Part shown: in pieces, positions 1 through 64,000 of the stretch | Layout: each line of letters starts with the position of its first letter | Position numbering within the stretch: position 1 is the first letter of the stretch | IMG/VR virus record: IMGVR_UViG_3300042559_001801 | Length of the DNA: 64,000 nt | Reading direction: 5' to 3' (one strand) | Source of the DNA: a virus | Lineage: Duplodnaviria > Heunggongvirae > Uroviricota > Caudoviricetes | The notes under the pieces: model-generated | Seen by the model: the letters and a program-made list of their open reading frames with translations, nothing else | The model's database searches: none | What the model was told of the DNA's origin: nothing | Translations under genes and position numbers: made by a program

Positions 1-14
1 TTCGGAGTTGAAGA

Positions 15-134
15 ATGACACACCATGATTGGTTATTACTAATGTGCCTGGCGATTGGATGGCTACAGGGTCTGTATATTGGATGGTTAGTGTGGCGTAG
101 ACCACAATTGAAATATCACGGAGTTGACCCATGA
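15..134 (+). CDS. micro-ORF, 39-aa hydrophobic (single TM-like) peptide
   Basis: ATG at 15 is preceded by GGAGTTGA (4-11). The product is hydrophobic (MTHHDWLLLMCLAIGWLQGLYIGWLVW...). Its stop TGA (132-134) overlaps the next ATG (131-133). The ORF is below the track cutoff, so the call rests on the repeated RBS context. Confidence 0.3.
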   Translation: MTHHDWLLLMCLAIGWLQGLYIGWLVWRRPQLKYHGVDP

Positions 135-199
135 TTGAACTATTGGCCCTTGTGTGTGTAATTGGTCCCACTGTAGTTGTCTACTACTTGGGCAAATAA
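131..199 (+). CDS. micro-ORF, 22-aa hydrophobic peptide
   Basis: ATG is preceded by GGAGTTGA (120-127), giving an ATGA overlap with the previous ORF. The product is MIELLALVCVIGPTVVVYYLGK. Confidence 0.2.
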   Translation: MIELLALVCVIGPTVVVYYLGK

Positions 200-219
200 T
201 ATTTTTTTGGAGTTGAACT

Positions 220-396
220 ATGATTAAACTTTGGTTGGCGTTTGCCGTTATTGCTGTTCTCATACACTTCGGCATCACTGCTGTTAGAAAGATGGACGGC
301 AAGGAACAATTGGCCTTGACAAAAAGCATAGGCTATAGTATACTTGTGTCACTGGCAGTGGTCATGGTAATGACAGTGCTGGTAATTTTATTTTAA
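220..396 (+). CDS. small membrane protein, 58 aa (two hydrophobic segments)
   Basis: ATG at 220 is preceded by GGAGTTGA (209-216). The product is MIKLWLAFAVIAVLIHFGITAV...LVSLAVVMVMTVLVILF. The antisense track ORF 87-329 was judged a shadow of this gene. Confidence 0.4.
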   Translation: MIKLWLAFAVIAVLIHFGITAVRKMDGKEQLALTKSIGYSILVSLAVVMVMTVLVILF

Positions 397-405
397 GGAA
401 TCATA

Positions 406-492
406 ATGATTAGTGATTTTTGGATTAGGCCCTTGTATTTTGCTTTGGGCTTTTGGGTGTGTGTTTTACTTTTTTCTACTGGAGTTATCTAA
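406..492 (+). CDS. micro-ORF, 28-aa hydrophobic peptide
   Basis: ATG at 406 follows AGGAATCATA. The product is MISDFWIRPLYFALGFWVCVLLFSTGVI. Its stop TAA (490-492) overlaps the ATG of the SPFH gene (TAATG). Confidence 0.25.
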   Translation: MISDFWIRPLYFALGFWVCVLLFSTGVI

Positions 493-1292
493 TGAATCGT
501 GTTATTAAACTTTCTATCGTGGCTGCGGCTGTGGCTCTTACCAGTGCTTGCACTCGCATTGAAACCGGCGAGGTTGGTGTTCGAGTTGGCTTTGACAAAC
601 AGGTAAAATCTGGCGAACTGTTGCCAGGCTCGTTCAATCAAACCTTGATCGGTGATGTGCTGACATTTCCAATCAAGGATGTTAATGTGAGCTTGGAGAA
701 CATGACTCCTGTGGCCAAAGACAATTCGACCATGAAAGACTTTGATGCTGTTGTGGTCTACAACATCAACCCACAGCAAGTGGCTGAACTATACAGCACC
801 AAGAACAAGAGCTTTCATGCTGAAAGCAAAAGTGGCGACACTCTTGTGATGTATAACTACATTGTGCAGAATGCTCGTAATGCTATCTACAAGGCCGCTC
901 GCAAGTACGAAGCCTTGGACATGGCCGATGCTCGTAGCGACATGGAAAACTTCATCAAGGAAGAAATTGTTCGTAATCTCACCGAAGAAAAACTGGACGG
1001 TTCGATCACTATCAGTCAGGTGCTGATTCGTAATATTGTGCCAGCAGACTCAGTTGTGGCCAGTGCCAACGAACTGGTCAAGGCCAAAAACGAACTCAAA
1101 CAGAAAGAAGTCGAAGTCAAAACTGCCGAAGCTGAAGCTCGACGTATGGCAGCACTGGCCAACAACAGTGCCAGTTCTATTGCGTTCATGCAGGCACAGG
1201 CCATGTTGAATATTTCAGAAGGTATCAAAGCAGGTCGAGTGCAGACCATTGTTGTGCCCAGCAACTTCAACGCACTCATGATGAACAAGTAA
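492..1292 (+). CDS. SPFH/band-7 (HflK/HflC-like) domain lipoprotein
   Basis: Start was moved to ATG 492 (in the frame of track ORF 453-1292), which is preceded by GGAGTTAT. The N-terminus MNRVIKLSIVAAAVALTSAC looks like a signal peptide plus lipobox-like Cys. The body matches SPFH/prohibitin-type sequence (DFDAVVVYNINPQQVAELY...) and ends in a coiled coil. Confidence 0.7.
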   Translation: MNRVIKLSIVAAAVALTSACTRIETGEVGVRVGFDKQVKSGELLPGSFNQTLIGDVLTFPIKDVNVSLENMTPVAKDNSTMKDFDAVVVYNINPQQVAELYSTKNKSFHAESKSGDTLVMYNYIVQNARNAIYKAARKYEALDMADARSDMENFIKEEIVRNLTEEKLDGSITISQVLIRNIVPADSVVASANELVKAKNELKQKEVEVKTAEAEARRMAALANNSASSIAFMQAQAMLNISEGIKAGRVQTIVVPSNFNALMMNK

Positions 1293-1293
1293 C

Positions 1294-1479
1294 ATGCTCT
1301 GGACTCTAGTACTATTCGCATATGTTGGTATGATGAGTGACAAGGATTCCATGGCGCTGACTTCAGTGCCTGGATTCCGAACTCAACAAGAATGTGCGGC
1401 GGCCGGCAAAGCTGCTGAAAAGATGGCCGCTGGAACAACCAAGGTAATGAAATTTACCTGTGTTGAAGTTACTAAATGA
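1294..1479 (+). CDS. hypothetical small protein with N-terminal hydrophobic segment (61 aa)
   Basis: ATG at 1294 lies 2 nt after the previous stop. The N-terminus is hydrophobic and two Cys are present. Confidence 0.4.
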   Translation: MLWTLVLFAYVGMMSDKDSMALTSVPGFRTQQECAAAGKAAEKMAAGTTKVMKFTCVEVTK

Positions 1480-1496
1480 ACAAGTAAGGATCGGCC

Positions 1497-1724
1497 ATGT
1501 ACAAAACAGTTTACAAAGAAGTTGAAGTTGATGTCGACTTGCACGACTTCGACACTGAAGATCTGATTGATGAATTAGAAGAACGCGGAGAACTACCCGC
1601 CAGCACTGGACCATATGATTCTAATGAGCTAGTGCAAAAAATCTGGATGGCTCGCCGAAACGGAAAAGACTATCAATCCCTCTTGGATGATTTGATCTAT
1701 GCTGTAACCGGCCGAATTGTGTAA
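1497..1724 (+). CDS. hypothetical acidic protein (75 aa)
   Basis: ATG at 1497 follows an AAGGA RBS. The stop overlaps the next start (TAATG at 1722-1726). Confidence 0.45.
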   Translation: MYKTVYKEVEVDVDLHDFDTEDLIDELEERGELPASTGPYDSNELVQKIWMARRNGKDYQSLLDDLIYAVTGRIV

Positions 1725-1966
1725 TGGCGACACTGGCCGAATACTTTGCCGAACACAGGCCTACTGCACAATATCACATCGGCGATCGCGTAGAAGGATT
1801 GTTTAACAAAAAAATTCCCTGGGTGGGCACTGTGGGCAGTGATGTCATGCGCAACGAGATTGAAGGTCCAATGGTCAGTGTGCATTTGGACCTTCCGCTA
1901 CGGGTCGACGGCGTAGTGTATCAATATCTTAGAGTCAAATATAAAGAGTTACGACTACGGTCGTAA
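1724..1966 (+). CDS. hypothetical protein (80 aa)
   Basis: The start ATG overlaps the preceding stop (TAATG). Confidence 0.45.
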   Translation: MATLAEYFAEHRPTAQYHIGDRVEGLFNKKIPWVGTVGSDVMRNEIEGPMVSVHLDLPLRVDGVVYQYLRVKYKELRLRS

Positions 1967-2027
1967 CTGCAATAAATCTGCGGGCCATGCCCCTCAGCAG
2001 ATAATTAATACAACAATAGGAAACACA

Positions 2028-2195
2028 ATGGAAATCCAACCCAAAGATACTAGCCGCGGCCATTTTTATGTTAGTCTTGCAAAGAGTGCTATTCGTATTG
2101 TGGCAGGCGGCTGTTTGATTACAGGTAATTTGCTAATGGCGGGTGTTTGCTTTATAATGGCAGAAGTGCTAGGCATTGTGGAGGAACTAGTATAA
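2028..2195 (+). CDS. small hydrophobic protein (55 aa)
   Basis: ATG at 2028 follows AGGAAACACA. The product is MEIQPKDTSRGHFYVSLAKSAIRIVAGGCLITGNLLMAGVCFIMAEVLGIVEELV. Its stop TAA overlaps the ATG of the FkbM gene (TAATG at 2193-2197). It is below the track cutoff. Confidence 0.3.
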   Translation: MEIQPKDTSRGHFYVSLAKSAIRIVAGGCLITGNLLMAGVCFIMAEVLGIVEELV

Positions 2196-3007
2196 TGAAG
2201 AAAACCAACAAACCCACTTTGAAAGAAGTAACCAAAACACGCTACCACAAAAAATTCACTTACTACACCAACGATTCCATAATTGGTCGTAGTCTAAGAT
2301 TGTATGGCGAATATGGTCAGTCGGAAATTGATTTTTTACTTTCCATCATCAACAATATACAAAACAAGCCTGTGGTAGTGTATGATGTGGGTGCCAACAT
2401 TGGTGTTCATGCCACTGCATTTGCCAGCACTGGTGCTGAAGTTCATTGCTTTGAACCCAATCCGTTGAACTTTGCCATGCTGAAACAGAATACCAAAGGA
2501 CTTGCCAATGTCACTTTGCACAACCTAGCAGCTACCAATGTGGCCGGTGACATTTTGATTCAGACATTTGATCCTGAAATTGTGGGCAACTACGGCGAGA
2601 TGCTGATCAACAACGAGACCGGAGTCAGCGCACAGGCAGCACGGTTGGATGATACGGATATACCGCTGCCAAATCTGATTAAAATTGATGCCGAAGGTTC
2701 TGAACTGGGTGTTATACAGGGCTGTCTTGAAAGCATTAAAAAGAACTTGCCATTGATCTACTACGAAGCACAGGAGTCTCCGCACCTGGACAAGATCTAC
2801 CGCATGCTGACCGACATTGGCTATCACTTGTACTGGGGGTGTATTCGCAATTACAATCCTGACAATTTTAAAACCAACGCCGACAACATCTTTGGAAACA
2901 GTGCATTGTTCAGTGTGGTTGCTGTTCCTCCTGGATGGGCCGCTGTGGAAGGATTAGACCCTGTGATTGACGCCAATGACAGCTGGCGGCGCTTTTTATC
3001 TGAATGA
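2195..3007 (+). CDS. FkbM-family SAM-dependent methyltransferase
   Basis: The start was refined to ATG 2195 after a GGAGG RBS (track ORF 2147-3007). Motifs VVYDVGANIGVHATAF...CFEPNP...IKIDAEGSEL are typical of the FkbM methyltransferase domain. Confidence 0.8.
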   Translation: MKKTNKPTLKEVTKTRYHKKFTYYTNDSIIGRSLRLYGEYGQSEIDFLLSIINNIQNKPVVVYDVGANIGVHATAFASTGAEVHCFEPNPLNFAMLKQNTKGLANVTLHNLAATNVAGDILIQTFDPEIVGNYGEMLINNETGVSAQAARLDDTDIPLPNLIKIDAEGSELGVIQGCLESIKKNLPLIYYEAQESPHLDKIYRMLTDIGYHLYWGCIRNYNPDNFKTNADNIFGNSALFSVVAVPPGWAAVEGLDPVIDANDSWRRFLSE

Positions 3008-3032
3008 TCAATTTGCTCTAATTGGCCAAATA

Positions 3033-3070
3033 AGCAGTGAAAAACATTTTCACTGCTGTTTTTTTTATTA
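3033..3070 (+). terminator. rho-independent terminator after the methyltransferase gene
   Basis: A perfect 11-bp stem AGCAGTGAAAA / TTTTCACTGCT (3033-3043 / 3047-3057) with a 3-nt loop is followed by GTTTTTTTTATT. Confidence 0.7.
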
Positions 3071-3079
3071 AATATCTGT

Positions 3080-3283
3080 ATGGAAAATAAAGAAATTACC
3101 ATTGCTGACTTGAATCTGTTGAAAAACATCATAGATCTTGCCAGTACCCGCGGCGCATTTCGTGCAGCGGAAATGAAAGAAGTAGGCGAAGTTTACAACA
3201 AACTCACTGCCTTTTTAGAAGCTGTAGTAGCACAAGCCAAGGCCCAGGAAGAATCCCAGGCCAGTCAAACACAAGGAGAGTAA
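3080..3283 (+). CDS. hypothetical protein (67 aa)
   Basis: Track ORF. ATG at 3080 lies downstream of the terminator. Confidence 0.45.
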   Translation: MENKEITIADLNLLKNIIDLASTRGAFRAAEMKEVGEVYNKLTAFLEAVVAQAKAQEESQASQTQGE

Positions 3284-3285
3284 CA

Positions 3286-4053
3286 ATGGCATTTATGAAA
3301 CACGTTGGTAAACACGGTGATCGCAAGGTCTGCATCGTATACCGTCAGGTCCCCGGAGATGATCACATGTGTCTAGTGATTTATCCAGAAACTCTACACG
3401 CACACTGGCAAGATGCTGTGCAAAAAGTTTTAGAAAGCGACATTGGACAAGCTGCTGAAGAATTTGCAGATGCATTGCATCGCAGTTATCTTCCAGATGG
3501 TCGCCCAATCCTCGAAACATTGCATGTGGAACGAATGATAAAGAAAATTCGCACTGCCGATGTGCTGGTTACACCAACTGGTGCAGCAAAACTTCGTTTA
3601 GATGAACTGAACAAAATGCTGAACGAAATGAAACAAGGCGATGCAGCCATCAAAAGACTGGCAGAGAATGACGCCAGTCGCGGTATGGTTGCTCCTGATG
3701 TCAAACGCAAGGCCGAAGCAGAATACAAAGCAAGTCAAGCAGCCAAGGCTGCACCTGGTTACACTGCTCCACCTGTGTTGCGAGCCGGTGAAAATGGTGT
3801 GTTGAGTGATCGCGATATTGCTTCCAACATGTTGGCACAAGCACAGTCCATGGAAGCCAATGCCAAAGCAATGATTGCTGAAGCAGCCAAAATGAAAAAA
3901 GATGCTGAAAAAATGGACCCAACAGTCAAACGCCCCAGCACTGCCAAGTTAGCGTTTGGCGAAACCCCAGCAAAGGTCGAACAAGCTGCGCCAGCTCGTC
4001 GCACTCGTGGCCCTAACAAAGTCAAGACTGCGGTGGCTGATGGAGCCAAATGA
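3286..4053 (+). CDS. hypothetical protein (255 aa), Ala/Lys-rich C-terminal half
   Basis: ATG at 3286 follows an AAGGAGAG RBS. No family was recognised. Confidence 0.6.
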   Translation: MAFMKHVGKHGDRKVCIVYRQVPGDDHMCLVIYPETLHAHWQDAVQKVLESDIGQAAEEFADALHRSYLPDGRPILETLHVERMIKKIRTADVLVTPTGAAKLRLDELNKMLNEMKQGDAAIKRLAENDASRGMVAPDVKRKAEAEYKASQAAKAAPGYTAPPVLRAGENGVLSDRDIASNMLAQAQSMEANAKAMIAEAAKMKKDAEKMDPTVKRPSTAKLAFGETPAKVEQAAPARRTRGPNKVKTAVADGAK

Positions 4054-4345
4054 CGACTTCATTGCTGCGTGGGAACACATAATTGCTGACATAACAAAAA
4101 CTGACGTTCCACTAGAATGTATCAAAAAGGTAATACTTAAACTACATGGTGGCCGTCAAAAAACTTTCAACTTGAATTCACTTCAGAAGCAAGGTATGAG
4201 CATAGATGAAATTGAAACCATGCTTACTCGTACCTTTTTAGAACTGGATAAAGAAATTAGAGATGTAGATTTTGTTGTGGATGTAGTGGCTGTTGCCAAT
4301 CTTGTTCAACCAGAAACCAATAAAATATTAAACAAACTCAAATGA
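4040..4345 (+). CDS. hypothetical protein (101 aa)
   Basis: The first in-frame ATG (4040) of track ORF 3956-4345 was used. Its stop overlaps the thyX start (ATGA at 4342-4345). Confidence 0.4.
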   Translation: MEPNDDFIAAWEHIIADITKTDVPLECIKKVILKLHGGRQKTFNLNSLQKQGMSIDEIETMLTRTFLELDKEIRDVDFVVDVVAVANLVQPETNKILNKLK

Positions 4346-5034
4346 ATGTTAAACTTGTATCCTACAGTCAGCCAACCGCAGAATTTGCCAACCTGGGCGT
4401 GGGCGATGCCCAAGAGCTCATTGCGTATTGCGCCCGTGTCAGCAATCCTGCCAGTCAAGTCAACACAGAAACAAGTGAGCGACTCATTCGATATTTGGTC
4501 AAACACCAACACTGGAGCCCACTTGAAATGGTCTCGGCCTGTTGTGAAATCGTCACCACCCGCGACATCGCCAGACAGATTCTTCGTCACAGAAGTTTCA
4601 GCTTCCAAGAGTTCTCCCAACGATATGCTGATCCTACAGCTGAACTCGACGAAGCGTTTGTGCTACGTGAGGCACGATTCCAAGACACCAAAAACAGACA
4701 AAACAGCATAGAACTGGACATGGCCGACGAACAGCAAAAGCTGCTGGCATATGAATGGGAACGAGCACAGAAGCGTGTGTTGTTCAGCGTCAAACAAGAA
4801 TACTCCTGGGCCATTGCCAATGGCATTGCCAAAGAACAAGCTCGGGCTGTGCTGCCAGAAGGACTCACTGTGAGTCGCATGTACATGAACGGTACCTTGC
4901 GTAGCTGGATACACTACATGGAATTAAGAAGTGCAAATGGCACACAACGAGAACACATGGACATTGCTCGTGCATGTGCTCAGGCCATTGCAGCAATCTT
5001 CCCTATGACTTCCGCTCTGGTTGCTAGCAACTGA
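4342..5034 (+). CDS. thyX: FAD-dependent thymidylate synthase ThyX
   Basis: The ThyX signature RHRSFSFQEFSQRY (RHR-x7-S) is present. Length is 230 aa. Confidence 0.9.
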   Translation: MNVKLVSYSQPTAEFANLGVGDAQELIAYCARVSNPASQVNTETSERLIRYLVKHQHWSPLEMVSACCEIVTTRDIARQILRHRSFSFQEFSQRYADPTAELDEAFVLREARFQDTKNRQNSIELDMADEQQKLLAYEWERAQKRVLFSVKQEYSWAIANGIAKEQARAVLPEGLTVSRMYMNGTLRSWIHYMELRSANGTQREHMDIARACAQAIAAIFPMTSALVASN

Positions 5035-5054
5035 CTATTGTGCTATACTAGCGT

Positions 5055-5387
5055 ATGGCAATTGTACACAACAAACAAGACGAATACAAGCACCGACGTG
5101 CTGCTGAGACTAAAATCGTAGACGGCAGGCCAGTGCGTTTTCGTGATGTATGTGTGCATACAATTAAAATGGGCGATGTAGAGGATCCGGACATATATGT
5201 TGCTGCACCAATCTGGGAGTGGCAACAAACAAACGCAGGTAAGTTTGTGATGGAGCATGCTGTGGGCAAACCTTACTGGATTCAGCAGCCGGATTACGCA
5301 AGCTACCACCTGTTGTATCGTATCATGGCACGACTCAGCGAACAGAATGAAACATTTTGGAGACTCAAATGGGACGGAATCAAGTGA
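5055..5387 (+). CDS. hypothetical protein (110 aa)
   Basis: Track ORF with ATG at 5055. Confidence 0.5.
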   Translation: MAIVHNKQDEYKHRRAAETKIVDGRPVRFRDVCVHTIKMGDVEDPDIYVAAPIWEWQQTNAGKFVMEHAVGKPYWIQQPDYASYHLLYRIMARLSEQNETFWRLKWDGIK

Positions 5388-5665
5388 TAGAGTATATTGA
5401 TGCAGAAGTGTATGCCGTTGCAGAAGTCATGCCAAGGTCACCTGTGCGGAAACAGGTATGGAATGGTGAACGGTTTGTGCCAATCCTATTGTACAGGATA
5501 AAAGGATATCCAGGCATGGCTGCAGAAAACTGGTTGCTGAAAAATTTTGGTCACGCAGGAATACATCGAGACGGAACATACTGGGACTACAGCAGCGCCG
5601 GGGACTTTATGTTGATGGATGAAAAAGTATATACATGGTATCAAATGAAATGGGGCAACCGATGA
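5369..5665 (+). CDS. hypothetical protein (98 aa)
   Basis: ATG at 5369 is a later start within track ORF 5357-5665. Its stop TGA (5663-5665) overlaps the epimerase ATG (ATGA). Confidence 0.4.
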   Translation: MGRNQVIEYIDAEVYAVAEVMPRSPVRKQVWNGERFVPILLYRIKGYPGMAAENWLLKNFGHAGIHRDGTYWDYSSAGDFMLMDEKVYTWYQMKWGNR

Positions 5666-6630
5666 AAGTATTAATAACTGGCGGACTAGGACTGATCGGA
5701 CACAATGTGGCAGCTCGTTTGCAGCAGCGTGAAGACACTGTAAGCATTGTGGATAGTCAAACCACCTACGGTATTATTCCGCGTGAAGAAGTTGACTATT
5801 TGATCGGTGAGCGTCTTAAAAAACTAGCACCGTGTAGTCACTATCATGACTACATTGAAAATGCAGATCGCATGGATGCCATTGTTGCTGCTGAAACTCC
5901 AGAAGTGATCATACACTGTGCCAGCTTTCCCAGACAAAAAGTAGTCAATGCTAACCCTGCATACGCTGCTGATGTCATGATGCGTGGCTTGATCAATCTG
6001 CTTGAGAGTGCCAAAAAGCACAAGGTCAAGAGATTTGTGTACATGTCCAGCAGCATGGTCTACGGTGATTTTACAGATCAAGTGCTGGAAGATGACGAAT
6101 GCAGACCGCAAGGGCAATATGGCATCATGAAGTTGGCAGGAGAATGGTTGGTCAAGGACTATGCTCGCAGAACCGGCATGGAGTATGTGATACTTCGGCC
6201 CAGTGCTGTGTACGGACCTCTTGATGTGGAGGATCGTGTGGTGGCCAAGTTCATGCTGACAGCCATGCGTGGCGGTGTGCTGAAAGTCAACGGTGCAGGC
6301 GAAACACTGGACTTTACCTATGTGGATGATGCTGCGGATGGTGTGGTTGCTGCTGCAACTAGAATCATGAGTGCTAACCGAACATACAACATTACCAAAT
6401 CACATTCAGTGAGCCTGTTACAAGCAGCCGAAATGATTGTGAAGATTGTGGGCAAGGGCACTATTGAATGTCGCGATAAAGATGCAGACTTTCCCAGCCG
6501 CGGAGCACTGAACATTGATCGTGCAAGAGCCATCCTGGGCTTTGATCCCCGAGTAGACGTTGAACAAGGATTCCAAAATTACTATGAGTGGCTTTCAAAT
6601 AGCGTTTACTGGTCTACAAAGACAGTATAA
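5662..6630 (+). CDS. NAD-dependent epimerase/dehydratase (extended SDR family, UDP-sugar epimerase-like)
   Basis: Start is ATG 5662 by ATGA coupling. A Rossmann motif VLITGGLGLIGHNV and the YxxxK catalytic dyad (YGIMK) are present. YMSSSMVYG is typical of sugar epimerases. Confidence 0.8.
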   Translation: MKVLITGGLGLIGHNVAARLQQREDTVSIVDSQTTYGIIPREEVDYLIGERLKKLAPCSHYHDYIENADRMDAIVAAETPEVIIHCASFPRQKVVNANPAYAADVMMRGLINLLESAKKHKVKRFVYMSSSMVYGDFTDQVLEDDECRPQGQYGIMKLAGEWLVKDYARRTGMEYVILRPSAVYGPLDVEDRVVAKFMLTAMRGGVLKVNGAGETLDFTYVDDAADGVVAAATRIMSANRTYNITKSHSVSLLQAAEMIVKIVGKGTIECRDKDADFPSRGALNIDRARAILGFDPRVDVEQGFQNYYEWLSNSVYWSTKTV

Positions 6631-7678
6631 CAATCTCAGAGAGGAGATACTGGATGCAACGGACCAGGTTCTAGCATCTGGCAATCTCATGAACGGCCAG
6701 TTCACTCAACAGTTTGAGGAATGGTTGGCTCAAAAGAATCATACCAATTATGCAGTACTGTGTCATTCAGGAACGCAGGCCTTGGAAATACTTGCTGGCT
6801 ATTACCGCCCAGGCCGCACAGAGCATAAGCTGTATCTCCAGACAACCCCGCCCACAATATTGATTCCTGCCATGACGTTCCCTGCTAGTGCAAATGCATT
6901 TGTACGAGCAGGGTGGAACATACACTTGATTGACACTGATGCATATGGCAACATGAAATTCAGTAACATTCCGCCGGATCTGGATTACCAAGCTATACTT
7001 GGCATTGGATTGTATGGTTCAGCATTGCACGACAGTCTACGCCGTATTAGGCCGTTGATAATTGAAGATGCAGCACAACACTGGTTATCTAACAATTGCC
7101 ATCGTGTGGGCGAAGCTAGTGCTATCAGTTTTGATCCCATGAAAAATCTAAACAACTACGGCAACGGTGGTGCTGTGGTCACAGACGATCATAATCTATG
7201 TGACTATGCCCGTAACTGGTGTGACAACGGCAAACGATCTGGTCATACACAAACAGGCACTAACTCACGCATGAGTGAAGTAGACTGTGCGCAAATGATG
7301 GTCAAGACTGTGTACCTGGCTCAATGGCAAGCTCGCAGAGAAAGCATTGCACGGCGTTACATAGCGGCATTTCGAGATGCACCGTTCCGTTGTCTAATTG
7401 ACGACTCAAATGTGTTCGCTCACTGTTTCCACAAGTTTGTCATTGACACCAGCAATCGAGATCAATTACAAGTTGATCTACAGTCTGCGGGCATAGAGAC
7501 TCGGGTGCATTATAAACATCCACTACACGAACTAGATGCATATCAACAGTATGCTGGGCCCAGTCTTCTCAGTGCTGCAAGTTCATTGAGTAGACGAGCG
7601 CTGAGTTTACCAATTTATCCTGAGTTAACGGATAGTGAAGTGGACTATGTTATAGATCAGGTACTAAGCTGCGTTTGA
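6584..7678 (+). CDS. DegT/DnrJ/EryC1/StrS-family PLP-dependent sugar aminotransferase
   Basis: The first ATG (6584) was used; the track start at 6560 is TTG. The N-terminus MSGFQIAFTGLQRQY...VLASGNLMNGQFTQQFEEWLA...HSGTQAL is DegT-like. The SFDPMKNL motif supplies the PLP-binding lysine. The gene overlaps the epimerase 3' end by 47 nt. Confidence 0.8.
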   Translation: MSGFQIAFTGLQRQYNNLREEILDATDQVLASGNLMNGQFTQQFEEWLAQKNHTNYAVLCHSGTQALEILAGYYRPGRTEHKLYLQTTPPTILIPAMTFPASANAFVRAGWNIHLIDTDAYGNMKFSNIPPDLDYQAILGIGLYGSALHDSLRRIRPLIIEDAAQHWLSNNCHRVGEASAISFDPMKNLNNYGNGGAVVTDDHNLCDYARNWCDNGKRSGHTQTGTNSRMSEVDCAQMMVKTVYLAQWQARRESIARRYIAAFRDAPFRCLIDDSNVFAHCFHKFVIDTSNRDQLQVDLQSAGIETRVHYKHPLHELDAYQQYAGPSLLSAASSLSRRALSLPIYPELTDSEVDYVIDQVLSCV

Positions 7679-9470
7679 CGAACGCATAGCTGGCCAGCCA
7701 CGCCCATTCATAGCTCTTTCGAAGAGCTGCAAAATCCCCGTCAACTTCATTGTAGTATTCAACAGCATCCTCTGCACCCCAACGACTCCATTCTTCGTTG
7801 ACCTGTATTCGAGTCATGTTGTCAATGTTAATCCACTGTTTGATTCGATATTCATTTTCCACGTCAGGTAAACTGGCTTTGAGTTTTAGCACTTCGCGGA
7901 ATGCAGTGCGCCAGCACAACCAGGCTGAAGTATTGTAGTATGCTATTCCGCTCAAGATGGGCACTACTTCGTGTGGCGAATCCAATGTGAAGTCTAGTCC
8001 AACACCAGGGTTGTCTAGCACCAATTGCCGGTTGTAGGCAATCATGGCCTGGTGACCATACACCAATCCATTCACAGGATTCTTTGCGTGAAAGATATAG
8101 TGCTTGGCTTGTTGCATGCGATCTGGTTGCCACTCAAAGTCAAAGTCGATATCAACTGCCAGCTTGGCAAACACAGCAAAGAACCAGGGTGTGGTGCTGG
8201 CCTGAGCCGCTGCATGATATGCTGCTGCTCGTCCATTGATGTTGTCTACTCGTACTGTGCGATTTTTCTTGGGCAACAAACTCAATCGCTTCCAATTGAC
8301 TTCTGCGTTGGGCTCACCATTGCTGATAAACACAATATCCAACAGTTGATCTTTAAGCATGCGGTGCGTCTTGTCCACATAAGGATAATCGTATAGTTGT
8401 GTTTGAATATGGCCAACTGCTGCTCTGGGCACAATCACACTGGTTGCACCTGGACTCAGCGGCACAATTGTTTTGGTTTCTGAACGCCACAATGGAACTG
8501 TGACTAAATCGCCTGTTACATAGTCGGTGTTGGTAAATGTAGCAAGAGGACCAGACCAGCTGGAGTTTTTGACTGCGTCAACATGACTGTCGTTGTGATG
8601 TTCTATCACAGGCATGGGCCTACGCGGAACAGATGTTTCAATAAAGTTTAAAGCATACCAATCTAACAATTCAATTTGATCTACTCTGTGCTGGAATGTG
8701 GGAACATGCATGTAGAATGTGTCGCCAAACTTGTTGCTGCCGCTGGCAAATACATGCAGCATAGTGGCTTGCCATACTTCGGGATGCCACGAAAAATCAA
8801 AGTTTGAATAATCACACACACTGCTGCATATCCACACATGTTCGTGTTCTGGCGGAATGCTTTTGGCCAGTCGTCGTAGTGTATCCAAATAGTTGTCAAA
8901 ATATCTGACACTGCGTGTGGTGTTTGGTATACGGCCAGCATTGCCGTCCATATGATCAATTTCATATATCGCAGTTGCTACTTTACGAGTTTTGATTTTT
9001 ATCTGATCAACATACTTTGTATCAGTTGCAGCGGGCATGCAACATTGTGGACCACCGGTTCGTTGATGCTGTGTGCCAAACTGATATATGTACGGAGGTT
9101 CAGTGTCATCTGGATGCCATGTCCAATCAAATGTTGATACATCGGCTCCGTCAGGAACAGTCCATACGCCTTCAATTTTACCAATCCTAGGTACCAGTGT
9201 TTCTGTACGATAATGTGTTTCAGTATAGCCCTGTTTGGGCACTAAATATGTACCGCTGCTCTTTTGCCATTGGCTGGGCCAGGCATGACGCTGATGCGCT
9301 TGCCATGGCACAGGTTCCCAAAGAAAATCAAAGTCTGCATAGTCCGATAAGTAATTTACAAACCAAAAGAAACGAGTACGACTCTGCTGTTGTGCTTGCT
9401 CAATGGTATCTACTGCCTGCTCATGAGCGAACAAATTGGGTTTAGATCCAGAATAAAATACATCAAACAT
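7650..9470 (-). CDS. hypothetical protein with three internal repeats of a DFDFxWxPxxWQ module (606 aa)
   Basis: The repeats are FFWFVNYLSDYADFDFLWEPVPWQAHQRH, HVWICSSVCDYSNFDFSWHPEVWQATMLH and PWFFAVFAKLAVDIDFDFEWQPDRMQQAKH. The start ATG (complement of 9468-9470) overlaps the start of the divergent gene 9469. Confidence 0.6.
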   Translation of the reverse strand: MFDVFYSGSKPNLFAHEQAVDTIEQAQQQSRTRFFWFVNYLSDYADFDFLWEPVPWQAHQRHAWPSQWQKSSGTYLVPKQGYTETHYRTETLVPRIGKIEGVWTVPDGADVSTFDWTWHPDDTEPPYIYQFGTQHQRTGGPQCCMPAATDTKYVDQIKIKTRKVATAIYEIDHMDGNAGRIPNTTRSVRYFDNYLDTLRRLAKSIPPEHEHVWICSSVCDYSNFDFSWHPEVWQATMLHVFASGSNKFGDTFYMHVPTFQHRVDQIELLDWYALNFIETSVPRRPMPVIEHHNDSHVDAVKNSSWSGPLATFTNTDYVTGDLVTVPLWRSETKTIVPLSPGATSVIVPRAAVGHIQTQLYDYPYVDKTHRMLKDQLLDIVFISNGEPNAEVNWKRLSLLPKKNRTVRVDNINGRAAAYHAAAQASTTPWFFAVFAKLAVDIDFDFEWQPDRMQQAKHYIFHAKNPVNGLVYGHQAMIAYNRQLVLDNPGVGLDFTLDSPHEVVPILSGIAYYNTSAWLCWRTAFREVLKLKASLPDVENEYRIKQWINIDNMTRIQVNEEWSRWGAEDAVEYYNEVDGDFAALRKSYEWAWLASYAFVKRSLVPDL

Positions 9471-10602
9471 GATTAGAATAGACGAGATTTACAATAATAT
9501 TTTTTGGCCTTGGCTGCAAAAAAATAAGCCAGGTACAAGATTGTTTTTTTGTGATCCACCGGGCTCTACTAGCCCTGACTCTCTATTTAACTTAGGGAAC
9601 GATGACATTGTAGAAACCGACTATGTGTGGATGCACGACCAAGAACCTTGTTGGGTAGATGACTATTCGTCATTATTTGACGAGATAAAAATACGCAATG
9701 AGGACATAGGCGGACATTGGAATGAAGACGGTACAAAATGGATTGAAATTTTTCCAAATCCTAGCGGGCATGTTGTTGTTAGCGAACAAGGCGAATATGT
9801 CGAACAACTGTGTAAAAAGTACGGCTGGAAAAGTCATTATTATTTTTATCATGGCTGGGCTTGTCAGGACTGGTTTCGTGGCTACGATAAATCATTTCTA
9901 ATTCCCAGAGCAAGAGACCGCGCACCTACAAAAACTTTCATGAGTCCCAATCGAATTGTGGGCGGACGTCGTGATCATCGTGTGTTGTTTTTGTATAACA
10001 TATTTAAACAGCAGTTGGAGCATAATCATATCAGTGCGCCACGAGTTTGTCAATTTGAAAATGTTGACATAAGTCAAGTGGCCCGTAAGTATTGTAACAC
10101 ATACCCAGACATTTTGCAAGTGTTTGAACAGGCTACATTGCCCAGACTATTTGCAGGTGAAGAATCGCAACAGATGACCAGCTGTTGGCTCACAAACTTT
10201 AGTGAAGCACAAGACAGTTTGGTGTATGTGCCAACTGAAACAGTTTATTTTGGCCGTAGAACACACATAACAGAAAAAACATTCAAAGCCATTGCTTTAG
10301 AAATGCCGTTTGTGTTGGTTGCGCCAGCGCACAGTTTAGAGTACATGCGCAGTTACGGATTTAAAACATTTGATGGTATTTTTGATGAAAGCTATGATCT
10401 TGAGACTGACGATATACTACGAGTGGAAAAAGTCACCCAGGTGTTAAAAGATCTAGACAATCTTAGTGATCAAGAACGACAACAAATACATCGTGCATGC
10501 ATACCCATAGTGGAACACAATTTTAGACATTTTTATCGTGGTGGCCTATCACATGTGTTGTGGGCAGAATTAACCGGAATGCTGGATGGGCTACTCAAAT
10601 AA
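9469..10602 (+). CDS. GT10-like (alpha-1,3-fucosyltransferase-motif) glycosyltransferase, paralog 1
   Basis: The C-terminal region ITEKTFKAIALEMPFVLVAPAHSL...GFKTFDGIFDESYD matches the GT10 fucosyltransferase motif pattern (xTEKxxxAL..G.VPVVxG...SFIxxxDFxS). The same region is shared with 10586-11779 and 21987-23093. Confidence 0.55.
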   Translation: MIRIDEIYNNIFWPWLQKNKPGTRLFFCDPPGSTSPDSLFNLGNDDIVETDYVWMHDQEPCWVDDYSSLFDEIKIRNEDIGGHWNEDGTKWIEIFPNPSGHVVVSEQGEYVEQLCKKYGWKSHYYFYHGWACQDWFRGYDKSFLIPRARDRAPTKTFMSPNRIVGGRRDHRVLFLYNIFKQQLEHNHISAPRVCQFENVDISQVARKYCNTYPDILQVFEQATLPRLFAGEESQQMTSCWLTNFSEAQDSLVYVPTETVYFGRRTHITEKTFKAIALEMPFVLVAPAHSLEYMRSYGFKTFDGIFDESYDLETDDILRVEKVTQVLKDLDNLSDQERQQIHRACIPIVEHNFRHFYRGGLSHVLWAELTGMLDGLLK

Positions 10603-11779
10603 CTTTGTAGCCAACTGTATTGTCAAAGGCAAAGCATATCCAGAATTGGCACAGTGGTCTGCTGATCCTTACACTCCTGCTTGGAGACAATTTGTTCAGC
10701 ACTGGCCCAATACAGTGCCTGTTGAACTGTATGAACATTTTAATACACATGGCATTGACTATAACTTGTGCGATATTAACAAAGCAGATGGCGCTGCGGT
10801 ACCATACTACGCTATAGGCATAGGATTTTTTAACTTTGATGTTGATTACTTTGAATTAATGTCGTCTACAACTCGTCAGCAATTGCAGCAAGAACAATTG
10901 ACTGTGTTGTTCTACTATCACGAAGGCGATAATCCGTATCATATCAACCAGCGGCTAGATGAACTGTGTCAACGTCATTTGTTACCGCCAAATTGTTACC
11001 GGTTCGTCAGTGGCAACACAGCGGCCGACAATATCAAAAACTTTGTGTACTTTCCAGATCACGAACTGTTATACTGGCATCGCAATCAGCAAATTGCTCC
11101 AACCCCCATACACTACCATCATCGAACACACAATTTTACTGTGCTCAGCAGAACACACAAGTGGTGGCGAGCCACTGTGATGACTGACCTACATCGTGCA
11201 GGACTATTAGAAAACAGCTACTGGAGTTACGGAACTGAGATAGCATTGGATGAGTCCGAAACAGACAATCCCATTGAAGTAGATACATTGGGCATTCGTT
11301 CTGACATTGCAGAATTTTTATCCAATGGTCCATACACTTGTGATGCAAAAACTGCATCACAACATAACGATCATCACTTGATTGAAACTGACCACTACAC
11401 AGAAAGTTACTGCAACATTGTGCTGGAAACACATTTTGATGCTGACGGATCTGGTGGCGCATTTCTTACTGAAAAAACATTCAAAGCAATCAAACACGGT
11501 CAACCTTTTGTTGTTGTTGGCTGCCCGGGAAGTTTGGCAGCACTGAGAAAATTGGGTTACAGGACATTTGACCATGCTATCGACAACAGTTATGATGCCA
11601 TAACAGACAACACTCAACGCTGGACAGCAATCAAAGCAGCAATAACCAAATTAAAGTCGCAAGACTTGCATGCCTGGTTTGAATCTTGTAGAAGTGATAT
11701 TGAACACAACCAACAGTTATTTTGCAGCACAAAAGTGGACAGATTAAATACCCTATTAGAAAGATTATGTAATGATTAA
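10586..11779 (+). CDS. GT10-like glycosyltransferase, paralog 2
   Basis: It carries LTEKTFKAIKHGQPFVVVGCPGSLAALRKLGYRTFDHAIDNSYD. The gene overlaps the previous one by 17 nt and its stop TAA overlaps the next ATG (ATGATTAA). Confidence 0.55.
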   Translation: MGYSNNFVANCIVKGKAYPELAQWSADPYTPAWRQFVQHWPNTVPVELYEHFNTHGIDYNLCDINKADGAAVPYYAIGIGFFNFDVDYFELMSSTTRQQLQQEQLTVLFYYHEGDNPYHINQRLDELCQRHLLPPNCYRFVSGNTAADNIKNFVYFPDHELLYWHRNQQIAPTPIHYHHRTHNFTVLSRTHKWWRATVMTDLHRAGLLENSYWSYGTEIALDESETDNPIEVDTLGIRSDIAEFLSNGPYTCDAKTASQHNDHHLIETDHYTESYCNIVLETHFDADGSGGAFLTEKTFKAIKHGQPFVVVGCPGSLAALRKLGYRTFDHAIDNSYDAITDNTQRWTAIKAAITKLKSQDLHAWFESCRSDIEHNQQLFCSTKVDRLNTLLERLCND

Positions 11780-12791
11780 CTCATATACCAGCTGGCAACC
11801 TTTAGAAGAAGTTATTGTGGGTCGTGCCTACAGCCCAGAATACTTTGATTTTATTGACAATGCTCAAGTGCGAAATCAACTGCAACAAATTCTAAGTGAG
11901 ACTGAAGAAGATTTAACCAACTTACAAAAGACCATTGAAACATTTGGCGCTCGTGTCAGACGACCAAATCTTCCAGACATACATCAATTTCAGCAACAAC
12001 AATCCAGTGGCGGCGGCGCACCATTGCCGCCACTGACACCTAGAGACTGGCAAATCAGTCTTGGTCAAAAGCTATTGCGTGTGTTACCAATGACAGAACT
12101 AGACGAAATCTGTGCAGAGTATACTGATCAAGTGGTTAACCCGCATGGAAAAACATGGGATCCAGATTGTATATTGAATGGTGCCAGTGCCAGTTGTATT
12201 GTGCGTGTGGGGCAGGATGTGTTCTTTGACAACAGCGATTATTTGAAGCCTGAACAAACCAGATGGATTGTTGACAATTGTCTTGGTCCCGAGTATCGCA
12301 TACACGAAGCCATCACAGACGGACACGGTGATGCAGTATTTGCTATTCTCAAACCTGGTGTAATTTTATCCAGTAAACATGACGCACAGTTGCATCTTGC
12401 CACAGACTTTCCCGGATGGGAAGTGTTAAAAATTTGGGATAGCAGCATTTGGGCTGCAATGGAAGTGGGCAAGTTCAAATACGAACAAAGCCCGGGGGCA
12501 TGGTATGTGCAGGGACAAACACCCACAGCAGAATTTACAGACTTTGTAAACACCTACTTGAACAAGTGGACTGGATTTGTTGCCGAAACAGTGTTTGATG
12601 TCAACTGTTTAGTGTTGGATGAACAGAATGTTATCTTCAGTGCCTACAACAGAGATGTGTTTGATTTTTGTAAAAAACACAAGATCAATCCCATCATTAG
12701 CGAACTACGACACAGTTATTTCTGGGACGGCGGCATTTCATGTTGCACACAAGATTTAACACGAAAAGGTGGATTAGAAAGTTATCTATAA
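11772..12791 (+). CDS. amidinotransferase-superfamily protein (scyllo-inosamine/glycine amidinotransferase-like)
   Basis: The C-terminal FWDGGISCCTQDL matches the GGxxHCxTxD-type catalytic-Cys region of amidinotransferases (ADI/AGAT/StrB1). Length is 339 aa. Confidence 0.5.
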   Translation: MINSYTSWQPLEEVIVGRAYSPEYFDFIDNAQVRNQLQQILSETEEDLTNLQKTIETFGARVRRPNLPDIHQFQQQQSSGGGAPLPPLTPRDWQISLGQKLLRVLPMTELDEICAEYTDQVVNPHGKTWDPDCILNGASASCIVRVGQDVFFDNSDYLKPEQTRWIVDNCLGPEYRIHEAITDGHGDAVFAILKPGVILSSKHDAQLHLATDFPGWEVLKIWDSSIWAAMEVGKFKYEQSPGAWYVQGQTPTAEFTDFVNTYLNKWTGFVAETVFDVNCLVLDEQNVIFSAYNRDVFDFCKKHKINPIISELRHSYFWDGGISCCTQDLTRKGGLESYL

Positions 12792-12803
12792 CTGTGTCAA
12801 CAA

Positions 12804-13592
12804 TCACTGCACCACTGGCAATTCTGTTGTGTCACTGATATGATTGTACATTAGATCTTTTACTGTATCTAATCTCTTTGATTTGTTTTCTGAACCCAAA
12901 ACTATCACTGCAAATATCTGCTTGTTTCTTTCTACTAGCAAGGCCACGCACCAGCCGGCTGGATTGGTAAAGCCTGTTTTACTGACCTGTATGTTGTCAA
13001 AATCAAACAACAATGGCTGATTGGTATTGGGTAAAGAGATTACTCGAATGCGTTTTTTAAAATGCGATTCAATTTGAATCTGTCGTTGCACACTGATTTC
13101 TCGAACTAGCACATATGTGCCAGCAGCCGTTACCAAAGTACCCATGTCTCCTGCGGTACCCAAATTGTTTCGACTTAGGCCCGACGGATCTTGAAAGCTG
13201 GTGCTGGTCATGCCCAATGCTGCTGCACGACGATTCATAGCACGAATAAATGCTGTTCGTCCACCAGGATAGTCTTGTGCCAATGTTTCTGCTGCTGCAT
13301 TGTCGCTGCGAACCAGCATGGCATCAAACAACTGGCGGCGTGTGTATAGACCAGCTGGTAAATTGCTGCCTACACGATTGCTAAGTTTTACACTGCGACT
13401 CAGCACAGGATCGTGGTCCAGGGCCACTATTGCTGTCATCAGTTTGGTAATAGATGCAATGGGCCTAACACGGTTGGCCTGTTGATTTAGCACAATGGTG
13501 TCTTGAGTTTGATTGTAGACCCAGACACTGGTGGCAGCATTTGCCCAGCCAGTGGCCGCAAGTACTAATGCTGTTATAAACGGTAGTTTCAT
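12804..13592 (-). CDS. secreted D-alanyl-D-alanine endopeptidase/carboxypeptidase (peptidase S11, PBP7/PbpG-like)
   Basis: The signal peptide is MKLPFITALVLAATGWANA. Active-site motifs SxxK (ASITKLMTAIVALD), SxN (RSDNAAAE) and KTG (SKTGFT) are in canonical order. An AAGG RBS precedes the start. Confidence 0.8.
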   Translation of the reverse strand: MKLPFITALVLAATGWANAATSVWVYNQTQDTIVLNQQANRVRPIASITKLMTAIVALDHDPVLSRSVKLSNRVGSNLPAGLYTRRQLFDAMLVRSDNAAAETLAQDYPGGRTAFIRAMNRRAAALGMTSTSFQDPSGLSRNNLGTAGDMGTLVTAAGTYVLVREISVQRQIQIESHFKKRIRVISLPNTNQPLLFDFDNIQVSKTGFTNPAGWCVALLVERNKQIFAVIVLGSENKSKRLDTVKDLMYNHISDTTELPVVQ

Positions 13593-13600
13593 ACCTTATT

Positions 13601-14149
13601 TTAAGAAAACCGCCAGTAACTTGAAACTCTAATGGTGCCCTCTGGCACTGGATTAAACATGGCATGCCACAGCAGCGGCTGACTGCCGTCAGCAGCCAAG
13701 TGATTAAGCATGATATAGCCCGAATTGGGCCGGCTTAGAAATTGATACAGTAGGTTCTCTGGGTGTTTGTAACGATAAAATCCAGTGCCATATGCCTCGC
13801 TGGGCACTGTCCAGTACAACTGCATGCTGTTAGGTACATGTCCGTCGGTGTGCATTGCAACATCAAATCCAGGAACATCTATCCAGAAGTGGCCACCCAT
13901 TGATTTAAACTCTGTGCCCAGTGCAGTATTAATTTCAGGCAAGCAATGATTGATGTATCTGCTGTAACGCTGAGCAGTGACGTCGTCCCAATTGACTTGC
14001 CGACGAGGCCAAGACTCTTGTCCGCTGCTTAAACTGGTGGACACGGCGGACCAGTCTGTGCTGACTATTTCATCTGCTTGTTCTTGGGGCAGCAAGTCGT
14101 CGACTTGCCAAAGTCTGGCACGATCATCAACTTGTGTAAATTTGGCCAT
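13601..14149 (-). CDS. hypothetical protein (182 aa); possible HxD...H metal-binding (cupin/dioxygenase-like) protein
   Basis: HTDGH lies about 55 aa before MLNHLAADG. The start ATG overlaps the carbamoyltransferase stop (TAATG). Confidence 0.45.
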   Translation of the reverse strand: MAKFTQVDDRARLWQVDDLLPQEQADEIVSTDWSAVSTSLSSGQESWPRRQVNWDDVTAQRYSRYINHCLPEINTALGTEFKSMGGHFWIDVPGFDVAMHTDGHVPNSMQLYWTVPSEAYGTGFYRYKHPENLLYQFLSRPNSGYIMLNHLAADGSQPLLWHAMFNPVPEGTIRVSSYWRFS

Positions 14150-15663
14150 TATGAATGGACCTTTACTCCGTACAATTGTTCAAATCGATCAGCGTCGGCA
14201 CGATCATTAACAACAGGCTCTCCGCGTATGTTAAGACTGGTGTTCAGCAGCATGGGACAGCCGGTCATTACAAACCACTTTTCCAAGAGTTCTCTAATGC
14301 CTGAACCATCCGCAGGAACTGTCTGCACTCTACTAGTGCCGTCATGATGCACAATAGCAGGAAAAAGCTCAGGATACCAGCAGTTGGCGACTGCTTGCAT
14401 ATACCTACTATGGCTGAAACCCCTAGGCATATCAAAATACTGATCAGCGTATTCTTCAAGGATAACTGGTGCAAATGGTCTGAATTTTTGTCTGCGTTTG
14501 ATCTCATTTACTCGATCCTTTATTTCCGGGCCGCGAGGGTCTGCTAGTAAACTCCTATTGCCTAACGCACGTGGGCCGAACTCGGCGCGTCCCGACGCCA
14601 CGCCCACAATACCATGCTGCAATAGATGATCCAGCAGCTGATTAACAGGATATTTACCACCAATGCTATCGCCCAAATAAGCGTCAGTCCAATCAATGCG
14701 ACCACCGTAAGCCAACGCTGCGGCGCCAAGACTGCTGCCACCATCGCCTGGGCAGGGCATGATCCAAATATTGTCAAAATAATTTCCAATCCGTTGGTTG
14801 GCACTACAGTTAAGGGCAACACCACCCATGTACACTAGATTGTTGCTCCAGTTGAATTGTTTTGCACGAAACATTACATTCAAAATAAGGTCTTCTGCTA
14901 GAGCCTGTGCCCCGGCAGCAATATCAAACTCTGAATAATCATTTAGATATTCAGCTGCCAGACCTGTGTGCAGATTATCTTTGAAACGAATTTCATATTC
15001 ATTGTCGACGAGATCGTAGCGCATTCGATTGCTGATATTGTTTTGTCCATATGCAGCCATGCCCATCAGGATGTATTCTTCGTCCAAGGGTCGTAGACCC
15101 ACACGAGCTGTGACTGCGCTGTAAAACAAACCTATGCTGTGCGGATACCCGCGGGACCAAAGTTTTTGATAAGTTGCTCGACCCGAAGAATTGTATTCAG
15201 CACCCCAGATGGTTATAGTATCTAGTTCTCCAACAGCATCTATCACAACCACCGTGGCTCGATCATAGGGGCTGGTCTGGAATCCGGCGGCGGCGTGGGC
15301 AATATGGTGTCCTGTGTAACTGTGTCTAGCATGTAATAAAGCACTGAGATGTGGGCCAGCAGATAGATGTTTACGGAGATACTGCCCAAGAGTAAAAGAA
15401 TTAAGATCCAATGCTTCATGATATTGTCCGGAATAAAGTTGTTGTATTTTTTTGACCCATGGACGTTCGTAATAAGCAACCTGGTCCGGTGTGCCGTGAC
15501 GCAAGGCTGCTGCCACTAGTTCATCATTTAGGTGTGCGTCATTCTTGATCTTGCTATAGCGTTCTGCATGTCCAGCAAACAGCACAGATCCGCCGGAGTC
15601 AATCATGCTGACAGCAGCATCGTGGTAACCGGCGCTGATTCCCAAATACTTTTTTAATTTCAT
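14149..15663 (-). CDS. NodU/CmcH/TobZ-family O-carbamoyltransferase
   Basis: The N-terminus LGISAGYHDAAVSMIDSGG, HHIAHAAAGF and a C-terminal Carbam_trans_C-like region (FRPFAPVILEE...) are present. Length is 504 aa. Confidence 0.85.
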   Translation of the reverse strand: MKLKKYLGISAGYHDAAVSMIDSGGSVLFAGHAERYSKIKNDAHLNDELVAAALRHGTPDQVAYYERPWVKKIQQLYSGQYHEALDLNSFTLGQYLRKHLSAGPHLSALLHARHSYTGHHIAHAAAGFQTSPYDRATVVVIDAVGELDTITIWGAEYNSSGRATYQKLWSRGYPHSIGLFYSAVTARVGLRPLDEEYILMGMAAYGQNNISNRMRYDLVDNEYEIRFKDNLHTGLAAEYLNDYSEFDIAAGAQALAEDLILNVMFRAKQFNWSNNLVYMGGVALNCSANQRIGNYFDNIWIMPCPGDGGSSLGAAALAYGGRIDWTDAYLGDSIGGKYPVNQLLDHLLQHGIVGVASGRAEFGPRALGNRSLLADPRGPEIKDRVNEIKRRQKFRPFAPVILEEYADQYFDMPRGFSHSRYMQAVANCWYPELFPAIVHHDGTSRVQTVPADGSGIRELLEKWFVMTGCPMLLNTSLNIRGEPVVNDRADADRFEQLYGVKVHS

Positions 15664-15761
15664 TTGTAGATAAACGGATCTCGTTTACGAAGTTCTTTGA
15701 GTTTTTTACGATAACGTATTTCTAAGCGAATACGGCTAATTAAATTTTTAATCCAGTTCAT
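15660..15761 (-). CDS. micro-ORF, 33-aa highly basic peptide
   Basis: The product MNWIKNLISRIRLEIRYRKKLKELRKRDPFIYK fills the 94-nt gap. Both ends are ATGA-coupled (15758-15761 and 15660-15663). It is below the track cutoff. Confidence 0.3.
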   Translation of the reverse strand: MNWIKNLISRIRLEIRYRKKLKELRKRDPFIYK

Positions 15762-16861
15762 GGAGTTTTCCTTGATGAATAGTCATAGCCCGGGCGCATC
15801 ATATCAATTTGTTTTTGCTTGTAATCAGCGTCGGTCCAACAGTAATCAAATGTACTGACGACACCGTCTATTTCTATCTTGTATATATCCAAATGCGAAC
15901 TCAGTATATCCCAAATAGCCTGATAATCAGTTGTGCCGAAACTTTGCTGTAACTGCACTTGTCCAATGGGCAGGTATCCTAAACTCAATGCTGAATCTTC
16001 GGGGTCGCGTCCATTGGCCTGCAACCACCGTTTAAATTCGTCTTGTTGATTGTTGTGCCACGGTTGATTGCCATTGTATACCACATCGTTGCCCCATTCT
16101 ATGTCAAACTCTCCGCTGTAGTATTTTAATTCTGTAATAGCTTCGCATACTGTTGCAGTAAGTTCCGGAGCATGTTCGTCACGAAACACTTCGAATAGTG
16201 TTTTGCCTATCTGTGCCCAGTGCATATAAACACCGCCCAACACACGGTCGTATCCGTTTGTTACAAAGCCCGATCTATGTGCAGGTTTTAGATTGTAACG
16301 AGCTGCTGCTAAGAATGTAGTAATTTGACTGGGGCGCAGCCAATAAGGCGTAGTGTTTGCTTTGCGCTGACTGAGAATCAGTGACTCCATTTCGTGACAG
16401 ATATTGTTCAACTGTCTTATGGCATACTTGGTATCATAGTCGGCCCGTTGATAATAGTTGCTTAAATTGTTTACGGTACCTTGCAGCACTTCAAAGTGGT
16501 TGTGAAGCCTGTTCAACATGTCGTGGTTGACATGTTGTACAATTTTGTCAGGATTTTGTGACCATGGACCTGCTGTTGTAACCGTAGCAGGCGAGTATGT
16601 TTCTTTAATTTTGTAGTCATCAAAGAAGTTGTTTACTACACTGGCCGCTTGGTTGACTTCGTTGCACAGGTAATCAAGTGTGCGAGCTGTTTTGGAAAAT
16701 CCCATAAAACAAAAGTTTTTTTCCAACAGGTTGCCAGACTGTAGCAGTGTTTTGAGAGCAGGTATCCAATCTTGTGCCAATTCATTGTCTGCGGGCAGTA
16801 TGGTATAGTCAACCTGATCGCTATGTTTCAACGGATTGCGTAGTACAATTTTAACAGTCAA
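15758..16861 (-). CDS. hypothetical protein (367 aa)
   Basis: Track ORF. The apparent start is TTG (complement of 16859-16861) with a GGTGGA RBS 7 nt upstream. No ATG occurs before residue 53. Confidence 0.5.
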   Translation of the reverse strand: MTVKIVLRNPLKHSDQVDYTILPADNELAQDWIPALKTLLQSGNLLEKNFCFMGFSKTARTLDYLCNEVNQAASVVNNFFDDYKIKETYSPATVTTAGPWSQNPDKIVQHVNHDMLNRLHNHFEVLQGTVNNLSNYYQRADYDTKYAIRQLNNICHEMESLILSQRKANTTPYWLRPSQITTFLAAARYNLKPAHRSGFVTNGYDRVLGGVYMHWAQIGKTLFEVFRDEHAPELTATVCEAITELKYYSGEFDIEWGNDVVYNGNQPWHNNQQDEFKRWLQANGRDPEDSALSLGYLPIGQVQLQQSFGTTDYQAIWDILSSHLDIYKIEIDGVVSTFDYCWTDADYKQKQIDMMRPGYDYSSRKTP

Positions 16862-18143
16862 TTTGATTCCACCATGTTAACACATCAGGTCGGCTGGCCA
16901 GTATGTCGGCCATTGTAAATTTATCTTCACGAATTTGTTCTAGTTTTAACACACGCTGCTTGCCTCGAACAAGTCCTGCTTGCCAGGTGTCGGGCCATTG
17001 TTCTTCAAAGGTTGGGCGGGTTTTTAATTGTACCAGGATTGCTTGCACAGCTCCAGAACAAGAGGCTATCAATTCATCCAGCCACGGGTCAAGCAGGTGC
17101 CGCGGCAGAGCCAATGGGCTCATCACAATGTCAGGAGAAAACGCAAATACCACTTTTGCTAAGATATCGGTGTCTGTTTGTTGTGCAAGTTGCACAATGT
17201 TTTCAATTTCAAACATTCCTGGCAAGGTGAGAGTAAAGTCGATTCTGACCTGGCGTCTGTGAGTTCTTGCTGCAACTGCTCTATCGTAATTTTTGCGCCA
17301 GCCAGCATAGTCAAGGCCTGTTCTAATATATTCGCCAATGCGTTGTGTACCATCGAGACTCGCACAGATTTGCCAATCACGAAGGCCATGTAGAATCCCA
17401 TCAAAGAGATCAATGCCACGATAATTAATTCTCGAAAGGTTAGTATTATATCTCGCATAGACTTTATGTCCATCTCCAAGTTCAACAATGCGTTTCATAT
17501 AGCGCCAATGTTGTTCGTACATCAAGGGTTCGCCACCAACCCAATACACTTCTTCAACGCGGTGTTCTTCAACTGCCTGCGCAAATTCTGCTTCGATTTG
17601 TTGATCTTGAAACTGAGAGATATCCTTTCTGACAGCAGGTTGCATCCAATTGTTCTTTGAATTGGACCAATCAATCATGTTGTGTTGGCGCTGTTCGCTT
17701 TCCCATGCACTGCTCAACATGTCACCGCATGTACGACATTTGAAATTGCACAGGTTACTGAATCTGTAGTCCCAACTCACTGGCAGCATGCTGGTGCTGC
17801 CGTCTGCATCAGTGGTTTCCCAAATGCTATCATACTTATGTTTGAACATACTCCAGAAATAGCTGCGGTAAACATCGGTGTTTAGAAGTTTGCTGTTGCA
17901 TACATCACATTCTGGCAGTGTTTCTCCGGCCATCATACGGCGACGCACACTCCGCATGTGTTCACTGTTCCAGTGTTGATCCAGTGTGATGGGAGTATAT
18001 TTGCCTGAGCCGGCGGCTGTGTCAATGTACTGTGTGAAACTTTGTGCAGGCTCACGGCTGGCACAGCACATTCTGCGTTCAGTTTGTGGACTCAGGTAGG
18101 TGTGAGTCCACGGCGCCATGCAAAGTGTTTCAGGCTTTGACAT
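16851..18143 (-). CDS. radical SAM enzyme with N-terminal Cys-rich domain (subfamily A)
   Basis: It has the CxxxCxxC motif CNFKCRTCG, the GGEPLM motif and YNTNLS (anSME-like TNG motif). The N-terminal domain is C-x17-CC (CMAPW...MCC) plus CDVC. ATG 18143 was chosen; the track start 18149 is TTG. Confidence 0.8.
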   Translation of the reverse strand: MSKPETLCMAPWTHTYLSPQTERRMCCASREPAQSFTQYIDTAAGSGKYTPITLDQHWNSEHMRSVRRRMMAGETLPECDVCNSKLLNTDVYRSYFWSMFKHKYDSIWETTDADGSTSMLPVSWDYRFSNLCNFKCRTCGDMLSSAWESEQRQHNMIDWSNSKNNWMQPAVRKDISQFQDQQIEAEFAQAVEEHRVEEVYWVGGEPLMYEQHWRYMKRIVELGDGHKVYARYNTNLSRINYRGIDLFDGILHGLRDWQICASLDGTQRIGEYIRTGLDYAGWRKNYDRAVAARTHRRQVRIDFTLTLPGMFEIENIVQLAQQTDTDILAKVVFAFSPDIVMSPLALPRHLLDPWLDELIASCSGAVQAILVQLKTRPTFEEQWPDTWQAGLVRGKQRVLKLEQIREDKFTMADILASRPDVLTWWNQIDC

Positions 18144-19344
18144 AGTCAATCAATGCTGCAAACTCCGGCTCTACATCTGCTAGATTTTGTTGTCGTTTAC
18201 GGTCAAGATCAAGGATATTCATTCGTAGCAATTGTCCATCCAAACTGTTGCCACGATTCATAAATTCTGCGGCACTGACAAATTCTGACAGTATGTTAGC
18301 AGGAACATCAGCCCGGGTCAATTGTTTTGTAATCGCTGTTTTGGCTGATTCAGGCAGGGTACTGATGCTGAAGTAATAGGCATCATGCATCATGTTCCAG
18401 TATATAAAATCAAACTTTTGCTGTATTAACCATTGGGCCACTGTTTCAAGATAATACACATTGAACACATTGATGGTACAACAGGCCTGCAATGTAATGT
18501 TGCTGTTGCGACTGCGTAGTTGTCTAAAGCGTTCTGTATTTGCAACCACATCGGCCCAGACGGCATTGCTGCGCTGATATTCGAATCGGTGTTCAACATC
18601 GTCAATGCTTAGTGCAATTTCAACATGTTTGAAATGTTTCCAAATTGCTTCGCCTTCTTCGGGGTACTGTGTGCCATTGGTGTTGTAGTGTATTTCAACT
18701 TGTGCAGCGCGACCTGTGTCTACTAATTTTTGTAACAGTTGGAAATGTTCCTTGATCATGAACGGTTCACCACCAGTGAACTCAATGTAACGAATGTTGT
18801 CTAGATGTTGATCTAGATCCGTCCAAAATTCAGCACTTTCTCTTGGCCAGGCACCGTCTTTCAACATCTGATAAGCAAAGCTACTGCGAGTTTCTTCTGC
18901 ACGATTGAACCGAATTTCTTCTGCTGCAAACTGGCTGCTGCTCCAAGATCCACATATGCGGCATTTTAGATTGCAAATGTTGCCCAGTTTGAGATCAAGA
19001 AACATCAAGGGCATTGCATCTGCTGTCCACGACACATTGGAATCGAGCAGGTGTTTGAGTCTGTCTAGTGTATGCATGCGCTTGCTGGTACGCCCGGCTC
19101 GCTCTTCATTCCAGCAGCGGCGACAGTTTTGTGGTTTTTTGCCAGCAAGAAAATCTTCGCGCAGCGTTCGCATTGCTCGGCTATTTTGTATTTCCGTCAA
19201 GCTGGTGTTGGCCAACTTGTATTTGTTGCCGTCGTTGTCTTCAATCTCGTCAATGGCCAAACAACAAGGTCGTACTGTTCCCACTGGACTTGCTTCCAAG
19301 CTGATCCAAGGTAGTACACAAAAAGTATCATGGGGTATGTTCAT
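18130..19344 (-). CDS. radical SAM enzyme with N-terminal Cys-rich domain (subfamily A)
   Basis: Motifs are CNLKCRICG, FTGGEPFM, YNTNGT and an N-terminal CVLPW...PCC plus CRRCW. The start is ATGA-coupled to the upstream gene. Confidence 0.8.
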   Translation of the reverse strand: MNIPHDTFCVLPWISLEASPVGTVRPCCLAIDEIEDNDGNKYKLANTSLTEIQNSRAMRTLREDFLAGKKPQNCRRCWNEERAGRTSKRMHTLDRLKHLLDSNVSWTADAMPLMFLDLKLGNICNLKCRICGSWSSSQFAAEEIRFNRAEETRSSFAYQMLKDGAWPRESAEFWTDLDQHLDNIRYIEFTGGEPFMIKEHFQLLQKLVDTGRAAQVEIHYNTNGTQYPEEGEAIWKHFKHVEIALSIDDVEHRFEYQRSNAVWADVVANTERFRQLRSRNSNITLQACCTINVFNVYYLETVAQWLIQQKFDFIYWNMMHDAYYFSISTLPESAKTAITKQLTRADVPANILSEFVSAAEFMNRGNSLDGQLLRMNILDLDRKRQQNLADVEPEFAALIDYVKA

Positions 19345-20660
19345 TTGATAGGAATCCTGGTATCAGGCCGACGAAATTCTATAATGGATTCAAGTTCTGG
19401 TACTACACCAAGCAATGATTCACTGCGAGACCAATCCAGATCATTTACTGAATCCCAAAAATCTTTCAACAAGTGTGAATTGTCTGTGGCCATCATAAAT
19501 GCTATGGCGCCTTCAAATCCGCCCACAGCTCGTTGTATCTGATCAATAGGACGCAGATATTCAATGTGTTCTTCAAACTGCTGTTTAAATTTTAATTTAA
19601 GGTGCATCGGCAACATGTCTATACGATAATCCTGCGGCCCTTGTAAAATATTCAGATTGAAGTCTTGTGCTTTGATGAACCCAGAATCGATCATGTAACG
19701 GTGGAATTTAACAAAGTTCCATATGTTCATCATACTCAGTGTGGGACTGATCATAAAATCTATATGCGGGCACTCGCGTTTTAGATCCCGTATATTTTGT
19801 TCTACCTGGGCCCAATCAGTTCCAGATCGTATAACTTCGGCCCGCTCGGCCATGTCATCCAGGCTGGCGGCCACACACACATTGGGAAAATGTTTCCATA
19901 GTTCCAGCACTGATTCTTTTTTATATCGCAGGTCGTTTAGATTGGTATTGTAAATCAGCCGCACTTCGGTGTTGCCTTTTTCTATCAGCAATTTTAAGAT
20001 GCGATTGTGTTCTTCCATGATCAATGGTTCGCCACCGGCAAAATAAATTTGTTCCAAATGCGGAATATGTTCTTGCATTTGCTCCCACACATCCTCCTCG
20101 TGCTGGCCTGCAAATTGCACTCGCGGTCGTAATGGTTTCCCCCACAGCTTAACATCGTCGTCGTACCAGCGACTGCTAAAAATACTGCCACAACTGCGAC
20201 ATTTGAGCTGACACATGTTGCTAAATCTCACATCCCAATAATGCAACCGCATGTCGGGCAAGCTACCATCTGGCAAAGTTTGATCTATTTCGTCGATGTA
20301 ATGTCCAAAATTCTTATTGCTGTTATTTCTCATGCTGGCAAATCCAGCGCCTTCCTGTTCGTAACAGTCGCCACACTGTTTACAAGATTTATCCGCCAAC
20401 ATATTGCGCCGCATTTCACGCATGGGCTCGTCGTTCCATATTTCCCGCATGGTGTTTTCTTTGAGATTTCCCACTGGATGTTCGGCTTTGCCTAAACAGC
20501 AAGGATATGCTCGACCGTCCGGCCATGCATGCAGATGTATCCAGGGAATCATGCAAAACACTTCCGACTCAATCAATTTATGCTGCTGATCCTTTGTTAT
20601 ATCTTCTAGTTTTATGTAGGATGGAATGCGGTCTTTCCAATTGTAGTTGCTAAGACTCAT
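19341..20660 (-). CDS. radical SAM enzyme with N-terminal Cys-rich domain (subfamily A)
   Basis: Motifs are CQLKCRSCG, FAGGEPLIM, YNTNLN and an N-terminal CMIPW...PCC plus CGDCY. ATG 20660 (ATGA-coupled) is preferred; an alternative ATG lies at 20675. Confidence 0.75.
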   Translation of the reverse strand: MSLSNYNWKDRIPSYIKLEDITKDQQHKLIESEVFCMIPWIHLHAWPDGRAYPCCLGKAEHPVGNLKENTMREIWNDEPMREMRRNMLADKSCKQCGDCYEQEGAGFASMRNNSNKNFGHYIDEIDQTLPDGSLPDMRLHYWDVRFSNMCQLKCRSCGSIFSSRWYDDDVKLWGKPLRPRVQFAGQHEEDVWEQMQEHIPHLEQIYFAGGEPLIMEEHNRILKLLIEKGNTEVRLIYNTNLNDLRYKKESVLELWKHFPNVCVAASLDDMAERAEVIRSGTDWAQVEQNIRDLKRECPHIDFMISPTLSMMNIWNFVKFHRYMIDSGFIKAQDFNLNILQGPQDYRIDMLPMHLKLKFKQQFEEHIEYLRPIDQIQRAVGGFEGAIAFMMATDNSHLLKDFWDSVNDLDWSRSESLLGVVPELESIIEFRRPDTRIPIK

Positions 20661-21994
20661 AATGATTGATACCATTCTTTTAGGTTAGGAAATGTGTTGC
20701 TAAAGTTTTTGTTCCTGCGCACATCATATTGATCAAAGAACTGGCGAAAGTCGTTGTGTAACTTGGGCATGTCAAATGTGTCGCTGTGTGGAGTTTTAAC
20801 AATTTTCAAATAGTCAATCAATCTGCGAACATGATTCAGTTCAAATTCTTGACATGCTGATCTATTGTCAACTGATTCTTCCCACATGATCAAACAATTG
20901 CGAGCAGAGGACAACAAGGCAGGTGATAATACCAACGGAGATTGAAAACTTGGAAAGCGTAATATATTTAGTGTAAAATTAACTCGTTGTGTTCCGTAGG
21001 CTTTTTTTAATTTTATCAACTGTGTTAGGAATTCGGGCAATGTTTCTAAACACAATGCATTGATTGTACACATCACATGCACAGCACGAATATGATCGTG
21101 CTCCAACAATTCTTGAACATTGTGCATCCATAGATCATAGTCCAAGCCGTCTCTTATGTATTCAGCAGCCGAGCCTGTTGCTTCGCAACTGGTGTATATC
21201 TCTAGGTGTGGGATATCTTGAACTCGTTCAATGAACTCCTGTAGCTTGATGCGATCCATGCCCAGATTTGAATTGATTGCTAGACGAGTTTGACTGCGAC
21301 CTTGATTTGTTTTGAACCAGTCAATCAGCTTCCAGGTCTCACCGCTCATCAAGGGTTCGCCGCCGGTGATTCTCAGCTCTTGTAGTGTTCGGTGGAGGTC
21401 TGATTCCCACCAAGCAAAGAACGCTTCAACATATGGATTCGTCTCACCAAAGCGGTATAGTTGACTGCTATCGTGAGTGTGAGTAAAGTGGTTGCGCCCA
21501 TCAGACACCAAATTGGCATAGCCGCCGTGCTTTCGAATGTCATTGACCCATGTGCTACTGAAAGCAGGGTTACAATAGCTACAAGCAAATTGGCAAGTGC
21601 GGTCGAACGCAATTTCAAGTGTGCGAAGATTGACGTCTTCATTGTACGGAGTTTGGTAAGCTTCATCAAGTGCCTTTATAGGGTAAATTTTACTTTTGTA
21701 TACACGGTCGCTGACAGCATCAGTGGCCATGTCTTCGATCTTCCAGCAGTATTCACAACCGGCAGGGCGATCACCTGCCAGCATCTTCTTGCGATCATCT
21801 TTTTTCTTTGCTGTGTTATGCAGTGCAGCCGGATTGGTTTTTAGTTCTTCGAGATCAACAGCATGTGCTGGTGGATGATGACAACTGGTTGTTTGCCCGG
21901 AACCCAACCATATAGTGGCATTGTACCATTTGGCTGCACAGAAACTAGCACTTTTGGTATCCAAGACCTGGTGCTTGAAATCTAGATCATTCAT
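20657..21994 (-). CDS. radical SAM enzyme with N-terminal Cys-rich domain (subfamily B)
   Basis: Motifs are CQFACSYCNPAFSSTW, ITGGEPLM, INSNLG and an N-terminal CAAKW...SCHHPP plus CEYCW. Confidence 0.8.
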   Translation of the reverse strand: MNDLDFKHQVLDTKSASFCAAKWYNATIWLGSGQTTSCHHPPAHAVDLEELKTNPAALHNTAKKKDDRKKMLAGDRPAGCEYCWKIEDMATDAVSDRVYKSKIYPIKALDEAYQTPYNEDVNLRTLEIAFDRTCQFACSYCNPAFSSTWVNDIRKHGGYANLVSDGRNHFTHTHDSSQLYRFGETNPYVEAFFAWWESDLHRTLQELRITGGEPLMSGETWKLIDWFKTNQGRSQTRLAINSNLGMDRIKLQEFIERVQDIPHLEIYTSCEATGSAAEYIRDGLDYDLWMHNVQELLEHDHIRAVHVMCTINALCLETLPEFLTQLIKLKKAYGTQRVNFTLNILRFPSFQSPLVLSPALLSSARNCLIMWEESVDNRSACQEFELNHVRRLIDYLKIVKTPHSDTFDMPKLHNDFRQFFDQYDVRRNKNFSNTFPNLKEWYQSL

Positions 21995-23093
21995 TGAAAT
22001 GTTTGTTTATAAATTGTTTAAAGCGGGCCGGAAATTCAGATCGAACTCGAGTTCGCATTTCCGCAAGATGTTGCTGGTTGTATTTACATACATTATAGCA
22101 TTCTTTTAAGAAACTTGCAAGGTCTTGTTGACATAAATCTTTAACCACACGACTCACTTGCACCATTCTATCTTGATTGTTTGCTATTTCATCAAACCTC
22201 TCGTCAATCACATGTCCGAATGTTTGAAATCCTAGATTATGCATATCTCTATAATATCCCTGATTGGCAACCGCAATCCATGGATGTCCAATTGCAATGG
22301 GTTTCCATATTTTCTCTGTTCTAAAACTGTAGCGATAGTTTTGAACAGTTTCGGTCACCAAGCTAAAATAAGTATTGGTATACTGTGCCGGAACTAGATA
22401 CACGTCTCCCCATATGTCAGACTCGAACAAATATTTTTTTACATTTTCATCAGTCTGAGATATGTCAACATTGAACCGATCAAGTTCGTATTGCCGATCG
22501 AGCAATTTCACCGGGCCATTGGCAGGATCTAAATTGCTCCATAATGCTGTATCAAGTACGTCGGCTAACTGTTCAATCATAAATTTTCTATGCTGTCTTC
22601 CTTTTCCGTTCAAAAATAAAAATTTATATGGTCGATTGGTTGAATAGGTGCGTTTATAAGTTTTTATAGCGTTGATATTTTCATCGTAGTCTAGTATTTT
22701 AGGAAGAAAATTTTCATATACAAGATGCAGATATTGTGCCGGAACATCGCCGCCGGTTAATAATAGTATTTTTCCTTTTTTGAGTAACTCAAGTAGATCA
22801 GTATTTTCATTTCCATTGGCCAGTTTAGTACGAAATTCTGGCCGGCCGCAACGATTTATTAAAGTTGCCGATCCTTCACTTGGTTCAGCATATATAGCTT
22901 TTATAGTATTAGTTTTTACCAACTCTACAATTTTTTCAAAATTTTCTCCAAACTCAGCGTGACTTATCAAATATATAGCATTGGGAACCAAAGTGTGTTC
23001 TTGAAAAATAGAAAATTTATCGTCGGCATACACAGCAAGTTCATCGTGTATTCCACATCCTGTGTCTATTATTAATTTACGATTGCCGAGCAT
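21987..23093 (-). CDS. GT10-like glycosyltransferase, paralog 3
   Basis: It carries FRTEKIWKPIAIGHPWIAVANQG...GFQTFGHVIDERFDEI. ATG 23093 was chosen; the track start 23120 is GTG. Confidence 0.55.
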   Translation of the reverse strand: MLGNRKLIIDTGCGIHDELAVYADDKFSIFQEHTLVPNAIYLISHAEFGENFEKIVELVKTNTIKAIYAEPSEGSATLINRCGRPEFRTKLANGNENTDLLELLKKGKILLLTGGDVPAQYLHLVYENFLPKILDYDENINAIKTYKRTYSTNRPYKFLFLNGKGRQHRKFMIEQLADVLDTALWSNLDPANGPVKLLDRQYELDRFNVDISQTDENVKKYLFESDIWGDVYLVPAQYTNTYFSLVTETVQNYRYSFRTEKIWKPIAIGHPWIAVANQGYYRDMHNLGFQTFGHVIDERFDEIANNQDRMVQVSRVVKDLCQQDLASFLKECYNVCKYNQQHLAEMRTRVRSEFPARFKQFINKHFNE

Positions 23094-24501
23094 GGTACTC
23101 ACATTCCTTCCACCAGGCACTCATTTCTGGAAACACGCTCAAGAAGTCTGTACCGTGTCTGTGATCTGCTTCTGTAAAGAACCGATAGAAGTCAGCTTTA
23201 TTTCGTTGCAGGTACGCAGAGTCTAATCGTTGTCCATCACGCATCCAGGCTATGTCGCGATCAAGACGAGATATTTCATAATCTTTGAAACCGTGCAATC
23301 TGGTTGCTTCTGTTTCGATACCGTGTTGCATTGATATTTTTAATTTTTCCAACTGTGCTGCATAGCTTTCTGGCAACAATTGTAAACTTTGCCAAGCGGG
23401 TTGTCGCAGCACTGGAGTATCAAACCACACACGCTGATATGTGCTGCTGTGTTTTTTTCTAAGTTCTATAATGCCATCTAACAGCTCGGGTAAACTTGTC
23501 ACACTTAGGTTATTCATTGTCACAATAAATGTCACACTGTTGCGCGAAGGAACTTCGGTTAAGAACTGATTTACTCTGCTCCACACCAAATCAAAATTCA
23601 TGCCATGGCGCATGTACTCGGCCTGACGGCCCCATCCGTCTAGACTGATGTATTGCATAAAGTGCTCAACCACTCCTTCTTGGCACAATTGTTTGGTGTA
23701 GGCCAAATAGCGTTGCCAACTTTTTTCATCCACACTGAAGTTGCTGGTTACATTGAGATGCAGATTAGATTTGGGATTGGCCAGCACATAGTCAAACACA
23801 CGATAGGTATTCCGATCCAGCAATGGTTCGCCGCCGGTCATTCTGAAGTGCTCCAACTCGGGATACAAGGTGGGCCACCACTGCCAAAACGCTTCCACAT
23901 AGGGATTGTGCTCACGAACAGGAATGGATTTACGGTCACCTGCAAAGTGCTCAGGCGCATTGTGCGGGATGGATGTAGGATAAGCACCGTGCCGATCAGT
24001 TTCTTGTTGCCAGGTGCTGCTGAACTGTGGGCTACAATAGCTGCAAGCAAGGTTACAAGCGTTGTTGAAATTTACTTCAACATAACTGGGAGTAATGTCA
24101 GCGTCCCACTCTGCATTCACAATGGTGCCAAAGTCTTTGGCAGCCCACGGTTCTCCTGATCTGTAATGTCGGTCACTGAGTTTGCCATTGTCTTCCATTG
24201 TCCAACAGTAGCTGCATTCAGCAGGACGTGTGCCCTCTAGCATTTGTTTACGCTGTTGTTTTTTATAATCAGTGTTGTGTAATGCAGCAGGATTGCGACC
24301 AATGGCATCTACAGGAATACGATGCAAGGGCGGGTGGTAACAACTGTTGTTAAGGCCAGTGGTCAGGTGTAGACTGACTTGTTTCCATTTGGCCAGACAC
24401 ATGCTGGGACTAACAGTATCTAACTGTTGTTTGATTAGTTCGGCATCACTTAAAAACTTTGATTTAAAGTCTTCGTTGACTTCGTCACCTTTGTTTTGCA
24501 T
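23077..24501 (-). CDS. radical SAM enzyme with N-terminal Cys-rich domain (subfamily B)
   Basis: Motifs are CNLACSYCSPQFSSTW, MTGGEPLL, VTSNFS and an N-terminal CLAKW...SCYHPP plus CSYCW. Confidence 0.8.
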   Translation of the reverse strand: MQNKGDEVNEDFKSKFLSDAELIKQQLDTVSPSMCLAKWKQVSLHLTTGLNNSCYHPPLHRIPVDAIGRNPAALHNTDYKKQQRKQMLEGTRPAECSYCWTMEDNGKLSDRHYRSGEPWAAKDFGTIVNAEWDADITPSYVEVNFNNACNLACSYCSPQFSSTWQQETDRHGAYPTSIPHNAPEHFAGDRKSIPVREHNPYVEAFWQWWPTLYPELEHFRMTGGEPLLDRNTYRVFDYVLANPKSNLHLNVTSNFSVDEKSWQRYLAYTKQLCQEGVVEHFMQYISLDGWGRQAEYMRHGMNFDLVWSRVNQFLTEVPSRNSVTFIVTMNNLSVTSLPELLDGIIELRKKHSSTYQRVWFDTPVLRQPAWQSLQLLPESYAAQLEKLKISMQHGIETEATRLHGFKDYEISRLDRDIAWMRDGQRLDSAYLQRNKADFYRFFTEADHRHGTDFLSVFPEMSAWWKECEYHARQS

Positions 24502-25428
24502 TCACCAACCTTCTTGACTACGAATAACATCAATCTCTCTCACAGCGACACCGCGATTGTGCCAGTTACTGCGATAATGATGTTTAAAGAATTTACTAGC
24601 AGACTCATCAATCCATACCATTGGTAAATCCAACTGCGTAGTCAATTCGTTTGCTACTCGGCTCAACACCACTTCCGGGTCAGTGTCTTTTACTGTGTCC
24701 CACAGTTGTTCCAGCGCAGCAAAATCTTGTACTGCGCGATGGTCCCAGTTGGTCAGCATGGTCATGTATGAACCCATGCGCGATCCAGCCATACTCCAAA
24801 TGCCGTGTTCAGCATCGCGACCCACATTGTGCCATATGGTCAAGTTGTCGAGATTGCGTTGATGCACACGATTTTGAAACTCTGCCACTGTGGGTTTCTT
24901 ACCTGTGTTCAAACACATTTTGACCCCTTCGCGAAACCCGGCACGCCATGCGTGAAAAGCTGAACCATTGGGATATGTGGTTGAATAGCAATCATGCATG
25001 GCCCAGTACAACGGATCAAAGCAAAACTCCACTTCGGTTGCTGCACGACCGTCGGTGGCTTCGTGTGTTCGCATATCGTTGACAAACTTTCTAGTCCACG
25101 AACTCAGCCCGCCGTTGCCATACATCAATCCGTTTATGTGATTACGGGCACGCCAGCGGAACACTGCGGATTCCCATTGTGCATCAGGCAACTCCAGTGT
25201 CTGGTTAAAAAATTCAGGGTCTGGCATGTTGTCGCCGTCGATCAACACAAAGCGTTCGGTATCACTGGCCGCAGCAGCAGCTTTGTGTGCTGCATCACTG
25301 CCCCGAACACCATCCACTCGCTTGGCCCAAGGAACCATATTGCGAATCTTTATCCAGAATTCTTCTTTTTGTGGTTCATCATAAGTTAGATAAATGCAGT
25401 CAAGGTCTGCGATGTCAATCCGATTCAT
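24502..25428 (-). CDS. hypothetical protein (308 aa); possibly GT-A-fold glycosyltransferase-like
   Basis: The N-terminal CIYLTYDEP and a DGD motif (FVLIDGDNMPDPEFF) recall GT2-type spacing. This is weak. Confidence 0.4.
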   Translation of the reverse strand: MNRIDIADLDCIYLTYDEPQKEEFWIKIRNMVPWAKRVDGVRGSDAAHKAAAAASDTERFVLIDGDNMPDPEFFNQTLELPDAQWESAVFRWRARNHINGLMYGNGGLSSWTRKFVNDMRTHEATDGRAATEVEFCFDPLYWAMHDCYSTTYPNGSAFHAWRAGFREGVKMCLNTGKKPTVAEFQNRVHQRNLDNLTIWHNVGRDAEHGIWSMAGSRMGSYMTMLTNWDHRAVQDFAALEQLWDTVKDTDPEVVLSRVANELTTQLDLPMVWIDESASKFFKHHYRSNWHNRGVAVREIDVIRSQEGW

Positions 25429-25810
25429 GTGATTTTAAACTCCATTTTGTATGTGGTTGTTGCGGATCAACAACAATGCTGATGTTGCTGGGTACGCAAG
25501 GTGTACCGGTTGAGCCGGGTACTAGTTTGGTAACTGTTTTCTTTGGCACTATGTGTACAAGTTTTCCTTCAATGACCTGCACACGATGTGAGCTCAGTCG
25601 ATATGTTTCAGCATCTATGTCTATGTAATTACCTGGCTGGTGTTCCATGCTGTAAGATACCGGGCGACCATGTTCGTCGTAGTACAGCCTAAAAAACACA
25701 GGCGCAGGTTCTGGCACAGGTTCTGCCCAGGCCTTCCAAAAATTTTCTTCAGTTTCATTCACGGTCCGGGGCCAATCCATTGCTGTGTTTATGAGCCGCT
25801 GTGTCGACAT
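25415..25810 (-). CDS. hypothetical protein (about 131 aa)
   Basis: Track ORF 25415-25819, whose first codon is TTG. The first ATG is at 25810. No RBS is evident, so the start is uncertain. Confidence 0.35.
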   Translation of the reverse strand: MSTQRLINTAMDWPRTVNETEENFWKAWAEPVPEPAPVFFRLYYDEHGRPVSYSMEHQPGNYIDIDAETYRLSSHRVQVIEGKLVHIVPKKTVTKLVPGSTGTPCVPSNISIVVDPQQPHTKWSLKSHESD

Positions 25811-26036
25811 CTTGATCAAATCGTTTCACTTGCACAGGGTCAATACCCAGTACTTTGGCGTAGGAGCACAACAAACATTTGGGATTGCCACAATCCATGG
25901 CATGCTGTTTTGCAAACTTGTGTGGTTGACTGACATCCGATCCTTTGGATTTTGCAATCCGGGTCTGCTTCTTTACAGCGTTTTCATCTTTGAGCAGTCG
26001 TTTGCTGTGTTTGATTTTGTCTTGTTCAGTACTCAT
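25755..26036 (-). CDS. small basic Cys-containing protein (93 aa)
   Basis: ATG 26036 is ATGA-coupled to the upstream gene; the track's longer start 26123 would overlap that gene by 90 nt. The product contains HAMDCGNPKCLLCSYAK. Confidence 0.4.
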   Translation of the reverse strand: MSTEQDKIKHSKRLLKDENAVKKQTRIAKSKGSDVSQPHKFAKQHAMDCGNPKCLLCSYAKVLGIDPVQVKRFDQDVDTAAHKHSNGLAPDRE

Positions 26037-26773
26037 GTCAATCTCCAGTCTTTCATATGATAATGCACAAATCCCCACTGTGCTATGGTGTTTATACGCA
26101 CACCCGGATTGGTATTTTCCCATACCAATTCTTTGGTCCAGTCGTTAGTGTGGGTGGCAACAATGCCTGGTTTCATATGCACCATAGTGGGTCCATATCC
26201 CAGGGGCAAGGTCACTTGTTCTCTGCCTGTGATTTCTACTGCCATTGCATAAACAACATCAGTTGACGGAACTTCTTCGGGAAATTTCAACAGTGTTTTA
26301 AAGTTGTCCCAGTTTTCAAAAATACTCCTGACCAATTGAAAAAAGTCCTGTGCTGTTTTACTTACACGCCAATATGTAATAGCATTATAAACATCAGGCA
26401 ACTTGTTCACATCAAACAATTTTCTGTAACGACGATTGCTACCAGGTTGATCGTAAAAGTCTCTACATCCCTGACTGATCACAACATCACGATGTTCAAA
26501 CATGGTCCACCAGTGATTCACTGGACTGGCTGCAATCATATCTGCTTCCAGTTTGATAGTTTGCCTGTAAGGGCTGGCAGCAAACACTTGCCAGTCGTTG
26601 GCAAAGCCACCGCGATCGCCGTAGGGCAACATTTCTTTTGTCAATACAGTTATGTTGGCATCAGGATGCCATGCTCGTATGCTGTCGGCCAACTGGTTGG
26701 CGCAGGCCACATAGTCCACTGTGTCTGTGTTTACAGCTGGGATTAGGTATCCGCGCTCAGCAAGGATTTTCAA
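26033..26773 (-). CDS. putative GT-A-fold nucleotide-sugar transferase-like protein, paralog of 26757-27560
   Basis: The start is TTG with a strong AGGAG SD 6 nt upstream; no ATG occurs in the first 47 codons. The N-terminus IPAVNTDTVDYVACANQLADSIRAWHP parallels the neighbouring gene. Confidence 0.45.
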   Translation of the reverse strand: MKILAERGYLIPAVNTDTVDYVACANQLADSIRAWHPDANITVLTKEMLPYGDRGGFANDWQVFAASPYRQTIKLEADMIAASPVNHWWTMFEHRDVVISQGCRDFYDQPGSNRRYRKLFDVNKLPDVYNAITYWRVSKTAQDFFQLVRSIFENWDNFKTLLKFPEEVPSTDVVYAMAVEITGREQVTLPLGYGPTMVHMKPGIVATHTNDWTKELVWENTNPGVRINTIAQWGFVHYHMKDWRLT

Positions 26774-27560
26774 CAATTGCTCCTAGCTGTTGTTTGCCCA
26801 TGGCATGAAAGTCCTGACTTATAGTAACCCATCGTGCTTTGTTGTCAATTGTTTTAAAGTCTATTCTGTATAGATCCGGTGATAACTGTGTCAATCGGTG
26901 TTCTGGTGTAACGCTGACCAGTGAACCCGGGATTGAGTTGACTTTCAATGTGTGTCCGTTTAGAGTATTTAACGCAATGCTCAGTGCATGGTCGTTTCTG
27001 TAGGTGGCTGTGTTATTTTTGTATAGATTTCTATAGTGTGTCCAGTTGTCTCTGACCATTTGCATTGAATCAAACAACAATTCAACCGACTTGCTGCGAT
27101 TGAACATCATCACAGTGGCCCACCACATGGGCATGCGATGACTGCCAAAGTAATTTAGATCATCAAATGTTCTAACACCTGTGGCATCGGCGGCCCATCT
27201 ATGGCATAAAAATTCTTGATGGCTTTGTAGTATAGTAGCAAGTTGATCACTGGCCACAACATAATCGGCGTCCAATACCAATGTTTGATCCCATGGACTA
27301 AGACGATAAGCGTCCATACGGTTGGTGTTGTGCCACGCAACAGGTTCGCCAATGTCAGCAAAGTGTCGTACACCACTGCCTGCTGGATGGTCAACCAACA
27401 CAACACGATCAAAACTGTGGCCAACGAGTGGTTCTTTGTCTGTAACTAAACAAACAGGAATTTTTAAATGGCGGTGTATGTTGGCAGCAGACCAATTGGC
27501 CATGGCAACATAATCAATATGCTTGTTGTTAAACGCAAATATTAGTGCGCCAGTGGTCAT
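26757..27560 (-). CDS. putative GT-A-fold glycosyltransferase (DxD-like LDADY motif)
   Basis: ATG 27560 is ATGA-coupled. The N-terminus is MTTGALIFAFNNKHIDYVAMANWSAANIHRH. The LVLDADYVVASDQL motif resembles the GT8/nucleotide-diphospho-sugar transferase DxD. Confidence 0.45.
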   Translation of the reverse strand: MTTGALIFAFNNKHIDYVAMANWSAANIHRHLKIPVCLVTDKEPLVGHSFDRVVLVDHPAGSGVRHFADIGEPVAWHNTNRMDAYRLSPWDQTLVLDADYVVASDQLATILQSHQEFLCHRWAADATGVRTFDDLNYFGSHRMPMWWATVMMFNRSKSVELLFDSMQMVRDNWTHYRNLYKNNTATYRNDHALSIALNTLNGHTLKVNSIPGSLVSVTPEHRLTQLSPDLYRIDFKTIDNKARWVTISQDFHAMGKQQLGAIVENPC

Positions 27561-27865
27561 CGTTTTTTGTTTAATTCTTCGTATTCGACCAACCATGCTG
27601 TCATTTGTTCTTGCCAGCGACCCAGTGCTAGATACTGTAGTTCTGCGGGATTAATCTGCACTGGTGTTTCGTACAGGTCTAAAATTACCACTGCATCTTG
27701 TACTGGAATTGCTTGCAACAGTGTCAGCAGTTCAGGGCCAGCACACCACATGCCACCATTGTAGGCAAACAACATTTTGGCGGCATATTTTTCTTTGAGC
27801 AGACGGCGGGCGGCCACATGCTCAAAACGAGTGCGACCAGTTTCGATCAATTGTTCAGTATTCAT
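27557..27865 (-). CDS. hypothetical protein (102 aa); first gene of the minus-strand glycan-island operon
   Basis: ATG 27865 sits directly downstream of a TATAAT box. Confidence 0.5.
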   Translation of the reverse strand: MNTEQLIETGRTRFEHVAARRLLKEKYAAKMLFAYNGGMWCAGPELLTLLQAIPVQDAVVILDLYETPVQINPAELQYLALGRWQEQMTAWLVEYEELNKKR

Positions 27866-27872
27866 GTAGATT

Positions 27873-27901
27873 ATTATACAGCATACACAGACAAAAGTAA
27901 A
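27873..27901 (-). promoter_or_regulatory. sigma70-like promoter (TTTACT-17-TATAAT) for the 27865 operon
   Basis: On the minus strand TATAAT (27878-27873) lies 7 nt upstream of ATG 27865. A -35-like TTTACT (27901-27896) sits at a 17-nt spacer. Confidence 0.4.
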
Positions 27902-27920
27902 GGGCCCTAAGGCCCTTTTT
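27891..27920. terminator. bidirectional rho-independent terminator hairpin
   Basis: AAAGGGCC-CTAA-GGCCCTTTTT is a GC-rich 8-bp stem. It is flanked by a T-tract on the plus strand and TTACTTTTGT on the minus strand. It lies 20 nt downstream of the minus-strand fibre gene (27941-28933). Confidence 0.7.
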
Positions 27921-27940
27921 GGTAAACCGTTACAGTTTAA

Positions 27941-28933
27941 TTAAGCAACTGTGGCAGCAATACTTGGTGTGCCCCATGCTGCACTGGTCAGGTAAGTGGC
28001 ACTTGGTAAAAACAGTGTAACTATTGTGGCAGGTGCAGTACCAAATGTACTGAATGGTGAACCAGTAGCAGTACCACCAGAGATGATGTTGGTACCACCC
28101 GGTGCTGCATCGCCACCTGGATCATTCCACAATGTGGTCAATACCAGTTGTGTGCCGCTGCCTGCTGTTTTGGCGTTGATAGAAATGCTCTGACCAGTGT
28201 ACGGTACTGTATCGCCAAATTGACGATAAATCAGTTGATCGGAGGTTGAGAAATCATACCATCCCACTGTGGTTGCCAATGTGCCGGGTGTTCCAGTTCC
28301 ACCAATTTTAGTTGTACCAGTATATGCTGTGCCTGCAATGGTCTGTGTGGCTATACCGCCGGTGATATAAATGTCGCCAACTAGTGTGGTGGCCAAGTCA
28401 TTCCACTCAGGATCGCCATCGTTGCCAGTTGAAGATTTGTTGCATTCCCATTTGATGCGGCCGCCAGCATTGAAAAAATATCGTGCAGCATCAGCACTGG
28501 CCCAGGTTATGGTGTGAGTGAATGTGATTGACCACGCAGAATCACCACTGCCGGTGCTGGTTGTTTTGCTTGATGTACCACTGAATGCAACAGTCTGCGC
28601 ACCACTGGCCACTGCATTACCACGGTTGGTAGTAATATTAGTAATATCTGTGTCTAAATTTGCTAAAATTGCAATGGTGCTACCCACAGTGGGATTTGAT
28701 CTGCTGGTGATAGTTGTGCCAGTTTGGCTGGCCATTGAGCTAATTCTATTGTTCAATGTGGCCCATTGTGTGGCTGTGATAGTTGCATTAGTGGAGACGG
28801 TGCTCACTGCTGTTTCACCATAGCCAAATGATGCGGCACCTGTTGACCAGATTCCATTTATATTGGCAGCGTTAGTGCTGATAAAACCGTTGTAGTCTGC
28901 TGCTACTATGGTATTTCCTGCTGAATAAGTCAT
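27941..28933 (-). CDS. tail fibre/structural protein (Gly/Thr/Ser/Ala-rich beta-type sequence)
   Basis: The 330-aa product is low-complexity and rich in T, S, G and N. It sits in the fibre module and has an AAGGGAAAC RBS. Confidence 0.5.
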   Translation of the reverse strand: MTYSAGNTIVAADYNGFISTNAANINGIWSTGAASFGYGETAVSTVSTNATITATQWATLNNRISSMASQTGTTITSRSNPTVGSTIAILANLDTDITNITTNRGNAVASGAQTVAFSGTSSKTTSTGSGDSAWSITFTHTITWASADAARYFFNAGGRIKWECNKSSTGNDGDPEWNDLATTLVGDIYITGGIATQTIAGTAYTGTTKIGGTGTPGTLATTVGWYDFSTSDQLIYRQFGDTVPYTGQSISINAKTAGSGTQLVLTTLWNDPGGDAAPGGTNIISGGTATGSPFSTFGTAPATIVTLFLPSATYLTSAAWGTPSIAATVA

Positions 28934-29008
28934 TTTTGTTTCCCTTTGTATTAGTTGATCAATTTCAACGCAATCTTCGATTGCTGGGTGATATTAACCT
29001 GTGTTATT

Positions 29009-30289
29009 TTAATTAATCTTAACAATTGCTTCCACAATGCCAAGATCTGTAGTTAATTTATCATTCAAAGAACGACCGATAACATTAAATGCTGTGGCTT
29101 CGCCTGCTTGTGCTGCTCTTGCAACGCCGTTGCCGGCTGAAACCAATCTGTCGCCTTTGCGCACCAACCCAACAGTGTTGACTGGGACACGGCCTGTCAT
29201 GGCGACAGCAGGGTGAGTTGTGTCAGATCCAGCAAGACTATTCATCAAATAAGCTGCTCGAGTACTTATGACACCAAATACTTTTTCACTTAGTTCGTCG
29301 GCAACTCGGGTAATTTCGTTTTGGCCACCAAGTTCAACCACAGTTCCTGCTTCCAGCACATCATCTGCCGCAAAGCGCTCTGCAACGTCAGCATATTGAG
29401 CACTGATGTTTGTACCACTGATGCCGCCGGTGGCGCCATTGATTGTCATAACTGTAGTTGGAGTACCGCCAATATTGACGTTGAATGCAATGTTACCATT
29501 GCTGGTTTGATTGTAAATTGTTGCTGCTGTGCCAACTACGCCAACACGGAAATCTTGGTTGGCACCAACTGATAATCCAGTGTTGTTTAACACACCAAAA
29601 GTACCAGTTGTGGTCTGGTTTACATTCTTCAATATGAAATCGGTTGAGTCATATCCATCAAGTGTTTGAGCAACTGATGCAGTTCCTTGGAACAACGGAA
29701 CTTGTGTTCCTACCAATGTGCTCAATGTAATACCGGGGCGCACTGTGGTAAATCCAGTAATAGCTGACTGCGGAGTAAACGCAGCGTCTTTACTGACAAT
29801 ACCAACCACATCATCTTCAACATACAATTTAATTACAACGTGACTTACAGATACATTGTCTGTAATGGTGTCGGCAATGGCACCTGTTGTGCCTTGCCCT
29901 GATGTAAACGCTGGACCGACCAATAAAAATGCAGCGCCTGTCCAAACTTTGAGCTGAGCGTTGACTGTGTCGTACCATAGATCACCTATTACATTATTGG
30001 TGGGTGCAGTGGATTGAGCTGTAGCAGAAGAAATTGTCTTAAAGGTTGATCCGTTATAGACTTTCATCAAACTGTTAGCACTGTCCCACCAAAGCTGTCC
30101 AGTTAATGGTGCGCCGGGCGCAGTGGTATTGGATCCATTTTCCAACAGGTGGATAAAGTTTTCATCTAAAAATTCGCCGTAACCCGCGTAATTTTTACCA
30201 ACCAGCACCATTGAACTGGCTGTGTTGATGGTACCATCTGCAATAGTAGCAAATATTGTACCGTTTGTTAAATTAATTGTATATGACAT
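29009..30289 (-). CDS. tail fibre protein
   Basis: The N-terminus MSYTINLTNGTIFATIADGTIN and LWWDSANSLMKVYNGSTF / DLWYDTVNAQLKVW motifs are typical of T4-like short and long tail fibre repeats. Confidence 0.6.
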   Translation of the reverse strand: MSYTINLTNGTIFATIADGTINTASSMVLVGKNYAGYGEFLDENFIHLLENGSNTTAPGAPLTGQLWWDSANSLMKVYNGSTFKTISSATAQSTAPTNNVIGDLWYDTVNAQLKVWTGAAFLLVGPAFTSGQGTTGAIADTITDNVSVSHVVIKLYVEDDVVGIVSKDAAFTPQSAITGFTTVRPGITLSTLVGTQVPLFQGTASVAQTLDGYDSTDFILKNVNQTTTGTFGVLNNTGLSVGANQDFRVGVVGTAATIYNQTSNGNIAFNVNIGGTPTTVMTINGATGGISGTNISAQYADVAERFAADDVLEAGTVVELGGQNEITRVADELSEKVFGVISTRAAYLMNSLAGSDTTHPAVAMTGRVPVNTVGLVRKGDRLVSAGNGVARAAQAGEATAFNVIGRSLNDKLTTDLGIVEAIVKIN

Positions 30290-30311
30290 TTGTAGCTTGC
30301 TCCGTTAAATG

Positions 30312-30318
30312 TATTTAT
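30312..30318 (-). promoter_or_regulatory. T4-late-promoter-like ATAAATA box
   Basis: Minus-strand cATAAATAc lies 23 nt upstream of ATG 30289. Confidence 0.35.
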
Positions 30319-30935
30319 GCTGCACTAAGATTGGTTAGCGTCTGAATACGAATTGTATAATCAATCTGTATCTGTCTGTTCAAACTCTTTTGTACTGGGT
30401 GAAATATCACATGGGTAATCAAGCGCAGATCGGTAGCGCTGCCGTTCCATGTTTTAAGCCCTAGTTCGTCAAACACATATTCCCCATTGAAATTTGTGCT
30501 GTTATCAAACGCTTGCTGGCCCGGAGGCTCGCCGTAATCCAACAAACATGTCACTAAAATATCTGTATAAACTTTACCAGATGTATGCAACACTGTCATT
30601 TTGTTGTTGGCAGTGTCTGTATCAGCAGCAGAATTATCATCTACTACTTTGGCATAAGTTTCGTTGTATAGATTGGCATTTTGTCCAACTGTGTTTGGGG
30701 GCAAATAGGTAATGATACCTGTGGGATCCACACTGGAGCCGCCGTTGCCAAACGCCATCGAATATATCCAGCCGCCACCTTGCGCAGATGTTCTGTGGCT
30801 TAGAGTTTGGGCCATTGCATAGGATATATTTTCATAGTGAATTGCGTTCTTTTTATCCACCAACACTTCGCCAGTGACTGGATCATGAATCTTAATAAAT
30901 CCTTCGATTTTAGCTAATCCTGGCTGAATTATCAT
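30315..30935 (-). CDS. structural protein (206 aa) at the gp8 position of the T4-like order
   Basis: Track ORF, ATGA-coupled to the upstream small ORF. Confidence 0.5.
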   Translation of the reverse strand: MIIQPGLAKIEGFIKIHDPVTGEVLVDKKNAIHYENISYAMAQTLSHRTSAQGGGWIYSMAFGNGGSSVDPTGIITYLPPNTVGQNANLYNETYAKVVDDNSAADTDTANNKMTVLHTSGKVYTDILVTCLLDYGEPPGQQAFDNSTNFNGEYVFDELGLKTWNGSATDLRLITHVIFHPVQKSLNRQIQIDYTIRIQTLTNLSAA

Positions 30936-31069
30936 GCTCGCTTCTCCACTATAACTTCCTTAGTCTTTGGATCAAAAATACGAATATGACCTTCAACAGA
31001 AATGGTCCCTGTTTCTTGAGGTTTTTTGGCCGGTGCCGCAGGCTGTTGAGGTATTGCATTTTGAGTCAT
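30932..31069 (-). CDS. small ORF (45 aa) that duplicates the N-terminal motif of the downstream gene
   Basis: The product is MTQNAIPQQPAAPAKKPQETGTISVEGHIRIFDPKTKEVIVEKRA. ISVEGHIRIFDPKTKEVIVEK parallels AKIEGFIKIHDPVTGEVLVDK of 30315-30935. Confidence 0.35.
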   Translation of the reverse strand: MTQNAIPQQPAAPAKKPQETGTISVEGHIRIFDPKTKEVIVEKRA

Positions 31070-31085
31070 ACTTTATTTACCTTGA

Positions 31086-34000
31086 TTATTCGCCCCGTAA
31101 AAACCTTGCAGCCACAGTATTGGTATCTTGCAGTGCTACGCCGTTGCTTGGGGTTCCTGCACCAGGTGCATACCATGTTACTCCGCGCCGTACCAATATT
31201 GTAACTTCTGAACCGGCTGCTGGTGCTGTATCAAACAACACAGTGACAGGGTTTTCATTGGTAACTGTATATCCGCCCAATTGCAATGTTCCGCCTATAT
31301 AAACTTCAATTGCTTCGTTATATACAGTACTGTCTTCGCTGGACACATCTATCAGTGCAGCCACAAATGATGTGGTAACTCCGTCACCAATGTTTACTCC
31401 TGATATCAGTGGGTTAGTTATATTAGAAACAATATAATTCTGATATTCTGGTTGTAACAAATTGCCGCGGCCAATGTTATAAACATCTGCGTTGACTGCA
31501 TGACTAGCAGCGCCAGTTCCGGCTGTTCCGCGACGCAATCCACTGACGGTATTGGTAACCAGATTGCGATTGCGGTACATGATTCGTTCACCGTTGACAG
31601 TCAACAGACCCCAGATATTATTGGCTAAATTTGGTTCATCTAGTGCGGCTGCATTGTAAACATAAATTGTGTCGGCATCAGCACTCAACGCTTGTGTCAA
31701 ATATGTTGTAGTTGCTGTGGTAATGCGGTAGGTAGCTTGCACACCGCGCATGTCTTGGAATATACGGAATGCCATTGCCAATGGAGCAATGCTGTTGGTA
31801 AACTGCGTGATCATCACTACATCAGTTGGTGACAATATATATCCGCCGGCCAACACAATTTCATCATTTACAAGTGTATAGCTAACATTGTTGAACAGCA
31901 AAACGCCATTTAGAGTAACAAATAAACGATCAGGGTCTGTGTTCAAATGATCCAAGAACAAGTTGTTCAATGACACTTGCTGCGGCGGACTGTAATCAAA
32001 CGACCCTGGCGCACCAACTACTGTTCCAACGTCAAAATCTGTACTGTCAAACGGTTCAGTGCCATCTGGAGTAACTCTTGCGCCAGGACCAACATATACC
32101 TGTGTCAGTATATCCTGTTGGCGAGTATCATTCCAGCTTGTTACAGCAATAATTTGGCCATCTGTAGGAACAAAGCCGCCGTATTGATTAAACAATATTT
32201 GATCGCCTGTGACCACAGCCTGTGCATCAGTGGTCACACAAATTAAAATTTTCTCTCCGTCGGTTGGAGTGACGTCAAAAATCACTGCTCTTGGAGTATC
32301 AGGATCATATGGCTCGACAATAAAATCTATATTGAGAATTTGAGGAATATCGTCAACATAAACACGAACTTCGTTGTCAGCAATTATGCTCTGGTCAAAG
32401 CCTAGACGTTGAGGCAACAGATATTCACTAGTGCCATCAGCATAGTATTGTGCGCCGGCTGCTGTTCTCACTCTGCGTCCGTCAATGGTGACATACACAT
32501 TGTCTGGATTGGTGTACTCCATGCTGTTGGTCAGCGTGTACAGATATTGGTTAGATATGCCTGCAATGTATTGAGTAACCGGAACAGACCAACTGTAATT
32601 TATTTCAGTGTCGTCAATGGTAGTTGGACCAATGGCCGCAATCATCAAGTAGTCAGCGGATGTATACAAGTTGGAAAACAGTAATTTAGTACTTGTTCCT
32701 GCTTGTATATAGGTGTAGTTGGTAATCAGACTGCCATTGACAAATATAACAAACTCGTCAATCAATGAATACTGAACTGGAACAACCAATGAGCTTCCGA
32801 TTGGTTCTGGTGTAACTTCGTCTCCATTGTAAGGACGTTTGAGTAGTTGATTGCCACCACCTATTTCAAACAATGAAATTACTATGACATCGTCTACATC
32901 AACACCATTGATCACAGTGACAGTCTGGGCAACCCAATCAACTGTGTAATCTGTTACAGGATGCATCAACAATCCGGTAGTTTGATTTTCCACAAGCAAT
33001 GTAGCAGGAACTGGATCTACACTAGCAAAATCAAATGTCTCTGGCACTGCTGTCACAGTGTATTTTTTAACTTCAATACGGAAGCCGTGGCCGTCACGGG
33101 CCCAATCAGCACCGGGAGTTGTGTACACTCTTAGATCCAGTGTGTCAAACTCGCTGCCTGGAACCAATTCTTCTGGAGCATGACTTGAATATGTGTCAAT
33201 ATAGGCACCGCCGTCGGCGTTGATACTGGTGGCCAATGTTCCCAAATAAGGATCGTTATATGGACTTTGGTAGATGGCATCCAATATGGTCTGATCGTAT
33301 GTGGGACGACCTTCTGGGCCGTATGTCAAGTTATCAAATGGCGTTGTATCAAATGGTGCTATATCAAATCCCGGATATTGATCATATCCTACCCCAAACA
33401 TTTGCACTCCGGGATATTCAACACCGTCGATCAACAATGGCAAACTCAACCCAGGCTCGTTCACTGTGGGAGTATAAAAACCCATTGTACGGTCAACGCC
33501 GCTCAACAGTCCAGGATTGACAATGACCCAATCTGCAGGGTCAAATGTATTGCTCTGAATGCCTGTGCTGTCGTCGGCTGCGGCTTCCCAGACACGGTTC
33601 AAATAACGAACCTGTGTGCCATTGTCGTAGTTTACGCCGGCCTGCCATTCAACAATGGTAGATGAGTATTCATATCTGTCGTATTTGATTCTGGTGGTAA
33701 TTTGACGAATCAAATCATTGCCCATTGTCACTGCTGCTGCGGCACCAGTTCCGTTGCCGCCAACAAAAGTTATAATAGCAGTGGTTGTGTAACCACTGCC
33801 ATAGTTGTCAATGGTTATGCCGGACACTTGTCCTGCACCATTGATAATGGCAGTCATTTCAGCTTGTTCAACACAATCGCCGGTCACTGTGATCGACGGT
33901 GCCACTGTATACCCAACTCCGCCATTGGTAATCACAACTGCCTGTATGCTCAGTGTGTAATTTGCGTACCATTCGTCCCACGGGGTTTTAGCCCACAGTG

Positions 34001-37000
34001 TAGAATCAGCCGCTGTATCAGCATTGAAGTTGGTATTGCTGTTGGCAGTTGACTGAGTATACGGCAACAATACTGGACTGATAAATTGCGGTACAGTCAG
34101 AGTTGCATCCCAAAATGCCGGCAAGTCAAAGTCGGTCATCAGTCCAGGATAAGCATCGTTGCCATTGTAAGACAGGTTAAACTCTCGAATTTGTGTATGA
34201 TAAGGTTTAACTTCTTGTATGTAATTCAACACAAAGTCTTGATTGTCTCGATTGTAAAATTGATACGGTAATAAATTACGAATCTTATGATCAACATCAA
34301 TTAGACTGGTTTTTATCAACCAGTCTGGTGAAGCAAATTCGCTCATCACATATTCAAATGTCAATATCAATGCACGATTGCGCTCAATCAACAACTCGTC
34401 AATGAATAGTTGTTCATTGATTGCTTGGATAATTTTACGAGTTTCGATAACAGGTTCTTGATCAAAATACTGACTATCAAAAACTTCTACATCAAACCCA
34501 AAGTTGCCAGCAGCATAGTCCCACAATGATCGACTGAATTCAATTGTGCCATCTTCTAACCCCACACGATCCCATCCAAGATCAGTGCGTTGGTAAATTT
34601 CAAATTTTCCAGTGGTAGCAGCATTGGTCACTTCAACACTGGCACCAACTGGTGCAATTTTCAATGTCACCCCGGACAATCCAGAATAGTTCAACACCGA
34701 AGTTACTGGATTTACTGTTTTATTATAGCCTGGCAGATACCAATCAATATAAGACCAATATCTTCGTGTGTCATAGTTTTGAACACGAATCAATGTCAGC
34801 TCTCTGGATCCTGGTGCAGAGCCAGACACAACTTCGTATATGGTCCAAAAACCACTGTTGTTGGTGTCAGTGGCCACTAGATATCGGTATCCAAGGGGTA
34901 CAATAATTAGATTTTGATAACCTAATTCTGAAAGGTTGGCAACTCTTTTGTTCCATGCACCAGAATTGGCTGCTGGTTCCGGCTCTCTGCTGTTGAGCAA
35001 GGTAAAACTTTTTGTTTCAGTGATAGGATACTGTGCCAACACTGTGTTGGCGCGGCCTAGGTAGTTTTGCAGTGCCCCAAAACGGTCGGCAAACATGCTC
35101 TGTCGAGGGCGGAATTCCACACCGTACCGCATGGCCGGACTTAGTCCAGGATCTGGCACACTGGCGCCGGTAATGTTGATACCAGAGAAACTGTCTTGCA
35201 GTTTCAAATACAAGTTACCACTTAAGAAACTGTCAGCACGATCCGCTGCAATTAATTCATATTCCTGGTGAACATTGTCATCATTGGCCAAGCGATCATA
35301 TTCAACATGCAGGATTGTGTCTTGAGCACTTATTAGGTCAAGCACATTGTAAATTGCCACTGTGCTTGCATTTAACGGAGCAAGATATGCAATGCCGCTG
35401 GCACGAGGAAACTGGATATAGTTGGCAATGGCAGTTGTGCTGAGTTTTTTTCCTGCCACAGTGTTGACTGTGGAAATATTTCTCACCCAGAAATAATAAC
35501 GAGTAGCAAAAACATTTTCAGAATTTAATTCTGCACGAGTAGTATAGCTCAGGAAACTCAATGGAGTTCCGGGGCCTGTGTAATTGGCTGGTTGCACTTC
35601 GCTTTCGACCCACTGATAGATATCAATACGGCTGCCTGGGAATGTTTGTCCCCAGCGGCGGCTTGCATAAACAATGTCGTCTTGATTGGGGTCTATGAAA
35701 CGGACCGAGTTGGTATCCCACCAAATTTGGCCAACTCTTGCGCCAGCCCAGGGATTGCCAACATTGCGAATTGGCCCATTGTTGTAGTTTGCTGGATCCA
35801 CCGCTCCAACATAATCAATATTTTCTTGGGCAATACCCAAGATCTTACCTTGCAATGGATCAAAGAAATCCAAGTAACTGGTCACTTGGGACTCTAACTT
35901 GTCGTACATGTAAACAGAATTTAGTAGAGCAACATCCACCACTGGTGTTTGTAGATGTTTCACTGTCCAGGCTGGCGTTCTGTCAGGGTTATCAAACACA
36001 ACAACTTGACCAAAGTTGGCAAACTGGCTGTCTTCTAAGTCATTGCCGGGTGCGCCCACCAACAGCTTGCCTGTGATGTAGCTGAGCCCAGTTCCGTATC
36101 CGTCAAGTTCTTTGGTTGCATCATTGTATAATTGTTGACCAAACACAAACTTACCGGGATTGTTGACTGAGTCTGTGGAACTTGGCAAATAATCAAAAGT
36201 ATATGCCACGCCACTCTGTACAATTGTGGTTGAAAATACAGTACTGCGATCATCAAAATAAGTTGTGTTGTTGTCAAACGTCACTGGTTTATACATGTTG
36301 CCGTTTGGAGCACCCACCACCAATGTCAACGCAGTTGAGTCAATGAACAGGCTGGATCCAAAACGAGCAAACTGACTTGGATTTGGACTGGTAATTGTTT
36401 GTGTGTAAGGATAATTTACAAAACCAATGTCTGTAAACGCTGATCCAGTTAAGCCCGGCAGCACATTTAGTTTTGCGTTGGATGTTGCTGCGGCCGCATT
36501 TATGACACTTAGAGTCAGTACACCCGTCACCACACGAATTACAGTTTTATCAGCTGGTGCAGTAATAAAGGCAATAGTACCTTTGGTATTGTTATAGGTG
36601 TAATCAACATTTAATGTTTGTAATGTTGTGCCCAGGTACACTACTGTGTTATAGCTGTCAAATTGAGAATATGTTACACCAATGTCAAATGTTTTTACAA
36701 TGCCATCAGCAACAAAATACAAATCATCACTTACTGTGGCTGTGGCATTTGGTATGCCAATGCCGTTGTTGGCGCTGTTGATGGCCGCAGCAAGGCCTGC
36801 CACGGTGTTGTTGGGAGCGGCAGGCACAGCAACTTGATAGTCATTGACACGCACGGTGTTGCCTGCTGTCAGCACAGGATTTGCAACTGGTGAAGAGATT
36901 ATACCGTACACACGAGCTTGGTTCACATTGCGCTGCACAGCGCCAGAGTCATTGTTGGTATTCTGTGGCGCTCCTATGTAGATGCTACAGTTGTTTGGAC

Positions 37001-40000
37001 ACAGGTCCACATCCCACCCAAATTGTGCTTGATAAATTGGTGCATTGTCTGCTGTTTGATTTAGAGAATCCCAATCAGATGTGATGACAATTTGTTGTAC
37101 TGTGTTGAATATGTTGCTTTCAATTTCAATTATGTCGCCCACTGCCAGTGTCACTGCGCTGGTCAACACAACGTCATTGCCGACCACATTGAATCCACCA
37201 TCAACTGCAAACTCTGCATTGGTCAAGAACACATTGTTGATCAACACGCTGACCGGCGCTTGCCATCCAGCAGGCAATGCAAATGTGGTTGTGGCTGTTT
37301 CGCCTATGCCAACTTGATATCGTAATACGCTGCGATCATACACATATGTGCTGCCGGACTCCAGGGAAGAAACCAAACTTGTTGGCGCTCCTATCACTAC
37401 CTGACGTCCATCTGTGGCTGACGCCACACTGTGACCAAAATTTACACTGTTGGCAGGGCCGTCAATTTTGTCAATATATTTAAAATATGTTCTAGCAGAC
37501 GCAAAGATAATTGCATCTGCAGGTGGTATGGCAGCAGGTTCAAATGTGACTGTTGTTCCGGCAAATGTATAATCAATGTATGGGCGCTGTGCAAATCCGT
37601 TTACTTCTAACAGGAACGAATCAATATCAGTTGCTGTGTACAAATATTCAGACAGGTCAAACGAGTCGTCGTTGTCGATGCCGGAACCCACAGGTGTAAA
37701 TGTAACAATGCCGCCAACTGTGACTGTGTTGACTGTGATCACCAAGTCATTTGCAGGTGATGTACCACCTCCAATGGTAGCAGCATTAATAGTAAGTGTA
37801 TCACCAATTGCATAGTCCAGGCCCGGAGCAGTTAACGATACTGCATAGTCTCCGCGAGTACGGTCTACAGTAAATGTTGCTTGTGATCCTGATCCTGATG
37901 TGGAATCTTGTGTTACTCCGTAGTAAACTTGATTGTCAAGTTGTATAGACTGGCGTCGAGCAATCACAATCACTGAACCGGCATCAGGTGTAGCTGCAAA
38001 TAGCACAGCGGTATTGCTTAAAACATAGTCAACGCCTTCTGATTGTGCGGTGTTGTTAACAACCACTACCAATTGATTGGGATTTGTATAATCAATTTTG
38101 ACAGCACCGGAATATTGGTATTGTTGGTTTATTCCGTCAGCAATGTATGTCACCGACTGTGCAGCAACATCAACTCGACCATAGGCATACACTGCATTTT
38201 CGTCCGGAGCTCCGATGTACACAATTCGTTCATCTTTGCTTATGGCAACACTGGTGCCAAAACTTCCTGCACTGGTATCGTAGTCGGGTGCCACCAACAA
38301 TTGTGGCTGTGTAAATCTACTGTCGGATGGATTTCTATTGATAATTGAAGCATACCCAACACCGCTGGCACTAAGGCTTGCGCCTGCTACTGCCCATGTT
38401 TGATTACCAAATGCAATGTCATTACCAAATCCCAGTGTTTCGGGTGCTGTCAAGTATAATAAATTATCGTCAACATATAGCGCATCTGCTCCTCGTACAT
38501 ACGGATATATCACACCGGTAACAGTAGCAGTTGCGTCATTGTAGAATGTAGGTGCGCCTACCAGGGCAGCAAGATTATCATAGGCTTGTGCAACACTTGT
38601 GCCATACGCAGTATTTTCTATTGGCAAATGCTGCACTAAAGTATGGTTGTCAGTGAACACATCTTGTTTTTCCAGCACTTCCCATAGTTGGGCGCCGTTG
38701 TTGTCGACCCAGGCCAGTGCACCAGGTACTAGATCATTGGCATAAGATAACAATCCCACGTCACTGGCCTGGGCCACACGCATTGTATCAAGATAAAATG
38801 CCAGGCCGTTGCCGGTGGCAACAATTTGGTTGCCTGTGAATGCATAAGCAACTGTCAAAGTAGTTGGCGTTGGTGCTGTCAACACACGATATACACCGTT
38901 GAACGATTCATTAAAGAATCGAACAATTAATATATCTCCACGAGTTAAATCGTGTACTGCGGTGAATGTAACTAAACTTGTTCCGTTGAGATTGTCACTT
39001 ACTCGAGTAATTCTTCCTGGGGTCTGAGTGGCACGGTACACATTCCAATCATAACTGTTTGTTTTGGCTACCCAAATTCTTGTGCCGTTTCCAATGTTGT
39101 CAAGGTCTGCTGCAATTGAACTTGGATCATCCAAAGAAAACACTGTGATATCAACGTCGTTGATGTTGACATAACCTGCTGTTGGCAATGCTGTGTCTGT
39201 AACAGTTGTGGTTGTTGTAGGTAAAATGTCAGTTGACGGCAACTTATAACTTTCACGCCATACATTATTCAACAACACAGTTTGATTTGCTACACTTGAT
39301 TCGCCCACTTCAATTATTTGTACTGTTGCAGGATCACTTTGCAACAATGCTTCATTCAATTGCAATTCAAAGAAACTGCGGTTGGCATTGGCACCATAGG
39401 TGCCGCGCAGCACTGCCCAATTTTCATAGATTTGATAATCAGCAACTTCTTTGCCAAGATTTGCACCAGTAAATATTTCAGCACTCAGCACAGTACCTTT
39501 GGTACCAATGAACTGCTTGTACAGATTGACTTGACTGGTATCGTCAAGATTCAATGCAACCATATATTCGCGAGGTTGGAATCCGATCAGTCCATAACTT
39601 AATAAATCGTTGTCACGCTCCAAGTTGGCTGTTTGTGTGTTGTAACTGTTGGCCAGCTGGTCTGCTTTGTTGGCCAAGTTGGGCAACAGACCTTTTTGTA
39701 TTTTGGTATAGTCGCTCTTGACCCAGTCAGCATAGGCAAATTCTCTTTTGGGCTGAACAATTATCTGTGCAGACCAATAGGTATTTTTATAATTGACAAT
39801 TTCGCCTTTGGCATATCGGCGATTTGGAACCCAATCTTGCACATTGTCTTGGTTCAACACAAACCCTTGTGCATTCAATGTGCCGTCCCACTCGGTAGTG
39901 GTCATTGCTATTACATTCACGCGGTTTTGTCTAGCAGAAGTAGTTGGGTTATAAATTAAATCAGCAAAAATACTGACATTGTCTAAAATTACAAGATTTT

Positions 40001-43000
40001 CATAACTGGTGTATCGTAAGTTGGCATAGGCAATTGCCTGGCCAGTGGCACTGGTCACGCTAAATCTATTTTCCAGTCTTTCTATAATTAAATTTCTAGC
40101 ATCAAACGGTTGACGATTTTGATCCAGCATTATATTTTCTATATTCTGCATCATCACATTGTCAATGACTGCGCCGGGTCTTTCTGCAACCAATTGAGTT
40201 GCAGCTGGATTCAAGTTGATTAAACTGTTGACACCCCAACCTTGGTTGGCCCAGTACAGGAACTCTCTGGCCATTTGTTGCCAATCCAGCGGATAACCAT
40301 TTTCACGATCTTCACCAAAAATCAATCCTTGACCAGTTAAGTACTGTCCATAACTCAACAAGAAGTCGACCACCGAACTTTGATTTGTGAATACAAATCC
40401 GTATGGCACTTGCACAATGTCTGTACTGTATTGTTTTGGCACACGCACAGTGCTGCCACCAGCGCTGACTGTCTGTAGTTGGCCATTGGCACGACTTGCT
40501 AGAATATTAAAGTATGGATCAACTGTGCTGTATCCAAGCACTGCATATCCAGTGGCAACTGCCTGCACAATAACTGCACTGTATGCAAATGAACTAAATG
40601 GCACATTTTTGTACAACAGCAAATTGTAACTTTCATCCGGCAACAGCAGACTGGAGTTTTGACTGTCTGGACTTGACCGCTCGGTATACACTTTGAGGTA
40701 TTGTTTGTCTGTAAAACTGGCAGTTCTCCAGCACAAACGAACATCAAGGCTGGCCAACGCCTGTTCCAACGCATCTGTTGAATTGATGCCCAACTGTTGA
40801 TTGTAATCCACAATCCAGTTGATGTAACTGGCCTTGCTGACAGGAGTAACTGTTCCAGCAACACGGTCAACATGCCCGCCGTACACTTGAACACCATTGG
40901 CATCCAGTCTATAACGACCATTGTATAGATATTGTTCTAAGTCAGCATCGTATTTGTAAAGGTCGCGATCAGCAAATAAACTAAAGAATTTGGCCGGACA
41001 GGTTAATGCCAACAAACGCATAACAGCAAAAGGATAACTGCTGCTGGTCCACCATGCAGCTTCGGCCGGCCCACCATCGCCAACTACCCAGCTCTTACGG
41101 AAAGCATTGGGATCGTATGCTCCAACCACACTGTCCAGTGGAGGCAGCAGTGCGCCTTCTGACCCAGTGGGGATAAAGAATGTGGACAAGTTTGGTCGTT
41201 GATATTTTGGAATAATATACGGTGCTACAGGATCAGCCACATAACCCGCTTGAATGTCATCCCATAATACCAAGTTGTCTCCGGTGTAAGGAACCGGTCC
41301 ATAACGATTGGTCCACCACACAGGCTGTTGACTAAATCCCAGCATTTCCCATGGTGTGGTAGATGGACTCAGAGTATCATAAAAATTTCTATAGATTCCG
41401 CGCCAGGCCCCCAACAATGGCAGGTTGAATTGTTTGTCGCCGGCTTGACTGTAGTTGTATGTGAACGCATTGGTGTTGATGTACTGCTGAGTTTTGTAAT
41501 CAATCTTGTTCTGGCCACACCAGGTCAAGAAACTTTCGCCAAGTATGGTTGTAATTTCAGCAGCAGTGTAATCTGTTGTTCTGAAGTATCCGGGTATCAC
41601 ATCATCTGCTACCAATGGAACTGGATTGTCTTGAGTTTTCAAATTGTTAAAAATTCTACGCTCAAATTCCAGCAGTATATCATCACGCAGATCGCCAAAT
41701 GCAACAGTAACGCTGCCGTCGTGGCCACGAATAACCACGGTGGGATTGACATAGTTTATATCCAAATACATCTGTGGTTTGTACGCTGCATACAATCCCA
41801 TCTTGGTAGGAGTATTGGGAACAAAACTGCCAGTGGTTGTGGCATATTCTCGAACAGTGACTTGATCGCCCACAGCCAATGGCACAGTGACATCAATTCG
41901 TGGTCCATCTGTGGCCACGGTGTAATCATAATTCAATGTTAACAAATTGCCATTTAGATAAACCAACAATCCTAAAAAGTTAGCAGATGTAAATGTGTAT
42001 GTCTGAACTGTGTCAAATACACCTGAGGTAATTGGTGTCACAGTGTGAATAATCTCTGTGTACACACTGCCGTGTGGTATCATGTCACTGTAGAAAAAAC
42101 TGTTTATATTAGTTTTACCCAAGCTCAGGTCCGTGATGATTGAATCAAGTATTTGACTGGTGGTGAATGTGCCCCATTCGCTTTGAATGGCTGCTGCTAA
42201 CATTCTATTCTTAAATTTATTGTATTCTCTATCATTGAACTCTAGAGATTTAAAAATATTATAATTTGGCTCTCTCATAAAGAACCCAGCCAGAGTCATT
42301 GGAGAACTTTGTTGCAGTATGGTTGTGCCATAGCGACCAATGTTGCCCAGGTCTCTGGTGTTGTTAGCTCCGTTGATTTTACCAACAAAGCCAATGAGAT
42401 TCTCTGCAATACTTTCGTAATGTGTTCGCACAGTGCCCAGTGTAAACACATCACTGTTGGCGTTGAGTGGATTGTTCTCCAGATTGATGGGAACTTCATA
42501 AAAACCTGTTGCACTAACTTGATCACTCAGCACTTGTACTTCAATCACTGAGCCTGGTACATAGATTTTGTTCAGCGTAATTATAGTTGTGGTTGCATTT
42601 ATTGTAACTGTGTAATCTTGAGGCAACACAAATTCATCAGCCACATAAAGCATAATGGCCGGCACTGTGGTGTTAACTGGCACAACGATATCCAATTGCA
42701 ACGGTGTTCCGTTGTAGGTAAATTGGAATTGTTGGCGAATCTGACTCGGAGTCGCTGCAACATCCCACCCAATTTTACGAGTGTATAAAACGCGGTCGCT
42801 GTATTGATACACAAACCCATCACTGACATTGCCCACTACACCAGAAGTACCAGTTACATAATTGAATGTGTCAGTGTATAAATTATTATCAAACACTATA
42901 TCACCAATGTTGGTAAGACTCAGGTAACGCACAGGAAATCCCAATACAGGGTCTGCTGTTCCATTGCCAATGGCATAGCTGAATAGTTTACTTCCAACAA

Positions 43001-45533
43001 ATGTAGAACTAGGGTATGTTGTTTGATTACTAAAACTCACACCGGCAGAATCAAATACATCAAACAACGGTGCTTGGTTGGTGGCAGTTTTTTCTTGTGC
43101 CAGTATCCAGTCAACACCATCAAAATAGTAACTTAATCCTTGCTGTGTCAATCCGTTTAAGGCAACTACTGTTTGGTTAACCAGCACAGTAGAATCAGCA
43201 GCAGGAACTAAATTTATTATAGGCTGGTTAATCAAAGGATTAACAGTGTCTGGTTCAATAAATGTTACTTCGTATATTTTATTTCGAACTTGTAAATCTG
43301 AATCATTTGCAAATATAACACGACTGCCATTGATAAATGTGTATCCGTCGGTGCTGTAGCCAATTGTGCCGTTGATGGTGCTGAGTGCATCAGTTGCGTT
43401 AAAGTCAACAATATCAACTGGTTGTTTGCCTTCGGTGCCAAACTCAAATAATTTAGTACCAGCAATGAATTCTATCACTGGTCGTTTGGCTCTGTAGTTG
43501 TTGTCTAGAACTGCTGTGGTATTATTGTATGCCGCGCTGGCGTTGACAACATCAACATGAAACCAACGATTAGATCGCGACCACGCATTCAGGTCTGGGC
43601 TTGCACGGTTAATTGTCAAATAATCTGGAATCAGTGGAGCATTATCTGTGGCATCATAGTTGCCAATGTCATACCCAACACTGTCAAAAGGAACACTGGA
43701 GCTTTGAGTGTATGTTTCAGGAGTTACAAAACTAGCAACAGCTAACAATTTAATTGCTGTTCCTACTCCTTCAACATAGTATTCTTGGTTTTCGTAACTG
43801 GCTGGAAATGTGGTTCCGCGGAATTGAACTTTGAGACCATTGGTGAATACTACACCATTGGGACTGGTGTAGGACGGTTGGCCAATGATATCTTCGACGA
43901 AGATTGTACTGGCTTGGTCTTGATTGATCAAACGAATTTGACCAAATATTTCTGGATCTGTGCCGTCTTGGTAATACAACACATCTTTAATTGCTGTCAG
44001 TAACGGAATTTGTTCAAATATTCCGTCGGCATTTTTATACCATTCGGTACTGGAATATTGTGTTCCAAACAACACATTAAATTTTTCTAAATTTTCAACT
44101 GACAACACACTGTTCAACTGCATGTATTGCTGACCACCGGTGGTAGTGATATATTCAATTTGCCATATGCTGTAGCGTTGTGCTTGAGTCAGCGGAGTTG
44201 CTTGTGCAAATGGAATGCTGTCAAAACTGCCGGCGCCGGACTGAACATTGCCCACATTGGGCAACGGATCAAATTGCGAAGTAACTTCCCAGCCGCCTTG
44301 ATCAGCACTGGCATTGTTGACGAATGCAACTGTGCGACCATTTAAATTGGTAATGCCGTCAATGCCGGTGGGATTCTGTGTGAAGAATTCAGCTAAGAAC
44401 TGATTGTTGATTTGTTCAAACGTCAGGCTGGTTATTAAATCAACTGATCCAATACTGGGCAATGTGTAATAAAAACTCTGTGCTGTGGCCAGTGGTACAT
44501 TGAATTGCACTGCGCCCAAGTCTTCGCCGTTGTTGAATACTCCCAACACATCTCTGCTGCTGATGTTTGGTGCCCAGGGTAGTGTTCCTGAAACACCAGG
44601 TGTCATTTGAATCCAAAATCCTGGACCAGTGCCTGGAGTTCCGTCCACAATGGTAAATGTTCCTTGCATGTTGAACTGCGTTTCGCTGGCATAATATAAA
44701 TTATCTGGCGCATCTTGCGGCACAGTAAATGTAATGTTGCCGGTTTGTGACCCGTTGCGACTGACACCTGTGTTGTATTGATTGCCAGTGCCCTGAGTCG
44801 GAGCAGTTTTGATCCAGAACGGCGACGCTGTATCAAGATTTAAATTGAATACATAGGTGTTGCCGCGAACCAGAGTCAATGCAGGATTTGGAACATAATC
44901 AATCACATACGCAGATATGCCGCTGCTGGTAACGCGGAAATTGACTGATTCTTTTTGATTTTGTGCTACATTAAATGTGTAGTTGCCTCCGCGCACCAGA
45001 GTGATTGAAGGATTATTTGTGGGGTAATTAGAAAAAGTATATACACCATTTTCTCGTGTAACTGTGTAATCAGCCATTAACGGAATAGCAGTGGCACCAA
45101 CATCCACATTGTCTGGACCAGCTGGCAACCAATAATATTGACTGAAGTTTACAAACTTGTCAAAGTCAAGTTGAGGATTCCAAGTATAGTATTCGCTGGT
45201 GTAGAGTCTATCGCTGTTGTCAGTAAACGATCCTTGTGTGGACAATGCATCACTGATGCCAGGATATGTAATAGCGTCTTCAACTGAGTCGCTATCAGGT
45301 TTCAGCATGATGACACCCGGCTCCAACTGATAGTTTGTGCGAGTTGCAGTGGGTTCCACTACATAACGATTGTCAGCATTGACTCCGGGTCCAACACGAC
45401 GACCAACAAACCCTTGTGTCTTTTTAAACTGGGGTTCTTGAACCAGTTGGTCCAGAGTAGCAGCTAAAAATTGCTTGTTGGTAGATGTCTGAAATATTTC
45501 AGGTAAGAAATCTACTGTTCTCACTTTTGCCAT
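31086..45533 (-). CDS. giant virion structural protein, 4815 aa, at the gp7 (baseplate wedge) position; fibre-like
   Basis: A single uninterrupted ORF of 14.4 kb. Its start ATG overlaps the stop of the gp6-like gene (TAATG). The sequence has no recognisable enzymatic motifs. Confidence 0.7.
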   Translation of the reverse strand: MAKVRTVDFLPEIFQTSTNKQFLAATLDQLVQEPQFKKTQGFVGRRVGPGVNADNRYVVEPTATRTNYQLEPGVIMLKPDSDSVEDAITYPGISDALSTQGSFTDNSDRLYTSEYYTWNPQLDFDKFVNFSQYYWLPAGPDNVDVGATAIPLMADYTVTRENGVYTFSNYPTNNPSITLVRGGNYTFNVAQNQKESVNFRVTSSGISAYVIDYVPNPALTLVRGNTYVFNLNLDTASPFWIKTAPTQGTGNQYNTGVSRNGSQTGNITFTVPQDAPDNLYYASETQFNMQGTFTIVDGTPGTGPGFWIQMTPGVSGTLPWAPNISSRDVLGVFNNGEDLGAVQFNVPLATAQSFYYTLPSIGSVDLITSLTFEQINNQFLAEFFTQNPTGIDGITNLNGRTVAFVNNASADQGGWEVTSQFDPLPNVGNVQSGAGSFDSIPFAQATPLTQAQRYSIWQIEYITTTGGQQYMQLNSVLSVENLEKFNVLFGTQYSSTEWYKNADGIFEQIPLLTAIKDVLYYQDGTDPEIFGQIRLINQDQASTIFVEDIIGQPSYTSPNGVVFTNGLKVQFRGTTFPASYENQEYYVEGVGTAIKLLAVASFVTPETYTQSSSVPFDSVGYDIGNYDATDNAPLIPDYLTINRASPDLNAWSRSNRWFHVDVVNASAAYNNTTAVLDNNYRAKRPVIEFIAGTKLFEFGTEGKQPVDIVDFNATDALSTINGTIGYSTDGYTFINGSRVIFANDSDLQVRNKIYEVTFIEPDTVNPLINQPIINLVPAADSTVLVNQTVVALNGLTQQGLSYYFDGVDWILAQEKTATNQAPLFDVFDSAGVSFSNQTTYPSSTFVGSKLFSYAIGNGTADPVLGFPVRYLSLTNIGDIVFDNNLYTDTFNYVTGTSGVVGNVSDGFVYQYSDRVLYTRKIGWDVAATPSQIRQQFQFTYNGTPLQLDIVVPVNTTVPAIMLYVADEFVLPQDYTVTINATTTIITLNKIYVPGSVIEVQVLSDQVSATGFYEVPINLENNPLNANSDVFTLGTVRTHYESIAENLIGFVGKINGANNTRDLGNIGRYGTTILQQSSPMTLAGFFMREPNYNIFKSLEFNDREYNKFKNRMLAAAIQSEWGTFTTSQILDSIITDLSLGKTNINSFFYSDMIPHGSVYTEIIHTVTPITSGVFDTVQTYTFTSANFLGLLVYLNGNLLTLNYDYTVATDGPRIDVTVPLAVGDQVTVREYATTTGSFVPNTPTKMGLYAAYKPQMYLDINYVNPTVVIRGHDGSVTVAFGDLRDDILLEFERRIFNNLKTQDNPVPLVADDVIPGYFRTTDYTAAEITTILGESFLTWCGQNKIDYKTQQYINTNAFTYNYSQAGDKQFNLPLLGAWRGIYRNFYDTLSPSTTPWEMLGFSQQPVWWTNRYGPVPYTGDNLVLWDDIQAGYVADPVAPYIIPKYQRPNLSTFFIPTGSEGALLPPLDSVVGAYDPNAFRKSWVVGDGGPAEAAWWTSSSYPFAVMRLLALTCPAKFFSLFADRDLYKYDADLEQYLYNGRYRLDANGVQVYGGHVDRVAGTVTPVSKASYINWIVDYNQQLGINSTDALEQALASLDVRLCWRTASFTDKQYLKVYTERSSPDSQNSSLLLPDESYNLLLYKNVPFSSFAYSAVIVQAVATGYAVLGYSTVDPYFNILASRANGQLQTVSAGGSTVRVPKQYSTDIVQVPYGFVFTNQSSVVDFLLSYGQYLTGQGLIFGEDRENGYPLDWQQMAREFLYWANQGWGVNSLINLNPAATQLVAERPGAVIDNVMMQNIENIMLDQNRQPFDARNLIIERLENRFSVTSATGQAIAYANLRYTSYENLVILDNVSIFADLIYNPTTSARQNRVNVIAMTTTEWDGTLNAQGFVLNQDNVQDWVPNRRYAKGEIVNYKNTYWSAQIIVQPKREFAYADWVKSDYTKIQKGLLPNLANKADQLANSYNTQTANLERDNDLLSYGLIGFQPREYMVALNLDDTSQVNLYKQFIGTKGTVLSAEIFTGANLGKEVADYQIYENWAVLRGTYGANANRSFFELQLNEALLQSDPATVQIIEVGESSVANQTVLLNNVWRESYKLPSTDILPTTTTTVTDTALPTAGYVNINDVDITVFSLDDPSSIAADLDNIGNGTRIWVAKTNSYDWNVYRATQTPGRITRVSDNLNGTSLVTFTAVHDLTRGDILIVRFFNESFNGVYRVLTAPTPTTLTVAYAFTGNQIVATGNGLAFYLDTMRVAQASDVGLLSYANDLVPGALAWVDNNGAQLWEVLEKQDVFTDNHTLVQHLPIENTAYGTSVAQAYDNLAALVGAPTFYNDATATVTGVIYPYVRGADALYVDDNLLYLTAPETLGFGNDIAFGNQTWAVAGASLSASGVGYASIINRNPSDSRFTQPQLLVAPDYDTSAGSFGTSVAISKDERIVYIGAPDENAVYAYGRVDVAAQSVTYIADGINQQYQYSGAVKIDYTNPNQLVVVVNNTAQSEGVDYVLSNTAVLFAATPDAGSVIVIARRQSIQLDNQVYYGVTQDSTSGSGSQATFTVDRTRGDYAVSLTAPGLDYAIGDTLTINAATIGGGTSPANDLVITVNTVTVGGIVTFTPVGSGIDNDDSFDLSEYLYTATDIDSFLLEVNGFAQRPYIDYTFAGTTVTFEPAAIPPADAIIFASARTYFKYIDKIDGPANSVNFGHSVASATDGRQVVIGAPTSLVSSLESGSTYVYDRSVLRYQVGIGETATTTFALPAGWQAPVSVLINNVFLTNAEFAVDGGFNVVGNDVVLTSAVTLAVGDIIEIESNIFNTVQQIVITSDWDSLNQTADNAPIYQAQFGWDVDLCPNNCSIYIGAPQNTNNDSGAVQRNVNQARVYGIISSPVANPVLTAGNTVRVNDYQVAVPAAPNNTVAGLAAAINSANNGIGIPNATATVSDDLYFVADGIVKTFDIGVTYSQFDSYNTVVYLGTTLQTLNVDYTYNNTKGTIAFITAPADKTVIRVVTGVLTLSVINAAAATSNAKLNVLPGLTGSAFTDIGFVNYPYTQTITSPNPSQFARFGSSLFIDSTALTLVVGAPNGNMYKPVTFDNNTTYFDDRSTVFSTTIVQSGVAYTFDYLPSSTDSVNNPGKFVFGQQLYNDATKELDGYGTGLSYITGKLLVGAPGNDLEDSQFANFGQVVVFDNPDRTPAWTVKHLQTPVVDVALLNSVYMYDKLESQVTSYLDFFDPLQGKILGIAQENIDYVGAVDPANYNNGPIRNVGNPWAGARVGQIWWDTNSVRFIDPNQDDIVYASRRWGQTFPGSRIDIYQWVESEVQPANYTGPGTPLSFLSYTTRAELNSENVFATRYYFWVRNISTVNTVAGKKLSTTAIANYIQFPRASGIAYLAPLNASTVAIYNVLDLISAQDTILHVEYDRLANDDNVHQEYELIAADRADSFLSGNLYLKLQDSFSGINITGASVPDPGLSPAMRYGVEFRPRQSMFADRFGALQNYLGRANTVLAQYPITETKSFTLLNSREPEPAANSGAWNKRVANLSELGYQNLIIVPLGYRYLVATDTNNSGFWTIYEVVSGSAPGSRELTLIRVQNYDTRRYWSYIDWYLPGYNKTVNPVTSVLNYSGLSGVTLKIAPVGASVEVTNAATTGKFEIYQRTDLGWDRVGLEDGTIEFSRSLWDYAAGNFGFDVEVFDSQYFDQEPVIETRKIIQAINEQLFIDELLIERNRALILTFEYVMSEFASPDWLIKTSLIDVDHKIRNLLPYQFYNRDNQDFVLNYIQEVKPYHTQIREFNLSYNGNDAYPGLMTDFDLPAFWDATLTVPQFISPVLLPYTQSTANSNTNFNADTAADSTLWAKTPWDEWYANYTLSIQAVVITNGGVGYTVAPSITVTGDCVEQAEMTAIINGAGQVSGITIDNYGSGYTTTAIITFVGGNGTGAAAAVTMGNDLIRQITTRIKYDRYEYSSTIVEWQAGVNYDNGTQVRYLNRVWEAAADDSTGIQSNTFDPADWVIVNPGLLSGVDRTMGFYTPTVNEPGLSLPLLIDGVEYPGVQMFGVGYDQYPGFDIAPFDTTPFDNLTYGPEGRPTYDQTILDAIYQSPYNDPYLGTLATSINADGGAYIDTYSSHAPEELVPGSEFDTLDLRVYTTPGADWARDGHGFRIEVKKYTVTAVPETFDFASVDPVPATLLVENQTTGLLMHPVTDYTVDWVAQTVTVINGVDVDDVIVISLFEIGGGNQLLKRPYNGDEVTPEPIGSSLVVPVQYSLIDEFVIFVNGSLITNYTYIQAGTSTKLLFSNLYTSADYLMIAAIGPTTIDDTEINYSWSVPVTQYIAGISNQYLYTLTNSMEYTNPDNVYVTIDGRRVRTAAGAQYYADGTSEYLLPQRLGFDQSIIADNEVRVYVDDIPQILNIDFIVEPYDPDTPRAVIFDVTPTDGEKILICVTTDAQAVVTGDQILFNQYGGFVPTDGQIIAVTSWNDTRQQDILTQVYVGPGARVTPDGTEPFDSTDFDVGTVVGAPGSFDYSPPQQVSLNNLFLDHLNTDPDRLFVTLNGVLLFNNVSYTLVNDEIVLAGGYILSPTDVVMITQFTNSIAPLAMAFRIFQDMRGVQATYRITTATTTYLTQALSADADTIYVYNAAALDEPNLANNIWGLLTVNGERIMYRNRNLVTNTVSGLRRGTAGTGAASHAVNADVYNIGRGNLLQPEYQNYIVSNITNPLISGVNIGDGVTTSFVAALIDVSSEDSTVYNEAIEVYIGGTLQLGGYTVTNENPVTVLFDTAPAAGSEVTILVRRGVTWYAPGAGTPSNGVALQDTNTVAARFLRGE

Positions 45534-48500
45534 TAAATTACTCCGCTGCCTGGGGCAGTTCTAAGGTTGGTACTGGTTAATGCTTCGATCACCACAATGT
45601 CGGCCACAGTGGCTGCATTGACAAAAATTTCATTGGGTGCGGATCTGATCTCATATAGATCACCAAAACTCTTTTGTGGATTTATCGGAACCAATACCAC
45701 TGAACTCACTATATCGCCCAACTGTTGATGCAGGTAGGCCGATAGTTCTGAAAAGTAGAATGTATCACCAAAATCCCAATTTGCAATTGCAAAGTATGCG
45801 TCTAAGTTGGCAACCACATTGCTTTTGATTTCACTGACTGATGCAGTTGAGTTACTGGCGCGAATAACTTTGATAGTTGCTCGCAACTGTTCTGCTGCCT
45901 TGGCGCCAAACAGCGGTTTGAACTGCACAGGGTTCACAATTACATTGTCAGAAATCATTTTATAATTTTGTAATCCTGCATACTCTGTACTTAGCGCATC
46001 AATTGTGGGTGGTACAGGTGCTGGTATTGTGTTGGTAGAATCCACAATGTAATTTCTATAAGCAGTATAGTAATCTTGTGTGACCACATACAAATCAATA
46101 ATGTTTGTTGAGCCCGGATCAATGCGATTGGTCAAAGAGCTATTGTGGCGATATTGATAATATAAATCTTGGCGTCCCACACGACTTTCGTAGTCATTGG
46201 TCACTACCAGCGAAGTTGTGCCAGTTGTGTTCAATGATAAAATATAAAATACTTGATCAGTATAAGCATAAAACACTTGACCAACAATGTACTGTGATTT
46301 TTCTAAGGTAATGTCATCTAGTGTTGCGTACTGATCGTTTACTATGCCAGAATCCACCAGCACATAGCGTTCAAGATTGTCAAAGTCCACAATCCGTTGA
46401 AAGAATACCAATTTGGTATCAGGGTTGACTGCTGGCGCAACAATTTCGTCAAAAAAGTCTGGATTGTCGGGTACACCGTCGGCATCTCTGTCTTGCCAAG
46501 ATACCAGCACTTGATAATCATCTACATACCCGTCGGGCTGCACAGGCTGGCCAATGATACGCATTGAAATGTCGCTGTCAAGTGGCAAATTAGAATCAGG
46601 ACGACTGTTTGTTTTCAGTACTCTTACAAAGTCACGAATGACTGTGCCTGTGCGGCTGTCATAGATTTGTTCGTCGCCGTAAAAAAAGAATCGTGTTTCA
46701 AGTACACTGCCAAAATAATAATTCAATGCTCTAGTGGTCACTTGGTATGATTCACCGTTGGTAACAAATTGTACTACCCAGCTGGCATCTAAATTTGCGC
46801 CTGAGGTGTCACCGGCATAGGTTTCACTCCAAGTGGCATCCACTGCAAGATTACTGGCAGTAATCACATACCATGTGTTGGTCAAGTTATTGTAGCCAAG
46901 ACCAAAATTGCGATACAATTCAATTTGAGCCAGAGCACTTTGTCTGACAGTTGTGCCTAGATCAGTCAAGAACAGCGGAATTACTTCAACACATTGAGAG
47001 TTGGTGGGCACATAGTTGTTGAGTACCACTGGACCTAATCCATTGGTAAAATTACCTAACCCTTGATTTGTTCCTTCAAGATATACCGCTGTGGCCGATG
47101 CCCATATGGTTAATTTTTCGTCGGCTCTGGTAGGAGTGCCCAATACCAGTCTATTGTTGGCATCAAAGTAATAGCCAGCTGGCGCTCTAAATTTGATCAA
47201 GCTGCCAACTTGAACATATTTCATATTGTTACTGGAGTACGATCCTATGGAAACAGGAAAACCGGCGGCATTTTTAAAATAACCAGTGGTTTCGTTTGCC
47301 AGTGTCGTGCTCTGGTTCCAACTCACTGCCAATGGTATCAGCGACGGTCTTGGATAGTTTGCATAGTAAAATTGTGTTGTGGCTGCGTTTGCCAATATTG
47401 GTTCAACACGATTGGTCAATGTATCGCTGATGTCATTGGTTGTTAACCAACTGAATAAAAATGTTGGCAATTCATTTGATTTATACAATGCACCATCGCT
47501 GCCAAATGTGTTGGTGCTGCTGTACTTGCCAGTGTTGTCAACTAAATCAAGATATCGACTGGTGCCAATTGAAGCACGGTTCAGTGCTTTGGATTTGATA
47601 ATTGAATTGTACTGAGTGAACGGGAAGTTGTTGTAGTCTTCACCATTGACCATGCGATTTTGTGTGTAGTAGCGGGCCGGAGCTCGTTGCTTGATTTCGT
47701 CAATGCTTTCACGAGCAAGAGAATTACTCACTGGCTCTGTAATACCACAGGTAACTGTCAATGTTTCATTCTGTCCAGTGCGACTGATGTAAGCAATGCT
47801 CAGTATCACACTTTGCATTTCTTCTGGGTTGATGATGTATTGCAAACCATTTGATGCGCGAACATATGCACGGAAAAATCCCACTGGAATTTCTGAAAAT
47901 ACACCGTCGCCAAAGTTCAATGTGATTTGGTCGCTGGCTCTGCTGGTAACTGAATACAATGGTCGTAGCCCGTTTTGTTGTTCAGCCGCGGCTGTGTACA
48001 CACTTTCAACAAACTCCCATTCACGAGCGATGTTGCCCACATTGTCCAATTGATATAACCAGCGGTCGGTGTTGTTGACACCTTCGATATTGATATTGAC
48101 TGCACGGTTGGCAATGCGTTCGGCCAAATTAAAATCTTGATTTTGCAGCACACCCTGTTTGAATAGGAAGAAGAATCCAGTATTGGCTGATGCAAACCCC
48201 AGTTGGTCGTTGCGGAACAGCATGCCAAATTGTCCGTTGGGAACTGGGCTTGGTTCATACACATATTCAACGCCGGTTGGTAGTCCACTGGCAGTGGCGC
48301 TGACAGCTTCAAATGGCATGTTGACGCCATCTACCACTGCGCTGTAAGGCAGCACTGGCAGAAAACCTGGAACTAAATTAACTGTATATTCATCAGTGCG
48401 AACACCCTGAATTGTGGTTCTATTGCCGGGACGACCAACTCGCTGAGTGTTTATCAATGAAGAATTTATAATGGCGTTGAACTGTTCTTGCCAATCAAAA

Positions 48501-48946
48501 TTTGTAGGGTCAGCCCAGTTGACAGTGATGTTGGCCAGGTTGATGCCGTTGTAGTCCACAACATTTTCTGTTGTTTGTATAGAAAACACCTTGAGATATC
48601 CATTGGCTTCGGTGTTGCGTTTGGGTGTGTAGCTTACCAAATTGGCCAGGCGGACCACACTGTCGCGGCGTTCAGCAGTGTCTAGATAATTTTCACGAGT
48701 GTTTAAATCTGTGCGGAAGGCCAATGACTGACCCATAAATGCCATCACATCCAGTATGGCAATAAATTCTGACGACTCAATGTAGTCATTGAATGTTTCC
48801 GGGTAGTACAGTCGTACATAGTCAACAAAACTCTTGCGCAGAGTTTCAAAGTCATAACTTTGGAAGTCGGCTTCGCGGTAAGTTTGGTAGATTCTTTTCC
48901 AATCCTCAACACCAAATACTGCGGTTTGTCTAGTAGTTTTTGCCAT
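45533..48946 (-). CDS. baseplate wedge protein (gp6/baseplate-J-like position), 1137 aa
   Basis: It sits between the gp25-like and gp7-position genes. The N-terminal region FAILDVMAFMGQSLAFRTDLNTRENYLDTAERRD is baseplate-J-like. Family assignment is tentative. Confidence 0.5.
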   Translation of the reverse strand: MAKTTRQTAVFGVEDWKRIYQTYREADFQSYDFETLRKSFVDYVRLYYPETFNDYIESSEFIAILDVMAFMGQSLAFRTDLNTRENYLDTAERRDSVVRLANLVSYTPKRNTEANGYLKVFSIQTTENVVDYNGINLANITVNWADPTNFDWQEQFNAIINSSLINTQRVGRPGNRTTIQGVRTDEYTVNLVPGFLPVLPYSAVVDGVNMPFEAVSATASGLPTGVEYVYEPSPVPNGQFGMLFRNDQLGFASANTGFFFLFKQGVLQNQDFNLAERIANRAVNINIEGVNNTDRWLYQLDNVGNIAREWEFVESVYTAAAEQQNGLRPLYSVTSRASDQITLNFGDGVFSEIPVGFFRAYVRASNGLQYIINPEEMQSVILSIAYISRTGQNETLTVTCGITEPVSNSLARESIDEIKQRAPARYYTQNRMVNGEDYNNFPFTQYNSIIKSKALNRASIGTSRYLDLVDNTGKYSSTNTFGSDGALYKSNELPTFLFSWLTTNDISDTLTNRVEPILANAATTQFYYANYPRPSLIPLAVSWNQSTTLANETTGYFKNAAGFPVSIGSYSSNNMKYVQVGSLIKFRAPAGYYFDANNRLVLGTPTRADEKLTIWASATAVYLEGTNQGLGNFTNGLGPVVLNNYVPTNSQCVEVIPLFLTDLGTTVRQSALAQIELYRNFGLGYNNLTNTWYVITASNLAVDATWSETYAGDTSGANLDASWVVQFVTNGESYQVTTRALNYYFGSVLETRFFFYGDEQIYDSRTGTVIRDFVRVLKTNSRPDSNLPLDSDISMRIIGQPVQPDGYVDDYQVLVSWQDRDADGVPDNPDFFDEIVAPAVNPDTKLVFFQRIVDFDNLERYVLVDSGIVNDQYATLDDITLEKSQYIVGQVFYAYTDQVFYILSLNTTGTTSLVVTNDYESRVGRQDLYYQYRHNSSLTNRIDPGSTNIIDLYVVTQDYYTAYRNYIVDSTNTIPAPVPPTIDALSTEYAGLQNYKMISDNVIVNPVQFKPLFGAKAAEQLRATIKVIRASNSTASVSEIKSNVVANLDAYFAIANWDFGDTFYFSELSAYLHQQLGDIVSSVVLVPINPQKSFGDLYEIRSAPNEIFVNAATVADIVVIEALTSTNLRTAPGSGVI

Positions 48947-48965
48947 AATAATCCATCTTGTAGAT

Positions 48966-48972
48966 TATTTAT
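48966..48972 (-). promoter_or_regulatory. T4-late-promoter-like ATAAATA box
   Basis: Minus-strand cATAAATAa lies 20 nt upstream of ATG 48946. Confidence 0.4.
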
Positions 48973-49006
48973 GGAGATAATAAACCACCCAGTTTATGTG
49001 TGAGTA

Positions 49007-49381
49007 TTATGCGTAACTGGCACTGGCGGTTTGTTGATCAAAGTACACGCTTAAAAATTCAGTTGTTTGTCCCGGTACCATCGTCACTTGCAGCTCAACC
49101 AATATGCCGTTTTCTTGCGGAAACATAGCAGCTGACTGTATAAAAATTCTTGGATCTAAACTGGCCACACGCTGTATTTCTGCCAGTATGGCTCGTTCAG
49201 TGTCTTGTGTTTGATTTTCAAATATGTAACTGTATATCAAGGTGCCATAACCTGGACGACCTGGCAGTTGTCCTTGCTGTATATTAAGAGCATTCAGCAG
49301 ATCGCGCTTGACCAATTCAAAATCTACCAATGTAAATTTCTTGGTTTGTCCTATTGTGTTGAATCCTACAAATGTTGTCAT
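49007..49381 (-). CDS. baseplate wedge protein gp25/GPW-like
   Basis: The 124-aa product carries FELVKRDLLNALNIQQGQLPGRPGYGTLIYSYIFE, which fits the GPW/gp25 pattern. Confidence 0.6.
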   Translation of the reverse strand: MTTFVGFNTIGQTKKFTLVDFELVKRDLLNALNIQQGQLPGRPGYGTLIYSYIFENQTQDTERAILAEIQRVASLDPRIFIQSAAMFPQENGILVELQVTMVPGQTTEFLSVYFDQQTASASYA

Positions 49382-49396
49382 ATTGTATTTACTCAG

Positions 49397-50752
49397 TTAG
49401 GCTGTCTGTATTGGAGGCAGTCCCAATCGTTGTCTAATAATTGGGTCGTCACCGGTGTAAGGAGGTGCGTTGGGATCTCCCAAAGAGTTAACAAAAGAGT
49501 TGGCATTTGCGTTGAGTCCAGCAAGGCCACCTGGTATGTTTCCGTTAAGTGCAGCTTTTGCTTGCAGGGCGGCAGCTTCTAATGAAGCAATATCAACGGC
49601 CTGTGGACTAAAAAGCTGCGCCGGTATTTTACTGCTACCAACCAGTTTACTCACTGCTGAATTCAATGTTGCTCTGTCCACTGTGCCTTTGAATCCAGCT
49701 GCTGGAATAACACCTGCCACTGCGGCCGGCAATTTGAAATCACTAAAATTAACAGCAAACTGTCCTTGTTTGGCCAACGAATCCATTTGTGGTTTTAATG
49801 CTTCTGCTTTTGCGGCAAAGTCGGCACCGGCACTTTTTAGACTTCCTAAATTGCCAATGGCACCGGTGATGCCGCCGGATTTTGAAAAGCCGCTGACTGA
49901 ACTTTCGAAGCCGCTGGCAATGCCTTTGAGGCTACTGGCAACACCTTCCACACTGTTTACATCTAATCCTGTTGAACTGGCTGAACTTTCAATTCCTTTG
50001 GCCCAGGCCGTGGCAGTGCCCACGCCAAATTTGCTAGAATTTGCCAGCAGGCCGCCAAGGTCTGCTATTCCTTTGTTGGATGCAAGGGCAGCACTGGCGC
50101 CGCCCAATGCATCTGCCCCTGCTTGGGTTATTGCAGGCAGTCCCAGTCGAGCTCTGACAATCGGATCATCGCCGGTGTAGGGCGGTGCGTTGGGATCATT
50201 TAATGCATTGACTGCCGAATTAATGCTTGCACTGAGTCCGGCAGCACCACCTTTTAAACTGCTGCCAAAACTGCTGCCAATACTGCTGCCAATATTGCCA
50301 ACACCGTCGAGGCCGCCGCTCACTGCTGATTTTAAACTGCCGGCCAGTCCGGACAATTTAGATTCCAACGAGGATAATGAATTTTCTAACCCACTGGTGG
50401 ATAGTTTACTCAGCACATCTGGTGCCTTGACCAGCCCAGCAGATGCTGATATTAAATTTTTGCCAAAATTAGCAGCAGCATCATACAGTTGTCCAACTGG
50501 TGGAGTTAAATTAACACCGGGTGTTTTGATTTGACCAGTTTCGACCAATGTATCAAAACTGGATTTCATAAGCCCAAATTGAATTTTATCTTGCAGTGCT
50601 GGATTTGACAGCAGCGCATTTACTCCAGTAACACCATCTTTGCCGGTCCATACACTGGGACTGTTCAACACACTGATGAAATTGCTTGGGTTGGGTATAC
50701 CCGTAAAGGCCGGTAAGTTAGGTAATCCAGGAATATTTGGTAAAGTAGCCAT
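49397..50752 (-). CDS. baseplate/tail structural protein, Gly/Ser/Ala-rich, with two copies of the DPNAPPYTGDDPI motif
   Basis: ATG 50752 (MATLPNIPGLPNLPAF) was chosen within track ORF 49397-50884. This ATG overlaps the stop of the upstream 50752-51279 gene (TAATG). Confidence 0.55.
   Translation of the reverse strand: MATLPNIPGLPNLPAFTGIPNPSNFISVLNSPSVWTGKDGVTGVNALLSNPALQDKIQFGLMKSSFDTLVETGQIKTPGVNLTPPVGQLYDAAANFGKNLISASAGLVKAPDVLSKLSTSGLENSLSSLESKLSGLAGSLKSAVSGGLDGVGNIGSSIGSSFGSSLKGGAAGLSASINSAVNALNDPNAPPYTGDDPIVRARLGLPAITQAGADALGGASAALASNKGIADLGGLLANSSKFGVGTATAWAKGIESSASSTGLDVNSVEGVASSLKGIASGFESSVSGFSKSGGITGAIGNLGSLKSAGADFAAKAEALKPQMDSLAKQGQFAVNFSDFKLPAAVAGVIPAAGFKGTVDRATLNSAVSKLVGSSKIPAQLFSPQAVDIASLEAAALQAKAALNGNIPGGLAGLNANANSFVNSLGDPNAPPYTGDDPIIRQRLGLPPIQTA
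49400..49477 (-). repeat. dispersed about 70-bp repeat encoding DPNAPPYTGDDPI(I/V)RxRLGLP (copy 1 of 3)
   Basis: It is about 85% identical at nucleotide level to copies at about 50129-50200 and 52853-52925. Confidence 0.7.
50129..50200 (-). repeat. dispersed repeat encoding NDPNAPPYTGDDPIVRARLGLP (copy 2)
   Basis: It is an internal copy within 49397-50752. Confidence 0.7.
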
Positions 50753-51279
50753 TATGGTCCTTGTAAAAATCTTGCGCATGTGCCAGGTTTTAGTAACCCG
50801 GCTGCTTCCAACTGATCGCAATTGAACCCGTACTTGCCGCACCCCAGTTCGTTTGTGATAACATCGGCTGGTTGACACACACATGCAGCAATTGCTGCCA
50901 TAATTGCTTGAACATTAGTCGGAGTCAATGGGCCTATTGACGCAGTCACCACTGATGTGTCCACATAATCAGACACTGTAATGCCATTGTTGATTGGCAC
51001 ATCTCTCAATGCAGGCAACGACGAAACCACTGCTTCTCCGTAAATGGCCAGCAACGGAACATCTGGAACGCCGGCTGTTCCTCTGTCAAGGCGTGACAGA
51101 GAAAATTGAACACCAGTTGTGGTCGGCGACTGCAATGTGTCACCAGATTTTAAACCAACAAATGTGCCAGCGGCCAACTGTTCAAGATAAACTCGTTCAG
51201 CTTCAATTGCAGTGGTTCCAGCAGGAGCTTCTAATGTGAATAACAATCCATTGGGAAGATTAAAACTAAATTTAGCCAT
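50752..51279 (-). CDS. structural protein (175 aa)
   Basis: Track ORF lying between the spike gene and the Gly-rich gene. Confidence 0.5.
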   Translation of the reverse strand: MAKFSFNLPNGLLFTLEAPAGTTAIEAERVYLEQLAAGTFVGLKSGDTLQSPTTTGVQFSLSRLDRGTAGVPDVPLLAIYGEAVVSSLPALRDVPINNGITVSDYVDTSVVTASIGPLTPTNVQAIMAAIAACVCQPADVITNELGCGKYGFNCDQLEAAGLLKPGTCARFLQGP

Positions 51280-51280
51280 G

Positions 51281-52795
51281 TTATGATACTGTTCCTGTAA
51301 ATCCTGCAGGCAGTGGCGGAGTATTTGGCGGAGTGGTTGGTTGCCCAGGTTCCATTGGTACTTCTACGCTGACGCCTTGATTGTGAAACGGCCACGGTTC
51401 GTGCGTGGGTGCTCTGGTCACAATGCTTTCTAATCCCGAAGAAGAAATTTGCCAACCAGTGGCGTTGTTGAATTCTGTTTCAGGCATTACATATTTTTCC
51501 AACTTCTTGGGTGCATCTACATTTTCTGCAGATCCGCCATTGAGATCAATGCCGCCGGCTTGCAATGTCATGGCAGACCCAGCGTTCCATGATCCGTTGT
51601 TGCTGGCCAGTGCTAGACTGCCGTCGGCTTTGACAGCAATGCGAGCTTTGCTGTACAGAACGGTTTCTTCTGTGCTGTAAAATGTCAATTTCTTTTCAGA
51701 TTCTACAGTTGTGCCTTCCATACTTTTCATATTGATACGAGCACCGGCAAACATGTTGATGTCTTTGTCTGCGTGAAAATTAATTGTTCCTTGTGTGCGA
51801 ACATTAACCGAGTTGGTAGCATACACATCCAGTGTGCCTTCTTGTCCCATTTCTAACCAAGTTTGTCCATTGGCATGAATGATGTATAAGAAGTTGCCGT
51901 CGTCACTCATTGTGATCTGATGACCGCCGGCTGTGCGAACACGCACAAGATTGTCTTTGTTGTTGAGATTGCCGTCATCCATCACAATGCTGTGGCCGCC
52001 ACGACGGCCAATCACATTTACATCTGTGGCATTGATAGTTCTAGCAGCGATGCGTTGTTGTATATCAACTTCTGAAAATCCACCTTGGTACACTGGCCGC
52101 CCTGGCGTACTGATACCAAACACAGCACTGGGACTTTCTCGCTGGCTGGTTGAACTGATGGGGCCGCGCATTGGATCAGCCAGTGTGCCTTGCTGAAACA
52201 TTTCAGCTGCTATAAAGCTGTGTACAGGTTTTGGTTGATTAAAGAATTGCGGATTATTGTCTATCTTTGAATTGTTTGGATTGATTTCTGTCACCGGCAA
52301 TACAGTTGCGCCCAGGTAGTAGCTTTGTTGATCACTGTTTTGTAAATCAAAATTTGCACTGGACCCAATGGCCGGAATCATATGCGTCATGCCTTGATCT
52401 GGAATACATCCCATGTAATAGCCCAAGTTTGGGTCGCCGCCGGCAAAGAAACACAACACACTTACTCCAAGATCTGGAGGCGTGAACCACATGCCATAAC
52501 TTTGCGGATTCCCGTCCAGGTATCCTCCTACCGAGTTAGTATCACCTTTTTTACCAGCCTGTGGTGGTGTTGCTCCATAGAACGGAGATGCATAACTCAC
52601 AGTGCGCCACAGCGACTTATTTGATGGATCGGACCCGGCAAACTGCTCAATATAAACTTGTAACCGACCTTGTCTGGTTGGATCAACATTGTTTTTTACC
52701 ACGCCGACAAACGGACCAAAGTCCGCTTTCATTCCGCCACGGTCGTATTTGTAATTGGGTGCTACGCCACTGTTTCTTTGTATATTTTCAGACAT
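51281..52795 (-). CDS. baseplate central spike (gp5/gpV/VgrG-like)
   Basis: An N-terminal OB-fold-like GPFVGVVKNNVDPTRQGRLQVYI is followed by beta-helix-type repeats (RGGHSIVMDDGN...RTAGGHQITMSDDGN...). No lysozyme domain is evident. Confidence 0.6.
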   Translation of the reverse strand: MSENIQRNSGVAPNYKYDRGGMKADFGPFVGVVKNNVDPTRQGRLQVYIEQFAGSDPSNKSLWRTVSYASPFYGATPPQAGKKGDTNSVGGYLDGNPQSYGMWFTPPDLGVSVLCFFAGGDPNLGYYMGCIPDQGMTHMIPAIGSSANFDLQNSDQQSYYLGATVLPVTEINPNNSKIDNNPQFFNQPKPVHSFIAAEMFQQGTLADPMRGPISSTSQRESPSAVFGISTPGRPVYQGGFSEVDIQQRIAARTINATDVNVIGRRGGHSIVMDDGNLNNKDNLVRVRTAGGHQITMSDDGNFLYIIHANGQTWLEMGQEGTLDVYATNSVNVRTQGTINFHADKDINMFAGARINMKSMEGTTVESEKKLTFYSTEETVLYSKARIAVKADGSLALASNNGSWNAGSAMTLQAGGIDLNGGSAENVDAPKKLEKYVMPETEFNNATGWQISSSGLESIVTRAPTHEPWPFHNQGVSVEVPMEPGQPTTPPNTPPLPAGFTGTVS

Positions 52796-52804
52796 GTGTT
52801 ATCC

Positions 52805-54505
52805 TTAGGTATCTCTAACTATCAGTTGCGTTGCACCCGGAGTGGCCGGCAACGGTGGGAGTCCCAGTCGTTGTCTAACAATTGGATCATCGCCGGTGTA
52901 AGGTGGTGCATTTGGGTCCTGTAGTGATTTAACAAAAGAATCGGCATTTGATGCAATGCCCCCCAGAGTCAATGTTGGTGGCAACGTGACTGCTGGTGCC
53001 AACAGTTGTTGACCTCCTAATTCAGTTGTGAGCAATGCTTGAGCTGATTCAATGCCCGGTGTGGCCAATGATTCAGTTGGTGCTGCTAGTAGTGCTTGAT
53101 TTTTTCTTGCTAGGTCCGCATTGGTAAGTTCTTGAGTTGCTGGTACTGCTCGATCTTGACGGGCAAAATCTCCAGCGGATAGGCTACCTGATGCTGGCGC
53201 TTTGGTTCTTGGATCAGTAATTTGAAATAATTTGCCCCGAAGGTCTTGTTCAAATTTGCCTTTGCTAAATTTGTTAGTACATTCAGTGGCTGTGTAGGTG
53301 TAGGTCTGAGATGCCTGAGCTGTGTTGGGAGTTTTGTTAGGACTTGCCAGGCCGGTACCGTTGACATCGTAATCTGCCACAGTGTTCCATTGCAGATCAA
53401 AAATAATTTCTTGGGCGTCAAAATTGATTCCACCGTCGGGATTAAATGGGTTGAAATTGAATTCCAGTGACTTAACACCAGTGGCTGCTTCGCCTTGTTG
53501 TAACCAAGCTGGATCTCCAATGATGTTGAGATTTACCGTGGCAATGTCAGTTGGACTGTACAAATAATCAGCTGCACTTGCACCAATGCTGTTGGTTATT
53601 CCATCGGCACCTTGACTACTACTGCCGGCAACTGCTGCTTGATATTCAATTGCAGGAGCTTCTCGGGCCAGTTGATTGGTCAAGGCCTTGGTGTTGGTTG
53701 CAATTGTAGAATTGCTAAAGGTCAATTTATATGCAGAATTGAATTGCTGCTCATATCGTATCACCTGTGTGTTCTGTCCAGTAAACCAATACTTGTAACT
53801 TTTGTGTATTCCACGCAGAGTGCCGGCTGGAAAATACTCGCTCATCATGCTGCTTATACCATATGCGCTGATGGTATATGTTATATTATACGCAAAATCT
53901 CTTCTTTTTTTGTCATACTGCAACGGCGAAGTGGTTACTGAAATTTTATACCACCCAAGATCGCCCAATGGTTTCTGTGGCTTGGTTTGTTGACTAACTT
54001 CGTCAACCATCCAGGCCGCTTGATCTGTGATGTAACTGCTGTTTTTTAATATTTCGTCAAGAATTGCAACAATTGGAGTGCCAGCAGCAAAGTCAAAAGT
54101 TCTAACATCGTATGATACAGAATTGGTAGCAGGATTGAGAGCATCAGCCTGATTGACACTTTGTTGCATGGGAACTTTGGCTTTGTTGGGTTTGCCACCT
54201 TTGGTAACTTTTGCATCACCCAGTGCTGGCGGTGCAAATTCAATTTTGTATACATTGGCCACTTCCCATACACCATCAGCAACCAATTTTTGTTCGGCTG
54301 CATTTAATGAATCTACTAAGCCGACTGCTGCTATTTTACTTTTTTTAATAGCTACTGCATTGGCCTTAGGTGGTGGTGTTGCTACGGGTGGTGGTGGTGT
54401 TGCTACGGCTGCTCGCGCTGCTGCACCCTTGGCCAACATAGCTGCGTCGGCTGCACGCATTCGAGCTATTATGCCCGGTCGTTTGGCGAAAAAGTCAGTG
54501 GCCAT
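52805..54505 (-). CDS. baseplate/tail structural protein (566 aa) ending in the DPNAPPYTGDDPIVRQRLGLPP motif
   Basis: Track ORF. The C-terminal motif is shared with 49397-50752. Confidence 0.5.
   Translation of the reverse strand: MATDFFAKRPGIIARMRAADAAMLAKGAAARAAVATPPPPVATPPPKANAVAIKKSKIAAVGLVDSLNAAEQKLVADGVWEVANVYKIEFAPPALGDAKVTKGGKPNKAKVPMQQSVNQADALNPATNSVSYDVRTFDFAAGTPIVAILDEILKNSSYITDQAAWMVDEVSQQTKPQKPLGDLGWYKISVTTSPLQYDKKRRDFAYNITYTISAYGISSMMSEYFPAGTLRGIHKSYKYWFTGQNTQVIRYEQQFNSAYKLTFSNSTIATNTKALTNQLAREAPAIEYQAAVAGSSSQGADGITNSIGASAADYLYSPTDIATVNLNIIGDPAWLQQGEAATGVKSLEFNFNPFNPDGGINFDAQEIIFDLQWNTVADYDVNGTGLASPNKTPNTAQASQTYTYTATECTNKFSKGKFEQDLRGKLFQITDPRTKAPASGSLSAGDFARQDRAVPATQELTNADLARKNQALLAAPTESLATPGIESAQALLTTELGGQQLLAPAVTLPPTLTLGGIASNADSFVKSLQDPNAPPYTGDDPIVRQRLGLPPLPATPGATQLIVRDT
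52853..52925 (-). repeat. dispersed repeat encoding QDPNAPPYTGDDPIVRQRLGLPP (copy 3)
   Basis: It encodes the C-terminus of 52805-54505. Confidence 0.7.
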
Positions 54506-54507
54506 GA

Positions 54508-55953
54508 TTATGCTCCTACCTGGAATGGCGAAAGACTTTCGCCGGTGAAACTACCATTTTCATCTACTCCAGCATTGGCAGGTACCACATTGACTGGAGG
54601 GGCCGGTGGCTGTGGAGTTGTAATTCTGCCGTCGTCTGCTGACACTTCTGCATTTGCTATGCCATTCATTAATAAATCTTTTACTGTGGCGCCGGTGATT
54701 TCAATTGGTGCTTTTATCACGCCCAAATTGGATCCAAACCCCACATCGTATACCAATGGTTTTGCCTTGACCGAGTATTCAACCAATTTGTTTCCCACAG
54801 AAAAATTCAACTCAGACAGTTTGAATGGTATAATTTTTTCCACTAGAGCATTGTTGTTGTCGCTGTTGCTGGCCTGCACTATCTTGCCAGTTTCGTCGTA
54901 GCCGTAAAATTTTATGACCAAACAATACATTGCAGAAACATAAGGAATATCAGAATTTTTATACACACTTTGCACTGCGTTATAAAGATTATCAATCAGT
55001 GTTATGCCTGTTGTTTCTGTCACAGTAAATGAGATGTCTGTTGTATTGTTGGCCCGGCCAGTGCCTTTTCCTGTTATTTTACTTTTAATTTCTAAATTGT
55101 CAATGTAATAATCTAATTCAAAAAATTTATTGCGAGCAATTGCTGCGTTGGGAGCGGTAGAAGCTCCACCACTCTGCATCAACAAACTGTAAGCGGCATA
55201 ATTGGCCTTTCCAGTTTTTGTCAATGCAGCAACACTGGCTGGATCCATCAAGTACCAGGCAATGTTATAGGTGTAACTGGCATACTGATCCAATATGTTG
55301 TTTCTAGGAGCAAATCTTGTTTTGTTGAATGCGTTGAGAATTCGTTGAGTGTTTGCTGCTGTCTGACCGCTGTCTTCGCCGGCACCCACACCGGCTGCGC
55401 CTGCAGGCCGTCCTTCTGTGCTGCGGCCAGTATTGGCTGGTGGAACACTCTGAGTCTGAGCCAGGGTCTTTACAGGAGGGTTGGTTCCTGTGTCTGTGTT
55501 GGCGGCCAGAGTGGCAGCTTGATTTGTGGTCAGCCGTTCGTTGGCACTGGCCGGCGGTGGTGCAGGATTTTGTGTGGCGCCGTCGGCTGATTCTTTTACT
55601 TCAGAGGTGGCAGTGGGGGCTGTTTGTTTTGCATCAAAATCTGCTTTTTGCTGTGCTGCGTACAGATCATTTTCAAGAGTTCGAATTTTTGCTTGTTCGG
55701 CCTCGAGTGCCTGTGCGGCTGCGTCGCCGGCTGCGTCAATTTTGGCATCAAGCTGAGCAGCCTGCTCGCGCAGAAGTTTTGCTCCGGCTTGGTCGCCGCC
55801 CTGAGCTTGTTTTCGAGCAGCCGCTATCAGCTGATCTTTTTCGGCTTCCAACACAGCAACTTCGCGCCGGGCAGCGCCATTAGCGGCCTCCAACGGGCCC
55901 AGCGCTGCGCGAGCTGCTGCTATCCGTTGTTCAATTTCTGCTGGTGTTGCCAT
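54508..55953 (-). CDS. structural protein (481 aa) with N-terminal coiled coil
   Basis: The N-terminus is rich in A, E, Q and K with heptad character. The C-terminal part is a beta-rich domain. Confidence 0.5.
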   Translation of the reverse strand: MATPAEIEQRIAAARAALGPLEAANGAARREVAVLEAEKDQLIAAARKQAQGGDQAGAKLLREQAAQLDAKIDAAGDAAAQALEAEQAKIRTLENDLYAAQQKADFDAKQTAPTATSEVKESADGATQNPAPPPASANERLTTNQAATLAANTDTGTNPPVKTLAQTQSVPPANTGRSTEGRPAGAAGVGAGEDSGQTAANTQRILNAFNKTRFAPRNNILDQYASYTYNIAWYLMDPASVAALTKTGKANYAAYSLLMQSGGASTAPNAAIARNKFFELDYYIDNLEIKSKITGKGTGRANNTTDISFTVTETTGITLIDNLYNAVQSVYKNSDIPYVSAMYCLVIKFYGYDETGKIVQASNSDNNNALVEKIIPFKLSELNFSVGNKLVEYSVKAKPLVYDVGFGSNLGVIKAPIEITGATVKDLLMNGIANAEVSADDGRITTPQPPAPPVNVVPANAGVDENGSFTGESLSPFQVGA

Positions 55954-55956
55954 AGT

Positions 55957-56256
55957 TTAGAATCCCAACACTGCTCTTAGTGTGCTCAGTTTGGGAACAT
56001 AGATATTGGTATTCATTGCAAAATCCAATGGTGGTTTTGTGAGTGTGTTGGGGTTGCGTTGATAAAACACCCACCATAGGCCACCGTTGTCGTACAGGTC
56101 AAATGCCAGTAGATCTGGTCTGTACTGATAAGTTTGATTGATGGTAAACACCAGATCGTCGGACTGTGAGGGGATTGGTCTATTGACCATGGTGTCTAGG
56201 AAGAACTGACTGTAGCCAGTGGTTGCATATGGACTGGTTGAATTATAAGTTGCCAT
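55957..56256 (-). CDS. hypothetical structural-module protein (about 99 aa)
   Basis: ATG 56256 was chosen; the track start is GTG. It is TAATG-coupled. Confidence 0.4.
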   Translation of the reverse strand: MATYNSTSPYATTGYSQFFLDTMVNRPIPSQSDDLVFTINQTYQYRPDLLAFDLYDNGGLWWVFYQRNPNTLTKPPLDFAMNTNIYVPKLSTLRAVLGF

Positions 56257-58334
56257 TACCACATTCCTCCTTTGAGCAGATCACCGGTGGCATATTGTCG
56301 TACACTGAATCGTTGACTCTGTGCTTGACGACTGACCACTGGCAACAGCGAAACTGATATGGTCATTTTGGTTGGCACATATGTGGGAATTGTGTTTGAT
56401 CCCAGTGTCTGCGGCGCTGGCGGAATATTTTGGCCGCCTTTTGGCAAGGGCTGTCCGTTGAACAGTTTGGATGATGCCAATCTGTTTACTGCACCACCCA
56501 GTACGCCGCCCAGTATGCCATTGCCCCAGGATGTGCCAGGGCCAGTTGAATTGTTTGATTGGCGTTGCTGTAGCATATTGCTGTTATTTACATTGGGACT
56601 GTAGGCACGAATATAATCCACATCAGCTGGTAGGTCATATGTGAATCCACTGACCACACAAGGATGTTCGTTGAATTGAAACTCACCCAGGCCGGTCAGA
56701 TACACCAAGGGCGGCGGTGTTCCGCGCTGTGGATCTTGTCCGTAGAACATTTTGGTAACAGATTTAAAAAAGTGTATCACTGCCAACAGGTATTCGGCCT
56801 CTGCTGTGCTCTGTGCTGTGAAAGTCGAACTTATTGTAAACGGTTCCACTGCACTGCCTTGATAAAAATATCCTTTATAATTGGAATGTGTGATGTCCGT
56901 GGTGACATAAGTGGCCTTGTAACTGGTCTGTATTGTGGGAGTGTAGGGGAATATCACACCATCTGGTGCCAAGGGTGCTAAAATTCCTGGCGGCTTGGCC
57001 ATGTACAGATAATCGGCTAGGGGTGCTAGGCGCAGTTTGACACGCCAGTCGGCGTTGTTTTTGTTGCTGCGTTGATTGGCAATGGTATTTTGTGCTCGGG
57101 CCTTGTCCAATGTAACAGCTTGTTGAGCAGCAGCTTCTTGTGCATCAGCAGCTTGCAGTTGTGCGCGAGCAGCGGCCTGATTTGCATCTTGGGCAATTGT
57201 TTCTTCATCAGTTGGATAGACTGTGGGGTCATCAGTAACTGCTGCAGGTTCAGCTGTTTGTTCGGCTAGCTCTTGTCGATTGAGTTCTTGTTCTCTTTCT
57301 AATCTCTCAGCTTCGAACGGATCATCCGCAGGGTCAACATCAGCAGGATCAACATCTATTGGGTTATCATTGAGTTCTTGTTCTCTTTCTAATCTTTCAG
57401 CTTCAAATGGATCGTCAACTGCCTCGGGTTCGCCCAACTCAACTGCGTCTGCGCCGTCGGTTTCTTCGCTGGTGAATCCATAGTCATTTCCTAATTCTTC
57501 GGGAGTAACTGGTGCTGCGGCGGCAGCCGTGTCAGCATTGGGTGCCCGGCCTTGAGCATCTATCTGCGCTTCGGTTTGTTGTGCCTGCTGTTGATCATTG
57601 TTTGAATCAACTGCTTCATTGGTGCTGGTGGTTCCCGAAGTAACTGTTTCAGTAGTTGTTGTGGTATTGGGTACTGTGGTTACTGTTGGCGCACCTGGTG
57701 TTTCGGCATCAATTTGTTTGTTTTTAAGTTCGCTTCTTTCAGCTGACAGTTTGTCTAGTTTTTCTTGTCGTTCTTGTTTTTCCTCGGGACTGAGAGGTGG
57801 AAGACCTTGTTTTTTTCTAGCAAAGTCGCTGGGATTGTCTTTCTGGAACTGATCAATTTCAGCTTGTTTTGCCGCAATTGCCGGTTGCACTGCCTGGCTG
57901 GCTGCATTGGGAGTTCTGGCTCCAGCAGTGACTGTGGTTGACCCTCCTCCACTGACTGTTTCCGTACTGGTAGTGGTATAGTTGATTGGAGTTTTGCTGC
58001 TGGGCTGCGCTGCGGCATCTTGAGCATAATCAACCTGTTCAAAGTTTGATGGTGACTTTAGCCCTTGGTCAAACCTGGCACTGTCAGCAGCTTCGGCTTG
58101 GTCGGCCCTGGCGCTTTGTGCAGCTTCGGCTGCGGTTGGTGGATCATAATCAACACCGGCCACTTTGCTGCCGCCGCCGGCTATGGTGGCTCCTAACTGT
58201 CCATTATCGCCAATGGCATAGTTGGTAGCTTCAGCTTCGCTGATGCCAGACTGAGCAAACGCCGCATCTTGGGACATGCCTTTTTGAATCAAGCTGTTAT
58301 ATAGTGCTGCTTTTTTTGGGCTGTAGTCTGCCAT
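56256..58334 (-). CDS. structural protein (692 aa) with acidic low-complexity central region and internal tandem repeat
   Basis: The first gene of the minus-strand structural operon. AGGAAACAATAACC precedes the ATG. The internal repeat is DDPFEAERLEREQELN x2. Confidence 0.55.
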   Translation of the reverse strand: MADYSPKKAALYNSLIQKGMSQDAAFAQSGISEAEATNYAIGDNGQLGATIAGGGSKVAGVDYDPPTAAEAAQSARADQAEAADSARFDQGLKSPSNFEQVDYAQDAAAQPSSKTPINYTTTSTETVSGGGSTTVTAGARTPNAASQAVQPAIAAKQAEIDQFQKDNPSDFARKKQGLPPLSPEEKQERQEKLDKLSAERSELKNKQIDAETPGAPTVTTVPNTTTTTETVTSGTTSTNEAVDSNNDQQQAQQTEAQIDAQGRAPNADTAAAAAPVTPEELGNDYGFTSEETDGADAVELGEPEAVDDPFEAERLEREQELNDNPIDVDPADVDPADDPFEAERLEREQELNRQELAEQTAEPAAVTDDPTVYPTDEETIAQDANQAAARAQLQAADAQEAAAQQAVTLDKARAQNTIANQRSNKNNADWRVKLRLAPLADYLYMAKPPGILAPLAPDGVIFPYTPTIQTSYKATYVTTDITHSNYKGYFYQGSAVEPFTISSTFTAQSTAEAEYLLAVIHFFKSVTKMFYGQDPQRGTPPPLVYLTGLGEFQFNEHPCVVSGFTYDLPADVDYIRAYSPNVNNSNMLQQRQSNNSTGPGTSWGNGILGGVLGGAVNRLASSKLFNGQPLPKGGQNIPPAPQTLGSNTIPTYVPTKMTISVSLLPVVSRQAQSQRFSVRQYATGDLLKGGMW
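57279..57416 (-). repeat. two near-identical 48-bp direct repeats (57279-57326 and 57369-57416), period 90 bp
   Basis: attgagttcttgttctctttctaatct(c/t)tcagcttc(g/a)aa(c/t)ggatc(a/g)tc occurs twice and encodes the DDPFEAERLEREQELN duplication. Confidence 0.7.
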
Positions 58335-58355
58335 GGTTATTGTTTCCTATACCTT

Positions 58356-58362
58356 ATTTATT
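58356..58362 (-). promoter_or_regulatory. T4-late-promoter-like ATAAATA box
   Basis: Minus-strand aATAAATAa lies 22 nt upstream of ATG 58334. Confidence 0.4.
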
Positions 58363-58394
58363 GCAAAAATAAACTGGGCACATAATGATAAAGG

Positions 58395-58422
58395 TTGACA
58401 ACACGGTAAACCATGCTATAAT
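58395..58422 (+). promoter_or_regulatory. consensus sigma70 promoter TTGACA-16-TATAAT upstream of gp55
   Basis: TTGACA is at 58395-58400 and TATAAT at 58417-58422, separated by a 16-nt spacer. ATAAATA (58421-58427) overlaps, 22 nt before the gp55 start. Confidence 0.6.
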
Positions 58423-58448
58423 AAATACATTACGAGGAGACACTGCCT

Positions 58449-59465
58449 GTGGCAACAAAACGCACTATATCCAACTTGGATTCTACCAAATCAATATCAT
58501 CAACTCCGATAGCGCCAAAAGTAAATTATCTCAACAACAGAGACATTTTAAAAGAGATTCACGCCAGCAAAAACACCTACTGCTACTATGTCAATCCTGA
58601 TGCGGACAGTCAATACGACATTATTTTGCCCAGCCTGGACAAAATCAATCAGCGTACCATTGCCGAAGCACGCCGAAATCGTGCTGACCGTCTCAAACGA
58701 CTGGGCACTATAGTTGACCCTGTGAAAATCCCCAACACTGATTTGGTGTTCCGTATCAGCTGCTGGGATCATATCCCAATGGCAGAGAAAAAAATTCCCA
58801 AATCAGAACAAAAGAAAAAACAAAAACTGGAAGACCTACTGCAATTTGAAGACGAGCCCATTGATGATTCACTAGACGAGCTGCTGGATGATGTGCTGTT
58901 GAATCCGGTTCGGCAGCGACTGAACTTTCCTCCATTTGAGCATTGGCGCCTGGATAATAACAAAGAAAAATACCTTGTTGGCCGTAGTCATTGGAAAGGC
59001 AATCTTGAAACCGGAGAATTTTCCAAGGATCACGGCGACATGACACGCAAACTTGCACACATGTTTATGAAGCTGTGTGAACGCTATGCCACCAGATCAA
59101 ACTGGCGCGGCTACACCTACAACGAAGAAATGCGCGGCCAGGCCCTGTTGCAACTGAGTCAAATTGGACTACAGTTTGACGAAAGCAAAAGTCAAAATCC
59201 ATTTGCCTACTACACTGCTGCCATTACCAACAGCTTTACTCGCATCTTGAATTTGGAAAAGAAAAGTCAAAACATTCGTGATGACATTTTGGAAATCAAC
59301 GGGCTAAGTCCGTCGTGGACAAGACAAAATGCCGGCCGGCCCAGTATGGCTCAGCTGAGTGGTCCTGTTACCATCACCACTTACATTGTGGATCGACCAG
59401 TGGCGGAGCCTGCGGGTATCAATATTGATGTTGAAGAATACAATAAAGACAATGCTACCAACTGA
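58449..59465 (+). CDS. 55: late-transcription sigma factor gp55 homolog
   Basis: Clear similarity to T4 gp55. KVNYLNNRDILKEI matches YNYVNNKELLQAI. SNWRGYTYNEEMRGQALLQLSQIGLQFDESKSQNPFAYYTAAITNSFTRI matches [53 protein letters not shown]. The start is GTG after an AGGAGA RBS. The protein is longer than T4 gp55 because of a central insertion. Confidence 0.8.
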   Translation: MATKRTISNLDSTKSISSTPIAPKVNYLNNRDILKEIHASKNTYCYYVNPDADSQYDIILPSLDKINQRTIAEARRNRADRLKRLGTIVDPVKIPNTDLVFRISCWDHIPMAEKKIPKSEQKKKQKLEDLLQFEDEPIDDSLDELLDDVLLNPVRQRLNFPPFEHWRLDNNKEKYLVGRSHWKGNLETGEFSKDHGDMTRKLAHMFMKLCERYATRSNWRGYTYNEEMRGQALLQLSQIGLQFDESKSQNPFAYYTAAITNSFTRILNLEKKSQNIRDDILEINGLSPSWTRQNAGRPSMAQLSGPVTITTYIVDRPVAEPAGINIDVEEYNKDNATN

Positions 59466-60942
59466 GTTGTACCAACAATTGCAAAAAACATACAAGGTTG
59501 TATGTTTTGTAGACATGGCTGATATTTCCAAGTCGCCTGGCGCTATTTTTAAATTGTTTACAGACCATTACAAGTCTGAATACAAAGAAAATGAACGATT
59601 GGTTTTTTACACCAACGAAGATCCTGGAATCAAGTTACTTGAGCATATTCAACAGGCAGCAATGATAATTGATATTAGCCATTGTTTTATATTAATTTGT
59701 TGCCCTGTAGATTTAACTGATCGTATGGGGTTGACCGATACTACAATGCAACAGATTGTAATTGAGTGTGACTCTGTACCACTTGACAATGGATTTGTTG
59801 TGCCCGATACCATGTGTGTTTTTCCGTTTAAACATCTTGAAATTAACCATCAAGGTGCCGTTAAACCTTGTTGTTTGTATAAAACTACAGTAGGACAAGT
59901 TCCGGATCAATCAATTAACGAAATTTTTTATTCTGAAAAAATGGAAAAATTACGCAATGATTTTTTAAACGGTATTAAATCTAGTGATTGCTCCCATTGT
60001 TGGAATCTTGAAGACATCGGACTTACAAGTTCTAGGCAAGCAAGTTTACTTCTGGATAGACAACAATTGTATACCACATGGCTTTCTAAGCCTGGTGTGT
60101 ATAGTTTGGATTTAAAGCCTGGCAATGTGTGCAATTTTAAATGCAGAATTTGTAATGCACAATCAAGTTCGTTGTATGCTGGCGAACAACTAGCAAAATC
60201 AACTAATCCTGAATCTAAATTACAAATACAAAAATTCATTGATGGCAGTCGTTGGTTTGAAAATAGTGAAAAATTTATTCAAGAATTTGAAGAGTTGCTG
60301 TGCCAGATAGAAAATCTTGATTTTTATGGTGGTGAGCCTTTTTTATTAAAGAATTTAAACACTTTGCTCAGCAAGGCTGTTGAAATGGAACGAGCACAGA
60401 ACATCAGGTTACATTTTAATACCAATGGATCTGTATTTCCAGCTCATCTAATAGACACGTTTAAAAAATTTAAACATATTGACTTGGCTATTAGCGTTGA
60501 CTGTGTTGGACCAAGATTTGAATACGAACGCGGCGGTTCTTGGCAAGAAATTGAAGAGAATATTAAAAAACTGAGTCGACTGGTTGACGACCAGTTTAGT
60601 GTTTACTTGTTTACTACTGTAAATATTCAAAATGTTTTATATTTAGATGAGTTGTACTCTTGGGCAGAATCAACTGGGTTGAGGGTAGTCTTAAATGTTT
60701 TAAAAGGACCTCAATTTATGAATATTGACTATATGACTCAAGCAGCAAAGGATTTGGTAATTGAAAAATTTCAAAACAGTAGCATTCCAGAACTTCAAAG
60801 CATTGCCAATCGTGTCAAAAAAAGCCCAGGTAGCAATGGAGAGAAGTTTATAGAGTATATGCAACAACTCGACAAATGGAGAAATGAAAACTTTGGGTTG
60901 ACGCACAAAGAGATTGCAAATGCTATGGGATACATGTTATAA
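59452..60942 (+). CDS. radical SAM enzyme with N-terminal Cys-rich domain (subfamily A) plus about 130-aa N-terminal extension
   Basis: Motifs are CNFKCRICN, FYGGEPFLL, FNTNGS and an N-terminal CVFPF...PCC plus CSHCW. ATG 59452 overlaps the gp55 3' end by 14 nt. Confidence 0.75.
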   Translation: MLPTELYQQLQKTYKVVCFVDMADISKSPGAIFKLFTDHYKSEYKENERLVFYTNEDPGIKLLEHIQQAAMIIDISHCFILICCPVDLTDRMGLTDTTMQQIVIECDSVPLDNGFVVPDTMCVFPFKHLEINHQGAVKPCCLYKTTVGQVPDQSINEIFYSEKMEKLRNDFLNGIKSSDCSHCWNLEDIGLTSSRQASLLLDRQQLYTTWLSKPGVYSLDLKPGNVCNFKCRICNAQSSSLYAGEQLAKSTNPESKLQIQKFIDGSRWFENSEKFIQEFEELLCQIENLDFYGGEPFLLKNLNTLLSKAVEMERAQNIRLHFNTNGSVFPAHLIDTFKKFKHIDLAISVDCVGPRFEYERGGSWQEIEENIKKLSRLVDDQFSVYLFTTVNIQNVLYLDELYSWAESTGLRVVLNVLKGPQFMNIDYMTQAAKDLVIEKFQNSSIPELQSIANRVKKSPGSNGEKFIEYMQQLDKWRNENFGLTHKEIANAMGYML

Positions 60943-60950
60943 TATCAAAT

Positions 60951-61964
60951 ATGAATTTATTTAAAAAAGTAGCTGTCTGCACAGATATACATTTTGGTCT
61001 TAAATCAAACAGTCTTCAACACAATCAAGATTGTAGTGATTTTATTGATTGGTTTATTGAGACTGCCCAAGCCAATGGGTGTGAAACTGGTATGTTCCTT
61101 GGTGATTGGAGTCACCAACGAGCCGCTATTAACATGCAGACCTTACAGTATAGTCTACGAAGCCTGGAAAAACTATCTAAGGCGTTTGATCGTTTTTATT
61201 TTATTCCCGGAAATCATGATTTGTATTATCGAGATAAACGAGACATCTACTCAACCGAGTGGGCCAAACACATACCCAATATTCAAATTGTCAATGATTG
61301 GTTCCAAGACGGTGATGTTGTAATTGCTCCTTGGCTGGTGGGCGATGATCATAAGAAGATCCCAAAAATGACGGCCAAGTACATGTTTGGCCACTTTGAA
61401 CTTCCTCATTTTAAAATGAATGCCATGGTAGAGATGCCAGACCACGGTGAGGTCAAGGTCGAAAGCTTTGGCGGCTTTGATGGCGTATTTTCAGGGCACT
61501 TTCATCTGCGACAACAGAAAAAAAATATCAACTACATTGGCAACTGCTTTCCACACAATTTTGCCGATGCCGGCGACAGTGCCCGTGGCATGATGGTGTT
61601 GGGTTGGGGACAAGAACCGGAATATCATGCATGGCCTGGACAGCCCTTGTACCGTGTGATGAAATTGAGCAATGTAATTGATCAAGCACCTAAGCTGTTG
61701 GCCGCCAACATGCATGTGCGTGTGGAGTTGGATATTGATATCAGTTACGAAGAAGCAAACTTTATCAAAGAAACATTTGTTCGAGAATACAATCTCAGAG
61801 AAATGGCCTTGATCAATGTAAAAAACAGTGCTGTGGACGCTGACATGGCGCCAGGTGAAGTCAAATTTGAAAGTGTGGATCAGATTGTAACCGATCAACT
61901 GACCAACATTGAATCAGAATTTTACGACAACAAATTGTTGCTGAAGATTTATAATGCTCTGTAA
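60951..61964 (+). CDS. 47: recombination endonuclease subunit gp47 (SbcD/Mre11-like)
   Basis: Calcineurin-like phosphoesterase motifs CTDIHFG, GDWSH, GNHD and GHFH are present. Length is 337 aa. Confidence 0.8.
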   Translation: MNLFKKVAVCTDIHFGLKSNSLQHNQDCSDFIDWFIETAQANGCETGMFLGDWSHQRAAINMQTLQYSLRSLEKLSKAFDRFYFIPGNHDLYYRDKRDIYSTEWAKHIPNIQIVNDWFQDGDVVIAPWLVGDDHKKIPKMTAKYMFGHFELPHFKMNAMVEMPDHGEVKVESFGGFDGVFSGHFHLRQQKKNINYIGNCFPHNFADAGDSARGMMVLGWGQEPEYHAWPGQPLYRVMKLSNVIDQAPKLLAANMHVRVELDIDISYEEANFIKETFVREYNLREMALINVKNSAVDADMAPGEVKFESVDQIVTDQLTNIESEFYDNKLLLKIYNAL

Positions 61965-62664
61965 TAAAAACGAGTTGTTGGAATCAAGGAATTTTGTCGA
62001 CGGTGTTGACTTTACTCGCAACGATCCCTGTATATTTGTTGTGTATCCAACAGGTGCGGCGGGAGATTTATTAATTTCAATTATCGACAAGCATTACTTG
62101 CGCACCGGTTGCGAATATTACGGCATTGGCGATAACGGGCGTGTACATATGTTCACTGCCGATTATGAATCAATGGATCAACATAGTCGTTATACATTCA
62201 ATGATCAGTGGTTTTACAATCTGGCGGCCAATCTGGGCGACAGAAATCTAAATTATTCATTGCTAGATCAAGTTATTTTTGGTTGTCACATGTATCTAGA
62301 CTCGCAGGTACAATACATACTTGACACCTTTCCGCATGCTAAAATTATACGAATTATGCCAACTGATCAAGATGGCACAAAATTAATAAAGTGGTTGGGC
62401 AATTATAAAGTAAAAAATACAACGACTCCCATTGATGAAGAAGTTAGAGAATTTAATGCAAGTAAAATTATACACGATCGTGTGTTTAATTTACCTTTTG
62501 GATCTTTGTTTACCGAGGAATCGTATTACAAACAATATGATTCTATTATTAAATTTTTAAATTTAAACGGGCGCCTAATTTGCTTTGACTACATAAGATA
62601 TTATTTGTCAAAACAATCTGATTTGATTCGATCTTCTTTGATAGATTACAGTAAAACTTTATGA
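61954..62664 (+). CDS. hypothetical protein (236 aa) between genes 47 and 46
   Basis: Track ORF. It overlaps the gene 47 end by 11 nt and is ATGA-coupled to gene 46. Confidence 0.5.
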   Translation: MLCNKNELLESRNFVDGVDFTRNDPCIFVVYPTGAAGDLLISIIDKHYLRTGCEYYGIGDNGRVHMFTADYESMDQHSRYTFNDQWFYNLAANLGDRNLNYSLLDQVIFGCHMYLDSQVQYILDTFPHAKIIRIMPTDQDGTKLIKWLGNYKVKNTTTPIDEEVREFNASKIIHDRVFNLPFGSLFTEESYYKQYDSIIKFLNLNGRLICFDYIRYYLSKQSDLIRSSLIDYSKTL

Positions 62665-64000
62665 TCCATATAAGAAATTTAACAGTTAAGAATTTTATGA
62701 GTGTGGGCAACAGTACCCAGGCTATTGATTTTGATCGAAAAGATTTAACGCTGGTATTGGGAGAAAACTTGGACCTGGGTGGCGACGGCAGTCGCAATGG
62801 CACAGGCAAGACCACAATCATCAACGCACTCAGCTATGCCTTGTACGGCACAGCACTCAGTAATATCCGCAAAGACAACCTGGTCAATAAAACCAATGCT
62901 AAAAACATGTTGGTTAGCCTGGAGTTTGGCGTAGGTGGCAAAGAATATAAAATTGAGCGGGGGCGCAAGCCCAATGTGTTAAGATTCTATATCAACAATC
63001 AAGAACAAGAATCTACAGACAATGCTCAAGGCGACAGCAGAGAGACTCAGCAGGCCATTGAAACCACACTGGGACTTAGTCACGACATGTTCAAACATAT
63101 CTTAGCGTTGAACACCTACACTGAACCGTTTTTGAGTTTAAAAGCCAACGATCAACGAACCATTATCGAACAACTGCTGGGCATTACCATGCTGAGCGAA
63201 CGAGCGGATCGTATCAAAGAACTCAATCGCGAAACCAAGGATTCTCTAACACAAGAAGAATTCCGTATACGAGCAGTGCAAGAGGCCAACAAGCGAATCG
63301 AAGAACAGATTGAAAGTCTGCGAAAACGACAACGATTATGGAATGCCAAACGAGCAGAAGATGTAGCACAGTACACACAGGCCATTGCAGATCTTGAACA
63401 TATCAATATTGAACTAGAAGTCAGTGCCCATCGAGAACTGGCAGTGTTTCATCAGCGCAAGACCGCAATTGACGAAGCTAACAAATGGATACGCAGCATT
63501 GACGCAGACGATATCAAACTGGTCAAGACCAAGACCAAACTGACTGAAGAAATTGCATCTTTGGACAATCACAAGTGCTATGCTTGTGGCTCTGACATTC
63601 ACGACACCAAGCAAGACGAAATTCGTGTGAACAAACAAAATTCTTTGCAAGAGGCAGCACTACAATTGTTGGCCAATGACTCCCAGCGCATGGAACACCA
63701 AGACACCGTGAAGGAACTTGGTGAACTGGGCAAGGCACCCACAGTGTTTTATGACACACTGGAAGATGCACTGAATCATAAAAATTCCGTGGACAGCTTG
63801 CAAAAAAGCCTGGCCGCAAGATCTGTTGAAGCTGATCCATATGATGAACAAATTGAAGAAATGCAAGCACAGGCCTTGCAAGAAGTCAGCTACGACACTG
63901 TGAACGAGTTTACAAGACTGCAGGAACACCAGGAGTTTTTGTTGAAACTGCTGACCAGCAAGGACAGTTTCATTCGTAAAAAGATCATAGAACAAAATCT
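62661..64000 (+). CDS. 46: recombination endonuclease subunit gp46 (SbcC/Rad50-like ATPase), 3'-partial
   Basis: The N-terminus is MIHIRNLTVKNFMSVGN and the Walker A motif is GDGSRNGTGKTTI. A coiled coil contains a CxxC zinc hook (CYACG). The gene runs off the window end. Confidence 0.75.
   Translation, partial: MIHIRNLTVKNFMSVGNSTQAIDFDRKDLTLVLGENLDLGGDGSRNGTGKTTIINALSYALYGTALSNIRKDNLVNKTNAKNMLVSLEFGVGGKEYKIERGRKPNVLRFYINNQEQESTDNAQGDSRETQQAIETTLGLSHDMFKHILALNTYTEPFLSLKANDQRTIIEQLLGITMLSERADRIKELNRETKDSLTQEEFRIRAVQEANKRIEEQIESLRKRQRLWNAKRAEDVAQYTQAIADLEHINIELEVSAHRELAVFHQRKTAIDEANKWIRSIDADDIKLVKTKTKLTEEIASLDNHKCYACGSDIHDTKQDEIRVNKQNSLQEAALQLLANDSQRMEHQDTVKELGELGKAPTVFYDTLEDALNHKNSVDSLQKSLAARSVEADPYDEQIEEMQAQALQEVSYDTVNEFTRLQEHQEFLLKLLTSKDSFIRKKIIEQN

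Follow-up and report, generated by a model that had tools for sequence, protein, structure and literature searches.

In T4-like phages, the hypervariable region close to the tail-fibre genes is a known hotspot for accessory genes (PMC7029224). A region similar to the one described here has been noticed in pelagimyophages as a tail-fibre 'host recognition cluster', whose GT8-rich versions were interpreted as host surface remodelling (PMC7029224), and in cyanophage S-SCSM2R as 'antibiotic synthesis genes', for which phage antibiotic synthesis was proposed (PMC12801897). The island analyzed here is a variant of this host-recognition cluster, which is known from aquatic T4-like phages. It adjoins the tail-fibre genes in a stretch of 64,000 nucleotides (the window) from an uncultivated T4-like jumbo phage with a 340-kb genome. 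Its widely conserved operon encodes five radical-SAM paralogues along with sugar-tailoring enzymes and six or seven glycosyltransferases. The 25-kb span also takes in genes with no relation to these, namely ThyX, small ORFs and a secreted DD-endopeptidase.

Sugar-tailoring enzymes

Five tailoring enzymes had been predicted for this span, and all five calls were confirmed by the matches listed here.

2195..3007, + strand: FkbM-family methyltransferase (Pfam PF05050, 3e-14; TIGR01444, 80 bits versus a cut-off of 37.7)
5635..6630, + strand: SDR of the NDP-sugar 4,6-dehydratase/epimerase type (Pfam Epimerase, 1e-44)
6560..7678, + strand: DegT/PseC-type PLP sugar aminotransferase (Pfam PF01041, 3e-55)
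11772..12791, + strand: amidinotransferase-family enzyme with GGISCCT terminus (phmmer against PDB; JGI KO name on homologues)
14149..15663, - strand: O-carbamoyltransferase of the TobZ/NovN/GdmN type (Pfam Carbam_trans_N and Carbam_trans_C)

The best NCBIfam matches of the SDR and the aminotransferase, dTDP-glucose 4,6-dehydratase (114 bits, cut-off 365) and PseC (139 bits), remained under the respective cut-offs. The carbamoyltransferase matched NovN (4e-51), GdmN (2e-45) and TobZ (5e-39) in the PDB, as well as phrog_1601 (4e-90). No Pfam or NCBIfam model matched the amidinotransferase-like protein, while phmmer against the PDB retrieved AGAT (7e-14), HsvA (1e-12), StrB1 (5e-11) and SxtG (3e-7). 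Its candidate catalytic residues H185, D187 and C324 were unchanged across 20 viral homologues. The protein with the GGISCCT terminus, its His-x-Asp and Cys retained, is a genuine relative of amidinotransferases. As the amidinotransferase and carbamoyltransferase calls survive both profile and structure-based checks, the two enzymes do not belong to unrelated families. The carbamoyltransferase is a member of the core module (present in 48 of 83 loci), and the FkbM gene is accessory, with only two related loci carrying one.

Glycosyltransferases

The predicted glycosyltransferases, three GT10-like and two or three GT-A-like, were also recovered, together with a protein carrying a degenerate GT-A-like domain.

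9469..10602, + strand: GT-B, GT10-like paralogue a (paralogue alignment; fold deduced from the paralogue b model)
10586..11779, + strand: GT-B, GT10-like paralogue b (modelled structure)
21987..23120, - strand: GT-B, GT10-like paralogue c, between rSAM5 and rSAM4 (paralogue alignment; synteny)
24502..25428, - strand: GT-A-fold glycosyltransferase-like protein (invariant D64-G-D66; NGLxYGNGG motif)
26033..26776, - strand: GT8-like (glycogenin-like) GT-A (profile against PDB glycogenin, 6.5e-6, DxD region covered)
26757..27596, - strand: GT8-like GT-A, paralogue of the preceding protein (hhalign probability 99.7%; D109 and D111 invariant)
7650..9470, - strand: 606-aa protein with four FDFxWxP repeats (motif positions)

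The GT10-like paralogues share an invariant E-T...T-E-K..K block, and the structural model predicts a GT-B fold with GT10 fucosyltransferases among its top matches. The GT-A-like protein at 24502..25428 is a core member of the module and belongs to a very large family. Residues 376-531 of the 606-aa protein, its C-terminal domain, are homologous to it (hhalign probability 99.2%), with a degenerate DxD motif.

Radical-SAM paralogues

The five radical-SAM genes between 16851 and 24501 all match the NCBIfam model NF033640, N_Twi_rSAM (279-401 bits, cut-off 170 bits), and a sixth paralogue lies outside the island.

16851..18149, - strand: N_Twi_rSAM paralogue 1 (NF033640, 279 bits)
18130..19344, - strand: N_Twi_rSAM paralogue 2 (346 bits)
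19341..20675, - strand: N_Twi_rSAM paralogue 3 (401 bits)
20657..21994, - strand: N_Twi_rSAM paralogue 4 (303 bits)
23077..24501, - strand: N_Twi_rSAM paralogue 5 (322 bits)
59359..60942, + strand: sixth N_Twi_rSAM paralogue, with an N-terminal extension of 150 aa (292 bits)

These enzymes had been described as BtrN-like. The twitch segment does resemble the C-terminal twitch domain of BtrN in alignments, and the core resembles viperin. However, the four-Cys auxiliary (twitch) domain of the phage enzymes is N-terminal to the radical-SAM core, the reverse of the order in BtrN (in rSAM3, Pfam SPASM at residues 41-104, 2e-13, is followed by Radical_SAM at residues 150-309). They are thus BtrN-like in the cluster domain only; they are not orthologues of BtrN and form part of the separate N_Twi_rSAM family. 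The island paralogues are only 20-32% identical among themselves, and each has its own orthologue in other phage loci at 43-94% identity; they are ancient paralogues within an uncharacterised radical-SAM family. Secondary NCBIfam matches included viperin and MoaA and, weakly, maturases of the PapB, WgkB, StsB and YhhB types. The RRE/PqqD peptide-recognition domain was not detected with Pfam or NCBIfam. The viperin and BtrN alignments, the viperin and MoaA matches and the missing PqqD/RRE domain point to sugar or nucleotide substrates.

In bacteria, N_Twi_rSAM arrays were found beside GT4-like glycosyltransferases in 11 of 69 loci and beside Wzt-type O-antigen ABC-transporter ATPases in 8 loci (PDB Wzm-Wzt, 5e-60), and SDR epimerases and carbamoyltransferases also adjoin such arrays. 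Some polysaccharide loci of bacteria contain N_Twi_rSAM arrays. The immediate neighbours are mostly other radical-SAM genes, TPR proteins and Fe/2OG dioxygenases, and none of the phage glycosyltransferase families was present in the bacterial loci. Both of these points count against a glycan module.

Conservation and boundaries of the island

The remaining features comprise accessory genes, two conserved proteins and the adjacent fibre genes.

12804..13592, - strand: secreted DD-endopeptidase/carboxypeptidase, PbpG-like (Pfam Peptidase_S11, 1e-36; NF008668, 160 bits, under cut-off), with a signal-like sequence at the N terminus; accessory, 4 loci
13601..14149, - strand: 182-aa protein, accessory, 6 loci, with no match in family searches
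15758..16861, - strand: unk367, conserved 367-aa protein, core member (46 of 83 loci)
27557..27865, - strand: unk102b, conserved 102-aa protein, first gene of the enzyme operon (36-39 loci)
27941..30935, - strand: trio of fibre-like structural genes adjoining the operon on its upstream side (PHROG and Pfam matches; composition; conserved adjacency)

Upstream of the carbamoyltransferase gene there is also a 33-aa basic ORF. The unk367 gene always lies between rSAM1 and the carbamoyltransferase; none of its 437 representative clusters was annotated, and its profile had no match in the PDB.

Among at least 584 confirmed viral radical-SAM matches, we examined 80 IMG/VR loci. Most of them share the order fibre genes, unk102b, GT8 (two copies), GT-A, rSAM5, (GT-B), rSAM4-3-2-1, unk367, carbamoyltransferase, with GT-B genes interspersed among the rSAM genes; of the partners of the GT-A protein, rSAM5 is the most widely conserved. 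Because this order repeats in dozens of independent viral contigs, the clustering is not due to chance. The cultured Ralstonia phage RsoM2USA shares only part of it, a sub-core of two GT8 genes, GT-A and rSAM5 (35% identical) following a 2540-aa protein. Vibrio phages K566/K567 are also among the carriers. By these comparisons the core is a common conserved cassette, not special to this phage.

The fibre-like trio consists of a 206-aa protein, a 426-aa protein whose C-terminal domain is intramolecular-chaperone-like, and a 330-aa protein. The last contains 29% Ser+Thr (homologues 21-33%). The small fibres have 0-1 Cys, and the 4815-aa fibre protein has 7. The claim that this large fibre is rich in N-x-S/T triplets did not hold (63 observed versus 54.5 +/- 6.8 expected from composition, z=1.2). 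A terminator-like hairpin (27918-27899) and a sigma-70-like promoter (TTTACT-17-TATAAT, 27901-27873) precede the 102-aa gene and separate the operon from the fibre genes, and the enzyme operon lacks the CATAAATA motif that precedes structural genes. Nothing therefore points to joint expression of the operon and the late structural genes, which would count against the fibres as acceptors.

Candidate products and acceptors

The product of the island is most likely a heavily decorated glycan, and the prediction of a biosynthesis and tailoring island, well past a simple Gtr-like LPS-modification cassette, is upheld. Overall, the original observation was partly confirmed and its interpretation partly supported; the proposed aminoglycoside or aminocyclitol flavour, a BtrN identity of the radical-SAM enzymes and the N-x-S/T argument for the fibre were not supported. 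A diffusible aminoglycoside- or aminocyclitol-like molecule, acting as a phage-encoded antibiotic or signal, would fit the StrB1-like amidinotransferase, TobZ-like carbamoyltransferase, DegT aminotransferase and BtrN-like twitch domain, and runs parallel to the S-SCSM2R proposal (PMC12801897). However, O-antigen and capsule pathways use all of these families just as typically, and the module is bound to fibre genes. To our knowledge, the known pseudo-oligosaccharide antibiotics need fewer than six or seven glycosyltransferases. Searches of the window with Pfam, NCBIfam and PHROGs found no sugar-phosphate cyclase or other cyclitol-forming gene (2-deoxy-scyllo-inosose synthase, inositol-phosphate synthase, EEVS), resistance gene or exporter. 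We thus see no sign of aminoglycoside production and consider it very unlikely. Hypermodification of phage DNA (glycosylated, carbamoylated or aminated bases) against restriction is, if anything, slightly less probable still. Known pathways of this type include radical-SAM, PLP-dependent and carbamoyl-transfer enzymes, and ThyX lies in the span, but it is an ordinary thymidylate synthase rather than a hydroxymethylase, and searches of the window turned up neither a dNMP hydroxymethylase nor any enzyme of the DNA kinase or TET/JBP type. The GT-B family with its GT10-type E...TEK block, the GT8-like enzymes and the sugar 4,6-dehydratase/aminotransferase pair indicate glycans, and bacterial homologues reside in polysaccharide loci. 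It is improbable, though less so, that the five radical-SAM enzymes are maturases that cross-link, epimerise or otherwise modify a virion protein or small phage peptide by radical chemistry, with the glycosyltransferases acting separately or on the same protein. Most characterised SPASM/twitch enzymes act on peptides, the weak maturase matches and many non-glycan bacterial neighbours agree, and small conserved ORFs, the 102-aa first gene and the 33-aa ORF, lie in the operon. Against this, an RRE/PqqD domain is absent, the fibres are nearly Cys-free, the top solved-structure matches (viperin and BtrN) are small-molecule enzymes, and the radical-SAM genes are recurrently linked to carbamoyltransferase and glycosyltransferases in phages and bacteria.

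The target is probably either a virion fibre protein, which we tentatively prefer, or a host surface polysaccharide, which is somewhat less likely. In the latter case, O-antigen, capsule or LPS core would be remodelled during infection with host undecaprenyl-linked intermediates and export machinery, blocking superinfection or keeping progeny from adsorbing to debris. The Wzt/GT4-type context of bacterial N_Twi_rSAM genes, the sigma-70-like promoter, the envelope-acting neighbours (the secreted DD-endopeptidase and an SPFH protein) and the position of the S-SCSM2R amidinotransferase next to KdsA and KdsB speak for remodelling, as does the published reading of pelagimyophage clusters (PMC7029224). 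On the other hand, the window encodes no membrane protein of any kind and no initiating phosphoglycosyl transferase, flippase, polymerase or ligase, the linkage of the core to fibre genes is tight and widespread, and about 15 kb with five radical-SAM enzymes would be an unusually large cost for superinfection exclusion. The fibre acceptor is hinted at by the Ser+Thr content of the adjacent fibre and by the island proteins, none of which has a transmembrane segment. Envelope targets are also compatible with a lack of membrane proteins, since soluble glycosyltransferases use undecaprenyl-linked intermediates as well. Ser/Thr richness is general in tail fibres, which weakens the argument for a fibre acceptor, and, as the region is a known hotspot, the position beside the fibre genes may have more to do with where accessory genes tend to insert than with what they do.

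Proposed function

Our tentative preference is for a soluble (cytoplasmic) phage module that assembles a glycan and tailors it by radical chemistry, with a virion surface protein as the most likely acceptor. The data establish the enzyme families and folds, the conserved catalytic residues, the gene order shared by many phages and the polysaccharide setting of bacterial homologues; from these we infer the order of steps, the radical chemistry and the acceptor. The SDR, as a 4,6-dehydratase, and the DegT aminotransferase would convert a host NDP-hexose to an NDP-4-amino-4,6-dideoxy sugar. An oligosaccharide would be built by three GT-B/GT10-like enzymes and three of the GT-A type, two of which are GT8-like, together with the seventh, degenerate GT-A-like domain. 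Each of the five N-terminal-twitch radical-SAM paralogues would catalyze its own radical reaction on a sugar residue. If BtrN, DesII and viperin are a guide, this would be an epimerisation, a dehydration or the conversion of a hydroxyl into a ketone, creating keto or amino positions for the other tailoring enzymes. Carbamoyl, amidino/guanidino and methyl decorations would be added by the carbamoyltransferase, the amidinotransferase and the FkbM methyltransferase, respectively. The leading acceptor candidates are the Ser/Thr-rich fibre proteins whose genes lie just upstream, and their modification would yield glycan-coated fibres.

A conserved glycan-enzyme module in a T4-like jumbo phage

The window is part of the genome of a T4-like jumbo myovirus. 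At 45-62 kb, searches against PHROGs recognised the baseplate proteins gp6 and gp5, the late sigma factor gp55 and an SbcD-like gp47, and a look-up of exact proteins retrieved a 339.8-kb JGI metagenome contig that carries the island, as well as several further metagenome contigs with the island in identical gene order. The best cultured matches to the gp6 homologue share only about 34% identity with it and come from Agrobacterium phage Atu_ph07, Sinorhizobium phage Phosso, the Erwinia, Serratia and Escherichia phages of the 121Q type and the Rak2-like jumbo phages. Megablast of a 10-kb core against 50,697 GenBank phages gave no match and no close cultured relative. Two genes apparently do not belong to the glycan module: one for an SPFH/Band-7 protein whose N-terminus bears a hydrophobic stretch, at 453-1292 (+), and one for a ThyX thymidylate synthase inside or beside the span, at 4342-5034 (+).

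The genes of the island and the adjoining fibre region are the following:

2195-3007, FkbM methyltransferase
5635-6630, SDR protein
6560-7678, DegT aminotransferase
7650-9470 (-), 606-aa repeat protein
9469-10602, 10586-11779 and 21987-23120, three GT10-like (GT-B) paralogues
11772-12791, amidinotransferase-family protein ending in GGISCCT
14149-15663, carbamoyltransferase
15758-16861 (-), unk367, a conserved 367-aa protein
16851-24501 (-), rSAM1 to rSAM5, five radical-SAM paralogues
24502-25428, GT-A protein of 308 aa
26033-26776 and 26757-27596, two GT8-like proteins
27557-27865 (-), unk102b, a short protein
27941-30935 (-), fibre genes
31086-45533 (-), 4815-aa protein

In order to assess conservation, we scanned IMG/VR with the radical-SAM alignment, which gave at least 584 confirmed stretches, and mapped the island proteins onto 80 IMG/VR loci and three copies of the source island (83 loci). 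A strikingly constant gene order recurs in most of the loci. The 426-aa and 330-aa fibre genes are followed by unk102b, two GT8-like genes, sometimes a further small gene (unk134) and the GT-A gene, and then by rSAM5, in some loci a GT-B gene, rSAM4, rSAM3, rSAM2, rSAM1, unk367 and the carbamoyltransferase gene. The amidinotransferase gene, two more GT-B genes and the gene for the 606-aa protein often come next, on the opposite strand. The GT-A gene was present in 67/83 loci, the two GT8-like genes in 56-57, the carbamoyltransferase gene in 48 and unk367 in 46. The true figures may be higher, since the flanks extended no further than 10 kb. The radical-SAM genes usually number five or six per locus, with a mode of five.

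Among cultured phages, only the Ralstonia jumbo phage RsoM2USA carries a sub-core, consisting of two GT8-like genes, GT-A, rSAM5 and a second GT-A, which also lies downstream of a giant protein (2540 aa). Vibrio phages K566/K567 have four copies of the radical-SAM gene, and the amidinotransferase recurs only in cyanophage S-SCSM2R, plus one single-virus genome. The core of the island is a widespread, conserved phage module and not a peculiarity of this phage. The original prediction named a common conserved cassette of known function in related phages as evidence against it; of this, the commonness and conservation hold for the core.

In seven relatives of unk367, with lengths of 712-775 aa, the unk367 domain forms the C-terminal part, and one of them has a weak, partial second unk367-like repeat in its N-terminal part. 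These fusions were considered as a 'Rosetta stone' and set aside, as apart from this repeat their N-terminal parts of about 400 aa matched neither an NCBIfam family nor an island protein.

Radical-SAM enzymes with an N-terminal twitch domain

All five radical-SAM paralogues matched the NCBIfam model NF033640, 'twitch domain-containing radical SAM protein' (N_Twi_rSAM), with 279-401 bits at a cut-off of 170. Pfam matches place a twitch/SPASM-like segment at residues 10-105, before a Radical_SAM core at about 120-310. Four N-terminal cysteines (C41, C60, C101, C104) and those of the CxxxCxxC motif (C155, C159, C162) are invariant among the paralogues. Positions 7-78 of the orthologue profile, i.e., the first 75 or so with the four-cysteine domain, aligned to the twitch-containing segment of the butirosin enzyme BtrN (residues 184-258 of 4m7t_A and 164-239 of 4m7s_A; E-value 2e-5, 26-27 bits), and the radical-SAM core of the profile aligned to viperin (1.8e-5). 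In BtrN, the twitch domain follows the core, whereas in N_Twi_rSAM it precedes it. With the architecture permuted and the BtrN match confined to the twitch segment, the proposed "BtrN-like" character is valid for the auxiliary-cluster domain only, and not for the whole enzyme, which belongs to a separate family. No characterised radical-SAM enzyme with an N-terminal twitch domain was found in a literature search.

The paralogues are 20-32% identical to one another, and each has an orthologue in other loci at 43-94% identity, which argues for an ancient array without recent amplification. Judged from sequence affinities, to BtrN, viperin and MoaA, we favour sugars or nucleotide-sugars rather than peptides as the probable substrates, as a suggestion and not as a proof. 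The absence of an RRE/PqqD domain in Pfam and NCBIfam searches and the presence of GT-B genes in between the radical-SAM genes point in the same direction.

A sixth N_Twi_rSAM gene lies far from the island, at 59359-60942 (+), between the gp55 and gp47 genes (292 bits). Its product has a 150-aa N-terminal extension, and of the proteins examined it alone showed a clearly hydrophobic segment, which lies in this extension (KD 1.88, residues 97-102).

Glycosyltransferases

The three GT10-like paralogues share 19-26% identity. They had no Pfam match at E<=10, Glyco_transf_10 included, and no PDB match with profiles of 3 or 36 sequences. An AlphaFold model of the protein encoded at 10586-11779, built with homologues, reached a pLDDT of 85 and a pTM of 0.86. 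In alignments of 36 and 30 sequences of the family, R195, E281-T282, T295-E296-K297 and K300 are invariant, and this R...E-T...T-E-K..K block resembles the GT10 nucleotide-sugar-binding motif E-x(n)-[YF]xTEK.

The GT-A-like assignments stand as well. A profile of the first GT8-like protein matched glycogenin-1 (GT8) in the PDB at 6.5e-6 over residues 3-101, covering the DxD region. The second is homologous to it (hhalign 99.7%) and alone reaches glycogenin only at an E-value of 0.3; Pfam Glyco_transf_8 does not fire on these proteins. The 308-aa protein has the GT-A Rossmann-like fold and the DxD motif of GT2-like GT-A glycosyltransferases, its model matches PBCV-1 A64R, STIV A197 and mimivirus R699/R655, and its family has at least 8000 metagenome members. 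Its top-scoring homologues, one of which carries a precomputed Pfam Glycos_transf_2 match, are 526-552 aa long, about twice the length of the query, and so probably contain the domain twice in tandem. In the 606-aa repeat protein, the C-terminal third is a degenerate copy of the same GT-A domain, with the DxD replaced. This protein, which also has four FDFxWxP[DEV] motifs (residues 47, 114, 224 and 443), had no family match in the databases searched.

Tailoring enzymes

Profile searches upheld the assignment of the FkbM methyltransferase, the SDR protein and the DegT aminotransferase. The best NCBIfam types of the latter two were NDP-hexose 4,6-dehydratase and PseC/4-aminotransferase, respectively, both under the equivalog cut-off. 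The predicted carbamoyltransferase was confirmed by both Pfam domains, Carbam_trans_N (Kae1-like, 118 bits at a cut-off of 24) and Carbam_trans_C (YrdC-like, 158 bits at a cut-off of 27), and by solved relatives in the PDB (NovN 4e-51, GdmN 2e-45, TobZ 5e-39). It is a member of the family only and not a NodU orthologue, scoring 130 bits against an equivalog cut-off of 1000.

The protein ending in GGISCCT likewise belongs to the amidinotransferase family, as predicted. In phmmer searches of the PDB, it matched AGAT (7e-14), HsvA (1.4e-12), StrB1 (5.4e-11) and SxtG (2.7e-7) over N-terminal, middle and C-terminal stretches. Its C324 aligned to the catalytic cysteine of AGAT, H185-G-D187 to the H-I-D of the AGAT sequence MHIDATF, and the N-terminal SYxxWxPLEEVIVGRA block was also aligned. 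H185, D187 and C324 are invariant across 20 viral homologues with identities down to 28%. No Pfam or NCBIfam amidinotransferase model fires on the protein even at E<=10, so that it represents a divergent branch of the family; its sole family match was phrog_25854, to which PHROGs assigns no function.

Two further genes were also seen in this part of the island. One, at the 3' end of the enzyme operon (12804-13592, -), is confined to the closest relatives (4 loci); its product is a PbpG-like D-Ala-D-Ala endopeptidase/carboxypeptidase that starts with a signal-peptide-like sequence. A very basic 33-aa ORF, MNWIKNLISRIRLEIRYRKKLKELRKRDPFIYK, lies between unk367 and the carbamoyltransferase gene at 15660-15761 (-), its stop codon overlapping the carbamoyltransferase start, and was called as a gene on three contigs by metagenome pipelines.

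Bacterial relatives

GTDB species genomes were scanned with the radical-SAM orthologue alignment, yielding 376 relatives. Six MAG contigs have the whole phage module, fibre genes included, in bins assigned to Legionellales, Verrucomicrobia TMED56, Betaproteobacteria TMED41, Rickettsiales MED606 and Haliscomenobacter sp. EUL_031 (183 and 148 kb). With such a gene content they look like mis-binned jumbo-phage contigs and were rejected as host copies of the island. Genuine bacterial loci were found in Bacteriovoracaceae, other Bdellovibrionota, Elusimicrobia, Bacteroidota and Polyangiaceae, where N_Twi_rSAM genes again form multi-copy arrays (146 copies in 69 loci). Five loci, in MAGs of Bacteriovoracaceae, Halobacteriovoraceae, Elusimicrobia and an unclassified bacterium, have 3-8 tandem copies, so array formation by this family is not limited to phages.

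According to Pfam, the bacterial genes are most often directly flanked by additional radical-SAM genes and by genes for TPR proteins and Fe/2OG dioxygenases. A polysaccharide context emerged only after clustering all ORFs of the 20-kb bacterial loci. Among the commonest families other than the radical-SAM enzymes was a GT4-like glycosyltransferase (11/69 loci), with plasmid homologues annotated as glycosyltransferase. A Wzt-type polysaccharide ABC-transporter ATPase was found in 8/69 (PDB matches to Wzm-Wzt at 5e-60, then TagH and RfbE). A carbamoyltransferase occurs in at least seven loci, PhyH-like dioxygenases and SDR epimerases are also recurrent, and three weak unk367-like proteins were detected. 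The GT families of the phage (GT10-like, GT8-like and GTA308-like, i.e., that of the 308-aa protein) and the amidinotransferase are absent from the 69 loci. These ABC-transporter polysaccharide loci resemble the island in their N_Twi_rSAM arrays, which in some are joined by a carbamoyltransferase, an SDR or a GT4-like glycosyltransferase and rarely by an unk367-like protein, but they have the export machinery that the phage island lacks.

Comparison with known systems

The island is a form of the known tail-fibre host-recognition cluster, distinguished by its fixed array of five orthologous N_Twi_rSAM genes. In pelagimyophages and cyanomyophages, this cluster is a large and variable stretch in which tail-fibre genes are accompanied by 'radical SAM cassettes' and by genes for GT8 enzymes and for LPS-type, deoxy- and amino-sugars (Zaragoza-Solas et al., 2020, PMC7029224). 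As there, the present phage is a T4-like myovirus with glycosyltransferase, LPS-type sugar and radical-SAM genes beside the tail-fibre genes. It differs in being a 340-kb jumbo phage whose baseplate protein is nearest to those of Atu_ph07, 121Q and Rak2-like phages, and in having, in place of variable cargo, five orthologous N-twitch paralogues with unk367 and the carbamoyltransferase in conserved order.

In Synechococcus phage S-SCSM2R, the genes for an aminotransferase, an amidinotransferase and a radical-SAM protein have been termed 'antibiotic synthesis genes' by analogy with aminoglycosides (PMC12801897). This cultured T4-like phage shares with the island an aminotransferase of the DegT/AHBA-synthase family, a radical-SAM protein and an amidinotransferase at 30% identity. 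Unlike in the island, its amidinotransferase gene adjoins KdsA, KdsB, a glycosyltransferase and 2OG oxygenases, and it has neither the five-gene radical-SAM array nor GT10-like genes nor unk367.

Other viruses are similar in having glycosyltransferase genes beside structural genes and encoding sugar-modifying enzymes. Mycobacteriophages reportedly glycosylate capsid and tail, and chloroviruses and mimiviruses encode their own glycan machineries. For the present phage group, virion glycosylation is a prediction, and radical-SAM enzymes, amidinotransferases and carbamoyltransferases are not known to take part in the mycobacteriophage, chlorovirus or mimivirus systems.

Fibre genes and operon boundary

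The fibre genes lie directly upstream of the enzyme operon, and this adjacency is conserved over large evolutionary distances. The fibre protein adjoining the operon contains 29% Ser+Thr, and its homologues 21-33%. The 426-aa fibre protein, 29009-30289 (-), has a C-terminal segment resembling autoproteolytic intramolecular chaperones (Peptidase_G2/IMC, E-value 6.6e-4; phrog_6427, 1e-13), a domain typical of self-cleaving tail fibres and spikes. The 4815-aa ORF encodes a giant virion structural protein (phrog_10938, 982 bits; FG-GAP repeat match) with only 7 cysteines, and its 2540-aa counterpart in RsoM2USA is encoded upstream of the sub-core. The giant protein had been described as very rich in N-x-S/T triplets; its 63 sites compare with 54.5 +/- 6.8 in composition-preserving shuffles, i.e., there is no enrichment.

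Of the terminator-like hairpins in the region, the best, AAAGGGCC-TTAG-GGCCCTTT with a T-rich tail at 27918-27899 (-), lies right after the 330-aa fibre gene. A sigma-70-like promoter, TTTACT-17-TATAAT at 27901-27873 (-), precedes the operon and overlaps the hairpin. The 64-kb window contains no copy of TATAAATA, the T4 late consensus. The octamer CATAAATA occurs only twice in the 64 kb, about 20 nt upstream of the 426-aa fibre gene (30312-30319, -) and of gp6 (48966-48973, -), which is no more than the chance count; by its placement, it could be the late-promoter core of the phage.

Proposed pathway and alternative explanations

From the gene content, the SDR and DegT enzymes would convert a host NDP-hexose to an NDP-4-amino-4,6-dideoxyhexose, and the six glycosyltransferases would build an oligosaccharide, to be decorated by the carbamoyl-, amidino- and methyltransferases. 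By analogy, each of rSAM1 to rSAM5 might carry out one radical step on a sugar, i.e., dehydrogenation to a ketone, epimerisation or dehydration. No island protein has a transmembrane segment, which argues for cytoplasmic chemistry. The acceptor would be a virion fibre protein, as supported by the widely conserved fibre-gene adjacency, the Ser+Thr content of the neighbouring fibre and its homologues, and the viral precedents for virion glycosylation. This acceptor is the weakest link of the proposed mechanism.

Modification of a host surface polysaccharide instead is somewhat unlikely in our judgement, with several observations in its favour. Accessory genes are known to accumulate in the fibre region of T4-like phages (PMC7029224), the hairpin and the sigma-70-like promoter split the operon from the fibre genes, the bacterial N_Twi_rSAM relatives occur in loci for exported polysaccharides, and a secreted DD-endopeptidase and the SPFH protein are encoded nearby. 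An aminoglycoside or aminocyclitol product is far less probable. The family sharing behind that idea is real (StrB1-like, TobZ-like, DegT and the BtrN-like twitch), and TobZ (tobramycin) and StrB1 (streptomycin) are significant sequence relatives of the phage enzymes. However, the carbamoyltransferase is closer to the non-aminoglycoside enzymes NovN and GdmN than to TobZ, and AGAT and HsvA outscore StrB1, so the closest solved relatives of both enzymes are not from aminoglycoside pathways. Searches of the window ORFs with Pfam, NCBIfam and PHROGs gave no cyclitol-forming enzyme (2-deoxy-scyllo-inosose synthase, myo-inositol-1-phosphate synthase or EEVS) and no resistance or export gene, and the island has no membrane proteins. 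DNA hypermodification, suggested solely by a structural match to T4 BGT, is marginally less probable still. The original prediction was thus largely right in what it described, apart from the class of the radical-SAM enzymes and the N-x-S/T enrichment, and its elaborate glycan island stands without the aminocyclitol flavour.

With a virion fibre as the acceptor, we tentatively propose, as a somewhat unlikely reading, that N_Twi_rSAM is a large, mostly viral family of glycan-editing radical enzymes, and that the five-paralogue array, with unk367 and the carbamoyltransferase, may serially oxidise or epimerise a tail-fibre oligosaccharide. If true, this would be the first virus-encoded glycan-tailoring pathway dependent on radical-SAM enzymes, and would show for the first time that T4-like phages infecting Gram-negative hosts have a glycan coat on their fibres.

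NF033640, a whole curated radical-SAM family, is abundant in uncultivated aquatic phages, where its genes are firmly tied, through a conserved operon, to those for glycosyltransferases, a carbamoyltransferase and another protein family, unk367. Together, the phage operon and the bacterial polysaccharide context provide a concrete substrate hypothesis, sugars rather than peptides, for which RsoM2USA, K566/K567 and S-SCSM2R offer culturable entry points. If the product decorates virions, it would change the view of host recognition and of immune or grazer evasion in abundant aquatic myoviruses. An effect on host envelopes, if that is what the product has, would amount to an unusually elaborate superinfection-exclusion system.

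Follow-up and report, generated by a model that had tools for sequence, protein, structure and literature searches.

Within a 64,000-nucleotide stretch of viral DNA (IMGVR_UViG_3300042559_001801, hereafter the window) lie six genes for radical SAM proteins with an N-terminal twitch domain (N_Twi_rSAM), five of them in an array interleaved with a glycosyltransferase gene. As predicted, all six are intact open reading frames in which the CxxxCxxC triad is present on re-translation, and the five array copies are packed head to tail with stops overlapping starts. Adjacent array genes overlap by 4-20 nt; reading the glycosyltransferase from its long GTG start raises the maximum to 44 nt. The array genes and others referred to below are:

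5635-6630, plus strand: NAD-dependent sugar epimerase/dehydratase (SDR), a nucleotide-sugar enzyme (PF01370, 1.3e-44)
6560-7678, plus strand: DegT/DnrJ/EryC1/StrS aminotransferase, a nucleotide-sugar enzyme (PF01041, 3.3e-55)
10586..11779, plus strand: paralog of the interleaved GT-B glycosyltransferase (HMM from the alignment labelled A3, E<=1e-20)
14149..15663, minus strand: NodU/CmcH-type carbamoyltransferase in the same gene string (Pfam Carbam_trans_N E 8.7e-34, Carbam_trans_C E 2.1e-46)
16851..18149, minus strand: A1, N-terminal-twitch radical SAM protein, 432 aa (alternative ATG at 18143)
18130..19344, minus strand: A2, N-terminal-twitch radical SAM protein, 404 aa
19341..20675, minus strand: A3, N-terminal-twitch radical SAM protein, 444 aa
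20657..21994, minus strand: B1, N-terminal-twitch radical SAM protein of subfamily B, 445 aa
21987..23120, minus strand: interleaved GT-B fold glycosyltransferase, 368-377 aa (probable start, ATG at 23093)
23077..24501, minus strand: B2, N-terminal-twitch radical SAM protein of subfamily B, 474 aa
59452..60942, plus strand: A4, N-terminal-twitch radical SAM protein, 496 aa (longer GTG reading from 59359)

An HMM scan of all window ORFs returned exactly these six N_Twi_rSAM copies (A1, A2, A3, B1, B2 and A4), and the genome of this phage carries a seventh full-length copy (L016:11921-13192, 244.5 bits) about 0.9 kb beyond the last position of the window. A4 is flanked by a gp55-like late sigma factor and an SbcD/gp47-like nuclease, a position that is identical in the 339.8-kb contig L016. 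It also carries an N-terminal extension of roughly 120 aa ahead of the twitch domain, for which Pfam gave zero matches. Searched against cultured phages (blastn, distant mode), the array DNA likewise had zero matches. The window contains 0 copies of TATAAATA, the late promoter motif of T4, which thus offers no guide to expression timing. A generic promoter and terminator scan gave counts no higher than chance, bar one pair, the single good hairpin-plus-promoter combination at 27918-27873.

Each protein has a single CxxxCxxC motif (CNFKCRTC in A1, CNLKCRIC in A2, CQLKCRSC in A3, CQFACSYC in B1, CNLACSYC in B2 and CNFKCRIC in A4) and one GGEP; in A1 these begin at residues 134 and 205. Together with the partial TIM-barrel fold, the triad and the SAM-binding GGEP place all six in the radical SAM superfamily, and their assignment to the SPASM/twitch-related group stands. 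In the six-paralog alignment (A1 numbering), four N-terminal cysteines (C10, C29, C81 and C84) and the three core cysteines are invariant, as are the SS pair, GGEP, N237, S264, E273 and R276. No cysteine after GGEP is conserved among the six proteins, and such positions vary in every paralog; the predicted combination of a Cys-rich N-terminal domain and absent C-terminal auxiliary cysteines is thus borne out. So is the division into two subfamilies: B1 is 33% identical both to B2 and to Ralstonia phage RsoM2USA gp349, and B2 is 35% identical to gp349 over 99% of the B2 length. Several motif details need amendment. The SS(T/R)W motif said to close the core stands directly after CxxxCxxC, and the xTN motif claimed for all six reads SN, not TN, in subfamily B. 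In the subfamily-A N-terminal motif, 'PCC' is 'MCC' in A1 and 'PW' is 'PF' in A4.

All six proteins score above the curated cut-off of 170 bits for NCBIfam NF033640 (N_Twi_rSAM, 'twitch domain-containing radical SAM protein'). Full-length scores are 279.1 (A1), 345.7 (A2), 400.8 (A3), 302.8 (B1), 322.3 (B2) and 292.0 bits (A4), and matches extend over profile positions ~1-398 across the six, corresponding to residues 7-412 of A1 and 16-442 of B1. The family has the same full-length order as the window proteins: N-terminal four-Cys twitch, CxxxCxxC, GGEP and a helical C-terminal region. Judged by these matches, the six are members of an already catalogued but functionally uncharacterised family. 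Pfam SPASM (PF13186, gathering score 21.5 bits) matches the N-terminus of three of the four subfamily-A proteins at 29.1-50.8 bits and that of the fourth at 19.1, just under threshold. SPASM covers residues 9-78 of A2 and Radical_SAM residues 120-281; in A4 the respective E values are 2e-10 and 6.5e-14.

Residues 182-257 of BtrN, which hold its four auxiliary ligands, aligned to NF033640 profile positions 18-89, and in this alignment the four N-terminal cysteines match the BtrN auxiliary-cluster ligands one for one. Because of this correspondence, the architecture can be described as a domain-order permutation of the BtrN/anSME type, and the N-terminal domain is identified by homology as a twitch (half-SPASM) domain with a predicted auxiliary [4Fe-4S] cluster. 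Twitch domains are truncated SPASM domains that form a C-terminal extension of the core (PMC9012708). In the canonical SPASM/twitch subgroup the auxiliary domain is C-terminal to the core; here it is N-terminal. The original prediction regarded the domain as unrecognised and as distinct from the BtrN arrangement. Neither view is compatible with the SPASM matches, the full-length NF033640 membership and the Cys-for-Cys alignment with the BtrN twitch domain, from which domain order alone differs. Novelty was also to be given up if a full-length match to a characterised family of known function emerged. The family found is catalogued, but without known function: neither the PDB nor the searchable literature yielded a function or a characterised member. 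Literature searches on N-terminal twitch/SPASM domains, on phage radical SAM enzymes with glycosyltransferases, and on the UbiA and asparagine synthase context returned nothing relevant. For annotation purposes, the Cys-rich domain at the N-terminus should be treated as a catalogued, permuted twitch domain and not as a new fold. A family profile search at E<=1e-30 gave 6,692 clusters (50% identity), and this large number is the size of the functional gap.

Identity between the paralogs is 21-33%, and to their 1:1 orthologs 64-87% (70-71% for A1). Ortholog dN is 0.10-0.31; dS is saturated, so no dN/dS ratio is given for the radical SAM genes. On these values the paralogs are ancient, and each is maintained individually. 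Tandem arrays of 3-7 copies occur in 80/80 related viral contigs checked in IMG/VR, and possession of such an array characterises a widespread clade of jumbo myoviruses, uncultivated and ~340-350 kb in genome size. In one relative (P0463), A2 is fused to an A3-like half, and double-domain N_Twi_rSAM proteins also occur. Both the natural A3-A2 fusion and the double-domain proteins argue for paralogs acting together.

The surroundings of the array point to sugars. The product of the interleaved gene has the two Rossmann domains of a GT-B fold. In other words, a glycosyltransferase is interleaved as predicted, but the proposed GT10 likeness is unsupported; a GT10 fucosyltransferase identity was rejected, as Pfam Glyco_transf_10 gave no match at E<=5. 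A PDB sequence search with this protein was empty. The window island also encodes the SDR, the DegT aminotransferase, an FkbM methyltransferase and the carbamoyltransferase, which is syntenic in L001 and L003. A DegT/StrS-family aminotransferase is also the pathway partner of BtrN. Counting against a glycan pathway, no recognisable nucleotidyltransferase, initiating transferase or flippase was found in the phage island.

Similar associations recur in other genomes. Vibrio phage K566 has the gene order rSAM-GT8-rSAM-rSAM-GT4-like-rSAM-GT8, an independent interleaving of four N_Twi_rSAM enzymes with GT8 and GT4-like genes. For bacteria, we drew the genomic context from a plasmid match and from contigs encoding family members. 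The bacterial loci (L009-L015) contain glycosyltransferases, Wzm/Wzt-type ABC transporters, RmlA/C-like enzymes, DegT aminotransferases and a carbamoyltransferase; the bacterial members, in other words, reside in polysaccharide loci. Some are fused to GT4 domains (P0165, P0168, P0176 and P0190) and others to CBM_4_9 (P0160, P0170 and P0181). Taken together, the phage arrays, the GT4/CBM fusions and the polysaccharide-locus context suggest radical sugar chemistry coupled to glycosyltransfer. Of the substrates originally proposed, a sugar is the best-supported guess, given the glycosyltransferase contexts, the GT4/CBM_4_9 fusions and the sugar-enzyme island.

The nearest characterised neighbours in sequence or fold, BtrN, BlsE, viperin and MoaA, all take hydrogen from a sugar or cyclitol ring. 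The window proteins score far under the family cut-offs for BlsE, viperin and MoaA; over the six proteins the maxima are 38.8 bits for viperin_w_prok (cut-off 180), 27.9 for moaA (284) and, for QueE, 22.6 (260). BtrN, the 2-deoxy-scyllo-inosamine dehydrogenase of the butirosin pathway (PDB 4M7T), likewise combines the core with a single four-Cys twitch domain, although its twitch is C-terminal and the window proteins are 130-220 aa longer, with an extra helical C-terminal domain. It performs a two-electron oxidation on a sugar-like ring, and four cysteines ligate its auxiliary cluster (PMC9012708). The auxiliary cluster of MoaA, in contrast, has three cysteines and an open Fe site (PMC9012708), and viperin is without one. 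The anSME/SPASM maturases (AtsB family, SkfB, SuiB and PqqE) share SNxCNxxCxxC, GGEP and Pfam SPASM with the window proteins. They differ in having a C-terminal seven-Cys SPASM domain, two auxiliary clusters and protein or peptide substrates, as against a single N-terminal four-Cys half-domain with no RRE domain or peptide partner.

We consider it reasonably likely that the array enzymes tailor sugars by successive radical reactions, as part of a glycan pathway encoded by the phage; both chemistry and target we infer through guilt by association. By analogy, the reaction type is probably a BtrN-like oxidation. Each enzyme would cleave SAM at its CxxxCxxC cluster, and the 5'-deoxyadenosyl radical would then take hydrogen from a carbon of the sugar, be this a nucleotide-sugar or part of a growing glycan. 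In line with the proposal for BtrN, the second electron could pass to the N-terminal cluster with its predicted full set of Cys ligands. This would give a keto-sugar, which later steps could epimerise, aminate or deoxygenate. Separate paralogs may act on separate residues or positions. With the interleaved GT-B glycosyltransferase and the island SDR, DegT aminotransferase, FkbM methyltransferase and carbamoyltransferase as partners, the outcome would be an unusual glycan, for which a virion protein, the host envelope or DNA are candidate acceptors.

Alternatively, the enzymes could hypermodify phage DNA or nucleotide precursors, perhaps producing a sugar-containing base that is extended by glycosyltransferases. 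The T4-like character of this jumbo phage fits such a role, as do a nearby ThyX and the resemblance of the core to the nucleotide-acting viperin, MoaA and QueE. So does the placing of A4 between the gp55-like sigma factor and the gp47-like nuclease, an interval that on the T4 map holds the DNA alpha-glucosyltransferase gene. Counter to this, the bacterial relatives occur in Wzm/Wzt polysaccharide export loci rather than DNA-modification loci, no hydroxymethylase or base-modifying transferase was recognised within the window, and the likeness of the interleaved gene to T4 beta-glucosyltransferase is of the generic kind shared among GT-B folds. We regard DNA or nucleotide substrates as unlikely. 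Somewhat less probable still is modification of an isoprenoid or polyprenyl-phosphate sugar carrier, and not of the glycan itself. A UbiA prenyltransferase, with or without a polyprenyl synthetase, adjoins family members in L009, L012, L013 and L015, but neither UbiA nor a prenyl synthase was found in the phage window, and the fusion partners are GT4 and CBM domains, not lipid enzymes. The weak matches to NF045702 (Tes) that would favour lipid-linked substrates reach E ~1e-3 and cover the core only.

The enzymes might instead be peptide (RiPP-type) maturases, introducing cross-links or epimerisation into a phage-encoded peptide or structural protein. This we rate as the least probable of the alternatives. 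The many partial NCBIfam matches to RiPP maturases are weak, confined to the core and at 15-55 bits against equivalog cut-offs of 300-855, and a Pfam search for an RRE/PqqD domain in the six proteins found none. A conserved 33-aa ORF within the gene string was a candidate precursor. It is, however, basic and Cys-free, its translational coupling is to the carbamoyltransferase and not to any radical SAM gene, and a bacterial locus encodes a small DUF5989 protein with a similar ...PFIY ending at the same place beside its carbamoyltransferase; we set this ORF aside as a RiPP precursor. Glycosyltransferases, moreover, dominate the bacterial and phage contexts, and the known fusions join the family to GT4 or CBM.

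Looking across the analysis, what is particular to this case within NF033640 is its phage setting, its arrays of 5-7 genes and the ~120-aa extension of A4. New here are the tandem arrays in 80/80 viral contigs, the 1:1 orthology of each paralog, the GT-B assignment of the interleaved gene and the glycosyltransferase-linked contexts in K566 and bacteria. To our knowledge, serial radical remodelling of a glycan has no described counterpart in phage biology. A broader and distinctly more speculative possibility is that N_Twi_rSAM proteins form a large class of enzymes for radical tailoring at the level of the glycan. Each would have a glycosyltransferase as its partner and would oxidise, epimerise or in some other way rewrite a sugar once it has been added. 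The globally distributed jumbo-phage clade might then deploy five to seven such enzymes one after another, so that a glycan, on virion fibres for instance, ends up heavily remodelled. If confirmed, radical chemistry on sugars coupled to glycosyltransfer would represent a new reaction class for glycan biosynthesis, and would explain a conserved ~8 kb block in a lineage of jumbo phages that is abundant and uncultivated.

The six radical SAM proteins encoded in the window are almost certainly members of a catalogued family, N_Twi_rSAM (NCBIfam NF033640, 'twitch domain-containing radical SAM protein'). All six match its model end to end, with scores of 279-401 bits where the curated cut-off is 170 bits, and every other NCBIfam family scores far under its own cut-off for all of them. 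The ORF list reproduces the originally predicted coordinates exactly.

Radical SAM ORFs and the interleaved ORF, from the ORF list
16851-18149, minus strand, radical SAM ORF 1 (paralog A1)
18130-19344, minus strand, radical SAM ORF 2 (A2)
19341-20675, minus strand, radical SAM ORF 3 (A3)
20657-21994, minus strand, radical SAM ORF 4 (B1)
21987-23120, 377-aa ORF between the fourth and fifth radical SAM ORFs (GT-B fold glycosyltransferase)
23077-24501, minus strand, radical SAM ORF 5 (B2)
59452-60942, plus strand, sixth radical SAM ORF (A4)

Scanned with an HMM, the full set of window ORFs yields exactly these six family members. Each carries one CxxxCxxC and one GGEP motif (6/6), which confirms the predicted radical SAM core; the motifs of the original prediction are present, with small corrections to their details. 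Invariant in the six-way alignment are four N-terminal Cys, the three core Cys and the SS pair directly after them, GGEP, N237, S264, E273 and R276. The Cys positions after GGEP differ in each of the six paralogs, so a SPASM or twitch motif is absent from the C-terminus. The 4-20 nt overlaps between neighbouring array genes point to a single operon.

The N-terminal domain had been described as unrecognised, a claim that is now refuted. In the subfamily-A proteins, Pfam assigns SPASM (PF13186) to the N-terminal part, followed by Radical_SAM. Compared with the PDB, the family profile retrieves BtrN, a radical SAM dehydrogenase of the butirosin pathway, by way of the twitch domain at its C-terminus; profile positions 18-89 align to BtrN residues 182-257, cysteine for cysteine in the C...C...CxxC pattern. 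The review PMC9012708 describes SPASM and twitch domains as extensions at the C-terminal end. In BtrN the twitch domain is C-terminal, whereas the homologous four-Cys twitch domain of the window proteins is N-terminal. Together with NF033640, these matches identify the domain, at the level of sequence, as a twitch domain relocated to the protein's front, in an architecture already catalogued. The window proteins are genuine members of that family.

Paralogs of one genome share only 21-33% identity. By contrast, two related contigs with identical gene order hold a 1:1 ortholog of every paralog, at 64-87% identity (dN 0.10-0.31; dS saturated). In IMG/VR, 80 loci encode a relative of A3 (49-85% identity), and every one of them has 3-7 family members in tandem within a 10-kb span: three copies in 3 loci, four in 11, five in 39, six in 19 and seven in 8. 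A 339.8-kb contig of the same phage (L016:11050-13192) adds two radical SAM genes after a Rad50-like gene, ~0.5-1.7 kb beyond the window end. One encodes a seventh, full N_Twi_rSAM member (423 aa, 244.5 bits); the product of the second, 292 aa long, is a partial radical SAM protein lacking CxxxCxxC, with a C-terminal twitch-like Cys motif. In the protein P0463 of a relative (805 aa, on a 4.6-kb Logan contig), an A3-like and an A2-like unit are naturally fused, with 48% identity to each and with both CxxxCxxC and both GGEP motifs intact; similar double-domain proteins are P0361, P0362, P0363 and P0365.

PA5oct, Atu_ph07 and RsoM2USA are distant relatives of the uncultivated jumbo myovirus to which the window belongs. 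Its core genes are T4-like; among the genes identified are those for the baseplate hub and wedge, the late sigma factor and an SbcD-like nuclease, and the same genes occur on contigs of 340-354 kb. A single 4,815-aa ORF (31086-45533, minus strand), presumably a giant fibre or structural protein, lies beside the baseplate genes after the 1,137-aa wedge protein (45533-48946). The radical SAM array sits within a sugar-metabolism island.

Other genes of the sugar island
2147-3007, FkbM methyltransferase
5635-6630, NAD epimerase/dehydratase
6560-7678, DegT-family aminotransferase
10586-11779, paralog of the interleaved glycosyltransferase
14149-15663, carbamoyltransferase

At the island's end lies an S11 D-alanyl-D-alanine carboxypeptidase gene (12804-13592, minus strand, Pfam E 1e-36), adjoined by an ATP-grasp-like gene (11772-12791) with a weak PylC-like N-terminal match. 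A conserved, basic 33-aa ORF (15660-15761, minus strand; MNWIKNLISRIRLEIRYRKKLKELRKRDPFIYK) overlaps the upstream gene's stop and the carbamoyltransferase start. Its C-terminal 21 aa are identical in the related viral contigs L001 and L003, and it has no match in Pfam or NCBIfam. In bacterial locus L014 the corresponding place beside a carbamoyltransferase is taken by a 49-aa DUF5989 protein ending ...APFIYTLF; the two are alike only in position and the ...PFIY ending.

Ahead of the gene string, at 27918-27873 (minus strand), are a hairpin terminator and a sigma-70-like promoter, both consensus matches only. The strong hairpin, AAAGGGCC-TTAG-GGCCCTTT plus a T-run, comes after the 27941-28933 gene and is followed directly by TTTACT-17-TATAAT, only ~7 nt upstream of the ATG at 27865. 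The sugar/radical SAM block may thus be a separate transcription unit. Ser/Thr/Ala/Gly-rich structural-type proteins are encoded beside the island (27941-28933 and 56256-58334, both minus strand); as pure speculation, these could be glycosylation targets.

A profile search returned 6,692 family clusters (50% identity) at E<=1e-30. Of the phages in culture, RsoM2USA encodes a subfamily-B ortholog, and a single distant copy is present in KVP40-like phages. Vibrio phage K566 (record positions 161548-169287) independently repeats the combination of radical SAM and glycosyltransferase genes: two GT8 genes and one GT4-like gene are interspersed with its four N_Twi_rSAM genes, one of which is annotated merely as hypothetical. 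Bacterial members are found in glycosyltransferase-rich loci, and some members carry fused GT4 domains or CBM_4_9 carbohydrate-binding modules.

Bacterial loci with family members
L009, GT2, GT4, GT39, polyprenyl synthetase, AsnB, UbiA, ABC transporter
L010, Wzm/Wzt, many glycosyltransferases, polysaccharide deacetylases
L011, GT2 and RmlA/C-like enzymes
L012, two tandem copies, UbiA and glycosyltransferases
L013, four tandem copies, UbiA and glycosyltransferases
L014, ABC transporter and carbamoyltransferase
L015, two copies, UbiA and two DegT aminotransferases

Gene order, fusions and recurrence in separate lineages thus all tie the family to glycosyltransferases, and the nearest characterised relatives (BtrN, BlsE, viperin and MoaA) take hydrogen from sugar or cyclitol rings. 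We consider carbohydrate tailoring the probable function of the array. Both the phage setting and the place where the sixth copy lies hint at hypermodification of DNA or nucleotides, but the bacterial contexts favour an exported polysaccharide and make it unlikely. UbiA neighbours family members in bacteria, yet the phage window is without UbiA, and we regard a lipid or polyprenyl substrate as quite improbable. Peptide (RiPP) maturation, whose one point in favour is a core-level resemblance, is most improbable: no RRE domain is present, and the conserved 33-aa ORF is coupled to the carbamoyltransferase.

For carbohydrate tailoring, BtrN-like oxidation specifically is a tentative, rather doubtful proposal. 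In BtrN four Cys ligate the auxiliary cluster and a two-electron oxidation is performed, while MoaA has an open Fe site (PMC9012708). The array enzymes would cleave SAM reductively and abstract hydrogen from a sugar carbon, either of an NDP-sugar or of a nascent glycan, and the product may come to lie on virion proteins, the host envelope or DNA; a fully ligated auxiliary cluster would then accept an electron, giving a keto-sugar by BtrN-type two-electron oxidation. This could be processed by DegT transamination, for example, or by epimerisation, methylation or carbamoylation, and separate paralogs may serve separate residues or positions. DegT transamination after radical oxidation is the logic of BtrN/BtrS.

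The searchable literature yielded no function or size for the family, no glycosyltransferase arrays or fusions and no jumbo-phage hallmark. The remaining interest lies in a very large family of this kind with recurring glycosyltransferase arrays and fusions, for which cultured K566 is a tractable experimental proxy. Conserved across a widespread clade of jumbo phages, the N_Twi_rSAM array is a hallmark of that clade, and a well-defined, testable lead for specialists in radical SAM enzymes and phage glycobiology.
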